Source: Candidatus Pacearchaeota archaeon | GTDB lineage: Archaea > Nanobdellota > Nanobdellia > Pacearchaeales > GW2011-AR1 | Assembly (NCBI GenBank): GCA_016866995.1 | Contig: VGKQ01000002.1 | Location: 221-64,220 of the forward strand | Reading direction: 5' to 3' | DNA length: 64,000 bases | Position numbers and translations under genes: made by a program | Notes under the pieces: model-generated | What the model saw: only the letters and a program-made list of their open reading frames with translations | The model's database searches: none | What the model was told of the DNA's origin: nothing | In this document: in pieces, positions 1 through 64,000 of the stretch | How positions within the stretch are numbered: position 1 is the stretch's first letter | How the letters are laid out: each line of letters begins with the position of its first letter

Positions 1-571
1 AACAATCAATAATATACAAAGTTCTCAGTCTTAACACTAAAGAATAAACAATATTGTCGCTTATTCCCTTTTCCCTAAGTTCTTTTGCAAGAGATATCTC
101 AGCATTAACAACATTCATTGCAGAGTTGGTAGTTTCTATATGAAATCTAAGATTTCTAGAATTCATCTCTATGTTCATATATTTTTTTCTAATGCCCTCA
201 TTAATAATTGTTTTTGCCTCAACAAGCATAGGGATTATAGGGAAAATATTTTTCCTAATGCTGTTCTCAAGGCTTTTTTTAGAAACAAGCATAATTTCAT
301 ACCTTCCTTTTTTTATCTTTTTATTAATATTATCTGTGATAACTAAGATATCCACATCACTATCTATTGTTTGCTCATTTCGCGCATAGCTCCCGACAAT
401 ATATACCCCCAAAATTTGTTTTAAATAATTTTCTTTCAGCAATATTTCAAAAACTTCCATCTCAATGTTTAAAGGCCCAACTATCACTTTGACTTGCAGA
501 TTCAGCCACTTTTTAGGCAGCAAGACTCCTGCAGAATTTCCAACCTTAACAGCATTTTTTATAATTTCCAT
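1..571 (-). CDS. AbrB/SpoVT-like N-terminal domain fused to an MNT-type (Pol-beta superfamily) nucleotidyltransferase; C-terminus runs off the window
   Basis: Not in the ORF track because it is partial. Reverse translation from the ATG at 571-569 gives MEIIKNAVKVGNSAGVLLPKKWL...GVYIVGSYARNEQTIDSDVDILVITD, which carries the GS..R...DxD NTase signature. Paralog of 26321..27070. Confidence 0.7.
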   Translation of the reverse strand, partial: MEIIKNAVKVGNSAGVLLPKKWLNLQVKVIVGPLNIEMEVFEILLKENYLKQILGVYIVGSYARNEQTIDSDVDILVITDNINKKIKKGRYEIMLVSKKSLENSIRKNIFPIIPMLVEAKTIINEGIRKKYMNIEMNSRNLRFHIETTNSAMNVVNAEISLAKELREKGISDNIVYSLVLRLRTLYIIDC

Positions 572-612
572 AGTGTTATAACATGTTATAACTTTATAAA
601 CTTTTCTGTTTC

Positions 613-3204
613 CTAATCACTATTTATCTTCCCCATAACAAGTTTGTGCATTCTCTTCAAAAATTCAATTCTATCCTCCATCTTAATCAAGTCAGAATAT
701 CCTTGTATAATCAATCCAAGTGAAAACGGAGAAGGCAGGCTTGTTGTCTTATATTCAATTTTAATCTTGTTTTCCTCAATCCATCTTAAAACTATCTTCG
801 AATTCTCAATATCCATCAAATCCTCTAACACCTCTCTTCTTGCCTCTTTCAAAATTGGAAATTCTCCTGTAATTCTCTTCACAGCAGTAATCAAAAAATG
901 CGAGCTCATTTGCTGCCTTCCAACACTCTTTTCTCTTCCCTTATACTTTCTCAAAATCATCAAGCTTCTAGTGGCGCAATGCCTAAATCTTCTTTTCAAA
1001 ACTTCTGTCTTCTCAATAGCTTCTTTTAAAATCTCCTCAATATTTTTTGAGTTTAAATGCTTCATTGCCCTTTCTATATCAATCTTCTCTCCAGCCAGAA
1101 AAAAACCATTGTCAGAAATCCCGATTTCAACATCCCTGCTTCCAAGCCTTCCAGCAAGAAAAGCAATTGCTCTAGAGAGTGCATCATTAACTCTGCGCCC
1201 AAATAGCGAGTGAAAAATAACATAATTTTTTTCAGCATAATACTTTTCAACAATAATTTTTTTAATAGATGGAATTCCAATATACTTATATTGCGAATAG
1301 CAATAATCATAAATCTCTCTCGCAACAGAATCAGAAACATGCAAATAACTTGAAATCCACTCTTTAGTTTCCTCTGCAGAATTTTTCCCTAATTTTTCTT
1401 CAATTAATCCTCGAAACCTTCCAATTTCACAAGCCAAATCAAATGACAAAGGCAGCATTTCAGAAGCCCAGCTTGGAATTGTTGGCGGCCTGTTTACAGA
1501 TGACGAGACATAAACATTCATCCCTCTTGTATAAAGATACTGATATCTCGCGCCCCCTAAAACAAAAACATCTCCTGGCTTCATTCTCTCAAGAAATGCT
1601 TCATCTATCACTCCAACTTTCTGTTCTCTTCTCTCTCCTCTTGCAACAACAACATTTACAAAACTCTCTTCAGGAATTGTCCCGATATTTGTCATATATA
1701 TAACTCGGGCAAGTTTCCCCCTTTTGCCAATTTCTCCTGTTTTCTCATCATACCAAATTTTTGCATAAACATTTCTATGTTCAAGCTCATATTCCCCTGC
1801 AAGATATGAGATAACATCTAAAAATTCTTCATATTTTAAGTTAGAATAGCAGTAACTTTTTCTTATAAGAGAAAACATCTCATTAATCTGCCATTTTTTA
1901 TAAATAGCCATGCCATAAATCTGCTGTGAAAGCACATCAAGGCAGTTTTTTGGAATAAAAACCCTGTCAATCTTTCTCTCAATAATCTCTTTTAACATAA
2001 CAGAACACTCAACTAAATCATCTCTGTCTAAAACAAGAAATCTTCCTTTAGCAGTATCATGCAGCTTATGTCCACTCCTACCAATTCGCTGCAGTGAGCG
2101 AGCAGTTGATTTTGGGCTTCCAAGTAAAATTACTAAGTCAACATATCCAATGTCAATTCCTAATTCTAAGCTAGTAGATGAAACAACAACCTTCAACTCT
2201 CCTTTTCTCAGCCTGTTTTCTATATTAAATCTGTGTTCTTTTGAAAGAGAAGAATGATGAGCCCCTATATTTTCAAGATATCTTGCAGGAAACATCTCTT
2301 TCAAATGATGAATTACTCTTTCTGTAGCCGAGCGAGTATTAGTAAAAATTAAAGTTGTTTTATGTTCTTGAATTAACTCATCTATCTTCTTATACATTGA
2401 CTGGTGCATCTCATAAGCAGAACTTTCAATTAAATCAGAAGGAGTTACAATAGAAATATCTGCTTTTTTCCCAGTGTCAACATTTGCAATCAAACAATCT
2501 CTATTCCCAGTTAAAAATCTTGCAATTTCTTCAAGAGGAGCAATAGTCGCGCTCAATCCAATTCGAATTGGAGTTATTTTGCTTATTTCTTCTAATCTCT
2601 CAAGTGAAAGAGACAAATGAACTCCCCTCTTATTTGCTAGAGCATGAATCTCATCAACAATAACATACTCACAAGCCCCAAGTTTTTTGACAAACTTTAT
2701 TGAGTTAAGAACAATCGCGGCTGTTTCAGGAGTTGTAATAAGGATATGCGGCACTTTCTTTAGCATCTTGCTTCTCTCTTCTGCGCTCGTGTCTCCTGTT
2801 CTCAGACTAACTTGAATTTTCTGCAGTTTTATGTTTTTTTTGTTAGCAATTTCCTCAATTTCAGCAAGTGGAGAGAGCAGATTTACAAAAATATCATTGC
2901 TCAATGCTTTGAGTGGAGAAATATAAAGAGCATAAACCTTGTCTTCAAGCTCATTTTTTTCAGCTAAAGTTACAAGATAATTTAAAATTGATAAAAAAGC
3001 AGTTAGTGTCTTTGTCCCTCCTGTAGGAGCAGATATAAGTATGTTTTTTCTTTCCCAAATAGGCATAACCCCATATAGCTGAGGCAGAGAAAAATCTTGA
3101 AATCTGGAAAAAAACCATTCCTTAACAAGAGGATGCAAAACTCCAATTATCTCTTTCTTTTCTCTCAATCTTGCTTGCTTATAAGTTTGTTCTTGTTCTG
3201 TCAT
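613..3204 (-). CDS. lhr: Lhr-type ATP-dependent DEAD/DEAH-box helicase
   Basis: 863 aa. Walker A APTGGTKT, DEIH box, LSAT, QRIGRSGH, and a long C-terminal Lhr-like extension. Confidence 0.85.
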   Translation of the reverse strand: MTEQEQTYKQARLREKKEIIGVLHPLVKEWFFSRFQDFSLPQLYGVMPIWERKNILISAPTGGTKTLTAFLSILNYLVTLAEKNELEDKVYALYISPLKALSNDIFVNLLSPLAEIEEIANKKNIKLQKIQVSLRTGDTSAEERSKMLKKVPHILITTPETAAIVLNSIKFVKKLGACEYVIVDEIHALANKRGVHLSLSLERLEEISKITPIRIGLSATIAPLEEIARFLTGNRDCLIANVDTGKKADISIVTPSDLIESSAYEMHQSMYKKIDELIQEHKTTLIFTNTRSATERVIHHLKEMFPARYLENIGAHHSSLSKEHRFNIENRLRKGELKVVVSSTSLELGIDIGYVDLVILLGSPKSTARSLQRIGRSGHKLHDTAKGRFLVLDRDDLVECSVMLKEIIERKIDRVFIPKNCLDVLSQQIYGMAIYKKWQINEMFSLIRKSYCYSNLKYEEFLDVISYLAGEYELEHRNVYAKIWYDEKTGEIGKRGKLARVIYMTNIGTIPEESFVNVVVARGERREQKVGVIDEAFLERMKPGDVFVLGGARYQYLYTRGMNVYVSSSVNRPPTIPSWASEMLPLSFDLACEIGRFRGLIEEKLGKNSAEETKEWISSYLHVSDSVAREIYDYCYSQYKYIGIPSIKKIIVEKYYAEKNYVIFHSLFGRRVNDALSRAIAFLAGRLGSRDVEIGISDNGFFLAGEKIDIERAMKHLNSKNIEEILKEAIEKTEVLKRRFRHCATRSLMILRKYKGREKSVGRQQMSSHFLITAVKRITGEFPILKEARREVLEDLMDIENSKIVLRWIEENKIKIEYKTTSLPSPFSLGLIIQGYSDLIKMEDRIEFLKRMHKLVMGKINSD

Positions 3205-3270
3205 GTTTTCAAATCAGATTGATTATACTTAAGAACTAGTTAATAAACTTATATTCTAACTTGAAAGTTA

Positions 3271-3498
3271 TTAAATCACCATCAAATCATAATCTAAATC
3301 TAATCTCTCAACACCTTCAACAGGCCCGCCAATTATAATCCTGCTTTTTAAACTTCTTTCCTGCCATTCCCACAAATCAGCAATTGCTTCCTGCTGCTCT
3401 CTTGTCAATCCAAATCCAACAGCCCCAATTCTTCCCCCATATTCATCTTTCTTTTCTTCTTGCTTTTCTTTATAGTCATCCATAATCACTATTAACAA
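3271..3498 (-). CDS. hypothetical small acidic protein
   Basis: 75-aa ORF with no recognisable motif. Confidence 0.4.
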   Translation of the reverse strand: MLIVIMDDYKEKQEEKKDEYGGRIGAVGFGLTREQQEAIADLWEWQERSLKSRIIIGGPVEGVERLDLDYDLMVI

Positions 3499-3515
3499 AC
3501 TAATTATTTAAATAT

Positions 3516-3680
3516 TTATTTAACTGGTAAGTTACATGGTTCTTCTTCGTTAAGAGTATTTAACATACTTATCTTGCTTTTTATTCTTCTAACTTCATTA
3601 CCCTCATCATTATCTTTCTCCTCTTGTAATCGATAATCCCCAATATTTTCCATTTCAGGGTCAAAATCATATTCATTCAT
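3516..3680 (-). CDS. hypothetical small acidic protein (start trimmed to the internal Met)
   Basis: MNEYDFDPEMEN... The upstream part of the track ORF is low-complexity. An AT-rich TATA-like sequence precedes the internal ATG. Confidence 0.3.
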   Translation of the reverse strand: MNEYDFDPEMENIGDYRLQEEKDNDEGNEVRRIKSKISMLNTLNEEEPCNLPVK

Positions 3681-3701
3681 AAATTTCCTCAACAAGAATA
3701 A

Positions 3702-3974
3702 GTATTTAATTATTTCTATGCTAAAAAACATCAATACGAGCCAAAAACATTTATTCTTACCCTTTCCAATGGCAAAAAAACAAGCTATACTCCTGGCTTT
3801 CTTGTGGAAAATGAATGGCATGAACTGAAAGGATGGGAAAATCGTTCAGATATTAAAAAATGGGAGTTATTTCAACTGCAATATCCTAATGAAAAACTAA
3901 TTTTAATAAACAGAGATAAATATAAAAGCATTGAAAAATTGTATAAATTTATCATTCCTAACTGGGAGTTTTAA
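3702..3974 (+). pseudogene. start-less remnant of a PD-(D/E)XK nuclease (DUF1064/TnsA-N-like pattern)
   Basis: Open frame from the stop at 3699-3701 to the TAA at 3972-3974 with no ATG/GTG/TTG. It encodes ...YTPGFLVENEWHELKGWENR..., which resembles the YTPDF...E.KG core with the Asp replaced by Gly. Confidence 0.35.
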
Positions 3975-3975
3975 A

Positions 3976-4245
3976 ATGGTAAGAATATCAGAAGAAAAGA
4001 AAAATAGAATTAAATCAAACATACTTGCTCTTCTTTATGAACACTTTCCAAAATCTTTTTTTACAGCAGAAATCAGCAGAGAAATTGCAAGGGATGAAGA
4101 ATTTATCAAGCAGTTGATGCACGAGCTCCAGGATAAAAAGCTCGTGAATTGCATACGAAAAAACCCACAAGGAGCAACATATTCAAGAAGATGCCGCTGG
4201 ATGCTCTCAACAAAAGCCTATGATGCTTACAAACTCGCTATTTAA
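3976..4245 (+). CDS. small putative wHTH DNA-binding protein
   Basis: MVRISEEKKNRIKSNILALLYEHFPKSFFTAEISREIARDEEFIKQLMHELQDKKLV. Start trimmed to the ATG at 3976. Confidence 0.5.
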   Translation: MVRISEEKKNRIKSNILALLYEHFPKSFFTAEISREIARDEEFIKQLMHELQDKKLVNCIRKNPQGATYSRRCRWMLSTKAYDAYKLAI

Positions 4246-4595
4246 GAACAAATGACAATTTTTCTGCCTGCTCTCTTCAAAAATGTCCCACTTATATATT
4301 CTACTCCTATTTCTAAATTTCTTATCAATTTTTTTGCAATTCTTATTGCTTCTTTCTTGCTTCCAATTAAAGGTTCATGAATTCCCAATCCGCCACATCC
4401 TTGAAAACTATAATTAACCTCATACATTCCCTTTTCATCACAATAAACCATTACCTTAACTCTTCTTTGCAAATCTTTTTTTCCAAATTCCATAGCATTT
4501 GCTATTTCAGAATAAACCAATCTGCCAATTGGCTTGCCTCTCTTTCCTGCACTCAATAATACTGCTTCTATACTCAAACCTTCATCTTCAGACAT
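4242..4595 (-). CDS. hypothetical protein
   Basis: 117-aa ORF with non-host-like composition. Confidence 0.5.
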   Translation of the reverse strand: MSEDEGLSIEAVLLSAGKRGKPIGRLVYSEIANAMEFGKKDLQRRVKVMVYCDEKGMYEVNYSFQGCGGLGIHEPLIGSKKEAIRIAKKLIRNLEIGVEYISGTFLKRAGRKIVICS

Positions 4596-4679
4596 AAAAT
4601 TCTTAATTATAAGATATATTTAAACATTTATATGATTCAATAAGCAAATCTATTTAAAACCCTGTTAATTAAGAAAAAA

Positions 4680-5528
4680 ATGAATGAAACAATAAAAGAG
4701 GCATTTCAAAAAGTAAAACAAGATATTTTCTCTTTAGGAGAAGAGCTTTCAAGTTTAAAGCTGGAAATAAATGAAATTAAAACCGAAATACAGATTATTT
4801 CTCGATTTATAGATGATTTCAGGTTAGCTTCCATATCTAAAGAAAAACAAGAGAATAAACCAGAAAAAGAAATACAGGAAAATCAAAAAAATAATATCTC
4901 AGAACTAATTTCCAGTTTTAAAGAGCTTTCTTTACAAATATCTAGTTTAAAAAAAGAAATTGAATCTTTAAAACATATTTCAGAACAAAATCAAGCAATT
5001 CCAACAATCCAACACGTAAATTCCAACACATATCAGACTCCAACAGACATTCCAACACTTCCAAGCGAAATAAAGGGGTTATTAAGCCCTATTAAGCCAA
5101 GTTCCATAGGAAATAAAGGGGTTCCAACAGACAGACAGACAAACCAACAGACAAACCAACACATAATTTTATCGTCGATAAAAGCCCCTGAGAATAATTT
5201 AGAAAAAGCCCCTGAAATTCTAGCCAGTTTAGATAAGTTAAAGAAAGAAGTTCGCTTTAAATTTAAAAGATTAACAAGCCAGGAAATGCAGGTTTTCTCT
5301 ATTTTATATAGTCTTGAAGATTCAGGAGAGAATGTAGACTACAAGCTGCTCTCAGAAAAACTCAATTTAAGTGAATCTTCTATACGGGATTATATTGGAA
5401 AAATACAGAAAAAAGGTATCCCAATTACTAAAGAAAAACTTAATAATAAGCGCATTATTCTTCATATTTCACAAGAATTAAGAAAAATAGCAAGTTTAAA
5501 CACAATTCTCCAGTTAAGAGAAATTTAA
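4680..5528 (+). CDS. coiled-coil protein with low-complexity Q/T/N linker and C-terminal wHTH
   Basis: N-terminal heptad-like region, PTDRQTNQQTNQ repeat, C-terminal LTSQEMQVFSILYSLE...LSESSIRDYIGKIQKKG. Confidence 0.6.
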   Translation: MNETIKEAFQKVKQDIFSLGEELSSLKLEINEIKTEIQIISRFIDDFRLASISKEKQENKPEKEIQENQKNNISELISSFKELSLQISSLKKEIESLKHISEQNQAIPTIQHVNSNTYQTPTDIPTLPSEIKGLLSPIKPSSIGNKGVPTDRQTNQQTNQHIILSSIKAPENNLEKAPEILASLDKLKKEVRFKFKRLTSQEMQVFSILYSLEDSGENVDYKLLSEKLNLSESSIRDYIGKIQKKGIPITKEKLNNKRIILHISQELRKIASLNTILQLREI

Positions 5529-5898
5529 TTAATATTAAGATTATATTAAGTTCTATTAAGCCTGTTTTTTATGTTTATAAGCCCTATTAAATCAAATTAT
5601 CAATAAATTTAATAAAATCGGCATAACGAATAAATAAAGCTATTGCTAACCACTTTTTTCTTTCTCTAAGCCCTAAAAACCTTATTTTTGCTTGTTTTAA
5701 GGCTTATTAATTTTTTAGCCAGATCCCTCACTTTTAATATGTTTAAAATATTAATTCTCTCTCTTTTCCCTCTTGCATTATCTTTTCCCAGGATTTTTCA
5801 CATGTTTTCTGCATTTTTTAACTCTCACTTTTCCACTTTTTTTGATTATAAAGTTCGCTTTAAGTATAAATTAAAACAAAATATCATAAAAAATTCGT

Positions 5899-6528
5899 TT
5901 AATCCTCTATTTCCTCCTTTTTCCTTCCCTTACTAGCCCTCACTTTTCCTGTTTTTAGCATTATTTCCTTTATTTCTTCAGGTATAAAGACTCTCTTCTT
6001 CCCATTTGCCTCTATTATTTCCTCAATTAATCCTTCACTTTTCTGCCTGATTGAATTTATCTGTCCCCTCACAGTAGCTCTGCTTTTTCCAAGCATCGCA
6101 GCCAAATCATCATAACTTAATTTCATATCTGTATTTAACAAGACATAAACCATTGCTCTTTCCATTGTTGATAGATTATTTAAAATAGCTCTGCCACCTG
6201 TTTGAACAGCTGTTTGAACAGCATCTTGAACACCTTGAACAGCTGTTTGTTTACGCCTGGCTGTTTGCTGCTGTTTAAACACCCTGCTGGAAACAGAGCC
6301 CTGCATAAAAGCCACAGTGTTTTTTATTCCTTCCAAATCAGTTTCTATCGACGATAATCTTTCATCCATCTCAATAAGTTTATAATCTAGCTTAGAATCC
6401 TGTTCATCCAGGTGTTTAATCCACTTACTGAGGTTGTTTATGTCCTCTTTCACAATAGAGAAGGATTTTCTTGTCTCCTCTTTTATCTCAATCACTTCTT
6501 TTTTCTTCCCAAAAAGCCATTCAAACAT
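5899..6528 (-). CDS. coiled-coil protein with Q/T/V low-complexity linker and C-terminal wHTH (paralogous architecture to 4680..5528)
   Basis: Start trimmed to MFEWLFGKKKE. A TATA-like tttaaata at 6551-6558 lies about 25 nt upstream. C-terminal LSTMERAMVYVLL...LGKSRATVRGQINSIRQK. Confidence 0.6.
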   Translation of the reverse strand: MFEWLFGKKKEVIEIKEETRKSFSIVKEDINNLSKWIKHLDEQDSKLDYKLIEMDERLSSIETDLEGIKNTVAFMQGSVSSRVFKQQQTARRKQTAVQGVQDAVQTAVQTGGRAILNNLSTMERAMVYVLLNTDMKLSYDDLAAMLGKSRATVRGQINSIRQKSEGLIEEIIEANGKKRVFIPEEIKEIMLKTGKVRASKGRKKEEIED

Positions 6529-6655
6529 AAAAATATAACAGAAAAGCACATATTTAAACCTTTTCCCCGCAAACATATTTCCGACGATAAATTAACAGAT
6601 TTCAAGCAAAATTTCCTTAACTTTAGATGATTTCCAACACATCAAAAAATAGTCA

Positions 6656-6728
6656 TTTAAACAGCCTTTAAACAGCTTTAAACACCGAAAAATATGAATA
6701 AACACCTGTTTAAACACCCTTAAACACT
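6656..6728. promoter_or_regulatory. phased array of six (T)TTAAACA(C/G)C repeats, including the palindrome TGTTTAAACA
   Basis: Repeat starts at 6656, 6667, 6677, 6697, 6708 and 6719, a spacing of about 10-11 bp. Lies upstream of the wHTH gene 5899..6528. Confidence 0.6.
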
Positions 6729-7028
6729 CATTTATCGACGATAAAATTGCAGTAAGTTTTAGCCCAATAAACAGCTCAAAAACACCCAAAATCAGAGAAA
6801 AATCACTTAAGAAAACCATCAAAATTGCACTAATTTTCATAAAAAAATAACAAGCTTTATATACTTATTTTGCCTTAAAGATTCATAAAAGGTTGGAGGA
6901 TTATGATTCAATTAAAAAAATCAAAAGTCTAGAAAATTTATGTTTCTCCTAGCCAGGCCTCTATCCAGCTAAAATAAGATTAATTTAGGCACTACAAATC
7001 TTTTTATACTCCTATTTCTTATAAATTT

Positions 7029-7310
7029 ATGCGCAAAATTCACAAGATAAAAAAGATGAAAAAGATTCTGCTTGTAGCTTCTTTAAAATTCAAAAAAGAA
7101 TTTAAGAGGCAGTTGAGGCTGGCAATTGCAGCTGCAATCGGCTTTCTCATTGCTTTTGCCTGGAAAGATTTTATCTTCAAGCTTGTGCAAGATTCTGTCG
7201 CAGATATCTCAACTTTTACAGAAATTCACTTTATTGGAATTGCCTCTTCATTAATTATAACAATTTTAGGAGTAATTCTAATTATAATAAGCTCAAGATT
7301 TCTCGAATAG
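7029..7310 (+). CDS. small membrane protein
   Basis: 93 aa with two predicted TM stretches (AAAIGFLIAFAW, IGIASSLIITILGVILIII). Confidence 0.5.
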   Translation: MRKIHKIKKMKKILLVASLKFKKEFKRQLRLAIAAAIGFLIAFAWKDFIFKLVQDSVADISTFTEIHFIGIASSLIITILGVILIIISSRFLE

Positions 7311-7486
7311 CAGCAAGTTTTAGTTTATTTTTACTAATTTTACACAATTTAACCGAACTTTCCCCCTAAATTAAAAATTAGTTCTATTAATATGTGAGCG
7401 CGAAGCGCGAACGCGCTCGACATTAAGTTTTAATCTTTGTTTTTTATCACAATAATGCTTAAATAGATGAGAAAAGTTAGAAAAAC

Positions 7487-7918
7487 ATGCCAGAAAGAAC
7501 AGCATTAGATCAAATAAAAGGGATATTAGAAGGAAATATCTATGAATTAAAAGAGGGCTTAGATAGATACTTAGATAGATATCTTCTTGTTGGAGTAAAC
7601 CCTAAATTTTCCCGAGATTCACATCCACTTTATCCTATTCAAGTTGTTAATTTAACTTGTGTTTCACGAGTTAATCATGGTTTTGATGATTCAGCAACTT
7701 GTCCTTTGCAAGTAGCTAATTTTGTAATTCTAGAATCACTAATTCCGATTTCCCCTCGCGATTTGACTCCTGATGAAGCTCAAGTTCTAGCTTTTTATAA
7801 GATGAGGCAAAAAGAATCTCAATTAGCTCAAACAGCCCCAACACAAAACCCAACACAAAAAGAAGAGGGAGTTTATCATGACATGATTGATGATGCAGGA
7901 GATTACAAGCACGATTAA
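7487..7918 (+). CDS. hypothetical protein
   Basis: 143-aa ORF. TATA-like gcttaaatag about 30 nt upstream. Confidence 0.5.
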   Translation: MPERTALDQIKGILEGNIYELKEGLDRYLDRYLLVGVNPKFSRDSHPLYPIQVVNLTCVSRVNHGFDDSATCPLQVANFVILESLIPISPRDLTPDEAQVLAFYKMRQKESQLAQTAPTQNPTQKEEGVYHDMIDDAGDYKHD

Positions 7919-7920
7919 CA

Positions 7921-7956
7921 AGCTAAAACTTATAAGCAAAAACCTAAGGTTTTTGC
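7921..7956 (+). repeat. 36-nt repeat containing a perfect 9-bp hairpin GCAAAAACC-TAA-GGTTTTTGC (copy 1)
   Basis: 35/36 identical to 8447..8482. Starts 3 nt after the stop of 7487..7918. Confidence 0.85.
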
Positions 7957-8010
7957 ATGTATATTCTCAAGTAGAATAATGCTTATATATTTGTAGATAT
8001 TAATCTGCTC

Positions 8011-8313
8011 ATGGCAATTAAAAAAATAGAATTCCTTGAAGACAAAGTGGTAATTCATCAGCATTTCAATCAGCCAAGTGGCTGGCCAAATGATTCCACA
8101 GAAGAGATTTCTTATGATAATATTTCAAAATTACCTCTCCTTCCAGCCGGAATGAGTGGTGAAGAGGTTTTTGTACCAAAGTATAATCAAACAATGGTTT
8201 TAGTTGTCAAGACTACAAGAGAACCAGACACTTCTGATGGTTGCATATCTCATTACTATGATTTTTACTTAAAACCCCAACCAAGAAACATGCTTAAAGA
8301 TTCCCAGTCATAG
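8011..8313 (+). CDS. hypothetical protein
   Basis: 100-aa ORF. TATA-like gcttatatat about 30 nt upstream. Confidence 0.5.
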   Translation: MAIKKIEFLEDKVVIHQHFNQPSGWPNDSTEEISYDNISKLPLLPAGMSGEEVFVPKYNQTMVLVVKTTREPDTSDGCISHYYDFYLKPQPRNMLKDSQS

Positions 8314-8446
8314 TTCATTTTCAATCAAAATCAATCAAAAGAAAAAAACAAAAACCCAAATACAAAAATTTAATTGAAGATGATGACCCAGACCAGCCAG
8401 GGGGAAGGCCTGGCGGAACAGCTACCCTACATTTTGGATAAAATAA

Positions 8447-8482
8447 AGCTAAAACTTATAAGCAAAAACCGAAGGTTTTTGC
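8447..8482 (+). repeat. 36-nt hairpin repeat (copy 2)
   Basis: agctaaaacttataagcaaaaaccGaaggtttttgc. The single difference falls in the loop. Confidence 0.85.
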
Positions 8483-8550
8483 CCCCATAATTTGTCTAAA
8501 AAATTATAAAAGAGTTAAAAATTGCTCTCTTGTGAGTTTAGATTGTCTAA

Positions 8551-8730
8551 TTATTTCAAGTAAAGTCCAGTATCAATTTCAGAATGCAAAGGCACAACAA
8601 CAGGAATTTTTCCTTCTTTTGTTTCTTTCACAAGAATAACATGGCTTCCTTTCTGCCTTTTCGAGACAAATCCAGATTTAGAAAGAGCTTTTATTACTTC
8701 CTTACCTGATAATCTCGGCAGTTTTGCCAT
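8551..8730 (-). CDS. hicA: HicA-type mRNA interferase toxin
   Basis: 59 aa, below the track cutoff. MAKLPRLSGKEVIKALSKSGFVSKRQKGSHVILVKETKEGKIPVVVPLHSEIDTGLYLK. Overlaps the 3' end of hicB. Confidence 0.8.
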   Translation of the reverse strand: MAKLPRLSGKEVIKALSKSGFVSKRQKGSHVILVKETKEGKIPVVVPLHSEIDTGLYLK

Positions 8731-8932
8731 TTTTCACCTCAAACTTCACAAGAAAAACCTCAGAATTATTGTTTTCAGGCATACCAATTTCCTCGAGATA
8801 AAGCTCAACAGCTTCTTTCAAATTATTAACAGCTTCTTCAATCGTAAAGCCTTGACTAACTACATCAACTTCAGGGCATAATGCAACATACTGCTTTTCT
8901 CCTTTTCTTATAATAGCTGTAAATGAATCCAT
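8702..8932 (-). CDS. hicB: HicB-type antitoxin (UPF0150-like)
   Basis: MDSFTAIIRKGEKQYVALCPEVDVVSQGFTIEEAVNNLKEAVELYLEE. Confidence 0.8.
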   Translation of the reverse strand: MDSFTAIIRKGEKQYVALCPEVDVVSQGFTIEEAVNNLKEAVELYLEEIGMPENNNSEVFLVKFEVKNGKTAEIIR

Positions 8933-9093
8933 GTTCTCATTAATATGTTCAATTATATAAAACTTTCTATCTGTTATTAATGTTTATTTTGACAGGAGTA
9001 TGGGTTGTGAGTTTATGATTATTGTTTAGGAGTTTTCAAATTATTGTTCTGTAGTGTAAAAATGTTTAAGTACTTTTCATTTGTTATACTATT

Positions 9094-9399
9094 ATGAGTA
9101 TACTGTTAAAAATATTAAGATTAAGAAGAGATTTATCTTCTATAGTTGTAATTCAAGAAGAAAGTAAGGAAGGACATTTTGAAATGCCAAGAAATCCTGA
9201 TTGGGGAGGTTATGCTAATTGCGTAGATCCTTCAGCTGAACCAAGTGAATGGGTTCCTGACCAACCAAGAATTACTGAACCAAATAGTCAGAAGCGAGAA
9301 CAAGCAAGACAAGAACTTCAGAAAATTTATGATAATTCTAAATGGTATCAGTTTATAAGAAGATATTGTGCAGAGAAAGCCCTAAAAAAGGCAGGCTAA
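9094..9399 (+). CDS. hypothetical protein
   Basis: 101-aa ORF. The start is uncertain. Confidence 0.45.
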   Translation: MSILLKILRLRRDLSSIVVIQEESKEGHFEMPRNPDWGGYANCVDPSAEPSEWVPDQPRITEPNSQKREQARQELQKIYDNSKWYQFIRRYCAEKALKKAG

Positions 9400-9535
9400 A
9401 TCTTACTCACTTTGCTTAAAACTTTCTGCATACAAGAAAAATTCAGAAAACTCAGCAAAATTACCCCAAAAACCCTCAAACATTCGCATAAGATTGATTA
9501 GACGCCGTTTTAAAAATCGTGTTTTTGCCTCGATT

Positions 9536-9763
9536 TCAGCCCCTAAGATGAGGTTTTTCATGCCCTGTAGAGATATAATGAGGACAGCTTAAACAGCAAG
9601 TAGAAGTTCCAACACCCCCAACCCCAATTCTATGTCCTTCACAATACTCTCTTTCATCTACATTAATTTTAGCAGCATGAAGTTTTTGCGGGCAACCATA
9701 TAGACTTCCTTCTCTAACTCCTGCTTGTCTTAATTGTTCAATTCTCTCAGTTAGTATTATCAT
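9536..9763 (-). CDS. hypothetical Cys/His-rich small protein
   Basis: 75 aa with CPQK..H, C..H and CCLSCPH clusters. Confidence 0.5.
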   Translation of the reverse strand: MIILTERIEQLRQAGVREGSLYGCPQKLHAAKINVDEREYCEGHRIGVGGVGTSTCCLSCPHYISTGHEKPHLRG

Positions 9764-9834
9764 TAACTTTAATTATTAATTGAGTTTATATTAATTTATA
9801 TAATTAAGAATAATAAAACTTCCTGCAGGAAGTT

Positions 9835-10293
9835 TCAGCTTCTAAGAGGATGAATTTTTTCCCGTTTAACATCTCTAACAACCTCCAAAGAAATGTGTAG
9901 AAGCTCTTGTTCTAATTCTCCAAGCTCAGGAGTTGGGGCAGCATTATTAAACCCAATTGTCCTGCTCTGCCCGTCACAATTATTAACATGTATTGCTGTT
10001 TCAGAAAAACCCTCTCCACGTTGATATTTCATCTTCAAGTCACCTATAGCTTTTAATATCCTTCTTGCAAGATTCTTTATTTTTTCCGGCTCGCATTTTC
10101 TGTATGCTGTTTGTGCTTCTTCTGCAATCCCATCTACAACATCTGAACGCGCTATTCCGCTTGCATGCAATTCAAGTTCATGCCCAAAATCTCCTGCATT
10201 TTCATGCCTAAAATAAATTAATTCATCTCCAATTCTGCAAGGAAGTCTTCTTCTATCTTCTTCATTCAGTTCAGTAAACCCATAATCTTCCAT
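9835..10293 (-). CDS. hypothetical protein
   Basis: 152-aa ORF, followed by a 20-bp perfect palindrome. Confidence 0.55.
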   Translation of the reverse strand: MEDYGFTELNEEDRRRLPCRIGDELIYFRHENAGDFGHELELHASGIARSDVVDGIAEEAQTAYRKCEPEKIKNLARRILKAIGDLKMKYQRGEGFSETAIHVNNCDGQSRTIGFNNAAPTPELGELEQELLHISLEVVRDVKREKIHPLRS

Positions 10294-10394
10294 AAATCAA
10301 TAATATCTGAAGATTATTTAAGTATTATTGTGCTGCAAATCGCATTAATTCAGGAAACGCAAAACTACTTAAACCCCTCCAACAATTAATTAGC

Positions 10395-10775
10395 ATGACA
10401 AATATTCCATGGATACTGATTGCTGTTTTTTTAGTAATTGTCCTGCTCGGAATTATAGCTTTTTTCGCTGCAAAGAGCAGGAAGAAGAGAATGCCAACTG
10501 ATTATTATGCTTTTTTTCTTATAGGAATAATCTGGCTTGTTGCAGGGATTATGATGCAGCTGTCTGATAATGCTACTGGAACTTTTTTCTTTATTATGGG
10601 AGTAGTTTATGTTGTGATGGGATTAGCTCACAAGAAAGAATGGAAGAAAAATCACAAGCCAAACAAGTGGAAGAATTTAACAAAGCAGGAAAGAAAATTC
10701 AGAATCTGGATTTTTATTATTCTTGGAATTCTTGTTTTAGCTGGCTTGGCTGCTCTCTTGTTAGCTGGTTTATAA
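10395..10775 (+). CDS. membrane protein (4 TM)
   Basis: 126 aa with hydrophobic segments. Confidence 0.6.
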   Translation: MTNIPWILIAVFLVIVLLGIIAFFAAKSRKKRMPTDYYAFFLIGIIWLVAGIMMQLSDNATGTFFFIMGVVYVVMGLAHKKEWKKNHKPNKWKNLTKQERKFRIWIFIILGILVLAGLAALLLAGL

Positions 10776-10792
10776 ATTGAGGAAAGAAAACC

Positions 10793-11647
10793 CTACTTAA
10801 TTTCAGAGAGAATAGAGTTATTAATCTGTTTTGCCATTGCAAGATTTTTTATAACTGTCAGCTTAACTTCTCTTTTTTTATTGACAATTTCAGAGAGCTC
10901 AGATAAATCAAGATTTGTTAAATTCCTATTTTTCTTAAAAAACAAATCAAGCTCCTTGACAATCTCATTAGGATACTGAGTCTGAACAACTAATTCTCCG
11001 TAAGTTCCGACATAATAGGATTTGTCAAATGAGGAGCTGGAAGGATTAACAACCATTTTTATTCCTATTTTTTTGTAGAATTTCTGGATATTTTTATCAA
11101 GAACAGTGTTTCCTGTGCTTAGAATGTAAGAGACAATCCCTTTTTTCTTAAGTTTTCCCATTAATTCTCTTTCTCTGTCTAAATGAAGCAAGCCCTCCCA
11201 TACATGAGCTGCCTGATAGCAGTTAATTCTTGGGCTTCCTTTTCTAAAATCAGCATACCATTTTGAAATAATGTCCTGCCAGAATTTCATCATTTTGTTA
11301 AGAGAATTGAAAGTAAAGACAGAAATCTTCCCTTCTATTGATTCTGAGCTTGTTTTGACTTTCTCCTGATTAATGTCTTCGTAAAGCCTGTCAATTGTTT
11401 GTTTGGTTTCCTTAACCCACTCTTTGTTTATAAAAAATCCATGTTTAGTGTGAAGAAGGATATTTTCAGACACCAACTGAAGCACGGCTTTTCTGACTGC
11501 CTGAAACGTAACAGATTTTCCGTATCTCTTTCGTATAAAATTAGTCAGCTGGATTAATTTAAGAGGATATTCTTTGGTTAGTATAGTAAAAACTAAATCT
11601 TTCACGTCTCCCTTGTTTCCCATGGGAAGCACTATTTCCAAGCTCAT
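10793..11647 (-). CDS. wHTH-domain protein with an uncharacterised C-terminal domain
   Basis: N-terminal DLVFTILTKEYPLKLIQLTNFIRKRYGKSVTFQAVRKAVLQLV. Confidence 0.55.
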   Translation of the reverse strand: MSLEIVLPMGNKGDVKDLVFTILTKEYPLKLIQLTNFIRKRYGKSVTFQAVRKAVLQLVSENILLHTKHGFFINKEWVKETKQTIDRLYEDINQEKVKTSSESIEGKISVFTFNSLNKMMKFWQDIISKWYADFRKGSPRINCYQAAHVWEGLLHLDRERELMGKLKKKGIVSYILSTGNTVLDKNIQKFYKKIGIKMVVNPSSSSFDKSYYVGTYGELVVQTQYPNEIVKELDLFFKKNRNLTNLDLSELSEIVNKKREVKLTVIKNLAMAKQINNSILSEIK

Positions 11648-11762
11648 TAAACTATTTAGATTAATTATATATTTAAACCTTTTGGTTTAATAATTATTGA
11701 ACCAAGAAAATATAATATTTTCAGAATTACAACTATTAATTAAATTTTATGGAGAAAGAAAA

Positions 11763-12086
11763 ATGAACCAAAATGAAACAAGTGAATATGATAGAATGAA
11801 ACACATGTTCAACAGGGGCAGGAATCTTGGAGCATGTCTCGGAGTACTTTGCTCTCTTTTAGTTGCAGGCACAGCAGCAGTTTGCTATATTGAAAGAGAA
11901 AGGGGGATAGAAGAAAGAACAGAAGAAGCAGTAAGAGCAATCTATGAACCTGTTGGAAACGGCGGAGCTTTATCAGCAATGAATGGCAGGACAAGCAGAG
12001 AAAGAAAAGAAATGCTGAATAAAGTCTATCTTGTTAAAAGAATAAACAAACCTCACTTGCCTGAACCCTGCTCTGAAAGATTTTAG
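11763..12086 (+). CDS. hypothetical protein with one TM segment
   Basis: Start trimmed to MNQNETSEYDR. Confidence 0.45.
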   Translation: MNQNETSEYDRMKHMFNRGRNLGACLGVLCSLLVAGTAAVCYIERERGIEERTEEAVRAIYEPVGNGGALSAMNGRTSRERKEMLNKVYLVKRINKPHLPEPCSERF

Positions 12087-12268
12087 AATTTTGATGCGAG
12101 ATGAGTTTAAAAGTTAAGCTGAGATAAATTAATGTGACAATAAACCAAATAAGAATATTAATTATAGGTTAATTTTGATTGAGTTTGTTGTTAGTTTAGA
12201 GTTGAGGGGGGTGAGGACAGAAACTCGAGTATAATAATTCTTAAAAATGCTGATTTAGATGATTTAGT

Positions 12269-12601
12269 ATGGGACATGCTGATCCGCTAGCAAATGGATT
12301 AATTAATGTTGTAGAAGGGATTATGAACTTAGGCAGGGGTGCAACAGGTATTTTAGATATGCCAGATGATTATGATACTTCTAGTATGCTTTTGAATTTT
12401 CAAAGAGAGGACAAGATAGTTGGAAGGGAATTGAAAGCATTAAAACATTCAATCCCTATGCCCAAATGCGAAGATACTACCCCCCTGCAGATGAGAATTG
12501 AAATGGCAGTCACAAATGGAGTAGGCTATGATTCTAGAATAGACCCACAGAATCTACATCATAAATTCTGTTATGATCCTGAAGATATTTTCTGTGATTG
12601 A
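12269..12601 (+). CDS. hypothetical protein
   Basis: 110-aa ORF. TATA-like tcttaaaaat about 33 nt upstream. Confidence 0.5.
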   Translation: MGHADPLANGLINVVEGIMNLGRGATGILDMPDDYDTSSMLLNFQREDKIVGRELKALKHSIPMPKCEDTTPLQMRIEMAVTNGVGYDSRIDPQNLHHKFCYDPEDIFCD

Positions 12602-12802
12602 GTTTTGTAAGTTTATTTCTATTGTTTTGGTTGTTTTGGGGTTTGAGTTGAGTTTTGTGTGTGATGAGAGCGAGCCGAACTCATCAGAGTGAGGCGAGCG
12701 TGGGGAGATAGAAATATCTTCAAACTGAATTTTGTTTATCATCCCTGATTCCAGGTAGTTCTTAAAGTTTTTTTCAGCAATTTTTAATCTTTTTTCATCC
12801 AT
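12554..12802 (-). pseudogene. probable truncated HEPN partner of the MNT gene 12784..13398
   Basis: The first ~28 codons (MDEKRLKIAEKNFKNYLESGMINKIQF) look like a genuine N-terminus, overlapping the MNT stop as in the 30.5-kb pair. The frame then reads through the GC-rich repeat at 12669-12705 into the antisense of 12269..12601. Confidence 0.4.
12669..12705 (+). repeat. GC-rich boundary motif AGCGAGCCGAACTCATCAGAGTGAGGCGAGCGTGGGG
   Basis: Related to 25581..25626 and 27322..27349 (inverted) and to shorter GAGG(G)CGAGC copies at 14092, 17071 and 19485. Confidence 0.7.
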
Positions 12803-13398
12803 TTTTGTATTAGATTGTAATAATTTTCTATTCCATACAGGATTATGTTCTCTTTAATTATTTCTTTTGCAACATTGGCTTTTTTTGTTTCAAGCATGGA
12901 TTCAAATTCCTTGACATTAAAATCATGAATTTCGAGATTTAGTGGAAGAAGCCTTAGTTTTGAGACTAATTCTCCTGTTTTAGCATTATTGTCTGAAACT
13001 ATGCATATATCAATATCTGATTTTTCTGTCTTGCTTTTTTTGGCATAGGAGCCGAAAATTAAGACAATCATAAAAGGATAGCCTACTAACTCAATATCTC
13101 TCTTTATCGTCTCTAATTTAGGATTTTTAGCTAAGAAGATTCTGGTTCTTTTGTGCTCCACAGAAAAGATTTCTTCATTGGGAGAAAGATTAATTTCGAT
13201 AAGAGTTGTATTTCCAATCTTGTTTTTGCGCAGGATATCTGGAGAGATATTTTTTATTATATTAAAGGTGTTCTTATAGTCTGCATTTAGACTGCCTGAG
13301 ATTTGCATGATTGATTTTGGGTTCTTGTTTTCAATCAAATATGCCAAAATCTTTTCTTTTAAGCTTAGTGATTTTGGGCTTATGGTATTGATTGCCAT
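12784..13398 (-). CDS. MNT-type nucleotidyltransferase with N-terminal wHTH
   Basis: IFGSYAKKSKTEKSDIDICIV NTase signature. Confidence 0.75.
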   Translation of the reverse strand: MAINTISPKSLSLKEKILAYLIENKNPKSIMQISGSLNADYKNTFNIIKNISPDILRKNKIGNTTLIEINLSPNEEIFSVEHKRTRIFLAKNPKLETIKRDIELVGYPFMIVLIFGSYAKKSKTEKSDIDICIVSDNNAKTGELVSKLRLLPLNLEIHDFNVKEFESMLETKKANVAKEIIKENIILYGIENYYNLIQKWMKKD

Positions 13399-13596
13399 AA
13401 TATTATGGTATATTTTACCATATTTAAGCTTTTTGGTTTTCTGTTTCAGTTATTAATACTTATAATCTTGAGTGGGTTGATGTTTGGAGTTGGTTGTGAG
13501 TTGTTTGCGGGGGCGAATGTGGAGTAGAAAAGAATAAAAAGCCTGATAAACAGCTATTTACGAGGTGATAAACCTCAGTGAATTCTGAGATAAAAA

Positions 13597-14076
13597 ATGA
13601 CAAGTCTAGATGAAGAATTAAGACAAGAGCTTGAAGAAGCAGAAAGACAGCTTAGGAACAGGGAGATTAGTAGTAAAAAGCCCTTAAAATCAGAAGAGAT
13701 TTGGTGGCAAATTCTCAATAATTTTCATTGGCTTTTATCAGATAGATTTTTTTATAATAATGTTAGGTTATACAATCCAGAATTTAAAGATCTAAGCGAC
13801 GAACAAATTGGAGAAATTCCTAGTATAAATGCAAGTAAGGCTAAATATCACTCAACAAAATATCATTCAGTTACACTTAAAGAATTTCGTAGGGATATAA
13901 AAGATGCTCTGAGAGAAGCAGGGGCAGGTGATGCTCTTATGCAAGAATTTGAAGATCCTAGATATAAAGAAAAAATTCGAAGTCTGCAAGTTCCAGATGA
14001 AGTTTATAGAATCTTATACCATGCTTATGTTATCTTAAGAAAAAAAGGGTATAATGGCGCTGAACTTACAAGATGA
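13597..14076 (+). CDS. hypothetical protein
   Basis: 159-aa ORF. Confidence 0.5.
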   Translation: MTSLDEELRQELEEAERQLRNREISSKKPLKSEEIWWQILNNFHWLLSDRFFYNNVRLYNPEFKDLSDEQIGEIPSINASKAKYHSTKYHSVTLKEFRRDIKDALREAGAGDALMQEFEDPRYKEKIRSLQVPDEVYRILYHAYVILRKKGYNGAELTR

Positions 14077-14146
14077 ATGAGTGTTGAACGAGTTGAGGGC
14101 GAGCGTGGATAGAAAGAGATAAATAACCTAGATTAATCATGTTAAC

Positions 14147-14827
14147 ATGGCTGAAGTGTTCAAGTTATCACCCTCAAGCTTGAGCTTGATGGAAGAATGC
14201 GAGAGATGCTTTTGGCTGCATTTTCACGGAAAGAAAAGGCCTGCTGGAATATTTCCAAGCCTTCCAAGTGGAATGGATTTGGTTTTAAAAACCCATTTTG
14301 ATAAGTTTCGAGACAAGAATGAATTGCCTCCTGAAATAAAAAGAGAGAAATTATGTGCTGGGTGCAGGCTGTTTTCTGACAGGAAACTGCTTGATGAGTG
14401 GAGAAATAACAGGAAAGGGATAGAAACTAGAGATAAAGAGGGAAATATCCTGAGAGGAGCTGTTGACAATCTGCTTGTAAGAGGAAAAAAATTAATTGTT
14501 CTTGATTATAAGACAAGAGGGTTTCCGTGCAAGGAAGATACATGCGATTTTTACAAAAATCAGCTTGATATTTATAATTTTCTGCTTAGAAAAATGGGAT
14601 ATGAAACTGAGGATTTTGCTTTCCTGCTTTTTTACTATCCCAAGGAAGTTTTAGAAACAGGGGAAGTTTTGTTTGACACAAAACTTGTGAAAATGCAAGT
14701 TGATGTTGGAAATGCAGAAAGATTGTGGAAAAAAGCTCTTAAGCTTTTGAATTCAGCATGCCCGAAGAAGCATGCTGAAGATGATGAAGAAGCTTGCCCT
14801 TGGTGTAAGATTATAAGTGAGGAATAA
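14147..14827 (+). CDS. Cas4/RecB-like PD-(D/E)XK nuclease with Cys cluster (solo; no CRISPR context)
   Basis: CERCFWL near the N-terminus, GAVDNLL...LIVLDYKTRG, QLDIYNFLL, C-terminal C...ACPWC. Confidence 0.75.
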   Translation: MAEVFKLSPSSLSLMEECERCFWLHFHGKKRPAGIFPSLPSGMDLVLKTHFDKFRDKNELPPEIKREKLCAGCRLFSDRKLLDEWRNNRKGIETRDKEGNILRGAVDNLLVRGKKLIVLDYKTRGFPCKEDTCDFYKNQLDIYNFLLRKMGYETEDFAFLLFYYPKEVLETGEVLFDTKLVKMQVDVGNAERLWKKALKLLNSACPKKHAEDDEEACPWCKIISEE

Positions 14828-14925
14828 GAAAGATTGCAAAACTCAGAACTAAATTAATGTAACATAACAACATTAAGGAAATTATAAATTGTTAAGTTGT
14901 TAGTAAGATAATTAATGAGGAAAAG

Positions 14926-15267
14926 TTAATTAAACCCTCCTGCTCCAAGGGTTATGAGAATTTTTTTGATTTCTTCTATTGTTTTCTGCTGGCTTTTTTT
15001 ATCTGACATTCTTACAAATCGTATGAGTAAATCTGTTAAGCTTGATTCATCAAAAAACTTCAGTTTATGCCCGTCTGTGATGAAGTAGAATCTGAAGGAT
15101 TTATATTTTATTTCTTTTATGACAATTCCTGCTACATTTCCCAGAAGCTTGCCTTTATGAGGATTTGTTTCCAAGGTTTCTATTAAATCAATAATCTTAT
15201 GAGACTCTCCCTTGAATTTCTTTTGTATTTCCTCAAACAAAGAATGAACTATTTCGACTTTGGCCAT
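14926..15267 (-). CDS. RelE/ParE-like toxin
   Basis: NPHKGKLLGNVAGIVIKEIKYKSFRFYFITDGH pattern. Overlaps the upstream small antitoxin gene. Confidence 0.55.
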   Translation of the reverse strand: MAKVEIVHSLFEEIQKKFKGESHKIIDLIETLETNPHKGKLLGNVAGIVIKEIKYKSFRFYFITDGHKLKFFDESSLTDLLIRFVRMSDKKSQQKTIEEIKKILITLGAGGFN

Positions 15268-15461
15268 TTTTTATCCAATTCTTTTCTAGCTTCTTCTATA
15301 GAAATAGTATTTTCTGAAGAAAGTAAAAACTGCCTTAGCTGTTCTTTTACTGCAAATGAGTAGATTCTCTGGATAATTGTGTCATAGCTTTCTCCTTTTA
15401 TTCCGAAAGAGCATATCTTTTCCTTTGTTTCCTTGCTTAGTTGTATTGTTGTTGTTTCCAT
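15249..15461 (-). CDS. putative antitoxin
   Basis: 70 aa, overlapping the toxin gene by 19 nt. Confidence 0.5.
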   Translation of the reverse strand: METTTIQLSKETKEKICSFGIKGESYDTIIQRIYSFAVKEQLRQFLLSSENTISIEEARKELDKKWPKSK

Positions 15462-15651
15462 TTTGTTTTCCTATAGCAGCTATAGTGGCTATAGTTTATA
15501 AGCTTTTCGGTTCTTCTTATTATCTATTATTAATGTTACTTGCATCTTGAGGGCAGAGTTGTTAGGTGAGATGAGAGATGGAAAACAGTAGATACCCCTA
15601 CATTTATTATAAAATAGAAACATTTATAAAGATGTAGGGATAAATGTACAT

Positions 15652-16539
15652 ATGATAATCAGAAAAAAACAGATAGGAAATCGGAATTATTATTACTTAG
15701 AACACAGTTTAAGGGAAAAAAGAAAAGTAAAGAAAAAAGAAGTCTATCTTGGAAAAGAAATTCCCAAAAATATAGAAGAGATAAAGAAAAAATTTGTTTT
15801 TGGTATTTACAAAGAAAAATGGTTTGAAATATTTGAAAATATAAAGAAAAATTATATAAAAGAAGAGAAAGCAACTCCCAAATCCGCGAAAGAAAAAGAA
15901 AAAGAGAGTTTTATGATTAAGTTTACATATAATACTCAAAAAATAGAAGGAAGCAAATTAAGTTTAAAAGATACTGCAAATCTGCTTGAAAAAGGGATAA
16001 GTCCAAAAGATAAACCCTTAAGAGATATAAAAGAAGCTGAAAATCATAAAAAAGTTTTTTATGAAATGCTTGGGTATCAAAAAGATTTGAATATGCAAAT
16101 TGTCCTTTATTGGCATAAAAATCTCTTCAGCGAGACAAAAGAAGATATCGCTGGCAAGATTAGAAATCACCATGTCATGATTTCAAGAAGCAAGTTTATT
16201 CCTCCAACTCCTGCTGAACTGGATTTTTTATTGAAAGAATTTTTTGATTGGTATAAAAAGAATAGGAGCAGAATTAATCCTGTTGAGCTGGCTGCACTGG
16301 TTCATTTAAAATTTGTTTCTATACATCCATTTTCAGATGGGAACGGCAGGATATCAAGATTAATAATGAATTTCGTGCTGAATAAAAGCAAAATGCCTTT
16401 AATTGATATTGATTATATAAACAGAAACAGTTATTATAATGCATTGGAGAGGGCTCAGGTAAAAAAGAATGAACTTATTTTCTTGCAGTGGTTTTTCAGG
16501 AGATATTTCAAAAGTAATAAAAAGTTTTTAGATAAATAG
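15652..16539 (+). CDS. Fic/DOC family protein
   Basis: Canonical Fic motif HPFSDGNGRISRL. Confidence 0.9.
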   Translation: MIIRKKQIGNRNYYYLEHSLREKRKVKKKEVYLGKEIPKNIEEIKKKFVFGIYKEKWFEIFENIKKNYIKEEKATPKSAKEKEKESFMIKFTYNTQKIEGSKLSLKDTANLLEKGISPKDKPLRDIKEAENHKKVFYEMLGYQKDLNMQIVLYWHKNLFSETKEDIAGKIRNHHVMISRSKFIPPTPAELDFLLKEFFDWYKKNRSRINPVELAALVHLKFVSIHPFSDGNGRISRLIMNFVLNKSKMPLIDIDYINRNSYYNALERAQVKKNELIFLQWFFRRYFKSNKKFLDK

Positions 16540-16659
16540 CAAGAAAAAGCAAATATCTAAAATTAATGTTCAATCATACATGTTTTCTGTTGTTTTTTGT
16601 TGTGTTGTGGTGAAGTGTGCGGGAGAAAGATTTAAATATATGCTTACATCTTTATTTTT

Positions 16660-17040
16660 ATGTTTTTTGAGAATGCGAGTATAGAACAAATAAAGGATAA
16701 TGATGATGAGGGTAATATTTATGACGTTACTACTACAACCTATTATAAGGCGGGTTTGGTTTCAAAAATAGGTGGCGTGGGTTTAATAGGTTCTGCTCTT
16801 GCAGAGGTTATTTATCTGATATATACACATAATCTATCTACATCAGTACCTTGGGAAAGGCCCGAAGATTCCGCATTAGTGCATATTACAATGGGAATAT
16901 TACTCGGCGGTTCTTTTTTAACACATATGATAGGCAGGAGCCATGACAAAAAGAAGAATCCTATACGCGTCGAAACAGAACGTAAGAGTACTGGTTATTG
17001 CCGCGCTGGTTCACCTGCAGATCCGCATTTAAATTCCTGA
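16660..17040 (+). CDS. hypothetical membrane protein
   Basis: 126 aa with two hydrophobic segments. Confidence 0.45.
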   Translation: MFFENASIEQIKDNDDEGNIYDVTTTTYYKAGLVSKIGGVGLIGSALAEVIYLIYTHNLSTSVPWERPEDSALVHITMGILLGGSFLTHMIGRSHDKKKNPIRVETERKSTGYCRAGSPADPHLNS

Positions 17041-17105
17041 ATTGCATCCTGAATCAGCATTTTATCCATTCACGAGGCGAGCTTGATGTTGTTCAGTGAT
17101 TTTTA

Positions 17106-17123
17106 TGAGCAAAAATATATAAA
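17106..17123 (+). promoter_or_regulatory. BRE/TATA promoter TGAGCAAAAATATATAAA (copy 1 of 3)
   Basis: Identical 18-mer at 19518 and 20107. ATG 17145 lies about 22 nt downstream of the box. Confidence 0.6.
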
Positions 17124-17144
17124 GATTAATTAAATAGAATATTT

Positions 17145-17522
17145 ATGAGCCAATCTATGACTTTTACTAAAGGGGCAGGATTAGAACATTTATTTGCAAC
17201 AATTTATTCCTTGGAACAAGGAGCAAAAGTAAAGGTAAATGCGAGAGTAGAACTTCCTATTCCAGAAGAAGTTTTGGATTCTAGAAATAGTGACTGCTCG
17301 CAAATGATGTACAAAGGCAGTGTAGAGATTTTAAGAAGAGCCGACTCTAGAGAAGGAATCAGCCAGTATGTTATAAGAGCAAAGACAAAAGATACTGTCT
17401 TTCACTGTGTTGTGAATACTCTTCCCTGGGCATGTGATGGGAAAAGAAGATATGTGCATGCTGAACTTGATGATGACAGGGGGAAAGAAGTTAGAATTTC
17501 TCTCCTAGAAGATTCTGATTAA
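17145..17522 (+). CDS. hypothetical protein
   Basis: 125-aa ORF. Confidence 0.5.
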   Translation: MSQSMTFTKGAGLEHLFATIYSLEQGAKVKVNARVELPIPEEVLDSRNSDCSQMMYKGSVEILRRADSREGISQYVIRAKTKDTVFHCVVNTLPWACDGKRRYVHAELDDDRGKEVRISLLEDSD

Positions 17523-17610
17523 AGTGTGAGTATATAGATAGAAAAGAATATAAACCTTGAATTTATATAAAAATACCCAATAAGCAGGAAGAGTTCTGAT
17601 AGGTTAAAAA

Positions 17611-18465
17611 ATGACATTAAACTATATTAAAGGAGAAAAAGTAAGATTGAGTGATTACTATGATGAAAAATGGTTACAAAAGAAAATTGAAGATGATCCT
17701 AGCCTTTTAGGTTTAGGAGATTTAAGTGTGATAGCAAGAGAAAGAAAACAATCTTCGGGTGGTCGAGTAGATTTCTTACTAAATGATCCTGAAAGAGATA
17801 AAAGATATGAAGTAGAAGTTCAACTTGGTCCAACTGATGAAAGCCATATTATAAGAACAATAGAATATTGGGATATTGAAAGCAGGAGATTTCCTTCAAA
17901 AGAGCATATTGCTGTGATAGTTGCAGAAGATATTACTAATAGATTTTTTAATGTTATCTATCTTATGAATAAATCTATCCCCATAATTGCTATTCAATTA
18001 AATGCTATAAAAATCGACGATAAAATTGTATTAAACTTCACAAAAGTTCTAGATACATATGAGGAACCAGAAGAAGAAGATGCGGGCGGTGAACCTGTTG
18101 ATAGAAATTATTGGGAAAATAAATCAAATCTAATTTCTATAAAAGTGATGGATGAAGTGATTTCTATCACTAAAGAAGCATGTGAAGACCAACGAGTTAC
18201 ATATAATAAGTTTCATGTGGCTTTAGGTACTCAAAAAAGAAATTTTGCTTGGTTTCATCTTAGGAAAAAAGAATATTGTTATATAGAAATAAGAGTTGGA
18301 AATGGTAATATTGACAAAGCAAAAGCAATTCTTGAGGGGGCAGGAATTTCATTTAATAATGCAGAAGATGATTTATTCACATTTCAATTACAGGCTTCTG
18401 TACTTCAAAAAAATAAAGAAGAGTTATGGAAGTTATTTCAAAATGCTTGTCAAGCATATAAATAG
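17611..18465 (+). CDS. protein with N-terminal PD-(D/E)XK-like (NucS/DUF91-like) motif
   Basis: GGRVDFLLNDPERDKRYEVEVQLG, a D...E.E.Q/K-type core. Confidence 0.5.
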   Translation: MTLNYIKGEKVRLSDYYDEKWLQKKIEDDPSLLGLGDLSVIARERKQSSGGRVDFLLNDPERDKRYEVEVQLGPTDESHIIRTIEYWDIESRRFPSKEHIAVIVAEDITNRFFNVIYLMNKSIPIIAIQLNAIKIDDKIVLNFTKVLDTYEEPEEEDAGGEPVDRNYWENKSNLISIKVMDEVISITKEACEDQRVTYNKFHVALGTQKRNFAWFHLRKKEYCYIEIRVGNGNIDKAKAILEGAGISFNNAEDDLFTFQLQASVLQKNKEELWKLFQNACQAYK

Positions 18466-18499
18466 AAAACCATAAATATATACTAAATTTGCTAATTCT

Positions 18500-18988
18500 A
18501 TGTATAAGAAAGATAAACTTACTCTAAAAACAAAAATTTTGAGAGAGATATTTAATATCGCCCCAAAACAATTTAAAGAAATTGACTTGAACAATCATTT
18601 TTTAGCAAAAAAGTTCCATATTTCTGGAAATGAATTGAAAAACAATATAGATTTTCTTGTGGAAACGGGATTGATTCGTCGTTGGCCTGTTGGTAAGGGA
18701 GAAGAAAGAATCCTGGAGTTAATGATTACTGACAAGGGAGTTGATTTTTTAGAAAGAAAAGCGGGTGAAGAAAAACAAGAGAAGTTTAATGAGATTGTTG
18801 CTTTTACTGGAACATTAATTGCTTTAGTTACAATATATGGCTTTATTGTTAATGCAACTAACCTACAAAATTATCCTATAAATTATTGGATTGTGACGGT
18901 TATATTCTCAATTTTAGTTGTATCTTGTTTGGGTCCTTTATCAATGATTATAATTAATTTTTGGAAAAAATTTGTTGAGAGAAGATAA
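18500..18988 (+). CDS. wHTH protein with C-terminal TM helices
   Basis: NIDFLVETGLIRRW... followed by two TM segments. Confidence 0.55.
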   Translation: MYKKDKLTLKTKILREIFNIAPKQFKEIDLNNHFLAKKFHISGNELKNNIDFLVETGLIRRWPVGKGEERILELMITDKGVDFLERKAGEEKQEKFNEIVAFTGTLIALVTIYGFIVNATNLQNYPINYWIVTVIFSILVVSCLGPLSMIIINFWKKFVERR

Positions 18989-19038
18989 TTTGATAAAGTT
19001 CTAACTAAATCAATTATAAAAAATAATTGCGTTAAAAC

Positions 19039-19200
19039 TTATCTTGCTCCTAAATAAATTAGTATAATTCCCACTACCGAAATTCCTATCTTAGCAAAAA
19101 TTCCAATTGGTACAAACCAAGGACCTATTAAACAGACGACACCGGCTAATACGGCCATTGCTCTACCAGTAATACTGCTTGTATGAGTTACATTTGGCAT
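19039..19200 (-). CDS. small membrane protein (53 aa)
   Basis: MPNVTHTSSITGRAMAVLAGVVCLIGPWFVPIGIFAKIGISVVGIILIYLGAR. Below the track cutoff. Confidence 0.3.
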   Translation of the reverse strand: MPNVTHTSSITGRAMAVLAGVVCLIGPWFVPIGIFAKIGISVVGIILIYLGAR

Positions 19201-19517
19201 GTTAATTTCCTCCTTTTAGTTGTTCTTCTATTTTACCGGAGGCTGAGAATTCTTAACAGCGTTCCTCCGAACACCATTTTTCATAAGAAATTTATGTATT
19301 TCAAGTTTAAAAAAATTGTTGTGATAGAATGCAATTTCGCAATTTGTATAAGAAGCGAAGGTTTTTATTTTGTGTTCATAAAAATATAAAAAAATGAAGC
19401 AAAAAACAGATGCAGAAATTCTAAATGATATTGAGAGAAAAATAAAGAGAAGAAGGGCAACAGATAGAGAGATAAGATTATGGCAAGAGGCGAGAGTGGT
19501 TTTTAGATAGATTTTTG

Positions 19518-19535
19518 TGAGCAAAAATATATAAA
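19518..19535 (+). promoter_or_regulatory. BRE/TATA promoter TGAGCAAAAATATATAAA (copy 2 of 3)
   Basis: 25-nt match with 17099-17123. ATG 19557 lies downstream. Confidence 0.6.
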
Positions 19536-19556
19536 TAAAGTCTGATTCTTGGGAGA

Positions 19557-20123
19557 ATGGCGAGGGAGCATGATGCTAAATCCTATCTTTCTGAAAGTTT
19601 TTTAGGTAAATGTTTTGAAAATTCAAGTTGTTTTAAATTAATGATAGCAGATAAAGGACATCAGCTAGATGAAGAAGGATTAAGAGATTTTTTAGATGAA
19701 TTTGAAGATAAAGAGGATGTAATAAACCTACTTAAAGAATTGAATAAATCTAAATTACTTCTTCCAGATTTCATATTAAAAGATGATGAGGGAGTATTCT
19801 TTTCTGAAATAAAAACAAAATCTTCAGAAAATAAAGTAAAATTGTCCGATATACCTCAAAAATATGCAATCAAAAAACTTGCTGCTGAAGGTTTTGAGGT
19901 ATGGGTAATCATTGATAGAACGGATTGGGGTGAAAAATCTGAACAGGAAATAATAGAGATTTTAGAAGAGTCTGGAAAATTTGACAAAAAAGTATATCCA
20001 GAAGAAGACAAAGTGAATGTTAATATAAAAATGGATATTCTTAATGAGAGAAAAGTTGAAGATAATATCTATATGGCTGATGTCGAAATTACTGATGTGG
20101 AAAAACTGAGCAAAAATATATAA
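19557..20123 (+). CDS. PD-(D/E)XK nuclease-like protein (possible restriction endonuclease)
   Basis: LLLPDFILKDDEGVFFSEIKTK, a PD...(S)EIK core. Confidence 0.5.
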   Translation: MAREHDAKSYLSESFLGKCFENSSCFKLMIADKGHQLDEEGLRDFLDEFEDKEDVINLLKELNKSKLLLPDFILKDDEGVFFSEIKTKSSENKVKLSDIPQKYAIKKLAAEGFEVWVIIDRTDWGEKSEQEIIEILEESGKFDKKVYPEEDKVNVNIKMDILNERKVEDNIYMADVEITDVEKLSKNI

Positions 20124-20124
20124 A
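20107..20124 (+). promoter_or_regulatory. BRE/TATA promoter TGAGCAAAAATATATAAA (copy 3 of 3)
   Basis: Overlaps the stop codon of 19557..20123. ATG 20146 lies downstream. Confidence 0.55.
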
Positions 20125-20145
20125 CCAACCCTATATGGCTTTTTT

Positions 20146-21477
20146 ATGAAGAATTTTGAATTTGGAACAGGAATAATTGACAAAGTAATCAAAGAGATTA
20201 ATAAAGCTAAGAAGTATATAAGAATTGTAGTCTTTCAGATTCATAATAAAGAAATCATTAATAAACTGAAGGAAAAAGTAAAGATGGGTGTTTCTATTGA
20301 ATTAATCACTTTGCCTTATGAGAGCATTCAAGAAAATGTAAGAGCAGAAGTTACAAAAGAATTAAAAGAATTAGAGAAGGCTGGTGGAAAAATCTATTTA
20401 TGTAATTGGAATTTGGGAGATACGAGCCATACAAAAACTGTTCCAGGCCCTTGGCATAATTTACATTCAAAGTTTATGGTAACTGACAAATCTGCAATAG
20501 TTTTATCTGCGAACCTTATTGGAAATGATGATATTGATGCAATATTAATAAATGATGATAGAGCAGAGATTAAAGACTTCAATAAGAAATTTGAATCTGT
20601 AATGGAGGATTATATGCAAGATAAAATATTTAAAAAAATAAAAGAAAGTATAGAAAGTGAAGAGGATTACAGTGAGATAATTACTCCTCCGAAACATTTG
20701 TCTAGAAATCAAAAATCAATACTTCATTATCCTATAAAATTATGCCCAAATATGGAGGATATAGAAGAAAAACTATATGTTTTTCCATTGGATTGTAAAG
20801 GGAGAGATTTTGTTAAGAAGATTATTGAGGACTCTTCACAATTTGTTTACATATCCACAGAAAGATTTACTGATAAAGAATTATTTTATTTCTTACAGAA
20901 AGAGGGACTAAAAAATAAAGAAATAAAAATATTGACTAAATTTCAAAGCCAAGATTATCAATATGAGATAATCCAATTTGCGAAAAATTGCCTGACTACT
21001 GGAATAGAATTAAAAGATAATAAAATGGTGCATGCAAAACTGATAGTCACTGACAAATTAGTTGCTCTTGGTTCTATTAACTTAAATCAGATGAATTTAG
21101 GATTTGAACCTAAGAAAGGATTTTGGAGATCAAATACAGAAGTTATGCTAATTTGTAAAGATAAAGAAATTATTGATAAAGCAAAAAATCTATTTTTAGG
21201 AATTTTTAGTAATTCTGACAATGTTATTAAAAATCTTGTAAAAAAAGAGGTTGATAATTTTAAGAAAATTGCAAAAGAGGTTTTAAATATGCCTTTATAT
21301 AATAGTGGAGGATATTTAGCAGAAAAATTTTTGAGAGAGGAGATAGTAAACAGAAAGAAATATTTAGAAATTATTAAAGAAGCAGCAAAATTAGCGAAGG
21401 CAAAAAATCTTAAAAAAATAAAAGAAGAATTAATAAAAGAGGTTGAAGATAACTCAGAAAAACAAACAAAATTATGA
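20146..21477 (+). CDS. phospholipase D superfamily protein with two HKD motifs (nuclease/phosphodiesterase)
   Basis: HSKFMVTDKSAIVLSANL and HAKLIVTDKLVALGSINL. Confidence 0.85.
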   Translation: MKNFEFGTGIIDKVIKEINKAKKYIRIVVFQIHNKEIINKLKEKVKMGVSIELITLPYESIQENVRAEVTKELKELEKAGGKIYLCNWNLGDTSHTKTVPGPWHNLHSKFMVTDKSAIVLSANLIGNDDIDAILINDDRAEIKDFNKKFESVMEDYMQDKIFKKIKESIESEEDYSEIITPPKHLSRNQKSILHYPIKLCPNMEDIEEKLYVFPLDCKGRDFVKKIIEDSSQFVYISTERFTDKELFYFLQKEGLKNKEIKILTKFQSQDYQYEIIQFAKNCLTTGIELKDNKMVHAKLIVTDKLVALGSINLNQMNLGFEPKKGFWRSNTEVMLICKDKEIIDKAKNLFLGIFSNSDNVIKNLVKKEVDNFKKIAKEVLNMPLYNSGGYLAEKFLREEIVNRKKYLEIIKEAAKLAKAKNLKKIKEELIKEVEDNSEKQTKL

Positions 21478-22338
21478 AAATTCTTTTATATTTTTATCTG
21501 GAAATTCCTGCTTTAATCTTTCTTCAGTCATCTTAATATATTCTTTATTGATTTCAAATCCTAAAAAATTTCTATTTAATTTTTTAGCGGCAATTGCTGT
21601 CGTTCCTCCGCCCATAAAAGGATCGAGCACAACATCTCCCTCGTTAGTTAACCAATCTATAAAAAATTCTGGTAGTTGTGGATGAAATGGGGCGGGATGT
21701 TTTAATCCTCTTAAAGCACTTCCAGTATCAAATCTAAAGACAGTTGTGGGTTTTGCACCTTTTGGATGAGGTTTGCTGCTTCCTCTTTGGGATAATTTTG
21801 TTTCTCCATTAGGCAAGATTATGTCATTTCCATGAACTTTATTTTTAAATCGCTTTAAAGAGACTTCCTTGTATGGAACTCTAATTCTATCTGTAAATGT
21901 TTTAAATTTCTTGGAATCTTTTACAAAATGAAAAATATATTCTATTCTATCATTTAATCTCTTATCTCCTGTCATGGGGAGAGCTGATTTTTTAAACCAT
22001 ATATACCTATCAAATAGTTTTAGTCCTGTTTCTTTTGTTATTCTATAAACTAATTCAAAAACATAAGTGCTTCTCTCTCCATTATTTGATTTATCATTAA
22101 TATTTAAGATAAAGCTTCCTGAATCTTTTAGAAATCTCTTAGCTTCTTCAAATAATGTTAAAAACCACTCTACATATTGTTCAGGAGTTAAAATTTTTAC
22201 TTCATTTCCGTAACTTACTGTATCTGCATAAGGCGGGGAGGTAACAATCAAATCTACTGAATTATCTGGCAATTCCTTTGCTAATTTCATTGTATCTCCT
22301 AAATGAGTTTTATTTAACTCAAATTTTCCTATTTTCAT
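21472..22338 (-). CDS. beta-class N6-adenine or N4-cytosine DNA methyltransferase
   Basis: Motif IV LIVTSPPYAD precedes motif I VLDPFMGGGTTAIAA. Confidence 0.9.
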   Translation of the reverse strand: MKIGKFELNKTHLGDTMKLAKELPDNSVDLIVTSPPYADTVSYGNEVKILTPEQYVEWFLTLFEEAKRFLKDSGSFILNINDKSNNGERSTYVFELVYRITKETGLKLFDRYIWFKKSALPMTGDKRLNDRIEYIFHFVKDSKKFKTFTDRIRVPYKEVSLKRFKNKVHGNDIILPNGETKLSQRGSSKPHPKGAKPTTVFRFDTGSALRGLKHPAPFHPQLPEFFIDWLTNEGDVVLDPFMGGGTTAIAAKKLNRNFLGFEINKEYIKMTEERLKQEFPDKNIKEFS

Positions 22339-22801
22339 CTTTTTTCATCTCCTCCTTTAATCTCCTAGATTTTAGTATGCTGTTTAGGTTTTTTAAAAAT
22401 TGTTGTGATGCATCTAATGGTATAAAAATGCTGCCTTTCATTATCCATTTATCTCCTTCTTTTATTTTCTGCTGCAATAATAACGACTTTCCGTAATTAT
22501 TCTCAACTAAATCAATGTAAAATCTTTTCTTGCCAACATCAAAATAGTTGAAATCTAAATGATGATATCTATGATTTGGATAGTATATTCTAGCGCTTCC
22601 TACTTGTTTCATATAAATATTATTCTCAAATAATAAAACTTGAAGATGCTTTTCTACTGCTTTCCTAGAAATCCCTGTTTGCTGTTCTATATCTTGGGTT
22701 GTCAAACCTCGAGGGTGAGCTTTGAGATGAGTATGTATTTTTTCATGAGTTTCACTCTCTCTATTAAATGGCGAACCATTTATCTCTCCCTCTTTTTTCA
22801 T
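22319..22801 (-). CDS. wHTH protein upstream of and overlapping the methyltransferase (controller or specificity-like)
   Basis: GLTTQDIEQQTGISRKAVEKHLQVL. 20-nt overlap with the MTase gene. Confidence 0.6.
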   Translation of the reverse strand: MKKEGEINGSPFNRESETHEKIHTHLKAHPRGLTTQDIEQQTGISRKAVEKHLQVLLFENNIYMKQVGSARIYYPNHRYHHLDFNYFDVGKKRFYIDLVENNYGKSLLLQQKIKEGDKWIMKGSIFIPLDASQQFLKNLNSILKSRRLKEEMKKDENRKI

Positions 22802-22930
22802 GTTTTATCTAGTAAAACATGGTATTTAAACTTGTGTTGTAACTTCCAAGTGCTTAGTACCAAGCAATAGGTTTAAATAGATAAATGCATTTTACAAAAT
22901 AGCTTTTTCAAGTGAAAAAGCAGGTGAAAT

Positions 22931-23092
22931 ATGTATCAATATTTATTAACATTGCCACAAAAATTAATGACTATGTTGTTTAGATATTGGTATGTTGTTT
23001 TGGTTTTGTTAATTTTAGGATTTGGCATTCCACAAATAATATATTATTTGCCTACAATAATTAAATATGGAAAATTTTTTGGATTAATATAA
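22931..23092 (+). CDS. tiny membrane protein (53 aa), first gene of the 4-gene operon
   Basis: MYQYLLTLPQKLMTMLFRYWYVVLVLLILGFGIPQIIYYLPTIIKYGKFFGLI. The stop lies 1 nt before the ATG at 23094. Below the track cutoff. Confidence 0.4.
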   Translation: MYQYLLTLPQKLMTMLFRYWYVVLVLLILGFGIPQIIYYLPTIIKYGKFFGLI

Positions 23093-23093
23093 A

Positions 23094-23381
23094 ATGGGCT
23101 TAGCTGAATTTTTTATTTTTTTAGTAATCTTTGGGATTGTAGGCTATGCTATAAATAAAATCTGGGATTTTAATCCATATGAATACTGGGAAAAGTTTGG
23201 GGTTATAAGTATTATTATCTCGTTAGTTATTGCTTATCTTCCAACAATTTTCAATCCTCAGGATGTTGTTAATAATGTTGATAGGATAATGAATTGGTTT
23301 GTTGCGATTTTGCCCGGCACGATCATAGGAGATTTGGCAGGGCAAATTATCTCAAAAATTACCGGGGGAGGTAGAAGATGA
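23094..23381 (+). CDS. small membrane protein (3 TM)
   Basis: 95 aa. 4-nt overlap with the next gene. Confidence 0.55.
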   Translation: MGLAEFFIFLVIFGIVGYAINKIWDFNPYEYWEKFGVISIIISLVIAYLPTIFNPQDVVNNVDRIMNWFVAILPGTIIGDLAGQIISKITGGGRR

Positions 23382-24673
23382 TATTTATGGGTGCTACATA
23401 CCAGAGCGATTCCCCTTACTTTGAAGATAAATTAATTAAAGCAAGAAATAAACTAAAAGAGTTTCCTACAATAGCAAGCGTGGTCGATAATTTTAATTTG
23501 GCAAATAGAGAGAACCATACAGAGAATATTATATTAAATTTATTGAGTGCAGCAGTTTCAGATGCTTTTTTAGAAAATAAACCAAATGAACGATGTAATC
23601 AAACACTAAAACTAATTGAGCTCTCCTTGAAAGAATTATTGGATAAATTGTCAAGAAGTAAGAAAAATAATCTTATTGTTAAATTAAAATCATTTGGAGA
23701 TAGTCATCGTGATACAATAAATGAAATTGATTTTTTGATAGAATTGAAACAAAATTCTAATGTATCTGACATCGAATATGAAAATGAAACTTTGGGAAAC
23801 CATGATTTCAATGTTTATATTGGTGGAGAAGAATTTAACATAGAACAAACTTGTTTGGGAAGAGGGAAAATACAAAAGATGGTAGAGCGGGCTTTTAATA
23901 TCGCTTCAAAAGAAATTATAGAAAGAATCCCAAAAAGGATATTCCTAAAGATAGATGTAGACACGGATAGAATTTTGAAAGAAAGGGATAATAGTTTTCA
24001 TGAAATAAAAACACTTTTGATGAAAGACTATGATAATTTAGAAAAAATGTTATTGATAGATTTAAATGGTGGTTGTAGAATTGATAATAATCTGGGATCT
24101 TCCAATCAATCTTTATACGAAATAAAAGATTTATATGATGATTATGATGAATTTGGTCAAAGACTTAAAAAATTATTAGATAGCCGTGAAGGCGTTGATT
24201 ACTTAAAGAGTAAGAAAGTTTTTGAATTAACAAAATGTTCTATAACTCATTTCATTATCGGACCAGGCAAATTTGGCAGTGTCAGTATTCACTCACAATG
24301 TATATGGCCTTCAAGAGCAGAATCATTAAGAAAAGGCTCATTAATAAATCAATTAAAGAGAAAGATAAAAGAAAAAATTGAGGGGAGACAATTAGAGGGA
24401 AAGACAAATCCTATTATCGCTGTTAGATTTGAAGATTTTATATTTATGAATTATAGTTCGGAAGATGATGTTTGGTGGGAAGAGAATTTTAACGAGCTAA
24501 AGAACATTATTGAGGGTGTTTTTAGAGATATCAATAACAAAGAGATTTTAGGGGTCTTGTTGTATGAGAACACAATTAAAAAATCAAGATTTGTAAAAAA
24601 TCCAAATATCAAAGTTAGAGAGAATATAATAGATAAAATTGGCTTATTAAAAAATGAATCAACAACAACTTAA
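23378..24673 (+). CDS. uncharacterised 431-aa protein with a weak Pol-beta NTase-like signature
   Basis: KSFGDSHRDTINEIDFLIEL (G[DS]-x-ExD spacing as in hG[GS]x9-13[DE]h[DE]h), followed by HDFNVYIGGEEFNIEQ. The assignment is speculative. Confidence 0.6.
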   Translation: MIFMGATYQSDSPYFEDKLIKARNKLKEFPTIASVVDNFNLANRENHTENIILNLLSAAVSDAFLENKPNERCNQTLKLIELSLKELLDKLSRSKKNNLIVKLKSFGDSHRDTINEIDFLIELKQNSNVSDIEYENETLGNHDFNVYIGGEEFNIEQTCLGRGKIQKMVERAFNIASKEIIERIPKRIFLKIDVDTDRILKERDNSFHEIKTLLMKDYDNLEKMLLIDLNGGCRIDNNLGSSNQSLYEIKDLYDDYDEFGQRLKKLLDSREGVDYLKSKKVFELTKCSITHFIIGPGKFGSVSIHSQCIWPSRAESLRKGSLINQLKRKIKEKIEGRQLEGKTNPIIAVRFEDFIFMNYSSEDDVWWEENFNELKNIIEGVFRDINNKEILGVLLYENTIKKSRFVKNPNIKVRENIIDKIGLLKNESTTT

Positions 24674-25613
24674 AGAAAATGCTGAACAGATTAAGATATG
24701 TAAGAAGTGGCTAGGCACTGCTAAGTCAGATTTTGAGGCTGCAAAAAATCTTTACGAACATGAAAATTATCCTCAATCAGTCTTTAGCTTACAACAATCT
24801 ATTGAAAAAACCATAAAAGCATATGGTATTTTTATGGGTGTAAAGGAAAGTGATTTAAAAAATAAATTTAGACATGATACTTTAAAAATTTATGAGCATC
24901 ATTTAACTGGGTTTTTAGAAAAATCAAAGAGTTTTAGCGAGACACTAAAGGCACATCCTGAACTTAAGAGTATTCCAATGCTAAACGAGTTAGATTATGA
25001 TGATTTAGCAATAGAGATGAGTGATGCAAAAGATGAATTTCAGAACATAAAATCTAGTGCGGAGGATATGACAAAAACTACCCGAAAGATTGAAAGTTGC
25101 ATTAACAAAGCAATTAAGCTTTTCGAAAATGAAAAGATTTCTATTAAAGGATTATCCAAAATTAAACTGTCTGACAGGCAATTTAATGAAATAAAAAGAT
25201 TTATGTTCGAAAACCTTAATGAAATTTCTAAGCTAAAAAAACAAGAACTTCCAGAATTGAAAGAGATCGAGAAATTAACTCCGAGCTACTTTCAAAGGCT
25301 TTTTAGTGAGACCTTTAGCTATTTAATCAGGGCATTGTCGGTTTATAGTGCATTGCTTTACTTGAATCTTATTGTTTATAATAAAGTTTCTTCCACAAGA
25401 TATCCTGAGAACAAAACCCCTCAACAGATATATAACATCAATTCTCCAATTATCAAGAGATTTAGGGATATCCAGAAGATTCATCAAGATTGCTTCTTGA
25501 AAATTGAAGATATTCTTAATGAACAAGAAAAATTAACTAAAAAATATCAAAATGAAACAACCAATCCAACAAACTCACAAGCTCGCCCTCCTACTAAGTC
25601 GGGCTCGCTGTGA
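24654..25613 (+). CDS. long HEPN-domain protein with a large insertion
   Basis: N-terminal WLGTAKSDFEAAKNLYEHENYPQSVFSLQQSIEKTIKAYG, FRHD, and a distal STRYPE. 20-nt overlap with the upstream gene. Confidence 0.6.
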   Translation: MNQQQLKENAEQIKICKKWLGTAKSDFEAAKNLYEHENYPQSVFSLQQSIEKTIKAYGIFMGVKESDLKNKFRHDTLKIYEHHLTGFLEKSKSFSETLKAHPELKSIPMLNELDYDDLAIEMSDAKDEFQNIKSSAEDMTKTTRKIESCINKAIKLFENEKISIKGLSKIKLSDRQFNEIKRFMFENLNEISKLKKQELPELKEIEKLTPSYFQRLFSETFSYLIRALSVYSALLYLNLIVYNKVSSTRYPENKTPQQIYNINSPIIKRFRDIQKIHQDCFLKIEDILNEQEKLTKKYQNETTNPTNSQARPPTKSGSL

Positions 25614-25626
25614 TGCCGGGCTCGCT
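25581..25626 (-). repeat. GC-rich boundary motif (inverted orientation), GCGAGCCCG ×2 plus GGAGGGCGAGC
   Basis: gctcgccctcctactaagtcgggctcgct...gggctcgct. About 30 nt are shared with 27322..27349. Confidence 0.75.
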
Positions 25627-25629
25627 AAA

Positions 25630-25995
25630 TTACTTAATCCTCCTATCAGGATATATGTATCTGGAGTATTTTTCTTTTGCAAGATCATCCCTAAGTGAAA
25701 TATATCCTCTTGGACTCTGTCTACCATCACCATCTCTTATAAGCGCAAATCCTCCATAATCTAAAGTTAATTCTCCTGCTGTTTCTAAAGAGCTAGGAAC
25801 AACTCCTCTTAAAACAAGAAAAAATCTAAAACGTTTACCTTGTTTTCTTTCATGAAAAGTGTCATACCACCAAGGAGAAGAAGATAGTGCCATCCCAGTT
25901 AACTCACATATCTTTGCATCATCTTCTGGCTTTTCACAAACAATGCAAATTTCTCTGTGCTCTCTTCTATCAGCTCCCCTATACTCCTTAGACAT
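25630..25995 (-). CDS. hypothetical protein
   Basis: 121-aa ORF with R/G/W/H-rich composition unlike host genes. Confidence 0.55.
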   Translation of the reverse strand: MSKEYRGADRREHREICIVCEKPEDDAKICELTGMALSSSPWWYDTFHERKQGKRFRFFLVLRGVVPSSLETAGELTLDYGGFALIRDGDGRQSPRGYISLRDDLAKEKYSRYIYPDRRIK

Positions 25996-26226
25996 AAAAG
26001 TTTTTTGAATAACTAGTTTTTAATAATTATTGTTCTGAGATATATGCAATGAGATAAGCTGGAAAAATCTATAAAGCAATAAGATTTAATTATGGTGAGA
26101 GATAAGGATGAATTGATAGAGGGATAGATTTATAAACATCATATTATAATATATTATAATGTCAGAAAAGTAAACTACCCCCTCAGGGTGTAGATAGTTG
26201 TGAACAACTATCCTTTTCTGAACCAA

Positions 26227-26278
26227 AGAAAATCTTATAAGGATTTTCTGGGCCCCAAAATTCCATAAAAGAATTTTG
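26227..26278 (+). repeat. double-hairpin miniature element (copy A)
   Basis: AGAAAATC-ttataag-GATTTTCT ggg cccc CAAAATTC-cataaaa-GAATTTTG. Homologous to 53660..53713. Confidence 0.75.
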
Positions 26279-26320
26279 CGGCATCCAAAAGTTCAAAACA
26301 AAACACAAAAACTTTTTGAT

Positions 26321-27070
26321 ATGGAAACTATAGTGAAACAGGCGAGGGAAGTGGGAACATCTGCAGGAGTTCTTCTTCCCAGAAAATGGCTGAACAAGCA
26401 GGTAGTTGTGACTCTTTTTAATCCCTCAGGAGAAAAAATTCTTCAGGACATTATTCCGTGCTTGTTTAAGCATAATTTAAATGAAGACATCAGGGGAATT
26501 TATTTGTTCGGCAGCTATGCAAGAGGGGATTTTGATTTTAACAGCGACATAGATATTCTGATTCTAACTGAAAAAACAGACAAGCTGATTAATTGCAATA
26601 ATTACGAAATTCTCATGGTTTCAGAAGACTCTTTTTCAAAAAACCTGCCAAATAATCTTAATTATTTAAGCCTTTTAAAAGAAATAAAGATAATTTTTAA
26701 TAAGGAATTAATTGAAAAATACAGAAATAAAAAATATAAATTTAATGTTAAGAAATATCTGCCTGAAATTGAGAGAATTGCTGGAATAAACAGAGATACA
26801 GTAAAAACCTGCCAGGAGAATAATATGAATGTTCCTGACGGCATTGTTTATTCAATTGTTTTAAGATTAAGAGAATTATACATGATAAAATGCCTTGTTT
26901 CCGGCAAAAACTACTATAAAAAAGATTTCCTGAAACTGATTGAAGAAAAAATTTATTCAGCTTATCTCAGAATAAAAAGAAATGAAAAAGAATTAAACAA
27001 TCTTTCTCCAGATGAGTTGCTGAAAATACTGGAATTATCTGAAAAATGGCTAAAAGAGCTAAAAGAATAG
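26321..27070 (+). CDS. AbrB/SpoVT-like domain fused to an MNT-type nucleotidyltransferase
   Basis: METIVKQAREVGTSAGVLLPRKWL... and LFGSYARGDFDFNSDIDILIL. Start trimmed to the ATG at 26321. Confidence 0.75.
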   Translation: METIVKQAREVGTSAGVLLPRKWLNKQVVVTLFNPSGEKILQDIIPCLFKHNLNEDIRGIYLFGSYARGDFDFNSDIDILILTEKTDKLINCNNYEILMVSEDSFSKNLPNNLNYLSLLKEIKIIFNKELIEKYRNKKYKFNVKKYLPEIERIAGINRDTVKTCQENNMNVPDGIVYSIVLRLRELYMIKCLVSGKNYYKKDFLKLIEEKIYSAYLRIKRNEKELNNLSPDELLKILELSEKWLKELKE

Positions 27071-27309
27071 AAAAAGGAATTGAAAGCCTGAAAAAAGAGA
27101 TTGAAGAGCATCTTGATAAAATTGAAAAAGACATTCTTGAAAAAAATATTGACAGAGGGAGATATCACATAAAAGAAGTTGATAAAAGCCTGCTAAAAGC
27201 ACTGGAACTCAAAATTAAGATTCTTGGAATTGAAAATGATAATTCTGTCTCAGTTTACAGGGAAAGATTAGAAAAATTAAGAAAGAGTCTTGGATTAAGT
27301 GAGTTTTGA
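27046..27309 (+). CDS. helical/coiled-coil small protein overlapping the MNT gene end
   Basis: 87 aa, K/E-rich, 25-nt overlap. Confidence 0.45.
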   Translation: MAKRAKRIEKGIESLKKEIEEHLDKIEKDILEKNIDRGRYHIKEVDKSLLKALELKIKILGIENDNSVSVYRERLEKLRKSLGLSEF

Positions 27310-27321
27310 TAAATCCTCAAA

Positions 27322-27349
27322 GCTCGCCCTCCTCTAAGTCGGGCTCGTT
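27322..27349 (-). repeat. GC-rich boundary motif (inverted orientation)
   Basis: gctcgccctcctctaagtcgggctcgtt. Confidence 0.75.
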
Positions 27350-27414
27350 GCTAATGATAAAGCTGAGGAGAAAATAAAATCATATACAGAGCTCAGTCGC
27401 CACCCCAATGCTCT

Positions 27415-28056
27415 TTATTCATATTCATAGTCAGATATCCCCCGAACTCGTATCTGACTATCATGCAGACCAGGGTAATCACCAATAAGCCCGGCCCTGC
27501 ATCCATGATGGCAAAGACAGCCAAATGCTACTTGCCTCACAAATGGTTTTTTTTGCATATCTGAAAGCCAGGTAGGCATTTCAGTTATTCCCGCTTCTTT
27601 CAAAAAGTTTCCGTAAGCTTCTGCTTGTTTTCCAAAAGCATATATTGTTATCGGGTTGTCTGCAAAGCTGTATGTAGGAATTGGGTTTCCTAAAAGCCTG
27701 ACACAATCAGATAACGATTCTTCAACTTGTTCATCACTTAGATAGTATTCTATTTTATTTCTATGGCAGGCAGTTGCTTCTTTGGCATTTTTAATTACTG
27801 GAGATTTTTTAGTTAAGAATATTCCTTTGTCTGGAACATATAGGACTCCTTCTCTTACCCAATTTCCATTTCTAGAAATCCCTGCATTTGTTCCTTCATG
27901 AAGTCTGAACATTGCATTTTCTTCTAGAGAAATAATTTTGTATTCCTCTCTCCTTAAAATTTCTTTACCCTCATCAAATGGTGCGGTTACATAAGCAGAA
28001 AGAATACAATAGGAAATATGAAAAATTCTTGCATCAAGAATTGATCGCTCAGTCAT
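27415..28056 (-). CDS. hypothetical 213-aa protein, coupled to the Nudix gene
   Basis: 4-nt overlap with 28053..28466. No motif recognised. Confidence 0.6.
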   Translation of the reverse strand: MTERSILDARIFHISYCILSAYVTAPFDEGKEILRREEYKIISLEENAMFRLHEGTNAGISRNGNWVREGVLYVPDKGIFLTKKSPVIKNAKEATACHRNKIEYYLSDEQVEESLSDCVRLLGNPIPTYSFADNPITIYAFGKQAEAYGNFLKEAGITEMPTWLSDMQKKPFVRQVAFGCLCHHGCRAGLIGDYPGLHDSQIRVRGISDYEYE

Positions 28057-28466
28057 TTTAAAAGCCCTCTTTCTATAAGCGAAGGAATTATTCTTTCTTT
28101 AAGGAGAGGTGCAAGAGGGATTTTGTATTTTTTATAATCTTCACAACTGATCCAATAATATTTGTCTACAGAATCATACTGATTTAATTTAGGGTTTCCT
28201 TTTAGCTCAACAATATAACACCGCAAGCTTAAACCCCTTGAATCATTTACTAATCCCAAAAAAGTTGCAAAATACTTAGGATTTCTGATGCTGCATCCTA
28301 TCTCCTCTCGGACTTCCCTTTGCAAACACCTTATGGGTGTCTCGCCAGGCTCTATTTTTCCACCAAGGGTGATATAATCCTCTAAACCTCTTTTGTGCAC
28401 AACTAAAAGTTTGTTGTGTCTTATACATAATGCACCTGCTTTCTTTATTCTATTTTTGGTTCTCAT
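28053..28466 (-). CDS. Nudix hydrolase
   Basis: Nudix box GGKIEPGETPIRCLQREVREEIG. Confidence 0.85.
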   Translation of the reverse strand: MRTKNRIKKAGALCIRHNKLLVVHKRGLEDYITLGGKIEPGETPIRCLQREVREEIGCSIRNPKYFATFLGLVNDSRGLSLRCYIVELKGNPKLNQYDSVDKYYWISCEDYKKYKIPLAPLLKERIIPSLIERGLLK

Positions 28467-28561
28467 ATTAAACTGTATGATTCAGAAGATTTTAATTATC
28501 TCTACCCCAAAAAAGGGTAGTTAATAGAAAGATTAATAAGTCTGATCAATCTATTAAAAAT

Positions 28562-29275
28562 ATGATAGAAGAAACCCTCCAAGAGGTTGGATTAAACAGA
28601 AGAGAAAGCATTTGTTACATTGCATTATTAGAGCTTGGTTCTTCAAAGGTTGGCAATATTTTGAAGAAGACAGGAATTCCCTCTTCAAAGATATATGAGA
28701 TACTTGACAAGCTAATAAAAAGAGGTTTAGTTTCGCATATAATAAAAAGAAATGTTAAATATTACCAGGCTTCTAACCCTAAAGTATTAATTAGCTATAT
28801 TGAAGAGAAAAAGAAGAAAGTTGAAGAAATAGTCCCAGAATTAATCTTAAAACAAAAACTCTCAAAAAAACAAAGCGCCGAACTGTATGAAGGCCAAAAA
28901 GCAATATTCTCTTTGCTTACAAATCTTATAAAAGATGCAAGACCAAAGGAGCTGTACCTTGTATTTTCGATTAATGAAGAAAATAAAAATGAACAGGCAA
29001 ATTTATTTTTTAGAAATATTACTTTAAGAAGAAAAGAAAAAAGATTAGATGTGAGGCTGTTAAGGAATATTAAGTATTATAAAAAAGAAAAACACACCAA
29101 GACAAAAGTTAGGCATACTAATTTTTCTTTACCTCAAGGGATAACTATATTTAGGAATTATATCATTCTTCTTACCTGGACTGATTATCCAATAGCAATT
29201 AAGATAGAAAGCGATATTGTTTCTAACCAAATGAGGGACTTTTTCTTGGATTTGTGGAAAATCGCGAGGAGATAA
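28562..29275 (+). CDS. TrmB-family transcriptional regulator
   Basis: LQEVGLNRRESICYIALLELGSSKVGNILKKTGIPSSKIYEILDKLIKRGLV. Confidence 0.7.
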   Translation: MIEETLQEVGLNRRESICYIALLELGSSKVGNILKKTGIPSSKIYEILDKLIKRGLVSHIIKRNVKYYQASNPKVLISYIEEKKKKVEEIVPELILKQKLSKKQSAELYEGQKAIFSLLTNLIKDARPKELYLVFSINEENKNEQANLFFRNITLRRKEKRLDVRLLRNIKYYKKEKHTKTKVRHTNFSLPQGITIFRNYIILLTWTDYPIAIKIESDIVSNQMRDFFLDLWKIARR

Positions 29276-29324
29276 ATCCCAAAGCCCACACCTCAAACTC
29301 AGGCAGAAACATTTAAATACTTAT

Positions 29325-29357
29325 ATTAATATCAAATTAATATCAAATTAATATGAA
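29325..29357 (+). promoter_or_regulatory. 11-bp tandem repeat ATTAATATCAA ×3 upstream of the antitoxin gene (operator-like)
   Basis: attaatatcaa attaatatcaa attaatatgaa, ending 9 nt before the ATG at 29367. Confidence 0.5.
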
Positions 29358-29366
29358 ATAATAAAA

Positions 29367-29594
29367 ATGGTAAAGGCAATTGTTGATATAAATGATGAAG
29401 CAAATAGGGTGATTAATATAGTAAAAGCAAAAGAAGATTTAAAAGACAAAAGCGATGCACTTAATCTTATACTTACTATTTACGGCAGGGAAATTCTTGA
29501 GCCAGAACTAAGGCCAGAATTCATCAAAGAACTTCTGGCAGCCCAGAAAGAGAAAACTATAAAAGTTAAAGACTTTTCTTCAAGATACAAATAA
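29367..29594 (+). CDS. putative antitoxin
   Basis: 75 aa, located 9 nt upstream of the RelE-like gene. Confidence 0.55.
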   Translation: MVKAIVDINDEANRVINIVKAKEDLKDKSDALNLILTIYGREILEPELRPEFIKELLAAQKEKTIKVKDFSSRYK

Positions 29595-29603
29595 AGAGGT
29601 AAA

Positions 29604-29873
29604 ATGTACTATCTTGAATTAAGAGAATCAGTTGATGCAGTATTTGCAAGACTTGCAAAAAAAGACAAGGTTTCTTTTGAATATATTAACAAGAAAATAA
29701 AGGAGATACAAGAAAATCCGTATCATTTCAAGCCGCTAAGAAAACCGCTTCAAAATTTCAGAAGAGTTCACATAGGAAATTTTGTCCTTGTTTATTCAAT
29801 TAACGAATCTGCAAAAACAATAATAATTGAGAGATATAAGCATCATGATGAAGTTTACAAAGCGCCGAGATAA
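29604..29873 (+). CDS. RelE/ParE-family toxin
   Basis: NPYHFKPLRKPLQNFRRVHIGNFVLVYSINESAKTIIIERYKHHDEVY. Confidence 0.7.
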   Translation: MYYLELRESVDAVFARLAKKDKVSFEYINKKIKEIQENPYHFKPLRKPLQNFRRVHIGNFVLVYSINESAKTIIIERYKHHDEVYKAPR

Positions 29874-29944
29874 AGCTGAAATCTCTTCTGAGGGGCTTGC
29901 TTTCTAGGGATAGATTTATAAACTAAAGTTTATATATATTAACT

Positions 29945-30493
29945 ATGGTAAACATATATGAACAAAAGTTAACAAACCTCCAGCAGGGAATTTTAAGATT
30001 GCTTTTTGTAAAATCCGGAAAAACTCTTAATGCGCTGAATATTGCAAAGAATCTTGGAGTTTCCCAGCCGGCTGTGTCAAAATCTCTTCATTTTCTTGAG
30101 AAAGAAGAGATGATAAATGTAAAAAAGGACAAAGAGTCTGGAAGATATTCCGTCAGCTTGAATTCTGAAAATCATAATATAATTCAGCTGAAGAGAGCAG
30201 ATAATTTAAAGATGATTTATGAATCTGGCTTGGCAGATTTTCTTGAAGAAAAGTTTGCAGGAGCTGCAATAATACTGTTTGGCTCGTATTCTAAAGGAGA
30301 AGATACTATAAACTCTGATATAGATATAGCAATTATTGGAAGAAAGGAAAAAGAAGCAGATATGGAAAGATTTGAGAAATTGCTTGAAAGAAAGATAAAC
30401 CTAAATTTTTATGAATCATTTAAAAAAATACATAAGCACTTAAAAGAGAATATACTCAACGGAATAATACTTGCAGGAGGAGTGGAATTATGA
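29945..30493 (+). CDS. MNT-type nucleotidyltransferase with N-terminal wHTH
   Basis: LFGSYSKGEDTINSDIDIAIIG. Confidence 0.8.
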   Translation: MVNIYEQKLTNLQQGILRLLFVKSGKTLNALNIAKNLGVSQPAVSKSLHFLEKEEMINVKKDKESGRYSVSLNSENHNIIQLKRADNLKMIYESGLADFLEEKFAGAAIILFGSYSKGEDTINSDIDIAIIGRKEKEADMERFEKLLERKINLNFYESFKKIHKHLKENILNGIILAGGVEL

Positions 30494-30933
30494 GCGGATT
30501 AAAACCTTTTAGATGGTATGTAGAAACAGGAGTGGCAAAGAAAATTTCTCCAAATATTTCAAGAGCCAAGAATTTGATGCAGGAATCTGAAAGAAAAGAG
30601 AGCTCATTAAGAGAGATACTTAAGAAAGTTGGATTATCTGATTCAAATGCAAATAATATTGTTGAATATTGCTATGATATTATCATGATGATAGTTAGGG
30701 CAAAACTTTATATTATAGGAATTAAATGTTCTGGAACTTCCAGCCATGAAGCAGAAGTTTCTTATCTGCGGGAATTAGGATTTGCAGATGCAGATGTTAG
30801 GTTTGCTGATCAATTAAGATTTTTCAGAAATGGCATTAAATATTATGGCAAAAGAATTGATTCTGAGTATGCAAAGAAAACCCTTGATTTTCTGAAAAAA
30901 GCATATCCTAAATTAAAAGAACTAATTAAATAA
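30490..30933 (+). CDS. HEPN-domain protein (partner of the MNT)
   Basis: 4-nt overlap with the MNT gene. Helical, with a RFFRNGIKYYG region. Confidence 0.7.
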   Translation: MSGLKPFRWYVETGVAKKISPNISRAKNLMQESERKESSLREILKKVGLSDSNANNIVEYCYDIIMMIVRAKLYIIGIKCSGTSSHEAEVSYLRELGFADADVRFADQLRFFRNGIKYYGKRIDSEYAKKTLDFLKKAYPKLKELIK

Positions 30934-31065
30934 GGTTGTTGCTTTTCTTGTTAGAAGCAGGCAAGAAGATAAGTTGAAGAAAGCATAAAGCGATAACTTT
31001 TTATATCTCAGTAAATTAAGTTGAATATGAAGAGAGAAAAGAGGAGAAAGAGGTGAGAGAGAAAG

Positions 31066-31347
31066 ATGAATGACATACTTCTTGCGGGAATTCTTGGTGG
31101 TGTTGGGGGATTAACTCGGGGAGTTGTAGGATTGTTAAAGGCGCTCTCTCTTAAAAGGAGAATTATATGGGGATATTATATTATAACTGTTCTTGTAGCC
31201 ATAATTATAGGCATATTTACAGGAATAATTTTTAATTTTGACACAAGATTAAGTTTGCTGGCAGGTTATGCTGGCACTGATATTCTTGAGGGAATCTATA
31301 AAAGTTTCAAAGTTGAGAAGGTTTATGTTAATCCTAAAGGAAAATGA
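31066..31347 (+). CDS. small membrane protein
   Basis: 93 aa with 3 hydrophobic segments. Confidence 0.5.
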   Translation: MNDILLAGILGGVGGLTRGVVGLLKALSLKRRIIWGYYIITVLVAIIIGIFTGIIFNFDTRLSLLAGYAGTDILEGIYKSFKVEKVYVNPKGK

Positions 31348-31554
31348 AGCTCTTAATTAACTTGATAACACCCATACTCACAATTAATTAATAATAAAAC
31401 ACCAGAAATAAAGAAACAATTAGGTTTAGAAGTAAAATTAATTAATAACACAAAAAACCCCAAACTATTAATTAAAAATCAACATCCCAATTAAGCAAAT
31501 AACCAAAAAATAATCATAAAGGATTAGTTAACATTAATTAAGGAAACAGCAAAA

Positions 31555-31896
31555 ATGACAACACTGGCAGGATTTATCAAGCAGGCAAGAAACAGAGGAT
31601 ATGATGACATCTCAATAAAAAACGCTCTTATTTCAAAAGGCTGGAATTCTGCTTCTGTCGAGAAAGCTTTTCTTAACTTAAATCCAAAATATACAAACAA
31701 AAATCAGGTTTGTGTTTTTCTAAGCAATGAAGTTTTGTCTACACTTGACAAACGCTCGAAAAGAAATATGCTGACTCTATCTGAACAGATTGAGGATATT
31801 CTGAGAAGAAGCTGCACAAGAAAGAAACTAGCTCAAGAGCAGGAAAAACTCGATGATTTTCTTGTTTCGTGTTTTTCCAGGGTAAAAAGAAAATAA
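31555..31896 (+). CDS. hypothetical protein with a possible ribbon-helix-helix segment
   Basis: VCVFLSNEVLSTLDKRSKRNMLTLSEQIEDILRRS. Confidence 0.45.
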   Translation: MTTLAGFIKQARNRGYDDISIKNALISKGWNSASVEKAFLNLNPKYTNKNQVCVFLSNEVLSTLDKRSKRNMLTLSEQIEDILRRSCTRKKLAQEQEKLDDFLVSCFSRVKRK

Positions 31897-31943
31897 AACT
31901 CAATCATAATAATTTTTAAATACAAGAAATACCTGTATAAAAT

Positions 31944-32591
31944 ATGAATAAAATCATGCTTGCTTCGTTTATTATTTTCTTGTTTTCTTTAGCATTTGTT
32001 CTGGCTCTGAATACAAAAACTGATGCAAATTCCAATACAAACACAAACCAAAATCAGAAAATAATTGAGATAGCAAGATTTAGCGTAACAGCTTTCCAGA
32101 ATCAGAAGTATAATCCTAAAAAATCATGGTGGAGTATATCAGGCGGAGATGCTGTTATTGAATTTGTAAATTATACAGTAGGAAATAATGCAGATGAGAA
32201 AAAAACACCAGGGGCATATTATGGGGATGTTTTAGCAAGAAATCTGAACAAATTTCTTTTTTTAAAAGATAAAAACGCGAATTCAGGAAGCTCTATTTCT
32301 TTCACACTCCTGAGTTTAAACAATCAGATGAAGTATAAATGCAAAAGCATGCAGTTATATTATCCTGACAATTCAGATAATCAGGACAAGAAATTATCCT
32401 GGACTTTAATTGGAAAAAGAGATATGAGTAAATTCATTTTTGTGTTTTATTCGCAGGAAGATAATAAAGCGCGGGAATTCAATCTTATAGACTGCTTTCC
32501 AACAAACTACACTCCATCTCAAATGAGTCCTAGCTCTTATGATAATTTAAAAAATCTCACTTCTCTTGTCACACATATAGAAATAGCGTAA
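31944..32591 (+). CDS. secreted/anchored hypothetical protein
   Basis: N-terminal signal/TM MNKIMLASFIIFLFSLAFVLA. Confidence 0.55.
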   Translation: MNKIMLASFIIFLFSLAFVLALNTKTDANSNTNTNQNQKIIEIARFSVTAFQNQKYNPKKSWWSISGGDAVIEFVNYTVGNNADEKKTPGAYYGDVLARNLNKFLFLKDKNANSGSSISFTLLSLNNQMKYKCKSMQLYYPDNSDNQDKKLSWTLIGKRDMSKFIFVFYSQEDNKAREFNLIDCFPTNYTPSQMSPSSYDNLKNLTSLVTHIEIA

Positions 32592-32599
32592 TTATTTTT

Positions 32600-32851
32600 T
32601 TAATTTTTTTGCAGTAACCTTTTTGCCTTCTCAAGCTCTTTTCTTCTTTTTTTTGAAATTCCCTTTCCTCCCCTGTTGATAAAATATTGTATCATTCTTA
32701 TAGCAGAGCCAATTCCTTTCGGGCTCACTTCTTTCTTAGCCATAACTCTTGCTATTGTCTCTGCATCTCTTGTAAATATTCCCTCAGGAGGCGAAGTTGA
32801 GTCAGTTGTTACTTCCTGCACCCATTTTTTCTTCATCTTAATCTCAGGCAA
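32600..32851 (-). CDS. DUF3175-like small basic protein
   Basis: FTRDAETIARVMAKKEVSPKGIGSAIRMIQYFINRGGKGISKKRRKELEKAK. The family name is recalled from memory. Confidence 0.5.
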   Translation of the reverse strand: MPEIKMKKKWVQEVTTDSTSPPEGIFTRDAETIARVMAKKEVSPKGIGSAIRMIQYFINRGGKGISKKRRKELEKAKRLLQKN

Positions 32852-32881
32852 GAATTATATAAATAATTAACTATAATATAA

Positions 32882-33085
32882 TTAAGCTAAAAATTTCAAA
32901 AGCTCATAGACAAGAAAAGCAGGCCAGACTATAGCTTTCAGAATTCCAAGAACACCCATCCAAAATGATGTTGCAGTCTGGATATAATAAATCAAAGCTC
33001 CAATAAATCCCAAGCCATACACTCCTCCGCACCCCCCGCATCTATGCCAGCATTTGCATTTCACTTTTTCTCTGTTTCTTGCCAT
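32882..33085 (-). CDS. small Cys-rich membrane protein
   Basis: CKCWHRCGGCGG followed by 2 TM segments. Confidence 0.5.
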   Translation of the reverse strand: MARNREKVKCKCWHRCGGCGGVYGLGFIGALIYYIQTATSFWMGVLGILKAIVWPAFLVYELLKFLA

Positions 33086-33163
33086 TTTTATATTTATTAA
33101 TTTAGGTTAATAAATCTTCTTATTACAATAAAATTTAAATATCTAAAAAACAATAATACTGAA

Positions 33164-33454
33164 ATGAGAATTTCAATCACAAATCATGTTATTCTTAGAT
33201 ACAGGCAAAGAGCAACTCATGATTCTAGAAGACACGAGAGAAGCAGCAGAGAAATCAAAGAAATTGTTGTAGATGGATTAGTGCGTACAAGAGCTTATGG
33301 AGCTGTTGAGGAATTAGTTGAACAGGGGACATCTCCTTCAGCAAGAGTTACAGCAACTCTTCAGGATGGAGACACAGAATTAGGAAGATATTGTTTTGCT
33401 TTAACAAAAGGAGAAGGAAGAAATCTTGTTGCAGTAACAATGCTTAAAAATTAA
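33164..33454 (+). CDS. hypothetical protein
   Basis: 96-aa ORF, R/E/G-rich. Confidence 0.5.
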   Translation: MRISITNHVILRYRQRATHDSRRHERSSREIKEIVVDGLVRTRAYGAVEELVEQGTSPSARVTATLQDGDTELGRYCFALTKGEGRNLVAVTMLKN

Positions 33455-33476
33455 TTAATAAATTATCTTAACTTCT

Positions 33477-33707
33477 TTATTCTTTTACTTTAAACATAAG
33501 AACATTATATCTTGTTTCATTATATGCAAGATATGCTTCTACTATTGCCCTATAACCCCCATCTTTCATAACTAATCCAATAGCAGTTTCAAAATCCTGC
33601 TCACTTAAATTATCAATTCTAGCAAATTCAACTTTAATCCCATGTCTTCTATTTAATACAGTTTTAGCGTGCTTAACTCTCTCTTCAATTGGAGGCTGTT
33701 TAAGCAT
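33477..33707 (-). CDS. hypothetical protein
   Basis: 76-aa ORF. Confidence 0.5.
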   Translation of the reverse strand: MLKQPPIEERVKHAKTVLNRRHGIKVEFARIDNLSEQDFETAIGLVMKDGGYRAIVEAYLAYNETRYNVLMFKVKE

Positions 33708-33757
33708 AATATATCATATAAAAACTACTATTTATTCTTTATTATTCTTGAATATAA

Positions 33758-34087
33758 TCATCCAGAGCTGTAATTCCACTCAATATCCATGTCTTCAATC
33801 GGAGTTTTTTGTTTTCTTGATATATCAGTGCCAGCGCCCCAGTTATACAAAGATATAATAATCATCACAATTCCAGGAATCTCATAAACCATATCAGAAA
33901 TCTCATTAATTATTCCGAATAGATAAAAAATCAAGAATCCAGCAGTCCACGCAACCCCCAAGCCAAGCAGATATTCTTGTGTTCCATACCAGTCAACAAT
34001 AATCATCAAAAAGCCTGAAACAGCATAAACCAAATATATATAGACTCCAATCAAATCTGAAAAATACAAAACACTCCAGAAAACCAC
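33758..34087 (-). CDS. membrane protein
   Basis: 109 aa with 3-4 TM segments. Confidence 0.5.
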   Translation of the reverse strand: MVFWSVLYFSDLIGVYIYLVYAVSGFLMIIVDWYGTQEYLLGLGVAWTAGFLIFYLFGIINEISDMVYEIPGIVMIIISLYNWGAGTDISRKQKTPIEDMDIEWNYSSG

Positions 34088-34502
34088 CTATATTATTGCA
34101 ACAGTAAGAACATATTTCCTGTTCAAGCTTGTTATAGGGTGTGCTATATCCATAAATCTGCAAGCATAACCAAGTTAATATATTTATCTTTTATTATCCC
34201 CTGGAAAATCCTTTCCAAGCCAATATATTTGTCTTTTTCTATTATCTTTTTTCTAGATAATTTTTACAATCCTGATAAAAATAAAGAAAATTATGCCTAT
34301 TATTGTCCAAATCAACATCCCAATTCTTCCATGTAAAATCCAAAATATAAAAAAATACAGCAAAAATATTGCCAAGCTGAAAAATATAATTTTAACCTGT
34401 ATCCCGTATTCCATTTTTATTATAAAATACTATAATTTTTAAGAATTATTATTCTTGACTAGTATAATCATATTTATAAACTAATTCGCATTAAATTTTT
34501 AA

Positions 34503-35339
34503 ATGGAAAACAAAGAGGCGATTGAAAAATTGAAGATAGAACTCAAATTAAAAGGATTCTCACAGCTTACAATAAAAAATTACACATTTTTTGTTGAAAA
34601 ATTTCTCGCTTCTTCTGGAAAAAAAGTTGAGGAAATGACAGAAGATGATGTCAAGTCATATCTTGCTTCATTATTTGACAGCAAATCAAAATCAACAATT
34701 TCTCTTGCTGCAAGTTCAATAAAATTTTTCTTCTCAATTCTCAACAAGCCGATGAGCAAAATCTCCCTGCCAAAAAAAGACAAGAAGCTTCCTGCTGTTT
34801 TGTCAAGAGAAGAGGTGAAAAAGCTTCTTGATACAGCAGAAACAAACAAATCAAGATTAATGCTCTCTTTATTATATTCCTCAGGATTGAGAGTTTCTGA
34901 ACTTGTAAATTTAAAAAAAGCTGACTTAAATTTACAGGATAAGACAGGCTGGGTAAGAAAGGGAAAAGGAAGCAAGGACAGGATTTTCATGCTCTCAGAA
35001 TCTTTATGCCGCGAGCTGCAGGAATATTGCGAAAAAAACCCAGAAGCAGTTTATTTATTTTCAAAAGCCAAGCCATTAACAACACGAAATATCCAGAAAA
35101 TAATTCAATTAACAACAAAAAAATCCGGAATTGACAAGAAAGTAACTCCTCATACTCTAAGGCATAGTTTTGCAACCCATCTTCTTGAGTCAGGGGTGGA
35201 TATTCGTATAATTCAGGAATTGCTCGGACATTCATCACTAAACACAACACAATTATACACTCACATTTCCCAGGAGCAAATTAAGTCAATAAAGAATCCT
35301 CTTGACACTTTGAACGAAAAGGGAGAAAAAACCACATAA
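34503..35339 (+). CDS. xerA: XerA/XerC/D-type tyrosine recombinase
   Basis: SGLRVSE, HTLRHSFATHLL and LGHSSLNTTQLYTH provide the R..HxxR..H..Y catalytic set. 278 aa, with no integron-type insertion. Confidence 0.85.
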   Translation: MENKEAIEKLKIELKLKGFSQLTIKNYTFFVEKFLASSGKKVEEMTEDDVKSYLASLFDSKSKSTISLAASSIKFFFSILNKPMSKISLPKKDKKLPAVLSREEVKKLLDTAETNKSRLMLSLLYSSGLRVSELVNLKKADLNLQDKTGWVRKGKGSKDRIFMLSESLCRELQEYCEKNPEAVYLFSKAKPLTTRNIQKIIQLTTKKSGIDKKVTPHTLRHSFATHLLESGVDIRIIQELLGHSSLNTTQLYTHISQEQIKSIKNPLDTLNEKGEKTT

Positions 35340-35342
35340 AAA

Positions 35343-37055
35343 ATGTTTGCAATAGATGCGCTTATTTCATTTTTTTCAGGAAATGCAGAGAGCATAACAG
35401 AACATTCTGTTTTAATAAGTATTTCTCTGGTAATAATTTTTGCAGCTTTTTTTGCGTATCTCTCTAAAGTCCTCAAACAAAATTTTATTCTTGCGTATGT
35501 TGTTTCAGGAATTATTCTCGGCCCGCTTGTTTTGGGCATAATTTCAGATAAAAATTTAATTAATGGCTTTGCAGAAATTGGAATCTCTTTTTTGCTGTTT
35601 ACTATTGGGCTGGAAATGGGCTTTAAAAAATTGAAAGAATCTTTTTCTACATCTGCAATTGCAGGAATTATCCAGGTTATTTCTGTCACTTTATTCTGCT
35701 TTTTTATTCTTCTTGCATTTAAGTTTTCCGTTTCAGAAGCAGTATGGATAGGGCTGGCAATTTCTTTTAGTTCCACGGTTGTTGTAACAAAGATTCTTGC
35801 TGATAAAAATGAGCTTAATACTCTTCATGCGAGATTTATCATAGGAATAATGCTTGTGCAGGATGTTATTGCAATAATATGCTTGGCTGTTCTTACAAAA
35901 GAATTTACTTTATCTTTTATTGCTCTGACTTTAATTAAGCTTGCTTTTCTCCTGCTCATATCATTTTTTCTTTATTTTATTTTAAGAAAAACACTGAAAA
36001 AAATCGCATCCTCAACAGAGCTGTTATTCATAATTTCTCTTGCTCTTCTTTTCTTTTTAGTCATTCTTGCTTCTTTATTGAATTTTTCAATAACAATTGG
36101 CGCATTCATAGCCGGAATAATTTTTGCGAATACTGCTTATAAACTTGAGATAGAAACAAGAACCAAATCATTAAGGGACTTTTTTTCAGTAATATTTTTT
36201 GTTTCAGTCGGGATGCTTCTTACAAATATTTCAAGAGGCATGCTTATGCCAACATTTTTTCTTCTTCTTGTTCTTATAATATTTGAGCCATTAATTACTG
36301 CATTAGTCCTGAGATTTAAAGGGTATAATTCAAGAATATCACTAAAAATAGGGGTTTCATTTGCCCAACTTAGTGAATTCAGCCTTATTCTTATGCTTAC
36401 TGCGCTTAACTTCGGAGTTATCCCTCAAAATGCATTTGACATAATTATTCTTACAACAGTGATTTCAATAGCAATAACCCCCTATACCATAAAGCTTGAC
36501 AAGCCATTTTCAAAAATTTTTGGGAAGGTATTTGATTTGATACCCAAAAAATTTTCCCGCGAGATAAAATATATTACGCCGGGAAAGAAAAAAATAATTA
36601 TTTTTGGGTGTCATAGGATGGGGAGCATTTATCTTCAATTTTTAGAGAAAGTAAAAGATAGGGTGCTTGTTGTTGATTTTAATCCAGAGGTTATAAACTC
36701 TCTTTCAATAAAAAAAATATCATGCATTTACGGCGATATAAACAACCGTGAATTTATTCAAAGCCTTCCTCTAAATGATGCAGAGATATTTATATCTACT
36801 ATTCCTGACAAACAAGACAATATTCTTCTTATTAGATGCATCAGGAACATTAAGCCAGATGCATTAATCGCCTTGACTGCCGAGAAAATCCATGACGCTC
36901 TTGAAATGTATGAAAAAGGCGCAGATTATGTTATTCTGCCGCAGGTTCTTGGTGCAGAAAAAAGCCTTGAAATATTCACCAAAAGAAGCAAAATAAAAAA
37001 TTTCAAGCAGAAGCATATAGCCTACCTCAAAAAAATCCATAATTTTTTATATTAA
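35343..37055 (+). CDS. Kef/CPA2-type cation:proton antiporter with C-terminal TrkA-N/RCK domain
   Basis: About 12 TM segments followed by a Rossmann-like KKIIIFGCHRMG. Confidence 0.85.
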   Translation: MFAIDALISFFSGNAESITEHSVLISISLVIIFAAFFAYLSKVLKQNFILAYVVSGIILGPLVLGIISDKNLINGFAEIGISFLLFTIGLEMGFKKLKESFSTSAIAGIIQVISVTLFCFFILLAFKFSVSEAVWIGLAISFSSTVVVTKILADKNELNTLHARFIIGIMLVQDVIAIICLAVLTKEFTLSFIALTLIKLAFLLLISFFLYFILRKTLKKIASSTELLFIISLALLFFLVILASLLNFSITIGAFIAGIIFANTAYKLEIETRTKSLRDFFSVIFFVSVGMLLTNISRGMLMPTFFLLLVLIIFEPLITALVLRFKGYNSRISLKIGVSFAQLSEFSLILMLTALNFGVIPQNAFDIIILTTVISIAITPYTIKLDKPFSKIFGKVFDLIPKKFSREIKYITPGKKKIIIFGCHRMGSIYLQFLEKVKDRVLVVDFNPEVINSLSIKKISCIYGDINNREFIQSLPLNDAEIFISTIPDKQDNILLIRCIRNIKPDALIALTAEKIHDALEMYEKGADYVILPQVLGAEKSLEIFTKRSKIKNFKQKHIAYLKKIHNFLY

Positions 37056-37150
37056 TTCAAAATAAGAAAAATTAAAATTGTCAGGACATTATACACTCTC
37101 TTTTTGAATATCATGATAATACCAGAAAATTATAGTAAAAAGTTTATTGC

Positions 37151-37573
37151 TTATGTTCTTGTTAATCTCTCAATTTCTTCTCTAGCTTTCTGCAATTCTA
37201 TGCTCTCTACAAGCATCATTTGCACCTTGTTTCCAAAAGGGTCTTCATTAAAAACAAGATACCCTTCTATTTCAGCCAAAGTTTTAACAATAATTTGTGA
37301 GTATCCCAAAGAACAATTAATTTTTAAGCATAAAGGAATGCCTCCACCAATTTCATTTGGCTTATGCTGGATAATATAGCTAGCATCTAATGCTCTTGTC
37401 CCCAAATTAAAAGGCCTCCAGGAAACAGAAAAATATTCAAAATCTCTTCCATCTATTGGAATTGTTTGTCCTGCTAATCTTTCCAAATCTCTTACATCTC
37501 TAACTTTTTCTTTATCTAAAACTTGCAGAAAAGTTCTTGCAATTTCTGTTAATCTTTCTCTTGGTATTTTCAT
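37151..37573 (-). CDS. hypothetical protein (start trimmed to avoid overlap with rps9)
   Basis: MKIPRERLTEIARTF... 140 aa, sitting where rpoN normally follows rps9. Confidence 0.5.
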   Translation of the reverse strand: MKIPRERLTEIARTFLQVLDKEKVRDVRDLERLAGQTIPIDGRDFEYFSVSWRPFNLGTRALDASYIIQHKPNEIGGGIPLCLKINCSLGYSQIIVKTLAEIEGYLVFNEDPFGNKVQMMLVESIELQKAREEIERLTRT

Positions 37574-37607
37574 CTTCAATAGAACTCTTCTTGCCCAGTA
37601 AATATAA

Positions 37608-38012
37608 TCAGCGGTAGCTTTTTTGCCTCTTAGCCCTTGCCTTGGAATCTCCTGGCTTGTAAGCTTCTTTTCTTCTCGTGTCTGCAACCAGCATGCTTCT
37701 GTCATACAAAAGATAAGCTTTTCTCAATTCAGAGCTTTTTGTAGCTTCAACTAATGCTCGTGCGATTGCCAGCCTTGATGCCTCAATCTGGCTCTCCTGC
37801 CCTCCGCCTCTTGCCATAATATCAATGTCAAATTTCAAGCCCCCAAGCTTTTCAGAGGCAATTCTTAATGGCTCTTCAATCATTAATCTTTTCATAATTT
37901 CAAGATGCTGATAAGGCTTCTTGTTTATTGTAATTTTTCCGCTTCCTTCTTTAATAACAGCTCTTGCCACTGCGCTCTTTCTCTTCCCGCTTGTCACAAT
38001 TTTTTCATTCAT
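37608..38012 (-). CDS. rps9: 30S ribosomal protein S9 (uS9)
   Basis: GKRKSAVARA... and the C-terminal KPGDSKARAKRQKSYR. Confidence 0.9.
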   Translation of the reverse strand: MNEKIVTSGKRKSAVARAVIKEGSGKITINKKPYQHLEIMKRLMIEEPLRIASEKLGGLKFDIDIMARGGGQESQIEASRLAIARALVEATKSSELRKAYLLYDRSMLVADTRRKEAYKPGDSKARAKRQKSYR

Positions 38013-38023
38013 CTTTAAATTTA

Positions 38024-38109
38024 GCAAGACAAATCATTTATGATTTTTAGTTCATCAGAAACCTTATGTTTCTGAGTGCATTCAGAAATTTACATTTCTG
38101 ATGTCTTGC
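38024..38109. other. multi-hairpin element in the rps9-rpl13 spacer (outer stem GCAAGACA/TGTCTTGC enclosing TCAGAAAY hairpins)
   Basis: TCAGAAAC-cttat-GTTTCTGA (38055-38075), TCAGAAAT-ttac-ATTTCTGA (38082-38101), AAATCAT/ATGATTT (38031-38046). Confidence 0.7.
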
Positions 38110-38133
38110 CTATTTTTCCGTTCATTTTAATAT

Positions 38134-38538
38134 TTATTTCAGCATTTTAGAGAGCTCTTCAAGGCTCATCAAATCCTTGTTTTCTCTTCCTGATTTAATT
38201 TTTTTCTCATTCTCAAACTCTTTTGGAACTCCCTTATAGCATCTTATTCTTTTAAAAGCTTCTTCTCCTCTTCCCATCTTGTAAGAAAGCATTCCTCTTA
38301 TTGTTCTTTTCAAAATTTGTTCAGGCATGCTTGGATACTTGACTTTCTTGAATTTTCTCTTCTCAAGATAGCCTTGAATTATGCTTTTTCTGTTTCCAGA
38401 AACAACTGCTTTTTCAGAATTTACAATAATAACTTTTTTTCCAAGCAAAGCTTGTTTCGCAGAAAAACTTGCCAGCCTTCCAAGTATAGCATTTTCTGCG
38501 TCAATTACAATCTGATTTTTTTCTTCTGTTTTTTCCAT
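38134..38538 (-). CDS. rpl13: 50S ribosomal protein L13 (uL13)
   Basis: IDAENAILGRLASFSAKQALLGKKVIIVNSEKAVVSG. Confidence 0.9.
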   Translation of the reverse strand: MEKTEEKNQIVIDAENAILGRLASFSAKQALLGKKVIIVNSEKAVVSGNRKSIIQGYLEKRKFKKVKYPSMPEQILKRTIRGMLSYKMGRGEEAFKRIRCYKGVPKEFENEKKIKSGRENKDLMSLEELSKMLK

Positions 38539-38540
38539 TT

Positions 38541-39041
38541 TTATTTCAAAATTTTCAGCCCGTTTGCCTTTGGATTTACTTTTATTTCCTCAAGTATTGA
38601 AACAATCTCGCACTTCCTGGCTTTAAGCTTTTCCCTTGCGCTTTTTGAAAATGATATTCCAACAACTCTTATTTTCTTGCTTACTTCTCCATTTCCTAAA
38701 ACTTTTCCAGGCACAATAATAGTATCTCCTTCCCTGCTTTCTTTATCAATTTCATCAAGATTTTTTGAAATCTGCTTTCTTCTTGGATAAGAAAGCAAAC
38801 TAGCTACTGGAAGCCAGGCTTCATTTTTCTTTGTTAAAATTATAGTTTCAGCTAATTCTGGATTTAATTTTCTTTCTGCCTGCCTGTCTATTTTTGTTCT
38901 TGATTTTGTTATTTTATCTAGCAAGACATTTTTTTCTTGCCTATCTTTTGATTTCATTATTTTATCTTTCATCTTAATTTTAACAAGCTGAGAATTAAGT
39001 AGTTTCCTACTCAACGCGTTAGCTTGCAGGTTATTTTTCAA
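38541..39041 (-). CDS. rpl18e: 50S ribosomal protein L18e (eL18); the true start may be internal
   Basis: IIVPGKVLGNGEVSKKIRVVGISFSKSAREKLKARKCEIVSILE. Confidence 0.8.
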   Translation of the reverse strand: MKNNLQANALSRKLLNSQLVKIKMKDKIMKSKDRQEKNVLLDKITKSRTKIDRQAERKLNPELAETIILTKKNEAWLPVASLLSYPRRKQISKNLDEIDKESREGDTIIVPGKVLGNGEVSKKIRVVGISFSKSAREKLKARKCEIVSILEEIKVNPKANGLKILK

Positions 39042-39106
39042 TATTTTGAGGGTTTATAAACTTTTTTGATATAAATGCGGGTAAACTTGAGCGCATTTCT
39101 GATGAA

Positions 39107-39130
39107 ATGCGGGAGAAAGGATTTGAACCT
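39107..39130 (-). repeat. exact 24-nt duplicate of the 3' end (T-arm/acceptor) of the adjacent tRNA
   Basis: atgcgggagaaaggatttgaacct is identical to 39242-39265. The upstream sequence cannot form a T-stem or acceptor partner. Confidence 0.85.
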
Positions 39131-39242
39131 AGAACCTCTGGCGGGTTCTAGTTATTCCAGCATACAAAACCCAGTTTCTCTTTCTTCGAAATTCACTCCT
39201 CAGTTCAAATCCAATTACTATGCCTTTGGCATAGCAAGAATA

Positions 39243-39367
39243 TGCGGGAGAAAGGATTTGAACCTTCGCAGGCACTAAGCCACATGGTTTCTGCCTTTGC
39301 AGTCCTTAGCTTGGCAGTTTTTTCTTTGAAAAAACTCATGCCCGTTTGACCGCTCCGGCACTCCCGC
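39243..39367 (-). tRNA. class II (long variable arm) tRNA, Leu-type body, with a ~41-nt insertion in the anticodon region; anticodon unresolved
   Basis: The 5' 27 nt, the variable arm TGGCTTAGTGCCTGC and A73 are identical to tRNA-Leu(CAA) at 53543. The inserted sequence contains the hairpin GTTTTTTC-AAA-GAAAAAAC and a CTAAGGA heptamer. Confidence 0.75.
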
Positions 39368-39416
39368 ATAATAAGAATATGGAGATATTTCCTTTTTAAG
39401 TATTTGCTTCCATAAT

Positions 39417-40385
39417 TCAAAAAGGAAAATAATTCAACTTATACTCATTAATCATCAACAAGGTTTCATGGCTTTTTATTAGATTATTGAACTTATTCTT
39501 AAAATCCTTGAAAATATTGTGGAATTCCTGGCTATTTTTTGCATCTATCTGCAATTCAATATTCCACGAACCTATGCCTCTAATTATAATATCTGCTATA
39601 TTTGGAATAGAGGAGCAATATTCGATTATCTTTTTTTCAGCTTCTTTATCTAAATTTTGTGCTGAAATTAACACCTTATATAACTGATAATTGATTTTTG
39701 GATAATCAATCAGAATTCTATATCCTTGTATAATCTCATTTTCATTCAGCTTTTTTAATCTATATCTTATAATATCTATTGTAGAATTTATTTTTTCAAC
39801 AAGCTCAACAATTTGAATTCTTGAGTTTTCAGCCATTTCTTTTAAAATTTTTCTGTCAATGTCATCAACTTCTATAATCTCTGTTTTTCCTCCAAATTCC
39901 TCTATTTTCGCTTGTGATTTACTTTGTTCTAATAAGTAATTTTTTTTGAAATGAGGAGCAGATATAACAATAAAGATATCATAACTTTGTATATTTTTTC
40001 TGAATTTATTTATAAGACTATTAAGAATTTCATAAAATTCTTCTATATTTTTTGCAAGAATTCCTGCCATTAAATCATACCTTCCTTCCCAGGAATTTAC
40101 CCATAAACTTGGAATTTTATTTATAATATAATCTATTATTTCTTTTTCTGATTTTTCATTTGTATTTTGCAGTTTAAAATAAACCTTGAAATAAGAATAT
40201 CCCAGCTTTTGGGTATTAATTACTGAGTAGAATTTTCTGATTATTCCCTCTTTCACAAGATTTTTTATTCTATGGCTAATCGCATTTTTTGAAAGCCTAA
40301 CTAACTTTCCAAGTTCTCCAAGTGTGTATCTGGAATTCATGTCAAGATAATACAAAATTTTTCTATCATATAAATCAAGTTTCAT
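39417..40385 (-). CDS. tandem (duplicated) Lrp/AsnC-family transcriptional regulator
   Basis: Two HTH+RAM modules: DRKILYYLDMNSRYTLGELGKLVRLSKNAISHRIKNL and DRKILKEMAENSRIQIVELVEKINSTIDIIRYRLKKL. Confidence 0.8.
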   Translation of the reverse strand: MKLDLYDRKILYYLDMNSRYTLGELGKLVRLSKNAISHRIKNLVKEGIIRKFYSVINTQKLGYSYFKVYFKLQNTNEKSEKEIIDYIINKIPSLWVNSWEGRYDLMAGILAKNIEEFYEILNSLINKFRKNIQSYDIFIVISAPHFKKNYLLEQSKSQAKIEEFGGKTEIIEVDDIDRKILKEMAENSRIQIVELVEKINSTIDIIRYRLKKLNENEIIQGYRILIDYPKINYQLYKVLISAQNLDKEAEKKIIEYCSSIPNIADIIIRGIGSWNIELQIDAKNSQEFHNIFKDFKNKFNNLIKSHETLLMINEYKLNYFPF

Positions 40386-40505
40386 ATTGTTACATATTAG
40401 GATTAGCTATATAAATTTTACTATTTTATCCCAAATTTTAATAAAAAATGTTAAATATAGGTAATATGTTGCTACTATCAAGAAATAAATCAAGGAGAAA
40501 AGAAA

Positions 40506-41441
40506 ATGAAACTTATTAGACTCACCGAAAATAATGATGGTAGTTTAGTTACAACAGTTAATGGCAAGGATTTTATTGTACAAGCAAGGCGTATTGGGCA
40601 CCCATTTGTAATAGACATAGATGAACGTGATATAAAATTTATTGACGAAGATTCAAAGCTACAAAGATTATGCAGGAAATCAGGAGCAAATGCATATTAT
40701 TGTGAAAAAACTTGTTCTGATTTTGAGGGGCATCTTGTAATTGAACCTTATACAATTATTGGAAGACTTCCAAGAGAAAAGAAAATACAAGCAATAACTC
40801 GGAGTCAATTAAGAGAAGCCATAAAAAAAGGAAGGAAATTTAAGATTGATGACCCTAAAATAGCATCTGTTCAATTATATGAAGATACTTTCAAAAATAT
40901 TCAGAAGAGAGTTATAAGTGCAGGACAATCTCTTCTTGTAGGAGATAACGTACCTGCTCTTTTGCCTTTGATACAAAGGATGCCTGATTATCTCCTTTTT
41001 TGGGTCTTTAATAGAAACTTTATGACTGATAAGGGGTTTTATGTTATTCAGGATTCTAAAAGTGAATTTGACAGAAAAATTAAACCAGAAAAATTAGAAA
41101 AAATGCTTAAAGATGGAAAAGAAATTCAAGGTGTTCGATTCAGTAAAGATAGAAAATTAAGATTCTGTAAATATCCCGCAGGACCTGGCGTGGAAGAAGA
41201 TTATAAAGAAATTGCAAGAGGAGAGTTCTTCAAAGTTAATTTTGGCTTGTCTGGGGCAAAAAAATTAGCAGAATATCTTCGTATAACAACTCAGAATTTT
41301 GGCGTGTTTGGATCTTTTAACCCAGAATGGAGCGGACCTACAGCATTTCAATTAACTAAACACCCCCATGAATTTGAATTTCAACGTGGTGACGATACAG
41401 GTGATAAAAGGTTCACATTTGGGGTAGAATATAAAAAATAA
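40506..41441 (+). CDS. hypothetical 311-aa protein
   Basis: Long ORF with no recognised motif, inserted between rpoD and rpl18e. Confidence 0.6.
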   Translation: MKLIRLTENNDGSLVTTVNGKDFIVQARRIGHPFVIDIDERDIKFIDEDSKLQRLCRKSGANAYYCEKTCSDFEGHLVIEPYTIIGRLPREKKIQAITRSQLREAIKKGRKFKIDDPKIASVQLYEDTFKNIQKRVISAGQSLLVGDNVPALLPLIQRMPDYLLFWVFNRNFMTDKGFYVIQDSKSEFDRKIKPEKLEKMLKDGKEIQGVRFSKDRKLRFCKYPAGPGVEEDYKEIARGEFFKVNFGLSGAKKLAEYLRITTQNFGVFGSFNPEWSGPTAFQLTKHPHEFEFQRGDDTGDKRFTFGVEYKK

Positions 41442-41442
41442 C

Positions 41443-42189
41443 TTATGCCTTGCTTATTATTTTCAGATTTTCTTTTATGGCATCAACAGCTTCTGAAAGT
41501 ATTTCCTTTGCCTCAATCATCCCCCATGACTCAATGAAAAACACAATCTCGCTTGAAGGTTTTATTGTAATAGAATCATTTCCTTTTTTCCTGCATATTT
41601 CAACACAAGCCTCGCACAAATCGCACTTCCATATATTTTCAATTTCTGGCTTTTTCTCAAGCTTAATCAGCCCAAGAGGGCATGCTTCAACACACTCCTT
41701 GCACCCATTACAGTTTTTAATCTCAATATCAGCAAAATTTCTGTAATATACAAGCCCAGGAGAAAATTTGGCATGTTCAATCCCCTTTCCCAATCTTGCA
41801 AAAGCAACAAGTTCAAGCTCCTGCCCATCCTGCAAAATAACAATAGGAATTTTCTCATAAACAGCTTCTGCTTTTCCCTTCAAATCTTTTGAATAAACTG
41901 TTCCAGGCCCTTTAGCAGAAAGCTTCAGCTGAATCATGCACTTCATGCATCCCTTTCCCTTGCAGTCGCAATCCTCTCTTAATTTTAATTTTTCATTTTT
42001 TAAAGGAATCAGGCCGATTCTGTGCGCGATTATCTCATCATACAAAACAGAATCATTTTTTGATATTTCAACTTCATCAACAGCAAGAATTCCTATCTCG
42101 TTCGCGCTTCTTCTTATGGCATTTGCTAAAGATTCATCTATTTCAGATATAAATACTGCTTTTTCCTTGTCTTTTTGTATTATCTTCAT
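41443..42189 (-). CDS. rpoD: DNA-directed RNA polymerase subunit D (Rpo3) with ferredoxin-like 4Fe-4S domain
   Basis: LANAIRR, HRIGLIPL, CNGCKECVEACP and CDLCEACVEIC. Confidence 0.9.
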   Translation of the reverse strand: MKIIQKDKEKAVFISEIDESLANAIRRSANEIGILAVDEVEISKNDSVLYDEIIAHRIGLIPLKNEKLKLREDCDCKGKGCMKCMIQLKLSAKGPGTVYSKDLKGKAEAVYEKIPIVILQDGQELELVAFARLGKGIEHAKFSPGLVYYRNFADIEIKNCNGCKECVEACPLGLIKLEKKPEIENIWKCDLCEACVEICRKKGNDSITIKPSSEIVFFIESWGMIEAKEILSEAVDAIKENLKIISKA

Positions 42190-42190
42190 T

Positions 42191-42466
42191 TTATGCTACT
42201 AATTCCTGCCTCCTCCATGCATGTTTTTCCTTAAATTCAAAATATATTTGATCTGCACATTCTATCAATCTATTCCCCCATCTATAACTCGGGTTTTCTT
42301 TTTGTCTTGCTGTTTTTATCCCTCTAATCTGAATACTAAATTCTTTATAAGCAATACTAAATGTTAAATTTGCCTGCTCTTCATCTTTAATATCAACAGC
42401 ATCTTCTGCTTTTCTCAATAATTCAATTAAATCTGCTAATTCTTGCTGTCTTTTTGTTAATTTCAT
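42191..42466 (-). CDS. hypothetical 91-aa protein inserted between rps11 and rpoD
   Basis: ORF with its own TATA-like ggtttataaata upstream. The stop lies 1 nt before the rpoD ATG. Confidence 0.5.
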   Translation of the reverse strand: MKLTKRQQELADLIELLRKAEDAVDIKDEEQANLTFSIAYKEFSIQIRGIKTARQKENPSYRWGNRLIECADQIYFEFKEKHAWRRQELVA

Positions 42467-42517
42467 GTTGTTATTTTTATCTCTTAATTTATTATCAATA
42501 TTTATTTATAAACCTAA

Positions 42518-42976
42518 TCAAACTCTTCTTCCTCTTTTCCCGCCTTTTTTCTTAGGCCCGCCTCTTGGAACTTTTGTTGTATCAACAATGCTTATCACTT
42601 TTATTCCCTCTCTTGACAATGATTTGACAGCAGCATGCGCTCCTGGTCCAAGTGCCGGAGAGCCAGTAGCAGCTTTTATTCTTACATACAGGCTTGTTAT
42701 TCCTGCTTCTTTGGAAATCTCAGCAGCCCTCTTTGCAACAAACATCGCGACAGTCGGATTTGCCTTCAATCTGTCATGCTTTGTTATCTGCCCCCCGGAA
42801 ATTCTTGCAACAGTATTTCCAGACAAGTCAGTTATGTGGACAATTGTATTATTAAATGATGTTGAGATATAAACAATTCCTGTGGCTTCCTCGCTTTTTT
42901 TCTTTTCCTTTTTTGCAGAATTTTTCTCCTCAAGCCTGTTTAATTCAGCAGCAGTCTGTTGTTCATTTCCTGGCAT
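42518..42976 (-). CDS. rps11: 30S ribosomal protein S11 (uS11)
   Basis: GIVYISTSFNNTIVHITDLSGN...VPRGGPKKKGGKRGRRV. Confidence 0.9.
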   Translation of the reverse strand: MPGNEQQTAAELNRLEEKNSAKKEKKKSEEATGIVYISTSFNNTIVHITDLSGNTVARISGGQITKHDRLKANPTVAMFVAKRAAEISKEAGITSLYVRIKAATGSPALGPGAHAAVKSLSREGIKVISIVDTTKVPRGGPKKKGGKRGRRV

Positions 42977-42977
42977 A

Positions 42978-43457
42978 TTAATTTTTCTCCGTATTTTTTT
43001 CGCTTATTTTTCTTACTGTTTTAATTTCAATTTTGTCTTCCTCATCAACAGGCACAATATAAGAAGGGATATTTATTCTCTTCCCGCCAATTGATATGTG
43101 CTTATGGGCTATAAGCTGTCTTGCTTCTTTTGGAGTTCTTGCAAGTTTTTTTTCTACAACCAGGCTCTGAAGCCTTCTTTTCAGCCAGTTTTCTTTGTTT
43201 AATGCAAGAGCATCAGCAGTATTCTTTATATCAAATCCAATTTTTCTCAGTTTTTCAAATAGCTTCTCCTGCTCTTCTTTGCTTGAAGTGATAAGTGATT
43301 TTGCCTGTTTTCGTATTCTGTCAACTGCAGCTTCTGCTTTCCAGATTTCTCTCTTGCTTTTTAATCCATATCTTTTCAGGAGCAAATTTTCATTTTCTAT
43401 TCTTGCCTTGTCATAAAGCTTTCTTGGTCTTGAATATCTTTTATGTTTTCGTATCAT
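42978..43457 (-). CDS. rps4: 30S ribosomal protein S4 (uS4)
   Basis: RPRKLYDKARIENENLLLKRYGLKSKREIWKAE plus a C-terminal S4 domain. Confidence 0.9.
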   Translation of the reverse strand: MIRKHKRYSRPRKLYDKARIENENLLLKRYGLKSKREIWKAEAAVDRIRKQAKSLITSSKEEQEKLFEKLRKIGFDIKNTADALALNKENWLKRRLQSLVVEKKLARTPKEARQLIAHKHISIGGKRINIPSYIVPVDEEDKIEIKTVRKISEKNTEKN

Positions 43458-43466
43458 CTTAAATTT

Positions 43467-43946
43467 TTATTGTTTTTTCCCCGCCTTTGGCTTATTCATA
43501 ACTCCAACAGCTTTTTTCTTTCCTCTTGTCCTGAAATGGCTTCTTGTTCTCTGCCCTCTTACAGGCTGTCCAAGAGCATGCCTTAATCCCCGATAACTTC
43601 TGATTTTCTTTAGTCTTTTTATATCAAATTCTTTTATCAAATCTAAGTCACTTCCAATTAAATGCAGACTTTTACCTGCCTCAAAATCTTTTCTTCTGTT
43701 CAGCATAAAATCAGGAAGTTTTGGGTTTTTGATGAATTCTGAAATTTTTTTTATTTCCTGCTCGTTTAAAGAAACAATTTTTCTTTCTTTGCTTATCCCA
43801 AGCACGTGGCATACTGCATTTGACAGGCTCCACGAAACTCCTTTTATTCTTGTCAGGCCAGCATACACCTGCTTGTTTCCAGGAACATCAGTAGACAGAA
43901 TTCTGATTATTTTCTCTTCTTTTTCCTGATGTTCTGGTTTTATCAT
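43467..43946 (-). CDS. rps13: 30S ribosomal protein S13 (uS13)
   Basis: IRILSTDVPGNKQVYAGLTRIKGV...RGLRHALGQPVRGQRTRSHFR. Confidence 0.9.
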   Translation of the reverse strand: MIKPEHQEKEEKIIRILSTDVPGNKQVYAGLTRIKGVSWSLSNAVCHVLGISKERKIVSLNEQEIKKISEFIKNPKLPDFMLNRRKDFEAGKSLHLIGSDLDLIKEFDIKRLKKIRSYRGLRHALGQPVRGQRTRSHFRTRGKKKAVGVMNKPKAGKKQ

Positions 43947-44026
43947 TTTAATTTTTATTTTGCAAATTTATTTGCGTATATTTTTTATTTTGTTTTATCA
44001 TTTTTTCATCCTTGCGAAATACTGAT

Positions 44027-44563
44027 TTAATTTACAAATAAACTATGCCTCTCTGCATGTGTCAGTTCTTCAATTAATCTTTTTTCAACAGCTTTTTTTG
44101 GGTCAGGCAGGCTTGGAATTCTTTGTTTTATTTCTTCAAAACTTGAGAATGCTTTCTCTTCTCTTGCTTTTAAAATTTCCTGCATGTGCTTCTTTCCAAA
44201 ACCCGGAAGCAGCTCAAGCTGATGCAGTCTTGTGTTTACGGGCTCTGCTTTGTTGAAAAAATCAACAAATCTTTTCTCATTTTCAGAGATTGTCTGGTTG
44301 ATATATTCCTGCAGCTGAATTTTTGCTGTTTCAGTTAATTTTTCCTGTGGAAGTCTTCCTAGAATATAGTATATCCTGTCTCTTTTTCCTTCCCCAATAT
44401 AAACTTTTTCTTTTAACTCAAGTTTAATTCCTCTTCTCGGAACAAGCTGAAGAAGCGTAAAATTATTCAAGCCTATAGCTTGGGCTATAGGCATCATCTT
44501 TCCTTCCAACGGATATCCATATGGCAAATAATCTAGCACAATCGCGTATTCTTCTTTCTCCAT
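44027..44563 (-). CDS. DUF655/COG1491-type OB-fold plus HhH nucleic-acid-binding protein
   Basis: EEYAIVLDYLPYGYP N-terminus and LELLPGFGKKHMQEIL. Conserved position after rpoF. Confidence 0.7.
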   Translation of the reverse strand: MEKEEYAIVLDYLPYGYPLEGKMMPIAQAIGLNNFTLLQLVPRRGIKLELKEKVYIGEGKRDRIYYILGRLPQEKLTETAKIQLQEYINQTISENEKRFVDFFNKAEPVNTRLHQLELLPGFGKKHMQEILKAREEKAFSSFEEIKQRIPSLPDPKKAVEKRLIEELTHAERHSLFVN

Positions 44564-44568
44564 GTTTC

Positions 44569-44859
44569 TTATTTGTATTTTTTAACAATTTCAAGTATAC
44601 TTGAGTTTTCATTCTCATCTAAGCTTGTCTCTGTAAATATTTTTGCCAAATCCTGGGCATCTTCAGGCAGCAAGTCAATAATCTTTGCTGTATGCTCTTC
44701 TTTGATTTTTATATTTCCGAGTTTTTCTATTTCTTCCCTCATCTTCTTTGCCTCGCTCGGCTTTAATTTTATAAATCTTTTAATAGATGCTTTCAGTTCG
44801 CCTTCCTCCAGGTACTCGCTTACTTCTGCCATGCCTAATGCCTTTGTTTCTTTTATCAT
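44569..44859 (-). CDS. rpoF: RNA polymerase subunit F (Rpo4)-like
   Basis: Size, helical pattern (KLKPSEAKKMREEIEKL...AKIIDLLPEDAQDL) and synteny rpl21e-rpoF-COG1491. Confidence 0.6.
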   Translation of the reverse strand: MIKETKALGMAEVSEYLEEGELKASIKRFIKLKPSEAKKMREEIEKLGNIKIKEEHTAKIIDLLPEDAQDLAKIFTETSLDENENSSILEIVKKYK

Positions 44860-44860
44860 T

Positions 44861-45145
44861 TTAAATTAATTTAGCTAAATTTTTATTTCTTTCTCTGATG
44901 GTATCAGATACTCTATCAATTGCATAACCAAAATAATAAGGTGCGATTGCTCCACCAAAAACCAAAATAGGTAATGTTGCAGCTGTGATATTTTTCACGA
45001 TATTGTTTTCACTATTTAGAGCAGATGTTATAGAATACAAAAGCAAACCATAAAATCCTAATGTCACGACTCCTGCAGCAATCATAACTGGCCAGTTTCT
45101 TTTTTCCTTCATGAACTCAAATTCTAATTGTTTTGGTTTTTTCAT
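44861..45145 (-). CDS. small membrane protein
   Basis: 94 aa with 2-3 TM segments. Confidence 0.5.
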   Translation of the reverse strand: MKKPKQLEFEFMKEKRNWPVMIAAGVVTLGFYGLLLYSITSALNSENNIVKNITAATLPILVFGGAIAPYYFGYAIDRVSDTIRERNKNLAKLI

Positions 45146-45200
45146 TTTTTGAATTTATTTTTTATCTTTATATCATTTTCTTATCTTGCTTATATTTTAT

Positions 45201-45452
45201 TTATTTTATCTTTTTTAAATGTATAGCAGGAATTATATATCTTTTCTCCTGTTTATTGTCTTTTATTTTTACTATATAAGCCTTTCCTCTTCTGCTTTCC
45301 ACTACCCCTGTCTTCCCCTGCATTCTTTTTGGAAAGCCTGTAATAATGCTGTGCTCTCTTACTATTGCAACCCTGTCTCCTTCTCCAAGTTCTTGAAAAT
45401 ATATGCTTAATCTTATCTTTCCTTTTTCTCTTTCTTGTTTTCTTTTATTCAT
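45201..45452 (-). CDS. rpl21e: 50S ribosomal protein L21e (eL21)
   Basis: GDRVAIVREHSIITGFPKRMQGKTGVVESRRGKAYIVKIKD...IHLKKI. Confidence 0.85.
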   Translation of the reverse strand: MNKRKQEREKGKIRLSIYFQELGEGDRVAIVREHSIITGFPKRMQGKTGVVESRRGKAYIVKIKDNKQEKRYIIPAIHLKKIK

Positions 45453-45464
45453 CTTAAATTTCCT

Positions 45465-45776
45465 TTACTTCTGCCTCCTTGTTCTCATTTTATGTATCAT
45501 CTCATTCATTAAATTTTCCATGACTTCTGCTGTTGCCGCAAACAGATTATAATCTGTTGATTTTGAGTTTAATATTTTATTGTCTTTTTTCAAGCTTCCT
45601 TTGACTTCATGCAGAAAAGCCTTTCCTCTTCTGCTTTTTTTCAATCTCAGCTTGATATATTCATACTCTGCTCTTTCGTCTATCTTATGCTTATAATTGT
45701 TGATTATATTCCCAACAATAGCCTTCTCAGCTTCTTCCAGTTCAAACCCGGATAAAAATATCTTTCCGTTTGCCAT
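45465..45776 (-). CDS. small protein with an HPF/RaiA (S30AE)-like sequence pattern
   Basis: KIFLSGFELEEAEKAIVGNIINNYKHKI...IKLRLKK...LHEVKGSL...STDYNLFAATAEVMENLMNEMIHKMRTRRQ follows the beta-alpha-beta-beta-beta-alpha HPF pattern. This is a pattern-level call only. Confidence 0.4.
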   Translation of the reverse strand: MANGKIFLSGFELEEAEKAIVGNIINNYKHKIDERAEYEYIKLRLKKSRRGKAFLHEVKGSLKKDNKILNSKSTDYNLFAATAEVMENLMNEMIHKMRTRRQK

Positions 45777-45834
45777 GTTTTGTTATCTTTAGCCAAGAGT
45801 AAAATCAGTTTTTAAATCTTGTGTTAAACAAAAA

Positions 45835-46032
45835 TTAAAGAATTTCTTTTCCTTTTTCAAATTCCATGCTTATTGAACCCTGCATCAAGTTTCCCTTTTC
45901 CTTTGCCTGCCCCATATTATCAATTATCGCCTTGAACATCCTTTCTCCCCAAACTTTCAATCCACACTTATCACAAACATCAACTGCTCTTTCATCATTA
46001 ATTTCACATTTGCAATATACACATTTCCCCAT
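45835..46032 (-). CDS. small zinc-ribbon protein
   Basis: CVYCKC...CDKCG. Confidence 0.55.
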   Translation of the reverse strand: MGKCVYCKCEINDERAVDVCDKCGLKVWGERMFKAIIDNMGQAKEKGNLMQGSISMEFEKGKEIL

Positions 46033-46110
46033 TTTTTATTTCACTTTTTTCTCCTTATCTATTTAATTTTACTTTTTAGTTTATAAATATTTGTATATTT
46101 TTTGCAATCG

Positions 46111-46431
46111 TTAAAAAGCCGGACTAAAATAAGCCAGAAGAAAAATAAATACAATTAAAGTTATAATAAATAAAATTCCTAAAGTGTATGCAATTAATAA
46201 AACTGCTTCTTTTTTCTTTCCGTCAAAATAAAGCATGATGGGCTTTCCAAAAACTAAAGCCCCAGTTAATCCAGCTGAAAATACAAACAATAAGAGCATT
46301 GCAATTGGAATCAAAACATTATCTGGAGCTTTTGGCATGCTGGTCTGAAGATAAAACATAAATGATGCAACAAGAATTATGTATAATGTTGTTGAAATTG
46401 CATCAATAAGAGCTCTTTTTGCTATGTTCAT
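46111..46431 (-). CDS. membrane protein (3 TM)
   Basis: 106 aa, hydrophobic. Confidence 0.55.
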   Translation of the reverse strand: MNIAKRALIDAISTTLYIILVASFMFYLQTSMPKAPDNVLIPIAMLLLFVFSAGLTGALVFGKPIMLYFDGKKKEAVLLIAYTLGILFIITLIVFIFLLAYFSPAF

Positions 46432-46470
46432 GTTTTATTAATGTATTTGGCTATTTTAAAGTTTATGAAA

Positions 46471-46794
46471 CTAAGCCATAATTTTGTTTTGAGGGATGCA
46501 AGATTCAGATAATTTTAAATCTATAGCCATTAATGATTTTACAATTGAGCTGTCTAAATTAATTTTGTAAAGCTTGCTCTTTCCTATTTTTCTGGTTTCA
46601 ATTATTATTTCTTGTTTTATTAATTTAGGCAATAAATCTATCAAAGTAGTGTAGGCTGTTTTGCTGCCTTTTGCTATTTGAGGCAAGGAAAAATCCAAAG
46701 CAAAGTTATCCATAAGAAAATCTAAGATTCTCATCTTAGGATTATCTCCCAAATACTGCAAAAAAAATGATTCTTCAGTATTGCGGGTTCCCAT
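46471..46794 (-). CDS. wHTH transcriptional regulator-like protein
   Basis: PKMRILDFLMDNFALDFSLPQIAKGSKTAYTTLIDLLPKLIKQEII. Confidence 0.55.
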   Translation of the reverse strand: MGTRNTEESFFLQYLGDNPKMRILDFLMDNFALDFSLPQIAKGSKTAYTTLIDLLPKLIKQEIIIETRKIGKSKLYKINLDSSIVKSLMAIDLKLSESCIPQNKIMA

Positions 46795-46918
46795 ATGTAC
46801 TATAAAACATAAGCATATTTAAATCTTTCTATTTTTGTATTTAATTTATTAAAAAAGTGTTTAATTTACATTGCATCCCAATGTATATAAAGAATGTTTT
46901 CTTTTGACAAGAAAAGAA

Positions 46919-47206
46919 ATGAAAATGGCAAGTTATGAAGAACTAAAAGCTCAACTTTTATATAAGCTGTATAGAAAAGGAAAATGGGGAGGGGCTCATA
47001 CTCCTTTAAGAAATTTATTTCATCTAATGGATAATGCAAGTATAAAAGATTCAGAAAAAGCAGCCAAAGAACTTGCAAATTTGGAATTAGTTTATCTAAA
47101 AATTTCAACAGGAGAAAAGCATATCAGCTTAAATTCTCACAAAAGCAGGGAAATAAAAGAATATATTATTAGTGTTTTAAAAATCAATCCCAAATTATTA
47201 AAATAA
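46919..47206 (+). CDS. hypothetical protein
   Basis: Start trimmed to MKMASYEELKAQ. Confidence 0.45.
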   Translation: MKMASYEELKAQLLYKLYRKGKWGGAHTPLRNLFHLMDNASIKDSEKAAKELANLELVYLKISTGEKHISLNSHKSREIKEYIISVLKINPKLLK

Positions 47207-47209
47207 AAC

Positions 47210-47452
47210 CTAAATTAATTCTCTCTCATCTCTCCACTGCTGTACATGATTTCTGCAGTACTGCTTGAATTCAGGAGTTCCAATAAAATTCATGCTGAAC
47301 TTAATCCATGTTTCATTATCCACACCCCTGCCAATACATATATCAGTACTTCCCGCCATAACCCAATCCATTCCAAAACAATCACTCATAAAGTAATGAA
47401 TTGCGCTATCACCTATCTTCAGATTTACTTCCTCAAATTTGTCAATATACAT
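47210..47452 (-). CDS. hypothetical protein
   Basis: 80-aa ORF, W/C/H/D-rich. Confidence 0.45.
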   Translation of the reverse strand: MYIDKFEEVNLKIGDSAIHYFMSDCFGMDWVMAGSTDICIGRGVDNETWIKFSMNFIGTPEFKQYCRNHVQQWRDERELI

Positions 47453-47566
47453 TCTTAATCCTGCTTTTTCAGCCCAAGTTAATTCTATGCCAGTATTTTT
47501 TCAATAAAATCTGATGCAATTCCAAGTGCTTCTGATAAATATTCTAATCTATTTATAGCAGTCATT

Positions 47567-48781
47567 TTACTCATACCTCAGAGCATCAACTGGCTTCAGC
47601 TTTGAAGCCCGATATGAAGGCAGAATTCCTGACAAGCTTCCAATTAAAAATGAGAAGGCAAGAACAGAGAGAGTAAGATACCATGGAAAATATACTTGTA
47701 ATAAAGTTCCTGTATACGGAGCTGCGATAATTTCAACTAATTTTCCTCCAATATAACCAATCAAAATTCCTATTATCCCTCCAACTAATCCAAGCAATCC
47801 AGATTCAATCAAGAATATCTTGAGTATATCAGAATTTCTGGCTCCAACTGCCTTCATTGTCCCAATCTCATTTGTTCTCTCCAAAACACTTGTATACATT
47901 GTGTTCATAATTCCAATTCCTCCTACAAGCAGAGAAATAGCTCCTATTCCAACAAGAAAAGCTGTAATTATATTCAAGATAACTGAAAAGCTTGCCAATA
48001 ATTCTTCAGGAGTTAGTATTTCAAAATCTCTTGTCTTCTCTGTCAATCCTCTAAACTTGAGCAATTTTGTTTTTGCTTTATCTGCAATATCTTTGATGTT
48101 TTCTCCTGGCTGAATCTGGACATAAATTGTGTCAACTCTATTTGTTTTTCCAAAAATTTCTTCATATGTGTCAAGAAACATGTAAATATTCTGGTCATCA
48201 GAAGGATTTCCGACTGTAGCAAGTATGCTTATAATTTTTACTTCAACACCATTTATTTTTATTGTGTCTCCAATATTAATCGGCTTTCCGAACAAGTTTC
48301 CTGTCTTATACAAATTTCCCAATGCTACTTCCATTTTTTTTGCTTTTTCAACAGGTTTCCCATCTTCTATTTTCAATCCTCCTGCTTCAAAAAACAGGTT
48401 TACATTTTCTTTTGGAAAAGCAGCCACAAGATAATATCTTGTTCTCAAGTTAAACTCAAGTTTTGCGTTTCCTGCAAGAAGATAGCTTGTTGCTTTTACT
48501 CCTGAAATTTTGCTTATAACATTAACATCATCTGTTGTCAATTCAACTGCTCCACCGCTTCCAGGAGCACCAGCCATTCCTTTTGGCATTATGAAAAATT
48601 TGTCGCTTCCAAGAATCTTAAACTGTTCATTTATAGCATTGCTTAATCCCAGGCTCAAGCCAAGAAGCAGGAAAATAGTTGCAATTGCTATAAAAATTCC
48701 TGAAATTGTGAGCCAGCTTCTAAGTTTTCTTTTTCTTAAATTCTTGACAGAATATAAAAAATAATCTGCTATCATCTTCAA
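47567..48781 (-). CDS. FtsX/MacB-type ABC transporter permease
   Basis: N-terminal TM, periplasmic-type domain, and C-terminal FtsX 3-TM (LLVGGIGIMNTMYTSVLERTNEIGTMKAVGA). Confidence 0.9.
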   Translation of the reverse strand: MKMIADYFLYSVKNLRKRKLRSWLTISGIFIAIATIFLLLGLSLGLSNAINEQFKILGSDKFFIMPKGMAGAPGSGGAVELTTDDVNVISKISGVKATSYLLAGNAKLEFNLRTRYYLVAAFPKENVNLFFEAGGLKIEDGKPVEKAKKMEVALGNLYKTGNLFGKPINIGDTIKINGVEVKIISILATVGNPSDDQNIYMFLDTYEEIFGKTNRVDTIYVQIQPGENIKDIADKAKTKLLKFRGLTEKTRDFEILTPEELLASFSVILNIITAFLVGIGAISLLVGGIGIMNTMYTSVLERTNEIGTMKAVGARNSDILKIFLIESGLLGLVGGIIGILIGYIGGKLVEIIAAPYTGTLLQVYFPWYLTLSVLAFSFLIGSLSGILPSYRASKLKPVDALRYE

Positions 48782-48789
48782 ATATCTTA

Positions 48790-48852
48790 CAAATCACACC
48801 GCACATCTGCAGATGTGCGCCCAAACCCGCAGGTTTGGGTTCGTGTGATTTG
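48790..48852. other. GC-rich 63-nt element predicted to form a three-way junction
   Basis: Outer stem CAAATCACAC/GTGTGATTTG (48790-99/48843-52). Inner hairpins CGCACATC-tgca-GATGTGCG (48800-19) and CCCAAACC-cgca-GGTTTGGG (48820-39). Confidence 0.8.
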
Positions 48853-48869
48853 TCTGTAATTTAATTTTA

Positions 48870-49259
48870 TCATCTTCTCTCCTCGCCTCGTAGATTATGG
48901 ACAACTCTTGACAAATCTTGCTCAAAATTTCTTATTATTCCTTCAACCCCGGTTTCCATGATAGATGTTTCAATGAGCTCTCCAATACTCCCTTGGATTC
49001 CTTTTTCTTCTGTAAATGCACTATAAGCAAAAAATCTTACTTCAGGATGATTTCTTATCAATTCTTGTAAAGCTATGGCTTTTCCATCAAAATGAACTAA
49101 TACAAAATTAATTTTATCTAAAGATAATACTCTATCAACTTCTTCAGTCATTCTTGCTACCCGAATATCTTCTACTCCTAACTTAATCAATGCTTCTCGT
49201 GCTTCTTCATATTTAGATCTTACATGATAAAATGGGCTTTCGTAAAATATAACTTTCAT
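48870..49259 (-). CDS. hypothetical 129-aa protein between the two permease genes
   Basis: ATGA overlap with the stop of 49256..50467. Composition unlike its neighbours. Confidence 0.55.
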   Translation of the reverse strand: MKVIFYESPFYHVRSKYEEAREALIKLGVEDIRVARMTEEVDRVLSLDKINFVLVHFDGKAIALQELIRNHPEVRFFAYSAFTEEKGIQGSIGELIETSIMETGVEGIIRNFEQDLSRVVHNLRGEERR

Positions 49260-50467
49260 GCTCGCAAAGCCTCAACTGGATTTAATTTTGAAGCTTGATA
49301 AGCAGGCAATAATCCTGCAAAAATTCCAATCAGGAAAGAAAAGGATACTGCTCCAATTAAAAGAGTATAAGATACAGAAACATTAATTATACTTGATTGA
49401 AATGCAGAATTAGCAATAAATGAAACAAGAAATGCAAACCCCAGTCCAATCCCAGCACCAATAATTCCTCCTACAAGTCCAAGCAATCCAGATTCAATCA
49501 AAAATATCTTGAGTATATCAGAATTTCTGGCTCCAATTGCTTTCATTGCCCCTATTTCCTTAGTTCTCTCAAGAACACTTGTATACATAGTATTCATAAT
49601 TCCAATTCCACCAACAAGCAGAGAAATAGCAGCAATTCCGCTAACAACAATATTAATAACATCAAGAACAGTATTTATTGAAGAAATTGCCTGAAGCGGA
49701 GTTAGAACAGAAAAATCTTCTTCCCCGATTTTTTCATTTCTGTCTTTTCTTAATTTCTGCTCAATTCTTGCTGCAACTTGTTCTGTAACTTCCACATTAT
49801 CAGTTTTTATCATAATTATGTCAATCTCATCCCCAATTCCAAGAAGACTTTTCATGTCATCTTCCATCATCAAAATTGCCAAATTAACTTGAAAAGAACT
49901 AGCTGGCTTTAAAATTCCTACAACTTCAAAATCCTTTCCCTGAATATTTAATGCAGAGCCAACCCGAATTTTCTTGTCAAATGAATTTCCTGTAAAAGAG
50001 CTTCCAAGAACAACCTTTCCCTTATCCCCTTCTTTAAGCAATCTTCCATCTTGTGTTCTTAAATCAAGAGAATTATAAATTAAATCAATTTGTTTCTGGT
50101 TTTCAGGCATACTTGCAACATAGTTAAAATTAACTGCTTTATTATACTCAATTCTCGCAATTCTTATTAATCTTGGAATTACTTCTGAAATACCCTGAAC
50201 TTTCTCAATCAAGTTTAAATCATGGCTTGTTAATTTTTTTATAACAGTGCTTCCAGGAGGGCCAAAGCCAGTTCCTGCATTCTGCACAGTTAAGACATCA
50301 GCTGACAGCGAGCCAAACTGTCCTGTTACAGCTGTTTTTAATCCTTCTCCCAAACTTATTAATGAAACAACAGCCGCAATCCCGATAAATATCCCGAGCA
50401 TGGTGAGCCATGCTCTAAGCTTTCTTCTTCTAAGATTTGAGATAGATAAAGAGATATACTGTTTCAT
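49256..50467 (-). CDS. FtsX/MacB-type ABC transporter permease (paralog)
   Basis: Same architecture, with LLVGGIGIMNTMYTSVLERTKEIGAMKAIGA. Confidence 0.9.
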   Translation of the reverse strand: MKQYISLSISNLRRRKLRAWLTMLGIFIGIAAVVSLISLGEGLKTAVTGQFGSLSADVLTVQNAGTGFGPPGSTVIKKLTSHDLNLIEKVQGISEVIPRLIRIARIEYNKAVNFNYVASMPENQKQIDLIYNSLDLRTQDGRLLKEGDKGKVVLGSSFTGNSFDKKIRVGSALNIQGKDFEVVGILKPASSFQVNLAILMMEDDMKSLLGIGDEIDIIMIKTDNVEVTEQVAARIEQKLRKDRNEKIGEEDFSVLTPLQAISSINTVLDVINIVVSGIAAISLLVGGIGIMNTMYTSVLERTKEIGAMKAIGARNSDILKIFLIESGLLGLVGGIIGAGIGLGFAFLVSFIANSAFQSSIINVSVSYTLLIGAVSFSFLIGIFAGLLPAYQASKLNPVEALRA

Positions 50468-50505
50468 GTTTTTCTCCAGTAATTTAATTTAGAACTCATG
50501 GGAGA

Positions 50506-51426
50506 TTACATCTCCTGGTTTTTCTTCCTTCTTCTTAAAATTCCTCTTATAATTCTGTAAACAATATAAGCGACAATTAAAATTACAACAATAAGAACAA
50601 TTATTGATGTATAGCTTTTCTGAATCAAGCCAGCATTAATTGCTTCTTGCAGCGTATAAGATTTAACTTGCAAATTAAAGCTTTCTGCATAATCTTTATT
50701 TCTTGAATCTTTATATAAAATTATTAAAGGAATATTTATTGAGTTTGCTGAGCCAGAGACAGGGAATAAGCTTAATTTTACTGAATCAAAATCATCATTA
50801 TTCAAGTTTCCAATGTAAAAATTATCTGCGCCAATTATCCTTGCATTGCTTATTCCTTCTACTTTGACACTCAAAAACTTAGCATCTCCCAATCCAGAAT
50901 TTACAATCTTAATGTTAACATCATTGCTTTGCCCTTTGATTACTCCAGAATTATCAGAAGAAACAGAAAGCTTTGGCTTTGCATTAACAATTAAGCTTAT
51001 AACTCCAGAATCTTTCTTGCTCGCATTGTCAACTTTATATGAGATATCAACAGGAATTTTATAAATTCCAGAATCAGCATCAGAATTTGCAATCAAATCA
51101 AAACTAACATCTTGTGTCTTGTCTTTATTTATCCTCTCAATACTCTGGGTACTTGAAGATTGATACGGAGAAAATGGAACAGGCGCATACACTTGCTGCA
51201 ATCCGCTTGCAAGCTGTATGCTTGCTCCGTTTAAGTTCAAGCTTACAGATATTTCTTCTGCTCTGTCTCCTTTATTTTCAATTGTCAAAGTTACAGAAGA
51301 TTTTCCTCCTGGCTGTATCTCATCAGGATAACTTGAAACCTGAGAAATTGACAATGCTGATGCCAGGCTGAAACTTGTGATTATAACTGCTAATAGGATT
51401 ACTGGAATTAAGATTTTATTTTTCAT
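50506..51426 (-). CDS. secreted COG1361/CARDB-like (S-layer-domain-like) protein with C-terminal TM anchor
   Basis: Signal peptide, beta-rich repeats (TLTIENKGD, NIKIVNSGLGDA), C-terminal TM plus a basic tail. Confidence 0.55.
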   Translation of the reverse strand: MKNKILIPVILLAVIITSFSLASALSISQVSSYPDEIQPGGKSSVTLTIENKGDRAEEISVSLNLNGASIQLASGLQQVYAPVPFSPYQSSSTQSIERINKDKTQDVSFDLIANSDADSGIYKIPVDISYKVDNASKKDSGVISLIVNAKPKLSVSSDNSGVIKGQSNDVNIKIVNSGLGDAKFLSVKVEGISNARIIGADNFYIGNLNNDDFDSVKLSLFPVSGSANSINIPLIILYKDSRNKDYAESFNLQVKSYTLQEAINAGLIQKSYTSIIVLIVVILIVAYIVYRIIRGILRRRKKNQEM

Positions 51427-51638
51427 CTTCCACTTCCTGCCTTTGTTCTTCTACAAGCTTCTAAAGCATCTTCATGAACAATATGATCTAAAAAACTTCT
51501 CATGCGCCTAATTTCTTCCATATTTTGCAATATAAGAAAAGGAAAATTGCTTGTACCTACATATATATTAACTTTAGTATTATCTCCCTCTGTAATTTTT
51601 TCTGCATAAATTTCTCCATAAATTTGCTCTCTGCTCAT
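51423..51638 (-). CDS. hypothetical 71-aa protein, coupled on both sides
   Basis: ATGA overlaps with both the ABC ATPase stop and the next gene's start. Confidence 0.5.
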   Translation of the reverse strand: MSREQIYGEIYAEKITEGDNTKVNIYVGTSNFPFLILQNMEEIRRMRSFLDHIVHEDALEACRRTKAGSGR

Positions 51639-52312
51639 CTTTCAATTCTCCCATCCTTCAATTTCACAATGTGATTTGCCCTCTTAGCAAGATTAGCATC
51701 ATGAGTAACCATTATGACTGTTTTGCCTTCCTTGTTTAAGTTAATAAACATTTCCAGAATTTCCTCTCCTGTTCTCGAGTCAAGATTTCCAGTAGGCTCA
51801 TCTGCAAGTATGACTTCAGGATTGTTTGCCAAAGCCCGAGCAATCGCAACCCTCTGCCTCTCTCCTCCTGACAATTCTCCAGGAAGATGATTTAATCTAT
51901 GTCCAAGCTTGACTTTTTCAAGTAACTCACGAGCTCTTTCTTCTCTCTCTGATTTTTCCACGTTTTGAAACATCATTGGAAGAGCAACATTTTCTAGAGC
52001 TGTTAAAGTAGGAATCAGGTTAAATGTCTGAAAAACAAATCCAATTTTTCTTCCTCTTATCTGAGCTAATTCAGATTCTGGAAGATGCTCAATATTCATG
52101 CCATCAAGAAAAATATCTCCCTTGCTTGCCAAATCCAAAGCCCCAACTAAATTCATCATTGTGCTCTTTCCAGAGCCAGAAGGCCCGGTAATAGCCACAA
52201 AATCTCCTTTCTTAACCTCAAGATTGGCATCACAAACAGCTCTCACTTTTTCTTCTCCCATTTCAAAGTTCTTGCATACATTTTCAAGTTTTATTATGCT
52301 TTCTTGTTTCAT
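51635..52312 (-). CDS. ABC transporter ATP-binding protein (MacB/LolD-like)
   Basis: GPSGSGKST, LSGGERQRVAIARAL, ILADEPTGNLD. Confidence 0.95.
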   Translation of the reverse strand: MKQESIIKLENVCKNFEMGEEKVRAVCDANLEVKKGDFVAITGPSGSGKSTMMNLVGALDLASKGDIFLDGMNIEHLPESELAQIRGRKIGFVFQTFNLIPTLTALENVALPMMFQNVEKSEREERARELLEKVKLGHRLNHLPGELSGGERQRVAIARALANNPEVILADEPTGNLDSRTGEEILEMFINLNKEGKTVIMVTHDANLAKRANHIVKLKDGRIER

Positions 52313-52314
52313 TT

Positions 52315-52641
52315 TTATAATTCTCCTCTTATCCTTTTAAGTACTTTTTCTATTTCTGCGTCATTTAATCTTATTTCAGGTAATGCTTGATAATCCTTTC
52401 TTAATTTATTAACTCCCATAGTGCTAACTTCTGATTGTTCAGCAAGTATAATACACCTTTCAACTAAAGTGGTTTTGTCTAGTCCCCTTAATCCCTGTAA
52501 CATTCTCTCTTTTTGCTGTTTTGCCTCATCAGCTCTGCCTTCCTCCAGCATTAGTGATGCTAAACCAAGATAATTCTCAATCCAATGTCCTACTCCCACT
52601 ACATCGTTGGGGGTATGATATTCTTGTTCCATGTTAATCAT
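52315..52641 (-). CDS. hypothetical 108-aa protein heading the ABC operon
   Basis: ORF ends 2 nt before the ATPase ATG. The 5' leader carries the hairpin CTCAGA-gcgttt-TCTGAG. Confidence 0.5.
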   Translation of the reverse strand: MINMEQEYHTPNDVVGVGHWIENYLGLASLMLEEGRADEAKQQKERMLQGLRGLDKTTLVERCIILAEQSEVSTMGVNKLRKDYQALPEIRLNDAEIEKVLKRIRGEL

Positions 52642-52768
52642 CTCAGAAAACGCTCTGAGGCGCGAACACCTCTTAAATTAGCATAATAACAACCTTTATA
52701 AACCTTTTTTTCTGACAATTAATATTAAATAAACATAATAACATTTATTATTGTTATAGAAGGATAAA

Positions 52769-52966
52769 ATTATTATTCCTGTAAGATGTTTTTCATGTGG
52801 AAAGCCGCTTGCTCATTTATGGAGCGATTACAAGAAGCGGGTAGCAGATGGAGAAGAGCCCAAAAAAGTTTTAGATGAGCTTGGACTTGAAAGATACTGC
52901 TGCCGTGCATTATTTCTAAGCCATGTTGATTTGATTGAAGAAGTTTCCAAGTTCAAGAAATCTTAA
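52769..52966 (+). CDS. rpoN: RNA polymerase subunit N (Rpo10), apparently initiating at ATT
   Basis: Frame gives (I)IIPVRCFSCGKPLAHLWSDYKKRV...LERYCCRALFLSHVDLIEEVSKFKKS. An in-frame TAG at 52757-59 leaves no ATG/GTG/TTG before the conserved IIPVRCF. Not in the ORF track. Confidence 0.75.
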   Translation: MIIPVRCFSCGKPLAHLWSDYKKRVADGEEPKKVLDELGLERYCCRALFLSHVDLIEEVSKFKKS

Positions 52967-53088
52967 TTTTCTATAATTAATTCTCAATTAATTAGCTAAT
53001 CTTAATCTTGTTCAATATTATTAAATTAATTAAATAATATATAATAAAACAATTAAAAGATTAAAGTTACAGCTGATAACAGAAAAAG

Positions 53089-53337
53089 TTATTCAATCTT
53101 CCACCTCATCAAACTTCCACAATCCTCGCATTTTACTTTCTTGATTTTATTTTTTACACTTAAAACTCTCAAGTTCATCGAGAAACACTTTTTGCAGAAT
53201 TTTTTTCTTTTTTCTCTTAGTTTGATTTGATGTGACATTGCAAGTTTCTTTATTTTCCTCACTTTTTCTTTTTCATGCTTTTCTTTGAAAAAATTCTCAA
53301 TTTTTTCAATTGCTTCTGTTTTGTTTATTTGTTTCAT
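53089..53337 (-). CDS. rnp4: RNase P protein component 4 (Rpp21/Rpr2-like)
   Basis: Basic helical N-terminus plus zinc ribbon FCKKC...CEDCG. Confidence 0.6.
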   Translation of the reverse strand: MKQINKTEAIEKIENFFKEKHEKEKVRKIKKLAMSHQIKLREKRKKFCKKCFSMNLRVLSVKNKIKKVKCEDCGSLMRWKIE

Positions 53338-53380
53338 AATAAAACAAAAATAATCATTAATTTAAATCTTTAGAAATTAG

Positions 53381-53491
53381 GTGACAGCTTTCCAGTTTCC
53401 CCTCTGTTGGGAGAGTACTGCTGGAAACGTAACCAGCTTAACTTCTGAGTTCGGAACGGGATCAGGTGTGCCTGATTACTATGGCCGTCTG
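53381..53491 (-). rRNA. rrf: 5S ribosomal RNA (unlinked to 16S/23S)
   Basis: Minus strand reads GACGGCCATAGTAATCAGGCACACCTGATCCCGTTCCGAACTCAGAAGTTAAGC...GGGAAACTGGAAAGCTGTC. The termini pair (GACGGC/GCTGTC). Confidence 0.85.
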
Positions 53492-53542
53492 AAATTAGGC
53501 ATTAAATAAGGTTTATAAAACTTATGTTTCTTTCTTATGTAA

Positions 53543-53640
53543 GCGGGAGTGCCGGAGCGGTCAAACGGGAGGCGCTCAAGATTTATAATAAGAAACGCCT
53601 TGGCTTAGTGCCTGCAGAGGTTCGATTCCTCTCTCCCGCA
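53543..53640 (+). tRNA. tRNA-Leu(CAA) with a 14-nt intron at the canonical 37/38 position
   Basis: Acceptor GCGGGAG/CTCCCGC+A73, anticodon stem AGGCG/CGCCT, loop CTCAAG[intron]A, long variable arm, T-arm AGAGG-TTCGATT-CCTCT. Confidence 0.85.
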
Positions 53641-53659
53641 TCTACAAACTCCGCAGCCA

Positions 53660-53713
53660 AGAAAATCTCAGAATGATTTTCTGGGTGTTCAGAAATCCAT
53701 AAAAGATTTCTGA
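53660..53713 (+). repeat. double-hairpin miniature element (copy B) inserted in the tRNA-Leu trailer
   Basis: AGAAAATC-tcagaat-GATTTTCT ggg tgt TCAGAAATC-cataaaa-GATTTCTGA. Confidence 0.75.
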
Positions 53714-53815
53714 CAAGAGGAGCTTCACAGCATCAGCGAGAAAGCCCGCATCAATAGAGTTTAGTAGAAATAAAAAAACAAAATAATTTAAATAACCAAA
53801 ATAATACATAATAAC

Positions 53816-54328
53816 ATGTTAGTATTCAGAAAAAAAATAACATCTCAGAAATTCAAGAGAAAAGCAAGAAGAACTCTTTCAAGTAAATTTTCAAAAGAAA
53901 AAAGAAATTATGTTGCAGACACATCTGCAATAATAAACAAGTTTGTTTCAGCCATGATAAAAAAAGGAATTTCAGGAAAAATAATTATTCCAAATGCAGT
54001 AATGGCAGAGCTTGAAAATCTTGCCAACAAAGGCAGAGAAGAAGGTTTTCTTGGATTAGAAGAAATATCTAGTTTTCATAAACTTAAACACAAATTTCCA
54101 ATTAAAATTTTCTTTGAAGGCACCCGTCCAAGCGAAATGCAGATTAAGTATGCTAGAGGCGGAGAAATAGATGCTTTAATTCGCGAGATAGCAAGAAAAA
54201 ACAAGGCAATTTTAATAACAGCTGATCTGGTTCAGGCAAAAACAGCCCAGGCATATAATCTTCAAGTCTTGTTTCTAAAGCCAAAACACAAACAAGTAAA
54301 AAAAAGATTTTGGTTCTGGAGAAAATAA
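53816..54328 (+). CDS. PIN-domain protein
   Basis: YVADTSAIINKF..., IIPNAVMAELENL, GEIDALIREIARKNKAILITADLVQ. Confidence 0.6.
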   Translation: MLVFRKKITSQKFKRKARRTLSSKFSKEKRNYVADTSAIINKFVSAMIKKGISGKIIIPNAVMAELENLANKGREEGFLGLEEISSFHKLKHKFPIKIFFEGTRPSEMQIKYARGGEIDALIREIARKNKAILITADLVQAKTAQAYNLQVLFLKPKHKQVKKRFWFWRK

Positions 54329-54525
54329 TCAAACTGCTAATAATAACTAACAACTAATAATATCGCTCTCAACTTTTAATTAATCATTATATCCTGCAGA
54401 TTACTAGAATAAACCAAGGAAACAAATTTTATTATTATTTACTCGAGAATTAAATTGTTAATTAAATTAATCGCAATGAAAACTCTATTAATCAATATCA
54501 CCATAATTAAGTTAAACATTATAAA

Positions 54526-54670
54526 TTAAGTTAAAAAATAAACATGAATTAATTATAAATTAAATAATGTGCCTATAATGTCAGAAAAATTAAGTTAAAA
54601 AATAAACATGAATTAATTATAAATTAAATAATGTGCCTATAATGTCAGAAAAATTAAGTTAAAAAATATA
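54526..54670 (+). repeat. 64-bp tandem direct repeat, about 2.2 copies
   Basis: ttaagttaaaaaataaacatgaattaattataaattaaataatgtgcctataatgtcagaaaaa repeated at 54526 and 54590, with a partial copy at 54654. Confidence 0.9.
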
Positions 54671-54886
54671 TAAATTGGTGTATTAAACTTATTAACAGAG
54701 GTTTATATTTAACTTGAAGCTTGCTGAAAAAGTCTTCACTTTTGTGTTTTAACTTTTATATTATAAAGTGAAAACTTTTTGTGTGGAGGTTCACTAATGT
54801 TTTTAGGATTATTAACAAAATTATATTTATTTCTCATTAATTCGTATTACAAACTCTTATATATATTAATTTTTTAAGATTATCAT

Positions 54887-54960
54887 GCCCTCGTGGCGCA
54901 ATCGGATAGCGCAGGAGCATCCTAAGCTCAAGGTTACAGGTTCAAATCCTGTCGAGGGCG
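54887..54960 (+). tRNA. tRNA-Arg(CCT), intron-less
   Basis: Acceptor GCCCTCG/CGAGGGC, loop ATCCTAA, T-arm ACAGG-TTCAAAT-CCTGT. Confidence 0.8.
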
Positions 54961-55043
54961 TCAAATCCTTTCAGGTGCATTTTAACTTTCAGGTGCATTT
55001 TAAAAATGCTAAAATTTATAAATTCATCAATACTACAAAAATC

Positions 55044-55202
55044 ATGGGAAACAAATCGCTTATAGGTGAATTTTGGGATTATTTTAAAGTCAGAAAAAAA
55101 TGGTGGCTCATATTCATAATAATCTTAATAGCTTTAATAGGAGTTTTAATAATTATAAGCCAAAGCAGTGTTCTTTCCCCCTTTATATACTCTTTATGGT
55201 AA
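55044..55202 (+). CDS. DUF5989-like tiny membrane protein
   Basis: MGNKSLIGEFWDYFKVRKKWWLIFIIILIALIGVLIIISQSSVLSPFIYSLW. Start trimmed because the track ORF overlaps tRNA-Arg. Confidence 0.6.
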   Translation: MGNKSLIGEFWDYFKVRKKWWLIFIIILIALIGVLIIISQSSVLSPFIYSLW

Positions 55203-55288
55203 ATTTAATCTTATAAAATTTTAATGGAGGATATAACAATTATATTATAGCATAGTAGAATATTTATACCCTTAGAAGATAAAATATT

Positions 55289-55492
55289 ATGAAATTTGAA
55301 AAATCAAATAAAAGCAAAAAAATAGCACAAAAGCTCGGATATTTATTCAGCTACTTAATTTTCACAACAATATTGTTCATAATTCTCAAGCTTCTAAACA
55401 AGCTTCCTGATTCCTGGACTTATATTGACATAGCAATTATTACAATTCTTATAGTCATCTTAGGAAACATACTTAAAAAAATATTAAAATAA
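55289..55492 (+). CDS. small membrane protein
   Basis: 67 aa with 2 TM segments. Confidence 0.45.
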   Translation: MKFEKSNKSKKIAQKLGYLFSYLIFTTILFIILKLLNKLPDSWTYIDIAIITILIVILGNILKKILK

Positions 55493-55504
55493 AAAACTAA
55501 AAAA

Positions 55505-55744
55505 ATGAACCAATTTTATGCGGGATTTAAAAATGGAATGAAAAATTTCGGGACAACAATAAGCATAATTGTAAATTCAATTCTCTTGCTTCTTGTTTAT
55601 TTGATAGGGGTTGGATTAACTTTTTTATTTTCAAAAATATTCAGAAAAAAATTTCTTGAGACAAAGCCAGAAAATGTCAAGACTTACTGGAAAGACTTGA
55701 ACTTAAAAAATCAGAAAAAGGAGGAATGCTACAGGCAGTTTTAA
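55505..55744 (+). CDS. small membrane protein (possibly SxtJ-like)
   Basis: 79 aa with 1-2 TM segments, immediately upstream of the carbamoyltransferase. Confidence 0.45.
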   Translation: MNQFYAGFKNGMKNFGTTISIIVNSILLLLVYLIGVGLTFLFSKIFRKKFLETKPENVKTYWKDLNLKNQKKEECYRQF

Positions 55745-55745
55745 A

Positions 55746-57500
55746 ATGTATATTCTCGGAATAAGCTGTTATTATCATGATGCCTCAGCAGCATTGTTAA
55801 AAGACGGCAAGATTGTGGCAGCAGCACAGGAAGAAAGATTTACAAGAAAAAAGCACGACATAAATTTCCCAATAAATTCAATAAAATATCTTCTTGAAAG
55901 CCAGAAAATAACAATAAAAGACATAGATTATGTTGGCTTTTATGAAAAGCCATTCCTCAAATTTGAAAGAGTCTTGTTTCAGCACATTTCTTCATTTCCA
56001 TCAAGTCTCAAAACATTTATTTCTTCAACTCCTTCATGGGTTAATGAGAGATTAAGAATTATAAAAATTTTGAAAAAAGAAATAAAATATAAAGGAGATG
56101 TTCTTTTTATCCCTCACCATCTTGCCCATGCTGCAAATTTCTTTATTTCTCCATTTAAGCAAGCAGCAATTCTCACAGTAGATGGTGTTGGAGAGTGGAC
56201 AACAACAGCTTACGGAAAAGGAAAGGAAAATAAAATAGAATTAATGAAAGAAATAAAATTTCCAAGCTCTCTTGGCTTGCTATATTCAACAATAACCGCT
56301 TATCTTGGCTTTACAGTCAATAATTCCGAGTATAAAGTTATGGGGCTTTCTCCATATGGAAATATGAGCAAGACAAATCCTTACTATGAGAAAATAAAAA
56401 AAATTATTGATATCAAGGAAGATGGAAGTTTCAGAATGGATATGTCTTATTTCAAATATCATTATTCTGACAGAATGCCTTCACAAAAATTATGCATGCT
56501 TCTGGATGGAAGAGTTAGAAAGCCCGAATCTGAAATTACTCAAAGGCATAAGGATATTGCTGCTGCCCTTCAGATGATAACAGAAGAAATTCTTACAAAA
56601 ATTCTTATTCATATTAGAAAAGAAACAAAACAAAAAAATATTGTTCTTGGCGGCGGAGTTGCTTTGAATAGTGTATATAATGGAAAAATTCTCAAAAATA
56701 CAGGATTTAAGAATGTCTGGTCTCAGCCAGACCCTGGAGACGGAGGAACAAGCATTGGCGTGGCTTCTTATATTTATCATGCTGTTTTCAACAAAAAAAG
56801 AAATTTTGTCTTGACAGATGCTTATCTTGGCCCGGGCTATTCAGAAGAAGAAATAAAAAAATTTCTTGACACAAATAATATCAAATATTCTAGATTTAAA
56901 GATGATAAAGAGCTTGTGAAAACATGTGTTGACTTGATTTTGAATAATAATGTTATTGGCTGGTTTCACGGAAGAATGGAATGGGGCCCGAGAGCCCTGG
57001 GAAACAGGAGCATTCTGTCTAATCCATGCAATCCTGAAATGAAGGAAATTCTTAATCTAAAAGTCAAGCACAGGGAAAAATTCCGCCCATTTGCTCCTGT
57101 TGTCTGCATAGACGACGCATTAAAATATTTTGATTGTGACAAGCCAATTCCGCTTCCAACAGACTTTATGCTTCTAGTATATCCAATAAAAAAGAGATTT
57201 CATAAAATGATTCCGTCTGTAACTCATGTTGACGGCTCAGGAAGATTGCAGACAATAAGAAAATTCCAGAATCCGCTTTACTATTCACTAATAAAAGAAT
57301 TTGGAAAATTGTCAAGAGTTCCAATATTAATAAACACTTCTTTTAATATAAGAGGCGAGCCGATTGTCTGCTCTCCTTATGATGCTTATAAATGCATGAT
57401 GGGAACAGGCATAGATTACTTGATAATAGATAAGTTTTTAATAAAAAGAAGCGATAATCTTGGAGATGAGTGGGACAGTGAAAAATACGCAAAAGACTAA
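55746..57500 (+). CDS. NodU/CmcH-family carbamoyltransferase
   Basis: MYILGISCYYHDASAALLKDGKIVAAAQEERFTRKKHD plus the C-terminal carbamoyltransferase region (WGPRALGNRSIL, FRPFAP, NTSFN). Confidence 0.9.
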   Translation: MYILGISCYYHDASAALLKDGKIVAAAQEERFTRKKHDINFPINSIKYLLESQKITIKDIDYVGFYEKPFLKFERVLFQHISSFPSSLKTFISSTPSWVNERLRIIKILKKEIKYKGDVLFIPHHLAHAANFFISPFKQAAILTVDGVGEWTTTAYGKGKENKIELMKEIKFPSSLGLLYSTITAYLGFTVNNSEYKVMGLSPYGNMSKTNPYYEKIKKIIDIKEDGSFRMDMSYFKYHYSDRMPSQKLCMLLDGRVRKPESEITQRHKDIAAALQMITEEILTKILIHIRKETKQKNIVLGGGVALNSVYNGKILKNTGFKNVWSQPDPGDGGTSIGVASYIYHAVFNKKRNFVLTDAYLGPGYSEEEIKKFLDTNNIKYSRFKDDKELVKTCVDLILNNNVIGWFHGRMEWGPRALGNRSILSNPCNPEMKEILNLKVKHREKFRPFAPVVCIDDALKYFDCDKPIPLPTDFMLLVYPIKKRFHKMIPSVTHVDGSGRLQTIRKFQNPLYYSLIKEFGKLSRVPILINTSFNIRGEPIVCSPYDAYKCMMGTGIDYLIIDKFLIKRSDNLGDEWDSEKYAKD

Positions 57501-58413
57501 AAGCAAGTTGTTCTCGGTAATTGTTTTTTTAATTATTCTTCTTATTTTATTTCTTATTCTTGAGCTGATTGCAAGATTAGTTGTAGGAAACAGGCTTATT
57601 GTAAAAGTAGAGCCAGATGGCTTGTTTCAGTTCAAGCCAAATCAGTATGGATGGTATAGTTATATGCTTCGAATTCCTCATGCAAGAATAAATAATATTG
57701 GAGCAAGAGGAGAAGATATAAATCTTTCCACAATCAATGAAACAAGAAAATTTATTTTTCTCGGAGACTCTTTCACTTTTGGCTGGGAAAGAAAAGAAAA
57801 TGAAACAATTCCAAGCTATTTTCAGAAAGAATTTTCAGATTCTGTTTCAATAAATTACGGAAATGGCGGGTTTGGCATTGAGCACATGATTTCAAGTTAT
57901 AATTTTCATAAAAATTTATTTAATTCAGGAACAGTAATAATGATTATTATTGAAGACGATTTCTACCGCCATCTTGTTCCTTATTCTGGCTCATTTTTAA
58001 AAGAGACATTCTGGAAAATAAAGGAAAAATCTTCAGCAATTGCCTGGATTTGGGCAGCTGTTACAGGAACAATAGACCAAATCAAGAATAAAAACAGAAG
58101 CAATCCTCATGGTTTGGATGTCTTCAACACAAGCGGAGAAATGCTTGTGAAATTTAATCAGCAAGTTAAGAATGAAAACAAGACGCTTCTTCTTGTATTT
58201 TATGAGTATAATGATACAAATTACTCAAATTATGCAGGAAATTTCTGCCAAAGAAATGGATTGCGTTGCATCACAGATGTCCCGTATTCAATGCACCTTG
58301 TTTCAGAATCAGGCTATCCTGTCTTCTCAGAAGACAAGGGGCATCCTTCTGAATACGCAAATGAGGCAGTTGCGCAAAGAATAACAAAATATGTTTATAA
58401 CTTGGGTAATTAA
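57460..58413 (+). CDS. SGNH/GDSL-like hydrolase with N-terminal TM anchor
   Basis: FIFLGDSFTFGW block. The start is uncertain. Confidence 0.55.
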   Translation: MEMSGTVKNTQKTKSKLFSVIVFLIILLILFLILELIARLVVGNRLIVKVEPDGLFQFKPNQYGWYSYMLRIPHARINNIGARGEDINLSTINETRKFIFLGDSFTFGWERKENETIPSYFQKEFSDSVSINYGNGGFGIEHMISSYNFHKNLFNSGTVIMIIIEDDFYRHLVPYSGSFLKETFWKIKEKSSAIAWIWAAVTGTIDQIKNKNRSNPHGLDVFNTSGEMLVKFNQQVKNENKTLLLVFYEYNDTNYSNYAGNFCQRNGLRCITDVPYSMHLVSESGYPVFSEDKGHPSEYANEAVAQRITKYVYNLGN

Positions 58414-58531
58414 TACATATAAAAAATAAAAATTAAATTTAGATTAATGTTATATTTAATAAATTCAATTATATGCAAGAAGATATTTTGGTGCTAATTT
58501 TAGATAAACTTAATTAAAATAATTTTTTGAT

Positions 58532-59653
58532 TTATTTATAACTTCTGTCGCTGAAATTTTTCAGAACAGGCAGAATTTTTGTTATCATGCAGAACTTTTT
58601 GTAGCTTTCACTGTTTTGATTTCCACATCTTGCACAGAGAGTATTTCTTTTTCCTTTTACACAATTTTTTCTGAAATTTCTTGCTGTCTTGCTGTTCCAT
58701 AATTCATTGAAATTTCCATTAAAAAGATTGCCATAGCTTATTTGCCCATCCCAAAAATGGCAGCATGGCAGAATTTCCCCATCCCAAGTTATAAAGCAAG
58801 TTGTCCATGGTGAATAGCAAGGTGCATTGTCCCATGTTCCAGATGCTTCAGTCATTCCTCCTGTTTTTTTTATTTTCTCAAGTTCAGCCAGAATTTTTTT
58901 ATTTTTTAATTTTTTTGCCTTCTTAATTGCTTCATTTATATGTTTTCTTATATTTTCTTTGCTCATTCCTTTTAGTGAGATATCCATATCTTCCTTGTCT
59001 CTTCTTATAACCAAGGGAAGAATCTGAATTTCTATGCCTAATCTGTCTACAAGCTCAGTCATTTTTGCAAGCTCAGAAATATTATCTTTCATTAGTGTAA
59101 AATAAATTATTATTTTTGGCTTTCTTGAACTCATTTCTTTTTTTAATTTTATTAAATCTTTTATATTTTCAAGGACAAGCTCAAATCTGCTTCCTCTTCT
59201 TATTTTTTCATAAGTTTTTTTTGTTGCCCCGTCAAATGAAATATAAATTTCATCTAATCCTACCAGTATTAATTTTCTTGACATTTCCTTGTTCAGCAAA
59301 ACAGCATTTGTCACAAGATATTTATTTATTTTCTTATTTCTTGTGCCGACATATCTTACAATTTTAGCTATTTCAGGATTTATTAATGGCTCCCCATATC
59401 CTGCAAAATTAATCAATTCAATTGATTTCAAGTCAAGCTTGTCAAATAGTTTTTTAAAATCTTCAAATTTAATAATCCCCTTTCCTCGTTTCATATATTC
59501 AGAAAATATACAGTGTTTGCATCTCAGGTTGCAAGTTCCAGAACACTCAATTGTAATATCAAAAGGATATTTTGCTGCTGGCTTTGACCTGTAAACATCC
59601 AGCGTTTTTGGCAGTTTTTTTATGCTTCTCAAATATTTTCTTATTTTGTTCAT
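58532..59653 (-). CDS. radical SAM protein with C-terminal SPASM-like Cys cluster
   Basis: CNLRCKHC (CxxxCxxC) plus CYSPW...LPCCHF...CARCG. Confidence 0.85.
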   Translation of the reverse strand: MNKIRKYLRSIKKLPKTLDVYRSKPAAKYPFDITIECSGTCNLRCKHCIFSEYMKRGKGIIKFEDFKKLFDKLDLKSIELINFAGYGEPLINPEIAKIVRYVGTRNKKINKYLVTNAVLLNKEMSRKLILVGLDEIYISFDGATKKTYEKIRRGSRFELVLENIKDLIKLKKEMSSRKPKIIIYFTLMKDNISELAKMTELVDRLGIEIQILPLVIRRDKEDMDISLKGMSKENIRKHINEAIKKAKKLKNKKILAELEKIKKTGGMTEASGTWDNAPCYSPWTTCFITWDGEILPCCHFWDGQISYGNLFNGNFNELWNSKTARNFRKNCVKGKRNTLCARCGNQNSESYKKFCMITKILPVLKNFSDRSYK

Positions 59654-59763
59654 CTTACATTTCTTGAGAACTTTATTTTCAAGCTTATCTATAAAGCCCG
59701 GGCTTAAAAAGTTTTGCTTTATATAGCAAAACTTTAAAACACCACAATTTTAGGATATATTAG

Positions 59764-59846
59764 GCGCTGGTAGCATAGTGGTTAGTGTGTCTGCCTTCCA
59801 TATTTGAAGCAAGCAGACGACCCGGGTTCGAGTCCCGGCCGGCGCA
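59764..59846 (+). tRNA. tRNA-Gly(TCC) with an 11-nt intron at 37/38
   Basis: Acceptor GCGCTGG/CCGGCGC, anticodon stem TCTGC/GCAGA, loop CTTCCA[tatttgaagca]A, T-arm CCGGG-TTCGAGT-CCCGG. Confidence 0.85.
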
Positions 59847-59948
59847 TCTTTGTTTTCCGCAGCCAAGGAGCACCGCAATCAGATGAGGATGCCCGCAGCA
59901 AGAGAAAATCAAAGATAGTCAAATGCGTTGGAGGCGCATATAAATAAA

Positions 59949-61082
59949 ATGACAGAACAATCTTGGTATAATAAATGGTACAAAATCCTACTTTTCCCTC
60001 CAATTATAATCTTATTTTTATGTTTAATTTATCTTGGATTTTTTTACTCGCAGCATAATGATATAATGTTAAGGGATATTTCATTAACAGGCGGGACAAC
60101 AATCACCTTAACCCAAGAGGTTCCTGCGGATTTTGAACAATCTTTAAAGCAGGAATTCTCAGATGTAAATTTCAGAAAACTCACCGAGTTAAATTCAGGA
60201 AAGCAGATTGCCATAATTATTGAAAGTTCTTTGCCATCAGAACAGCTTAAAGAAGGCATAGAAAAAATTCTTGGATATAGTCTCACAGATGAGAATTCAA
60301 GCATTGAATATACAGGCTCTTCTCTTGGAAAAGGATTTTACATAGAACTGGCTAAAACAGTTCTGCTTGCTTTTATTTTAATGGCTCTTGTCATTTTCTT
60401 GATTTTTGGAGAATCAAATAGATTAAAAGCAATTTCTGCTGCATTATCACTTATAGCAATAAAATTAACTTTTCCAGCAAGCTTGTTGGTAAGTGTTCTT
60501 GTAGTTGTTATTGGAATATCTGCTCTTGTGTATAGTATTATAAAATCAAAAAATAAAAAACAATATTTATACCCTTGCATTGTTTTTCTCATACTAATTA
60601 TTTCTTTTATTTTCCCAGTTTATTATTTCATTTTTCCTATTGCAATATTAATTTTTGTAACATATTTATTCCAAAGCATTCCAAGCATAGCAGTTATTTT
60701 TGCTGCGTTTTGTGATATTATAATAGCCCTTGTTTTTATTGATATTATAGGATTAAAGCTTTCTGCAGCAGGAATTGCCGCTTTTCTTATGTTAATAGGC
60801 TATTCAGTTGATACAGACATCCTTCTTACAACAAGGGCATTGAGGAAAAGAGAATCAAGTTTAAACCAGAGAATTTACGGAGCTTTTAAAACAGGAATAT
60901 TAATGACTCTTACTGCTCTTGCTGCTGTTCTTCCAGCTTTTTTTCTTGTTACAGGACTGCCAGAGTCATTCAGGCAGATATTTTTGATTCTTGCTATTGG
61001 TTTGTTTGCAGATATATTCAGCACATGGCTGACAAATGCTTCAATAATTAAATGGTATTGCGACAAAAAAGGAATTACTTAA
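59949..61082 (+). CDS. secF: protein-export membrane protein SecF
   Basis: LRDISLTGGTTITL plus a 6-TM C-terminal domain. Start trimmed to MTEQSWYNKWYK. Confidence 0.75.
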   Translation: MTEQSWYNKWYKILLFPPIIILFLCLIYLGFFYSQHNDIMLRDISLTGGTTITLTQEVPADFEQSLKQEFSDVNFRKLTELNSGKQIAIIIESSLPSEQLKEGIEKILGYSLTDENSSIEYTGSSLGKGFYIELAKTVLLAFILMALVIFLIFGESNRLKAISAALSLIAIKLTFPASLLVSVLVVVIGISALVYSIIKSKNKKQYLYPCIVFLILIISFIFPVYYFIFPIAILIFVTYLFQSIPSIAVIFAAFCDIIIALVFIDIIGLKLSAAGIAAFLMLIGYSVDTDILLTTRALRKRESSLNQRIYGAFKTGILMTLTALAAVLPAFFLVTGLPESFRQIFLILAIGLFADIFSTWLTNASIIKWYCDKKGIT

Positions 61083-61202
61083 AATGAAATTATATTTCGC
61101 AAGGACAATAAAATGTTAATAAAAAACAAACAAATTCAAAAATTAAATTTTAGAGGGGCAATCTATCAGCCAGCAAGTTAATTGCGTCCTTGCCTAATTA
61201 AA

Positions 61203-62714
61203 ATGAAACTAACATTAAGAATATGGATTTTGATTATTGTCTTGTTTCTTGCATTTTTAGCCATATCCCCTTTTGGCTACTTCAGCAAAGGGGTTATTAT
61301 AAAATCAGTTGAAAGAAATTCAACATTATTTAACGAAGGCATAAGGCAGGGAATGGTTATAAAATCAATAAACTATAATGAAATTTCAAATGCTGATGAT
61401 TATTCAAAAATTATAAGCAACCTCCTGCCTTCTCAAAATGAAACTAAATTGATTATTTCTACAGACACAGGCGAGTTTATTATTTTCACAAATAAAACTC
61501 CTGAAATTACAATAGGTAATATTCCAAAAACAAAAATAAAGCTTGGACTTGATTTGCAAGGAGGCTCAAGGGCATTGATAAAGCCAGAAAAACCGCTTAA
61601 CTCGCAGGAAATCAGCGATTTAATTGAGATAACAAGCAATAGGCTTAATGTTTTTGGAATAAGTGATATTTCTGTAAAGCCAGTATCTGACTTATCTGGA
61701 AATAATTTTATGATGATTGAAGTTGCAGGAGCCGCCCCATCTGACCTCAAATCTTTGATTGAAAGCCAGGGAAAATTTGAGGCAAAAGTAGGAAACGATA
61801 CTGTTTTTATCGGTGGCGAGCAGGACATAACTTATGTTGCAAGAAGCGGACAGGAAGCAGGAATTGAATCTTGCTTTCAGGCAGAAGGAGGATATGTCTG
61901 CAGGTTTAGATTTGCGGTTTATTTAAGCGAGCAGGCTGCTAAAAGGCACGCAAATATTACCTCTCAGCTTTCTATAAATGAGTCAGCAAGCGGCAGATAC
62001 CTAAGCAAGCCGCTTGATTTATACGTTGATGACAAACTTGTTGATTCTCTTCTTATTTCAGAGGAATTACAAGGAAAAGTTACAACCCAAATTTCTGTGC
62101 AGGGCTCTGGTTCAGGAACAACGCAAGAAGATGCTTTCAAATCAGCACAATCAAATATGAAAAATCTTCAGACAATACTTATTACTGGCAGCCTTCCTTT
62201 CAAGCTTGAAATTGTAAAGCTTGACACTATCTCTCCAGTTTTAGGAAAAGAATTTTCAAAAAATATTTTATATCTTGCATTAATTGTTTTTGCTATTATA
62301 TCAATAATTCTCTTCATTAGATACAGAAAAATAAAGATTACTTTGTCAGTTATACTTACAATGTTTTCTGAAGCTTTTATAACTCTTGGAGTGGCTGCCT
62401 TAATTAGTTGGAATTTGGACGCCCCTTCTATTGCGGGAATTATAGCAGGAATGGGTGTTGGAGTAAATGATCAGATAGTTATAATTGACGAGGCTGTTTC
62501 AAAAACTAACGAGACTTTAATTGAGAGAATTAAACGCGCCCTGTTTATAATTGTAGGGGCATTCTTGACTATTGTTGCAGCAATGTTGCCTTTGTTTGGA
62601 GCAGGGGCAGGAATGCTGAGAGGTTTCGCATTAACAACAATCATAGGAGTGACTGTTGGCATTTTAATTACAAGACCTGCCTTTGCAGACATTCTTAAAA
62701 TAATCCAGAAATAA
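61203..62714 (+). CDS. secD: protein-export membrane protein SecD
   Basis: LGLDLQGGSRALIKPE plus a C-terminal 6-TM domain. Start trimmed to MKLTLRIW. Confidence 0.8.
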   Translation: MKLTLRIWILIIVLFLAFLAISPFGYFSKGVIIKSVERNSTLFNEGIRQGMVIKSINYNEISNADDYSKIISNLLPSQNETKLIISTDTGEFIIFTNKTPEITIGNIPKTKIKLGLDLQGGSRALIKPEKPLNSQEISDLIEITSNRLNVFGISDISVKPVSDLSGNNFMMIEVAGAAPSDLKSLIESQGKFEAKVGNDTVFIGGEQDITYVARSGQEAGIESCFQAEGGYVCRFRFAVYLSEQAAKRHANITSQLSINESASGRYLSKPLDLYVDDKLVDSLLISEELQGKVTTQISVQGSGSGTTQEDAFKSAQSNMKNLQTILITGSLPFKLEIVKLDTISPVLGKEFSKNILYLALIVFAIISIILFIRYRKIKITLSVILTMFSEAFITLGVAALISWNLDAPSIAGIIAGMGVGVNDQIVIIDEAVSKTNETLIERIKRALFIIVGAFLTIVAAMLPLFGAGAGMLRGFALTTIIGVTVGILITRPAFADILKIIQK

Positions 62715-62718
62715 TCAC

Positions 62719-62997
62719 ATGATAATCAAATTTCTTGGCATTCTTGACATTATTACAGCAATTTTATTCTGGCTTTCTGGCTTTTTTCATATAATTCCAG
62801 AAAGCATTATGACTATTTTTGCTCTCTATCTTCTGGCAAAAGGAATCTTTTTTGTTATTTCTCTTGACATTGCTTCTTTTATTGATATTTTAATAGCAAT
62901 CTTAATTTTTTTATCTTTTATAGTTGTATTTCCAAAAGCAATAATATTTTTAATAACTTTTTACTTGATACAAAAAGGAATATTCAGCTTGTTATAA
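62719..62997 (+). CDS. small membrane protein
   Basis: 92 aa with 3 TM segments. Confidence 0.5.
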   Translation: MIIKFLGILDIITAILFWLSGFFHIIPESIMTIFALYLLAKGIFFVISLDIASFIDILIAILIFLSFIVVFPKAIIFLITFYLIQKGIFSLL

Positions 62998-62998
62998 A

Positions 62999-63409
62999 AT
63001 GTTACCAAAATATCATTTAATATTAGGAATAATCTTCTCTCTAATTTTATACTTATTTCAAATAAATTTATTCTATTGCTTTATTTTTTTGCTTTCTTCA
63101 ATCTTCATAGATTTTGATCATTATCTTTTTTATTTTATAAGGAAAAAAGATTTGAACTTAAGAAGAGCATACATATGGCATAAGTCTCTTGGCACTCATC
63201 ACAAGCCAATTATGCAGATTTTTCACACTCTTGAGTTTCTTCTTCTAATCTCGGTTTTAGCTTTTTTCTCCAATCTTTTCCTCTTCATTTTTTTTGGTAT
63301 GCTCTTTCATTCTCTTACAGACATAATTGAAATGATTCATAACAAGAATCTTTATACTCGCGAGTTCTCTTTCATAAACTATTTAAGAAGAAGAAAAAAA
63401 TACTTATAA
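62999..63409 (+). CDS. membrane protein
   Basis: 136 aa with 3-4 TM segments and a DFDHYLFYF motif. Confidence 0.5.
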   Translation: MLPKYHLILGIIFSLILYLFQINLFYCFIFLLSSIFIDFDHYLFYFIRKKDLNLRRAYIWHKSLGTHHKPIMQIFHTLEFLLLISVLAFFSNLFLFIFFGMLFHSLTDIIEMIHNKNLYTREFSFINYLRRRKKYL

Positions 63410-63413
63410 TAAA

Positions 63414-64000
63414 ATGGAAGAAAAATTAAATAATTCATTAAAACTTATTGCAAAATCAACTTTTATAGTATTTCTTGGACTTTTAATTTCAAAGATTTTA
63501 TCATATGCTTACAGAATTATTATTGCAAGAGAATTTGGAGCAGAAGTTTATGGATTTTTTTCTATTTCAATAATGCTGGTTGGCTGGCTCTATACTTTTT
63601 CTTGCCTCGGTCTTTCAGAAGGCTTGCTCAGATTCATTCCTTACTATAGAAATAAAAACCATGGTAAAATAAGCCAGATTTTTAGGTTTTCATTAATATC
63701 ATCTTCAATAGCAGGATTAATTGCAGGATTTTTAATGTTTTTTTATGCTGACTTTATTGCAATAAAAATTTTTCATAATTCTGGCTTAATTCCATTTTTT
63801 AAATTATTCAGCATAGCTGTTCCTCTTTCTGTCATAACACAGATTTTTTTTTCTTCAATAAGGGCATTTGAAAAAATAGCGTGGTATTCCTTTATAGTAA
63901 ATATTCTTCAAAATGTTGTCAAGGTTTCTGTTCTTCTATTATTTATTTTATTTTTTAAAACTTCAAGCTCAATTGGAATATCTTACATTCTTGGCATAGT
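63414..64000 (+). CDS. MOP/Wzx-type polysaccharide flippase (N-terminal part; runs off the window)
   Basis: MEEKLNNSLKLIAKSTFIVFLGLLISKILSYAYRIIIAREFGAEVYG. Not in the track because it is partial. Confidence 0.65.
   Translation, partial: MEEKLNNSLKLIAKSTFIVFLGLLISKILSYAYRIIIAREFGAEVYGFFSISIMLVGWLYTFSCLGLSEGLLRFIPYYRNKNHGKISQIFRFSLISSSIAGLIAGFLMFFYADFIAIKIFHNSGLIPFFKLFSIAVPLSVITQIFFSSIRAFEKIAWYSFIVNILQNVVKVSVLLLFILFFKTSSSIGISYILGI

Follow-up and report, generated by a model that had tools for sequence, protein, structure and literature searches.

A GC-rich element at gene junctions of a hypervariable Pacearchaeota array: a possible cassette recombination site

In a Candidatus Pacearchaeota (DPANN) genome, a GC-rich motif recurs between the genes of a hypervariable array, which consists of small accessory genes of toxin-antitoxin, defence and orphan types. 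The question raised by this locus is whether the motif is a site at which genes are exchanged, a regulatory or RNA signal, or a repeat of another kind. We analysed a 64,000-nt stretch of DNA, hereafter the window, in which the genes around the sites encode MNT nucleotidyltransferase (NTase), HEPN, PD-(D/E)XK, Fic, PLD, N4/N6 methylase and HicA proteins and many orphans.

All of the copies reported in the initial annotation were found, namely GGCGAGC at 12693, 14098 and 17076 (+) and at 25587 and 27328 (-), GGCGAGA at 19489 (+), the variant GGCGAAT at 13512 (+) and GAGGCGAGG at 48887 (-). TTGAGGG at 12201, 14091, 15546 and 9472 (-) and the upstream half-repeats of the three long copies were also present. 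The motif was enriched over shuffled background: the window contains seven matches to GGCGAGC versus 1.00 ± 0.95 expected, a number that none of 100 dinucleotide shuffles reached, and five occurrences of GAGGCGAG versus 0.36 expected. Similarly, GAGGGCGAGCKTG with up to two mismatches matched four times (0.35 expected) and CGAGCCCGAC with up to one mismatch three times (0.15 expected). Scanning with a 22-nt position-weight matrix (PWM), in which a score of at least 18 was taken as strong, gave eight strong matches, all within 12688-27333, with six on the + strand at the left and two on the - strand at the right; seven of the eight are in spacers or gene ends of the toxin-antitoxin/defence array. 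Recurrence of a GC-rich word by chance would account for the exact-word matches at 48887, 57354 and 61815, which are in coding sequence and look chance-like, the last two being additional intragenic copies of GGCGAGC. For the array copies, however, this explanation is already refuted by the shuffle statistics, the clustering, the similarity that extends past the core and the recurrence in related genomes, and we give it practically no weight. The copy within 48881-48893, which had been listed with the others, is probably a chance match outside the motif family: it scores poorly, it is part of a coding sequence, and a crude pattern scan of the related locus L252 gave no match at the equivalent position. 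The two doubtful matches are as follows.

48881..48893, - strand: GAGGCGAGG, in the 3′-terminal part of gene 48870-49259; PWM score below 9.
22709..22730, + strand: TCGAGGGTGAGCTTTGAGATGA, an uncertain, possible extra copy (PWM 18.6) lying antisense within the 5′ portion of HTH gene 22319-22801.

The GC-rich motif belongs to a longer element of about 20-55 nt, which exists in two forms and of which it makes up the conserved core, approximately GAGGGCGAGC-KTG..TAG. In the short form a G-box, (A)TAGAAAGAG and a TATA box follow one another directly upstream of the next gene. The long form is found in convergent spacers and consists of one or two GCGAGCCCGRC half-repeats, a loop and GGAGGGCGAGC-TTGTKAG. 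Its half-repeats and core form an imperfect hairpin or inverted repeat (AGC-GA-GCCC...GGGC-GA-GCT), the stem of which is conserved in several species around a loop of 4-12 nt; we found no covariation in these stems, so that covariation lends the hairpin no support. The sites of the left block are as follows.

12201..12237, + strand: degenerate short form with a GT-rich tract, G-box GTTGAGGGGGGTGAGG, CAGAAA and TATA box (TATAATAA), upstream of gene 12269-12601.
12663..12712, + strand: long copy 1, hairpin GATGAG-AGCGAGCCGAA-CTCATC followed by GAGTGAGGCGAGCGTGGGGAGATAGA; its right edge at 12712/12713 is the HEPN breakpoint.
13505..13540, + strand: short-form variant GCGGGGGCGAATGTGGAG-TAGAAAAG-AATAAAAAG (PWM 19.0) preceding gene 13597-14076 in a divergent spacer.
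14091..14126, + strand: short form TTGAGGGCGAGCGTGG-ATAGAAAGAG-ATAAATAA (PWM 22.1), making up most of the 70-nt spacer between genes 13597-14076 and 14147-14827.
15546..15560, + strand: CTTGAGGGCAGAGTTG, a weak and degenerate G-box that follows a GT-rich tract and precedes the Fic gene 15652-16539 in a divergent spacer; assigned with low confidence.
16590..16640, + strand: degenerate short form with a GT-rich tract, GTGAAGTGTGCGGGAGAAAG and TATA box (ATTTAAATATA), upstream of gene 16660-17040; contig L003 ends at 16594.
17071..17123, + strand: short form with CACGAGGCGAGCTTGATG and the promoter block GATTTTTATGAGCAAAAATATATAAA (PWM 23.3), upstream of gene 17145-17522.
19484..19535, + strand: short form with CAAGAGGCGAGAGTGG and the promoter block GATTTTTGTGAGCAAAAATATATAAA as at 17071..17123 (PWM 18.0), beginning in the last codons of the 41-aa ORF 19385-19510 (called in L001 and L235) and upstream of gene 19557-20123.

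The two sites on the right are both long forms.

25570..25627, - strand: long copy 6, AGCGAGCCCGGC-ATCAC-AGCGAGCCCGAC-TTAGTA-GGAGGGCGAGC-TTGTGAG and then a GT-rich tract (PWM 31.2), beginning 3 nt past the stop codon of orphan gene 25630-25995 and overlapping the final codons of HEPN gene 24654-25613 on the opposite strand.
27316..27350, - strand: long copy 7, AACGAGCCCGAC-TTAGA-GGAGGGCGAGC-TTTGAGG (PWM 29.3), between the 3′ ends of gene 27415-28056 (-) and the NTase/87-aa operon 26321-27309 (+).

Within the array, a unit starts with a promoter (a BRE-like TAGAAAG box and TATA), continues with the gene and a T/G-rich tract and ends in the G-box core, which thereby adjoins the promoter of the following unit. 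The motif had been described as lying downstream of a gene in that gene's own orientation in seven of eight cases, and this holds, the exception being the divergent-spacer copy at 13512. Nevertheless, a better regularity is that all sites of an array block share one orientation whatever direction the genes between them face; the NTase operon 12784-13398 and the gene pair 14926-15461 are inverted within the + block. The proposal of a conserved oriented element at cassette junctions stands as to junction position and orientation, whereas its placement on the 3′ side misfits the short form. Because some copies occupy divergent spacers without an upstream co-oriented gene, and because the G-box is only 3-8 nt from TAGAAAG, the common short form is better viewed as joined to the 5′ side of the promoter that follows than as a 3′ signal belonging to the gene before it.

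Another explanation is a transcribed 3′-UTR element, which could be a small RNA, a processing signal or a hairpin acting in mRNA stabilisation or termination. It agrees with the position of most copies downstream of a co-oriented gene beside T-rich tracts, and with the predicted RNA folding of the site 6 region (-36 kcal/mol, z = -4.2) and of copy 1 (z = -2.8). However, other copies fold no better than shuffled sequences (L024, z = -0.7; site 7, z = +0.16; short-form spacers, z about 0), no Rfam family matched even at E up to 1, and C/D boxes were not found. Moreover, the short-form G-box follows T-runs and precedes the next TATA box, where much transcription is unlikely, and some copies occupy divergent spacers. 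Inconsistent folding and the lack of an Rfam match give little support to the earlier idea of 3′ RNA processing, and we regard the whole explanation as very unlikely. Nor is the element a tRNA fragment.

The main alternative is that the G-box is a promoter-upstream cis-regulatory sequence, either the site of a transcription factor by which the array genes are jointly regulated or an extension of the promoter, and that rearrangements arise as a side effect when repeated promoter modules undergo homologous recombination. In the window and four relatives, the short-form G-box is 3-8 nt upstream of the BRE-like (A)TAGAAAGAG/TAGAAAG box and TATA, and precedes a co-oriented start codon by 48-106 nt, an arrangement like that of archaeal BRE/TATA promoters preceded by activator or repressor sites. 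Copies also occur in divergent spacers in which no gene ends (13512 and 15546), several HTH, TrmB and MarR-type proteins are encoded in the array, and a 26-nt promoter block is common to the unrelated genes downstream of the 17071 and 19484 sites and to another species (L255, 3735-3775). A purely transcriptional role for the short form is plausible because this form is so tightly fused to BRE/TATA. In contrast, the long forms (25570-25627, 27316-27350 and those of L043, L024, L034, L117 and L256/L257) have no downstream co-oriented gene or TATA box, and these promoterless copies are the best conserved. In addition, copy 1 and the copy at 5697 of L255 retain a promoter tail without a gene to drive, the core-to-TATA spacing varies from about 10 to 35 nt, and the element coincides with rearrangement junctions. 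An orthologous 66/67-aa gene has the element upstream in L252 and none in the window; the element is independent of gene orthology. We consider a regulatory explanation possible but doubtful.

The element was found in array spacers of five of six related Pacearchaeota loci (L252, L255, L256/L257 and L259), with mostly different cassette genes between the sites. The sixth, L258, has no element and no array either.

Breakpoints between strains, which the initial annotation had proposed to compare with the motif, did fall at it. Minor-strain contigs from the same metagenome series cease to match the window where the element lies, at 25614-25617 and 27329; these are short contigs found through a motif search, which introduces ascertainment bias, and L043 and L097 are single observations. 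L043 follows the window over 26910-27350, diverges near long copy 7 at about 27347-27350, continues with 590 bp of new DNA and then resumes at window 25617-25848. L097 tracks the window up to 27329 and is divergent beyond, and another of its junctions, at window 19397, is away from any site. L024 and L086, independent assemblies that are 99.5% identical, carry the end of the 121-aa orphan gene (to 25614) beside other genes, and their 70-nt long-form unit is 94% identical to that of L043 in different flanks. The junctions in L043, L024 and L097 share no sequence except GAGCTTGTTAGTTT. The orphan cassette and a truncated gene at copy 1 are the following.

25630..26057, - strand: 121-aa orphan gene cassette with its promoter, 98-99% identical in three 3′ contexts (window, L024 and L043).
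12554..12802, - strand: HEPN remnant, partner of NTase 12784-13398, with about 30 first codons homologous to the intact 174-aa HEPN of L252.

Two independent assemblies stop at 26057, a boundary of the orphan cassette, whose protein had no homologue among 5.8 billion proteins. The HEPN gene is cut after about 30 codons, exactly at the right edge of copy 1, where the alignment with L252 loses homology at 12713; the remainder of its ORF runs on across the element and the GT-rich tract. Further, 6 of 23 true main-population contig ends are within 70 nt of a site versus about 1.3 expected, five of them at site 6 (25617 and 25646) and site 7 (27284, 27313 and 27395). The junctions are not confined to one nucleotide: some lie at the left border of the core, others follow TAG or fall within the first half-repeat, and one is off-site. 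Homology-driven or imprecise events would explain this scatter as well as site-specific events would.

The 70-nt unit, which is discrete, has defined ends and occurs in unrelated flanks, could also suggest a selfish or structural intergenic repeat (REP/PATE/MITE-like), that is, a single-stranded DNA hairpin recognised by a transposase encoded elsewhere, which tends to gene ends without mediating cassette exchange. Like REP/BIME repeats and the PATEs derived from IS200/IS605, the element is an extragenic, multi-copy, GC-rich imperfect hairpin, often between convergent genes. Its conserved stem and variable loop fit this explanation, as do a copy in L117 located 75 nt from a DDE transposase gene and junctions about 8-11 nt 3′ of the hairpin foot, a geometry like that of IS200/IS605 right ends. 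However, we saw no case of the unit alone being present in one strain and absent from another; instead, the end of the 87-aa gene with its site is present in all three strains, which diverge beyond it. We found no terminal inverted repeats, target duplications or link to the L117 IS ends, and no Y1/HUH transposase in the approximately 70 window proteins scanned. Since fusion to promoters and restriction to the array would also be left unexplained, such a repeat is an unlikely explanation.

One gene is a candidate for the recombinase.

34503..35339, + strand: xerA tyrosine recombinase gene, NF040815 match of 267.7 bits versus a cut-off of 220.

XerA is the only tyrosine recombinase in the window, and no dedicated array recombinase was found. 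The gene is 7 kb from the nearest window site, and sites point away from it in the xerA-proximal part of the window and in all four relatives. In all five element-bearing related loci the array is a few kb from xerA, the XerA proteins of which are 70-80% identical to that of the window, and in L256/L257 a long-form site abuts the xerA 3′ end. XerA is also a conserved housekeeping-type orthologue present throughout the lineage, including L258, where xerA has no adjoining array.

Xer-dependent mobile modules are known, as in IMEXs and the pdif modules of Acinetobacter plasmids. The long form resembles Xer/dif systems in having two partly symmetric arms of about 12 nt around a short central stretch. 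In dif the arms are 11 bp long and the spacer is fixed at 6 bp, and each genome examined had a single predicted site (PMC2958812). In contrast, the Pacearchaeota sites are multi-copy, GC-rich and direct-oriented with a central stretch of 4-12 nt, and their inferred junctions are outside the arms; the element is not a dif site.

Integrons and CALINs, which are attC clusters lacking an integrase, have been reported in Archaea too (Ghaly et al. 2022, PMC9668308). The array resembles chromosomal integrons and CALINs in several respects: small, mostly single-gene cassettes are separated by a repeated co-oriented site, toxin-antitoxin cassettes are inverted inside it, and the cassettes are rich in toxin-antitoxin genes, methylases, acetyltransferases and orphans. 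Furthermore, the flanks are syntenic while content differs among related genomes, strain breakpoints occur at the sites, and a gene for a tyrosine recombinase of the Xer/IntI clade is nearby and transcribed away from the array. Conversely, the shorter Pacearchaeota sites lack attC architecture. Complementary RYYYAAC/GTTRRRY boxes are missing, as is a stable imperfect palindrome of 55-140 nt, which bears out the earlier remark that the motif is not attC-like in sequence. Each cassette also has its own promoter, provided in the short form, and the recombinase is a housekeeping XerA orthologue 3-8 kb away that matched the IntI model below the cut-off and in two pieces only.

We conclude that the element behaves like integron recombination sites without being a known kind. 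The explanation that we favour, at about even odds, is a cassette-junction element at which recombination shuffles cassettes, integron-like in logic. Recombination at or next to the core, presumably around GAGC|KTG, would then gain, lose, invert and re-order cassettes; it may be site-specific rather than driven by short homology, and the nearby XerA may take part. The array of these archaea would thus work, in logic, like a chromosomal integron.

The initial annotation had listed recurrent copies of a GC-rich motif, with a core around GGCGAGC, in spacers of the window, and our check of the window sequence found every listed copy in place. The GC content of the window is ~32%, and the NCBI names of two of its proteins assign it to a Candidatus Pacearchaeota archaeon. 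Expected word counts were obtained from dinucleotide-preserving shuffles of the window. GGCGAGC occurred 7 times (1.0 expected), GAGGCGAG 5 times (0.36 expected), GAGGGCGAGCKTG with at most 2 mismatches 4 times (0.35 expected) and CGAGCCCGAC with at most 1 mismatch 3 times (0.15 expected). When the copies were combined into a 22-nt weight matrix, eight matches scored at least 18, all within 12688-27333, in the strand order of six plus followed by two minus. Copies at 48887, 57354 and 61815 lie inside coding sequence, have low weight-matrix scores and were treated as chance matches; for the element as a whole, chance is an explanation to which, against these counts, we give practically no credence. 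The sites from 12201 to 19489 are all on the plus strand and those at 25587 and 27328 on the minus strand, with 0.45-1.4 kb between array sites, and all sites of a block keep one orientation even across inverted genes lying between them.

The motif forms the core of a larger element, of which there are two forms.

12201, plus strand, short form
13512, plus strand, short form
14098, plus strand, short form
16612, plus strand, short form
17076, plus strand, short form
19489, plus strand, short form
12663-12712, plus strand, long form (copy 1)
25570-25627, minus strand, long form (site 6)
27316-27350, minus strand, long form (site 7)

The short form consists, in order, of a GT-rich tract, the G-box or core word (GAGGGCGAGCGTGG and variants), (A)TAGAAAGAG and a TATA box, with a co-oriented start codon 48-106 nt downstream. 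BRE/TATA is fused to the site, such that each cassette has its own promoter. A 26-nt promoter block, TGAGCAAAAATATATAAA, is common to copies 17076 and 19489 upstream of unrelated genes, being identical at 17098-17123 and 19510-19535; it is found again before a third gene at 3735-3775 of L255, a related Pacearchaeota xerA locus from a species with just 76% XerA identity. The long form consists of one or two GCGAGCCCGRC half-repeats, a loop, GGAGGGCGAGC and TTGTGAG or TTTGAGG, and lies in convergent spacers, next to the 3' end of an NTase/HEPN operon on the opposite strand. Copy 1 and one L255 copy combine the half-repeats with the promoter tail, which indicates that the short and long forms are one family. 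That the element is a promoter box and nothing else agrees with the short form, which is placed as expected in front of a TATA box and a co-oriented gene, whereas the long form has no such position; we consider this explanation somewhat unlikely.

Orphan promoter tails, consisting of a G-box with TAGAAA and a TATA-like stretch, were also seen at 12700-12720 of the window and at 797-830 of the related locus L252. They face the 3' end of an inverted NTase-HEPN operon and could drive antisense transcription across the toxin-antitoxin genes.

Half-repeat and core can be arranged as an imperfect hairpin, AGC-GA-GCCC-(GA-C loop G-GA)-GGGC-GA-GCT, in which the mismatches are tandem G.A in every case. 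The loop varies from 4 to 12 nt, stem covariation was never seen, and the predicted single-stranded DNA folds of seven sites were no better than shuffles (z from -1.5 to +0.25). The predicted RNA fold was strong at site 6 (z = -4.2) and not at its relatives. Taken together, these observations are weak evidence for the hairpin. An RNA element, the reading that the site 6 fold would favor, is highly improbable: at gathering thresholds Rfam 15 matched three tRNAs and a 5S rRNA elsewhere in the window and one tRNA in L034, a metagenome contig with the motif, and nothing at any site, and a search of 12-28 kb at E up to 1 returned only a spurious mir-72 match. On inspection, the boxes and bulges of a C/D-box sRNA, K-turn or hammerhead were absent from the long copies. 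A remnant of a conserved peptide was likewise ruled out, as the translations were low-complexity read-through.

The sites lie within an array of small genes that extends from ~8.5 to 31 kb, flanked on the left by an Lhr helicase gene and on the right by xerA, ribosomal-protein genes and MacB genes. The following genes are referred to below.

25630-25995, minus strand, orphan cassette encoding a 121-aa protein
26321-27309, plus strand, operon of an NTase gene and an 87-aa gene
34503-35339, plus strand, xerA, a tyrosine recombinase gene

Products of the array include HicA, two MNT-type nucleotidyltransferases with HEPN partners, PD-(D/E)XK, Fic, a PLD nuclease, an N4/N6 methylase, NUDIX, TrmB and ParE-like proteins, together with many orphans. 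The sole PADLOC match was a weak PDC-S11 for 17611-18465, and two 284-aa proteins were not related to each other. A homologue search with the 121-aa protein returned only itself, and when three cassette proteins of the window were looked up as exact matches, no arrangement other than that of the window came back. The 121-aa gene and the NTase gene (26321-27070) diverge from a 325-nt spacer that contains, at 26175-26215, a perfect palindrome, ATAGTTGTTCACAACTAT, and a hairpin, CTACACCCTGAGGGGGTAG, and is likely an operator region.

The recombinase encoded at 34503-35339 scored above the cut-off of the XerA equivalog NF040815 (267.7 bits versus 220) and below those of the integron integrase TIGR02249 (209.3 versus 265, in a two-stretch match) and PRK15417 (142 versus 435). 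Neither a tyrosine recombinase other than XerA nor a dedicated recombination enzyme for the array was found among the window ORFs scanned. An integron would be expected to encode an integrase with the IntI-specific additional domain, whereas the window recombinase matches the XerA model and not the integron-integrase models. An attC site was defined by an imperfectly palindromic sequence of 55-140 nt, by complementarity between its R'' (RYYYAAC) and R' (GTTRRRY) boxes and by a single-stranded DNA fold. No complementary R''/R' pairs 52-157 nt apart were present on either strand of 8-31 kb (shuffle mean 0.4), and this result, with the shuffle-like folds, led us to reject attC. Moreover, integron cassettes are usually promoterless, whereas those of the window carry their own promoters. 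For an array of co-oriented sites at cassette 3' ends the picture is therefore mixed: co-orientation and spacing agree with an integron, and the fused promoters do not. The breakpoints at sites are integron-like, and the cassette functions agree with those reported for archaeal integrons (PMC9668308).

A dif site has two 11-bp inverted arms, a fixed 6-bp spacer and one copy per replicon (PMC2958812). In the long form, 8 of 12 positions are symmetric between the arms AGCGAGCCCGAC and GGAGGGCGAGCT, which enclose a central stretch of 4, 5 or 6 nt (up to 12 nt including flanks), and the variable center and several copies per 64 kb ruled out dif by that definition (PMC2958812). A tRNA-fragment att repeat, as left by tandemly integrated elements and identical to part of a tRNA gene, was rejected because ARAGORN and Rfam found no tRNA-like sequence at any site; the L034 copy lies ~25 nt from a tRNA 3'-half-like sequence. 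Similarly, the copy in metagenome contig L117 is not the terminal repeat of the adjoining IS, which has no matching inverted repeat. A selfish hairpin repeat would account for the hairpin that half-repeat and core can form, and we judge it quite unlikely. The hairpin of a REP/PATE element (IS200/IS605 type) would be recognized by a genome-encoded Y1 (TnpA/RAYT) transposase, and among the window ORFs scanned no such gene was seen. A review of archaeal tyrosine recombinases mentioned no array of this kind, and we found nothing relevant in the literature on Pacearchaeota islands.

A metagenome scan with the long form gave 103 loci, nearly all of them chance matches in GC-rich ABC-ATPase genes; 5 of the 103 were AT-rich, and four of these came from the sample series of the window's own contigs. 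Strain junctions were then defined by BLAST and junction alignments. In variant L043, window 26910-27350 is followed by 590 bp of new DNA containing a 130-aa gene and then by window 25617-25848. In variant L097, window 24185-27329 is followed by new DNA with a short-form site and then by window 19397-19597. The independent assemblies L024 and L086 are 99.5% identical; in both, the end of the 121-aa gene (to 25614) adjoins a TrmB-like gene, and a 70-nt long-form unit is 94% identical to the L043 unit, with flanks that differ completely. All three strains have a site where the 87-aa gene ends and differ beyond it, GAGCTTGTTAGTTT being common to the three junctions. Cassette gain, loss and re-ordering with breakpoints at sites were seen, in variant contigs that were found via the motif itself and of which L043 and L097 are single observations. 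One of the five window-versus-variant breakpoints (19397) lies away from any site, and the junctions are not all at one nucleotide. The strain junctions share 14 nt; a chimeric join would require shared words longer than this.

Six of the 23 true contig ends of the main population lie within 70 nt of a site (25617, 25646, 27284, 27313, 27395 and 16594), compared with ~1.3 expected. Position 26057 is the end of two assemblies and likely marks the 5' boundary of a mobile 121-aa cassette.

XerA homologues across Pacearchaeota and Nanoarchaeota are 64-88% identical, and six related loci were obtained through them. Five of the six (L252, L255, L256/L257 and L259) have a region of small genes, most of them without annotation, that lies 3-8 kb upstream of xerA, and the element is present in spacers of this region in all five; L258 has neither array nor element. 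Housekeeping spacers contained no copy in any of the loci. Representative sites are as follows.

L252, minus strand, GGCGAGCGGGGATAGAAAGAGATTTAAAC, beginning at the stop codon of the upstream gene
L259, minus strand, GTGAGGGAGTGGGGGGATAGAAAGAGTTTTATAG
L257, minus strand, GGCGACGACTGGGGGTAGAAAAGTTTAAATA

The sites of L252, L257 and L259 are all on the minus strand, and those of the five array-bearing relatives are all directed away from xerA. In L256/L257, a long-form site, GAGCGAGCCC-ATCA-GGGCGAGC-TTTGAG, lies at the junction with the xerA 3' end. The stretch from xerA to the S9-L13 operon is different in every species. The inverted NTase-HEPN operon at window 12784-13398 is also present in L252, there with an intact 174-aa HEPN; homology of the window HEPN ends after 30 codons at 12713, the end of copy 1 (...GGGGAGATAGA/AATATCTTC). 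A 67-aa gene of the window (32882-33085) is orthologous to a 66-aa gene of L252, and of the two only the L252 gene has the element upstream. Retention of the element with an orthologous gene was therefore not borne out by this pair, which indicates that the element follows array position rather than the gene.

A separate conserved word, (G)CAGGAAGAGTTCTGATAGG, precedes the start codons of unrelated genes, including housekeeping genes, by a few bases in several Pacearchaeota loci (window 17585-17606; L252 3150-3234 and 11125-11202; L257 1708-1770 and 10319-10350; L255 6670-6700). Its position suggests that it may be a 5'-leader or translation signal.

Exact long-pattern scans of viral and genome collections gave no matches, and most matches from relaxed scans were chance ones in GC-rich bacterial genomes, ABC-ATPase genes among them. 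The hairpin GAGCCCGAC-loop-GGAGGGCGAGC was also seen in bacterial and phage sequences, inside longer GC-rich repeats that are multi-copy and often at contig ends.

L160, L166, L171, L182 and L207, Alloprevotella sp. MAG
L119, L174 and L177, Oscillospiraceae MAG
L161, Magasanikbacteria
L240, viral contig

TGTTAG comes after the hairpin in Alloprevotella, which is also the case in the archaeal copies. The look-alikes had no Rfam match and their neighboring genes were uninformative; they may reflect either homology to the archaeal element or coincidence.

Several other features were observed in the window. A tRNA gene at 53543-53640 was matched by Rfam and missed by ARAGORN. The region 53540-53641 (plus strand) has an inverted near-copy 14 kb away at 39242-39370 (minus strand), with arms 97% and 82% complementary, adjoining an Lrp/AsnC gene (39417-40385). 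This near-copy may represent another intron-bearing tRNA gene, or the pair could be the ends of an inverted or integrated segment holding the ribosomal-protein block. A 64-nt AT-rich unit is perfectly duplicated in tandem (54523-54650) just upstream of tRNA-Arg (54886-54962). ARAGORN assigned a four-base anticodon (tcca) to the tRNA at 59764-59846, which is normal by Rfam (58 bits) and probably contains an intron. Other GC-rich palindromes in AT-rich spacers at 7393-7423, 8385-8422 and 48795-48835 (e.g. GAGCGCGAAGCGCGAACGCGCTC and GCCAGGGGGAAGGCCTGGC) are unrelated in sequence to the motif and may be terminator hairpins or small RNAs. A 217-nt direct repeat with 82% identity (47757-47973 and 49446-49662) lies in a pair of MacB/FtsX permease paralogues on either side of the small gene 48870-49259.

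From these data we conclude that the element is a real, lineage-wide, oriented junction element on an integron-like cassette-array theme, outside any known family. We give an even chance to its being a recombination-active cassette-junction element. The array would then consist of units of promoter, gene, T/G-rich tract and core strung together, and exchange at or near the core would alter cassette content and order. Alternatively, the main role of the short form could be regulatory, with recombination through short homology taking place at the box. Such an array has the logic of a chromosomal integron, although attC and IntI, the defining integron features, were not found. A fuller proposal, which we consider fairly unlikely to hold, is a Pacearchaeota (DPANN) integron analogue without IntI or attC. 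Here a xerA-near array would capture and shuffle promoter-bearing single-gene cassettes at the short GC-rich core GAGC/KTG, with the GCGAGCCCGRC half-repeats as accessory or hairpin arms and housekeeping XerA or another partner as the recombinase.

DPANN archaea have tiny genomes and are host-dependent, and to our knowledge how they acquire and turn over defense and toxin-antitoxin genes is poorly understood. All archaeal integrons that we know of were found with bacterial IntI and attC models, and searches of this kind would not have seen an array that uses another type of site. Should the element prove to be a genuine recombination site, it would represent a second, independently evolved cassette-capture platform, would provide a sequence handle for locating such arrays in metagenomes and would open a possible second role of XerA to direct testing. 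Even as a promoter box only, it would mark the accessory genome with a regulatory signature across the lineage and would be a hotspot at which strains rearrange.

Follow-up and report, generated by a model that had tools for sequence, protein, structure and literature searches.

The two double hairpins of the window (the whole 64-kb stretch of DNA that was analysed) belong to a large family of tiny palindromic repeats that is apparently new to the literature. Copies A and B are best explained as members of an interspersed family of hairpin doublets of ~57–60 nt, found in the Pacearchaeota and Woesearchaeota (DPANN), and this family is probably a non-autonomous, miniature mobile element that resembles REP/BIME/REPIN elements in its behaviour. 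It is the fold that is conserved across the members, not the loop or the spacing, and a unit that depends on this fold, running from foot to foot, has been gained at new sites without target duplication. A literature search found no paper on such repeats in DPANN.

Sequence and fold of copies A and B

Each copy has a core of 59 bases that folds into two abutting hairpins, and each hairpin is built from a 2-bp G:C foot, one mismatch and an A/U-rich stem of 8–9 bp. With the mismatch counted, the stems are 11 bp long, and the hairpins measure 27–30 nt. The features of the two cores are as follows.

26223–26281: core of copy A
26223–26252, plus strand: copy A hairpin 1, CCAAAGAAAATC - TTATAAG - GATTTTCTGGG, with a 2-bp C:G foot, an A bulge or A.G mismatch and an 8-bp stem
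26253–26281, plus strand: copy A hairpin 2, CCCCAAAATTC - CATAAAA - GAATTTTGCGG, the third position being a C.C mismatch
26256–26278: inner stem of copy A hairpin 2, CAAAATTC/GAATTTTG
53657–53715: core of copy B
53657–53685, plus strand: copy B hairpin 1, CCAAGAAAATC - TCAGAAT - GATTTTCTGGG
53686–53715, plus strand: copy B hairpin 2, TG(T)TCAGAAATC - CATAAAA - GATTTCTGACA
53689–53713: inner stem of copy B hairpin 2, (T)CAGAAATC/GATTTCTG(A)

An earlier note on this DNA had described a shorter element at the same places. Its hairpin 1, AGAAAATC/GATTTTCT with a 7-nt loop followed by GGG, is present as claimed at 26227–26252 and 53660–53685, and its hairpin 2 does have a CATAAAA loop in both copies, with stems that differ and are fully complementary. 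The position was therefore right but the extent too short, as both hairpins gain a mismatch and a 2-bp foot: the CC 5' of AAGAAAATC pairs with the GG of what had been called a GGG spacer, across an A.G mismatch or an A bulge. The same note had read flanking CCAA(A)G-like words as a target-site duplication, a reading that had to be abandoned because the left word, CC(A)AAG, is the conserved hairpin-1 foot in every family member. The right flank is variable across the family, the cleanest insertions have no duplication, and the word placed at 53714–53718 in fact reads CAAGA, with ACAAG at 53713–53717.

Scored with the family covariance model, whole copies A and B reach 65.4 and 45.3 bits, respectively, both being part of the seed alignment. 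Both fold ~4 sd better than shuffled sequences on both strands, and the observed count of the hairpin-1 pattern was reached in 0 of 100 dinucleotide shuffles. The B-type variant, with a TGY spacer and a TCAGAAAT stem, is also present 3' of a tRNA-Arg in L154 (L-numbers are the labels of the compared loci, or contigs).

Distribution and membership of the family

Exact matches to its proteins (NCBI MBM32336xx, a 70-kb contig) assign the window to a Candidatus Pacearchaeota MAG. When the GTDB representative genomes were scanned for hairpin 1, true relatives were found only in one Pacearchaeota genome (two contigs) and one Woesearchaeota genome, the remaining matches being coding or chance. Among the matches listed by a metagenome scan, at least 52 distinct relatives with the same two-hairpin layout were found on low-GC archaeal contigs, and the genes on family contigs are archaeal (MCM, aCPSF1, L15e, eIF-2B and diphthamide synthase). 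The consensus reads CC(A)AAGAAAATC - loop - GATTTTCTGGG for hairpin 1 and, directly adjoining, CCCC(A/G)AAAAnn - loop - nnTTTT(T/C)GCGG for hairpin 2, with A/T-rich stems built on GAAAA/TTTTC. Hairpin 1 is near-invariant across contigs of 27–44% GC, a conservation that partly reflects retrieval, since most members were retrieved by demanding an exact hairpin 1. REPs usually show less conservation than this between genera, and the difference could be a sign of a conserved partner in the host.

Over the 64-kb window, the covariance model finds copies A and B only. Elsewhere, up to 3–4 copies were counted per 8-kb locus (L015/L016/L134), and one 784-kb contig carries at least three exact matches. 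Viral contigs gave four pattern matches, none of which is the element. At the gathering threshold of Rfam, only tRNAs and 5S rRNA pass in the window, with no family at the copies; in a permissive run the best sub-threshold matches at the copies had E-values of at least 0.27, far under gathering scores.

A pair of TCAGAAA hairpins near 38.05 kb had been put forward as further members. With the family covariance model this pair scores 15.2 bits (E 0.14) and was left outside the family, although it shares with it the stem theme CAGAAA...TTTCTG, which is ~2–3x enriched in the window.

38055–38101: hairpin pair, non-member, TCAGAAAC/GTTTCTGA and TCAGAAAT/ATTTCTGA, between an ORF at 38134–38538 and the S9 gene (both minus strand)

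Conservation of the fold

The stem substitutions were compared in a 40-sequence alignment, in which hairpin 1 is invariant because the search had required an exact match. In hairpin 2, 9 of 10 pairs are altered on both sides, and pairing is kept in 93.5% of cells as against 86% in shuffles. Its covariation score is 0.221, compared with 0.091 when shuffled, a value reached by 0 of 500 shuffles, and all of the hairpin-2 covariation measures collapse when the partners are slid against each other. The covariance model also recovered 13 more copies with a variant hairpin 1 in the same loci, with stems such as AGAAAAAC/GTTTTTCT, AGAAACTC/GAGTTTCT, AGAAATTC/GAATTTCT and GGAAATC/GATTTCC, among others. 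In these variants, found without a search pattern, pairing is kept in 102 of 104 pairs. The earlier proposal of a miniature structured repeat with compensated stem changes was thus reinforced, as further copies exist and the covariation strengthens when homologs are added; none of the outcomes that had been named as counting against it was seen, extra copies having been found and covariation supported.

Hairpin 1 has loops of 4–10 nt, and hairpin 2 has loops of 3–10 nt. As the loops vary in this way, the single-stranded fold is the conserved feature, and a duplex DNA site of fixed spacing is ruled out. Mismatches of the G.T and A.C types occur at similar frequency (14:11), so neither strand stands out as the RNA strand. 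The reverse strand of many members scores nearly as high as the forward strand (e.g. 70 versus 60 bits in L032), since hairpin 2 is often a reverse-complement form of hairpin 1, which makes the unit in these members an inverted doublet. This form of hairpin 2 (CCCAGAAAA...TTTTCTTGG) is found in many members and has diverged in others, including copy A.

Gain of the doublet at new sites

The clearest case of mobility is an endonuclease-IV-like gene with two independent insertions, found in three contigs (L096, L132 and L060) with 58–77% amino acid identity. At one site a 57-nt core is present in frame in L096 only, the site being empty in L132, and at a second site a 60-nt core is present in frame in L132 and L060 only, the site being empty in L096. 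The limits of both inserts are exact, with CC of the hairpin-1 foot at one end and GG of the hairpin-2 foot at the other, and no flank is duplicated. In a Pacearchaeota reference genome, a 142-bp repeat occurs twice with 98.6% identity, and its L016 copy contains a 57-nt doublet that is absent from the L015 copy; the doublet sits between caatg and tccttgac, with an ambiguity of just 2 nt relative to L015. Doublets are also present or absent within the loops of other hairpins (L118/L113 versus L030/L033, and L056/L113 versus L040), and the tRNA-Leu and tRNA-Gly trailers of the window differ by a doublet. The earlier note had proposed a check for insertion polymorphism, and presence/absence differences at homologous sites show that the unit inserts. 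No polymorphism was seen in the window's own population, as both element regions are identical in contigs with identical proteins (several JGI and Logan samples). Contigs of one metagenome terminate at the element, as would be expected of a repeat.

The 5' flank of the elements is only A/T-rich, with no fixed word, and C is never found at position –1. Flanking direct repeats of at least 10 nt are absent from the members except L032, where the repeat is a tRNA 3' end. Complementary flanks of at least 7 bp were found in 28% of members compared with 8% of mismatched controls, an excess that fits a preference for palindrome loops. An outer stem with a three-way junction was considered as a universal part of the element and rejected, as it occurs in only about a quarter of the members.

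Further copies that appear to be in frame were seen in L023/L122 (tail of a BRO-N protein), L127 (a lysine-rich tail) and L134 (a loop of a membrane protein). The endonuclease-IV-like protein (L096 779–910, L132 1987–2112, and L060) tolerates 19–20 repeat-encoded residues at two different surface positions. The proteomes of DPANN MAGs may contain many such repeat-encoded inserts, which could confuse alignments.

The tRNA trailers and the site of copy B

Copy B lies 3' of a tRNA-Leu gene that is adjoined by a 5S rRNA gene (Rfam, ARAGORN), and the window contains a related site that has no doublet.

53543–53640, plus strand: tRNA-Leu(CAA), intron-bearing; copy B begins 17 nt 3' of its end
53641–53752, plus strand: block 3' of tRNA-Leu, bounded by the direct repeat CCCGCATC (53635–53642 and 53745–53752) and containing copy B
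59764–59846: tRNA-Gly(TCC), intron-bearing, with the doublet-free paralogous site downstream
59856–59871, plus strand: paralogous site without the doublet, TCCGCAGCCAAG followed by GAGC

The sequence TCCGCAGCCAAGGAGC is uninterrupted at 59856–59871, as had been reported, and its 12 + 4 bases flank 58 extra bases downstream of tRNA-Leu. Without these 58 bases, the Leu trailer aligns to the Gly trailer over ~55 nt. The two sites are diverged paralogs, so an insertion in one and a deletion in the other are indistinguishable there. The claim that copy B interrupts a tRNA trailer holds to the extent that the doublet splits the shared trailer, but a remnant duplication of the tRNA-Leu 3' end bounds the trailer, which is in its own right a hairpin block. 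The tRNA-Leu 3' end forms the first of the two CCCGCATC repeats. In L152, the closest relative (88% identity in the PIN protein), the hairpin block at the corresponding position has a 23-nt copy of this 3' end as its terminus, and L032 is arranged likewise, with a repeat of 22 nt. On this evidence, the trailer of copy B is an old hairpin block at a tRNA-linked site.

Several features of these trailers were observed in addition. The duplicated tRNA-Leu 3' end (22–23 nt) lies beyond an all-hairpin block of 165–190 nt in L032 (1540–1760, minus strand) and L152 (2210–2440), with only CCCGCATC retained in the window (53635–53752), and the arrangement is like that of a miniature insert between a pair of att sites. 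The trailers of L152 and L154 also contain the T-arm in an inverted copy (GGATTTGAAC). The window trailers at 59847–59915 and 53641–53760 have in common ~55 nt of GC-rich sequence (TCCGCAGCCAAGGAGC...GCCCGCA.CAA.AGA) in a genome of 32% GC. The Gly trailer ends in a motif like the 3' end of tRNA-Leu and unlike that of tRNA-Gly, which suggests that the block was copied between tRNA loci. In both tRNA genes (53543–53640 and 59764–59846) the intron adjoins the anticodon; ARAGORN misread tRNA-Gly as having a 4-base anticodon and missed tRNA-Leu in default mode, and Rfam detects both.

The composite unit containing copy A

Copy A is part of a longer structure that precedes a nucleotidyltransferase gene, starting with ATGTCAGAAAAGTAAACT and ending with TTTTTGAT directly before the ATG at 26321.

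26159–26320, plus strand: composite unit of 162 nt containing copy A; outer stem TCAGAAAAG/CTTTTCTGA around two hairpins, followed by copy A and lastly by a terminal hairpin

Copy A had been read as a tiny mobile or structured RNA element, and it is a member of the doublet family, but it is no lone insertion, being embedded in this 162-nt unit with homologs elsewhere. Homologous units (L040, L030, L056, L113 and L118) have different stems and extra nested doublets. In units from other metagenomes the linkers and the doublet of copy A are kept, and the stems of the other hairpins are wholly replaced.

The repeated unit from ATGTCAGAAAAGTAAACT to TTTTTGAT was seen in the window and in L040, L030, L056, L058, L113, L115 and L118, and a second ATGTCAGAAAAGTAAACT in L058 (6211) stands 5' of another set of long hairpins. 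Units of the 26159 type may be ncRNA genes, promoter/leader cassettes or composite repeats. The surroundings of copy A (23378–29275) encode a HEPN protein, a nucleotidyltransferase (MNT-like), a NUDIX protein and TrmB, and, beyond these, DUF2683, ParE and another nucleotidyltransferase (Pfam), and look like a defence/toxin–antitoxin cluster.

Proposed mode of movement

The doublet would be recognized and moved as a single-stranded DNA hairpin by an enzyme acting in trans, for which a Y1/HUH transposase of the IS200/RAYT type (compare TnpA of IS200/IS605) could serve as a model. Transcripts would then include the inserted hairpins in their 5' leaders, intercistronic regions or tRNA trailers, and the hairpins may there be either tolerated or co-opted. 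Leader transcription or co-option is hinted at by the bias toward divergent promoter-bearing spacers and by the frequent position 20–25 nt before a start codon. A phmmer search for a Y1 transposase, using an IS608 TnpA against ~2,800 ORFs of the window and ~0.6 Mb of archaeal loci, matched an unrelated bacterial contig only, and no recurrent neighbour gene was found by the elements beyond orthologous loci.

Gene context and alternative explanations

The elements are mostly intergenic, occasionally lie in frame within genes and nest in the loops of other palindromes, and the genes downstream of them are unrelated housekeeping genes. Of the members with two called neighbours, 11 have divergent neighbours, 6 lie in a co-directional and 3 in an anti-directional tandem, and 1 has convergent neighbours. 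No promoter motif was found at a fixed distance upstream of the elements.

The principal alternative, which is considered unlikely, is that the doublet is a conserved cis-acting RNA module of 5' leaders and intercistronic regions, to which a nuclease or RNA-binding protein conserved in DPANN would bind, with consequences for the stability, processing or translation of mRNAs, and that it was spread by selection for this function. The enrichment of the elements in divergent spacers, with the 3' neighbour directed away in 19 cases versus 7, speaks for such a module. In several unrelated subfamilies the core ends 20–25 nt before the ATG with GGAGGT in between, and whole leader units through to the ATG are common to different genes (L036/L042/L116). 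The stem sequence itself is kept beyond what pairing requires, over a wide GC range, and orthologous genes keep the element with compensated changes, as in a cyclophilin gene (72% amino acid identity) with a compensated change in hairpin 2. Constraint at the level of the host, or gene conversion, would account for this retention before orthologous genes of diverged genomes more readily than a selfish insert in decay. Against an RNA module, copies are found in either orientation with respect to the adjoining genes, as well as within a tRNA trailer and, antisense, within ORFs, and the mismatch ratio given above (14:11) shows no strand acting as the RNA strand. The exact foot-to-foot insertions at new sites, two of them in one gene, require a process at the DNA level, and no Rfam relative was found. 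A function in RNA would nevertheless be compatible with mobility, and the two readings are not exclusive.

A bidirectional transcription terminator appears much less probable. The 3' arms do carry T-runs on both strands, with two T4–T5 runs within the hairpins per strand, and some copies lie just 3' of stop codons or between convergent genes (e.g. L016 after aCPSF1, and L074). Of the 21 members with two neighbours, however, a single one lies between convergent genes and 11 lie between divergent genes, a setting in which no transcript ends; copies are found within genes too. Archaeal termination requires oligo-T and is not known to need a conserved hairpin sequence. The terminator reading was rejected on gene context.

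Still less credence was given to a reading as two palindromic operators, each a duplex DNA site for a dimeric transcription factor, which would account for two dyad-symmetric sites with centres ~29–30 bp apart, for their presence in promoter-bearing spacers and for the conserved stem sequence. Spacing between half-sites of 4–10 bp in hairpin 1 and 3–10 bp in hairpin 2 would not be tolerated by a dimer on duplex DNA, the hairpin-2 half-sites vary freely while staying complementary, and copies occur in ORFs and tRNA trailers; this kind of operator was rejected on the variable loop length. Least probable of all is that the doublet represents one of the known archaeal classes of small RNA gene (C/D box or H/ACA), co-transcribed with a tRNA, a reading suggested by the position of copy B directly 3' of a tRNA and by the tRNA–sRNA dicistrons known from Nanoarchaeum, but one that failed the box and size criteria: copy A has neither C (RUGAUGA) nor D (CUGA) boxes, H/ACA pockets would need longer hairpins, and a consistent ACA is lacking, the Rfam matches are sub-threshold and chance, and most copies are away from tRNAs.

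Comparison with known repeats

With a mobile doublet as the preferred reading, the closest likeness is to bacterial REP, BIME and REPIN elements. As in these, the family consists of short imperfect palindromes (20–40 nt in REPs, 27–30 nt here), which are mainly extragenic, show compensated stem variation and form clusters. In REPINs the replicating unit is made of two REPs in inverted orientation; the doublets are close inverted pairs in many members, and hairpin 2 has diverged in others. The doublets are gained without target duplication (L096 and L132/L060 versus the empty sites), often into small host palindromes and at times in frame, adding ~20 amino acids. Bacterial REP families have been described as inserting into small palindromes and as forming in-frame intragenic dimers of 20–30 amino acids, closely spaced inverted dimers and clusters (PMC3733652). 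There are also differences. Whereas REPs end in a GTAG or CGTC tag, the feet here are CC(A)AAG...CTGGG and CCCC...GCGG. REPs are mobilized by RAYT Y1 transposases, whose genes often have REPs on their flanks, and none was found among the ~2,800 ORFs of the window and loci. REPs are present in tens to hundreds of copies per genome; copy density here seems modest, with 2 in the 64-kb window. The present family is archaeal, its hairpin 1 is conserved across orders instead of within a single genus, and it shows a bias to the 5' regions of genes. REPINs have been reported as "not detected in archaea" (10.1101/2021.07.10.451892), and the doublets are the closest archaeal counterpart so far to the bacterial REP/REPIN elements.

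More tentatively, the family may represent a first REPIN-like system in the Archaea, in which a doublet kept nearly unchanged across the Pacearchaeota and Woesearchaeota would owe its movement, in the form of single-stranded DNA, to an enzyme other than a recognizable Y1 transposase and would have been co-opted as a portable 5'-leader module ~20–25 nt before start codons; this fuller scenario is possible but doubtful.

Among archaeal elements, a resemblance is seen to PATEs (palindrome-associated transposable elements), the haloarchaeal derivatives of IS200/IS605, which are likewise non-autonomous and defined by terminal hairpins. Elements of the IS200/IS605 group move as single strands without target duplication, and PATEs, with a length of a few hundred bases, have ends like those of the IS1341/IS605 copies resident in the genome. 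The present unit, in contrast, consists of two hairpins alone, and no parent IS, TnpA or conserved target tetranucleotide was seen in the loci examined. The term PATE and the haloarchaeal examples are taken from PMC3119063. The Rickettsia palindromic elements (RPE) insert in frame into protein-coding genes (PMC3733652), and retained in-frame palindromic inserts are also found here (L096, L132/L060, L134 and L023/L122), but RPE-1 is longer and bacterial, and the present family is mostly intergenic. MITEs are similarly small, non-autonomous, repeated and polymorphic for insertion, but they have terminal inverted repeats matching an IS and target-site duplications, neither of which was seen here. 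Integron attC sites were rejected, as there are no R''/R' boxes (RYYYAAC...GTTRRRY) and no cassette-array arrangement.

The genomes of DPANN archaea are tiny and streamlined, and their non-coding DNA is almost unstudied. There should be a mobilizing activity behind the family that can be searched for, and the repeat accounts for contig breaks and for short in-frame inserts in the proteins of DPANN MAGs. Its covariance model provides a compact marker for lineage tracking and for the study of element co-option into gene leaders.

Other hairpins and repeats in the window

A GC-rich structure between two minus-strand genes at 48786–48856 has an 11-bp outer stem around two abutting 8-bp tetraloop hairpins, with a z-score of –7.4 on both strands. 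It has the architecture of a doublet nested in a palindrome but is unrelated in sequence, and neither an Rfam match nor a copy in the compared loci was found. A perfect 64-bp tandem repeat of 2.3 copies occupies the AT-rich spacer 5' of tRNA-Arg at 54523–54668, and its units contain TATAATGTCAGAAAAAT, which resembles the start of the 26159 unit. Finally, two copies of AGCTAAAACTTATAA, each followed by the hairpin GCAAAAACC-NAA-GGTTTTTGC, are found 526 bp apart at 7921–7956 and 8447–8482, and each lies 3' of a short plus-strand ORF.
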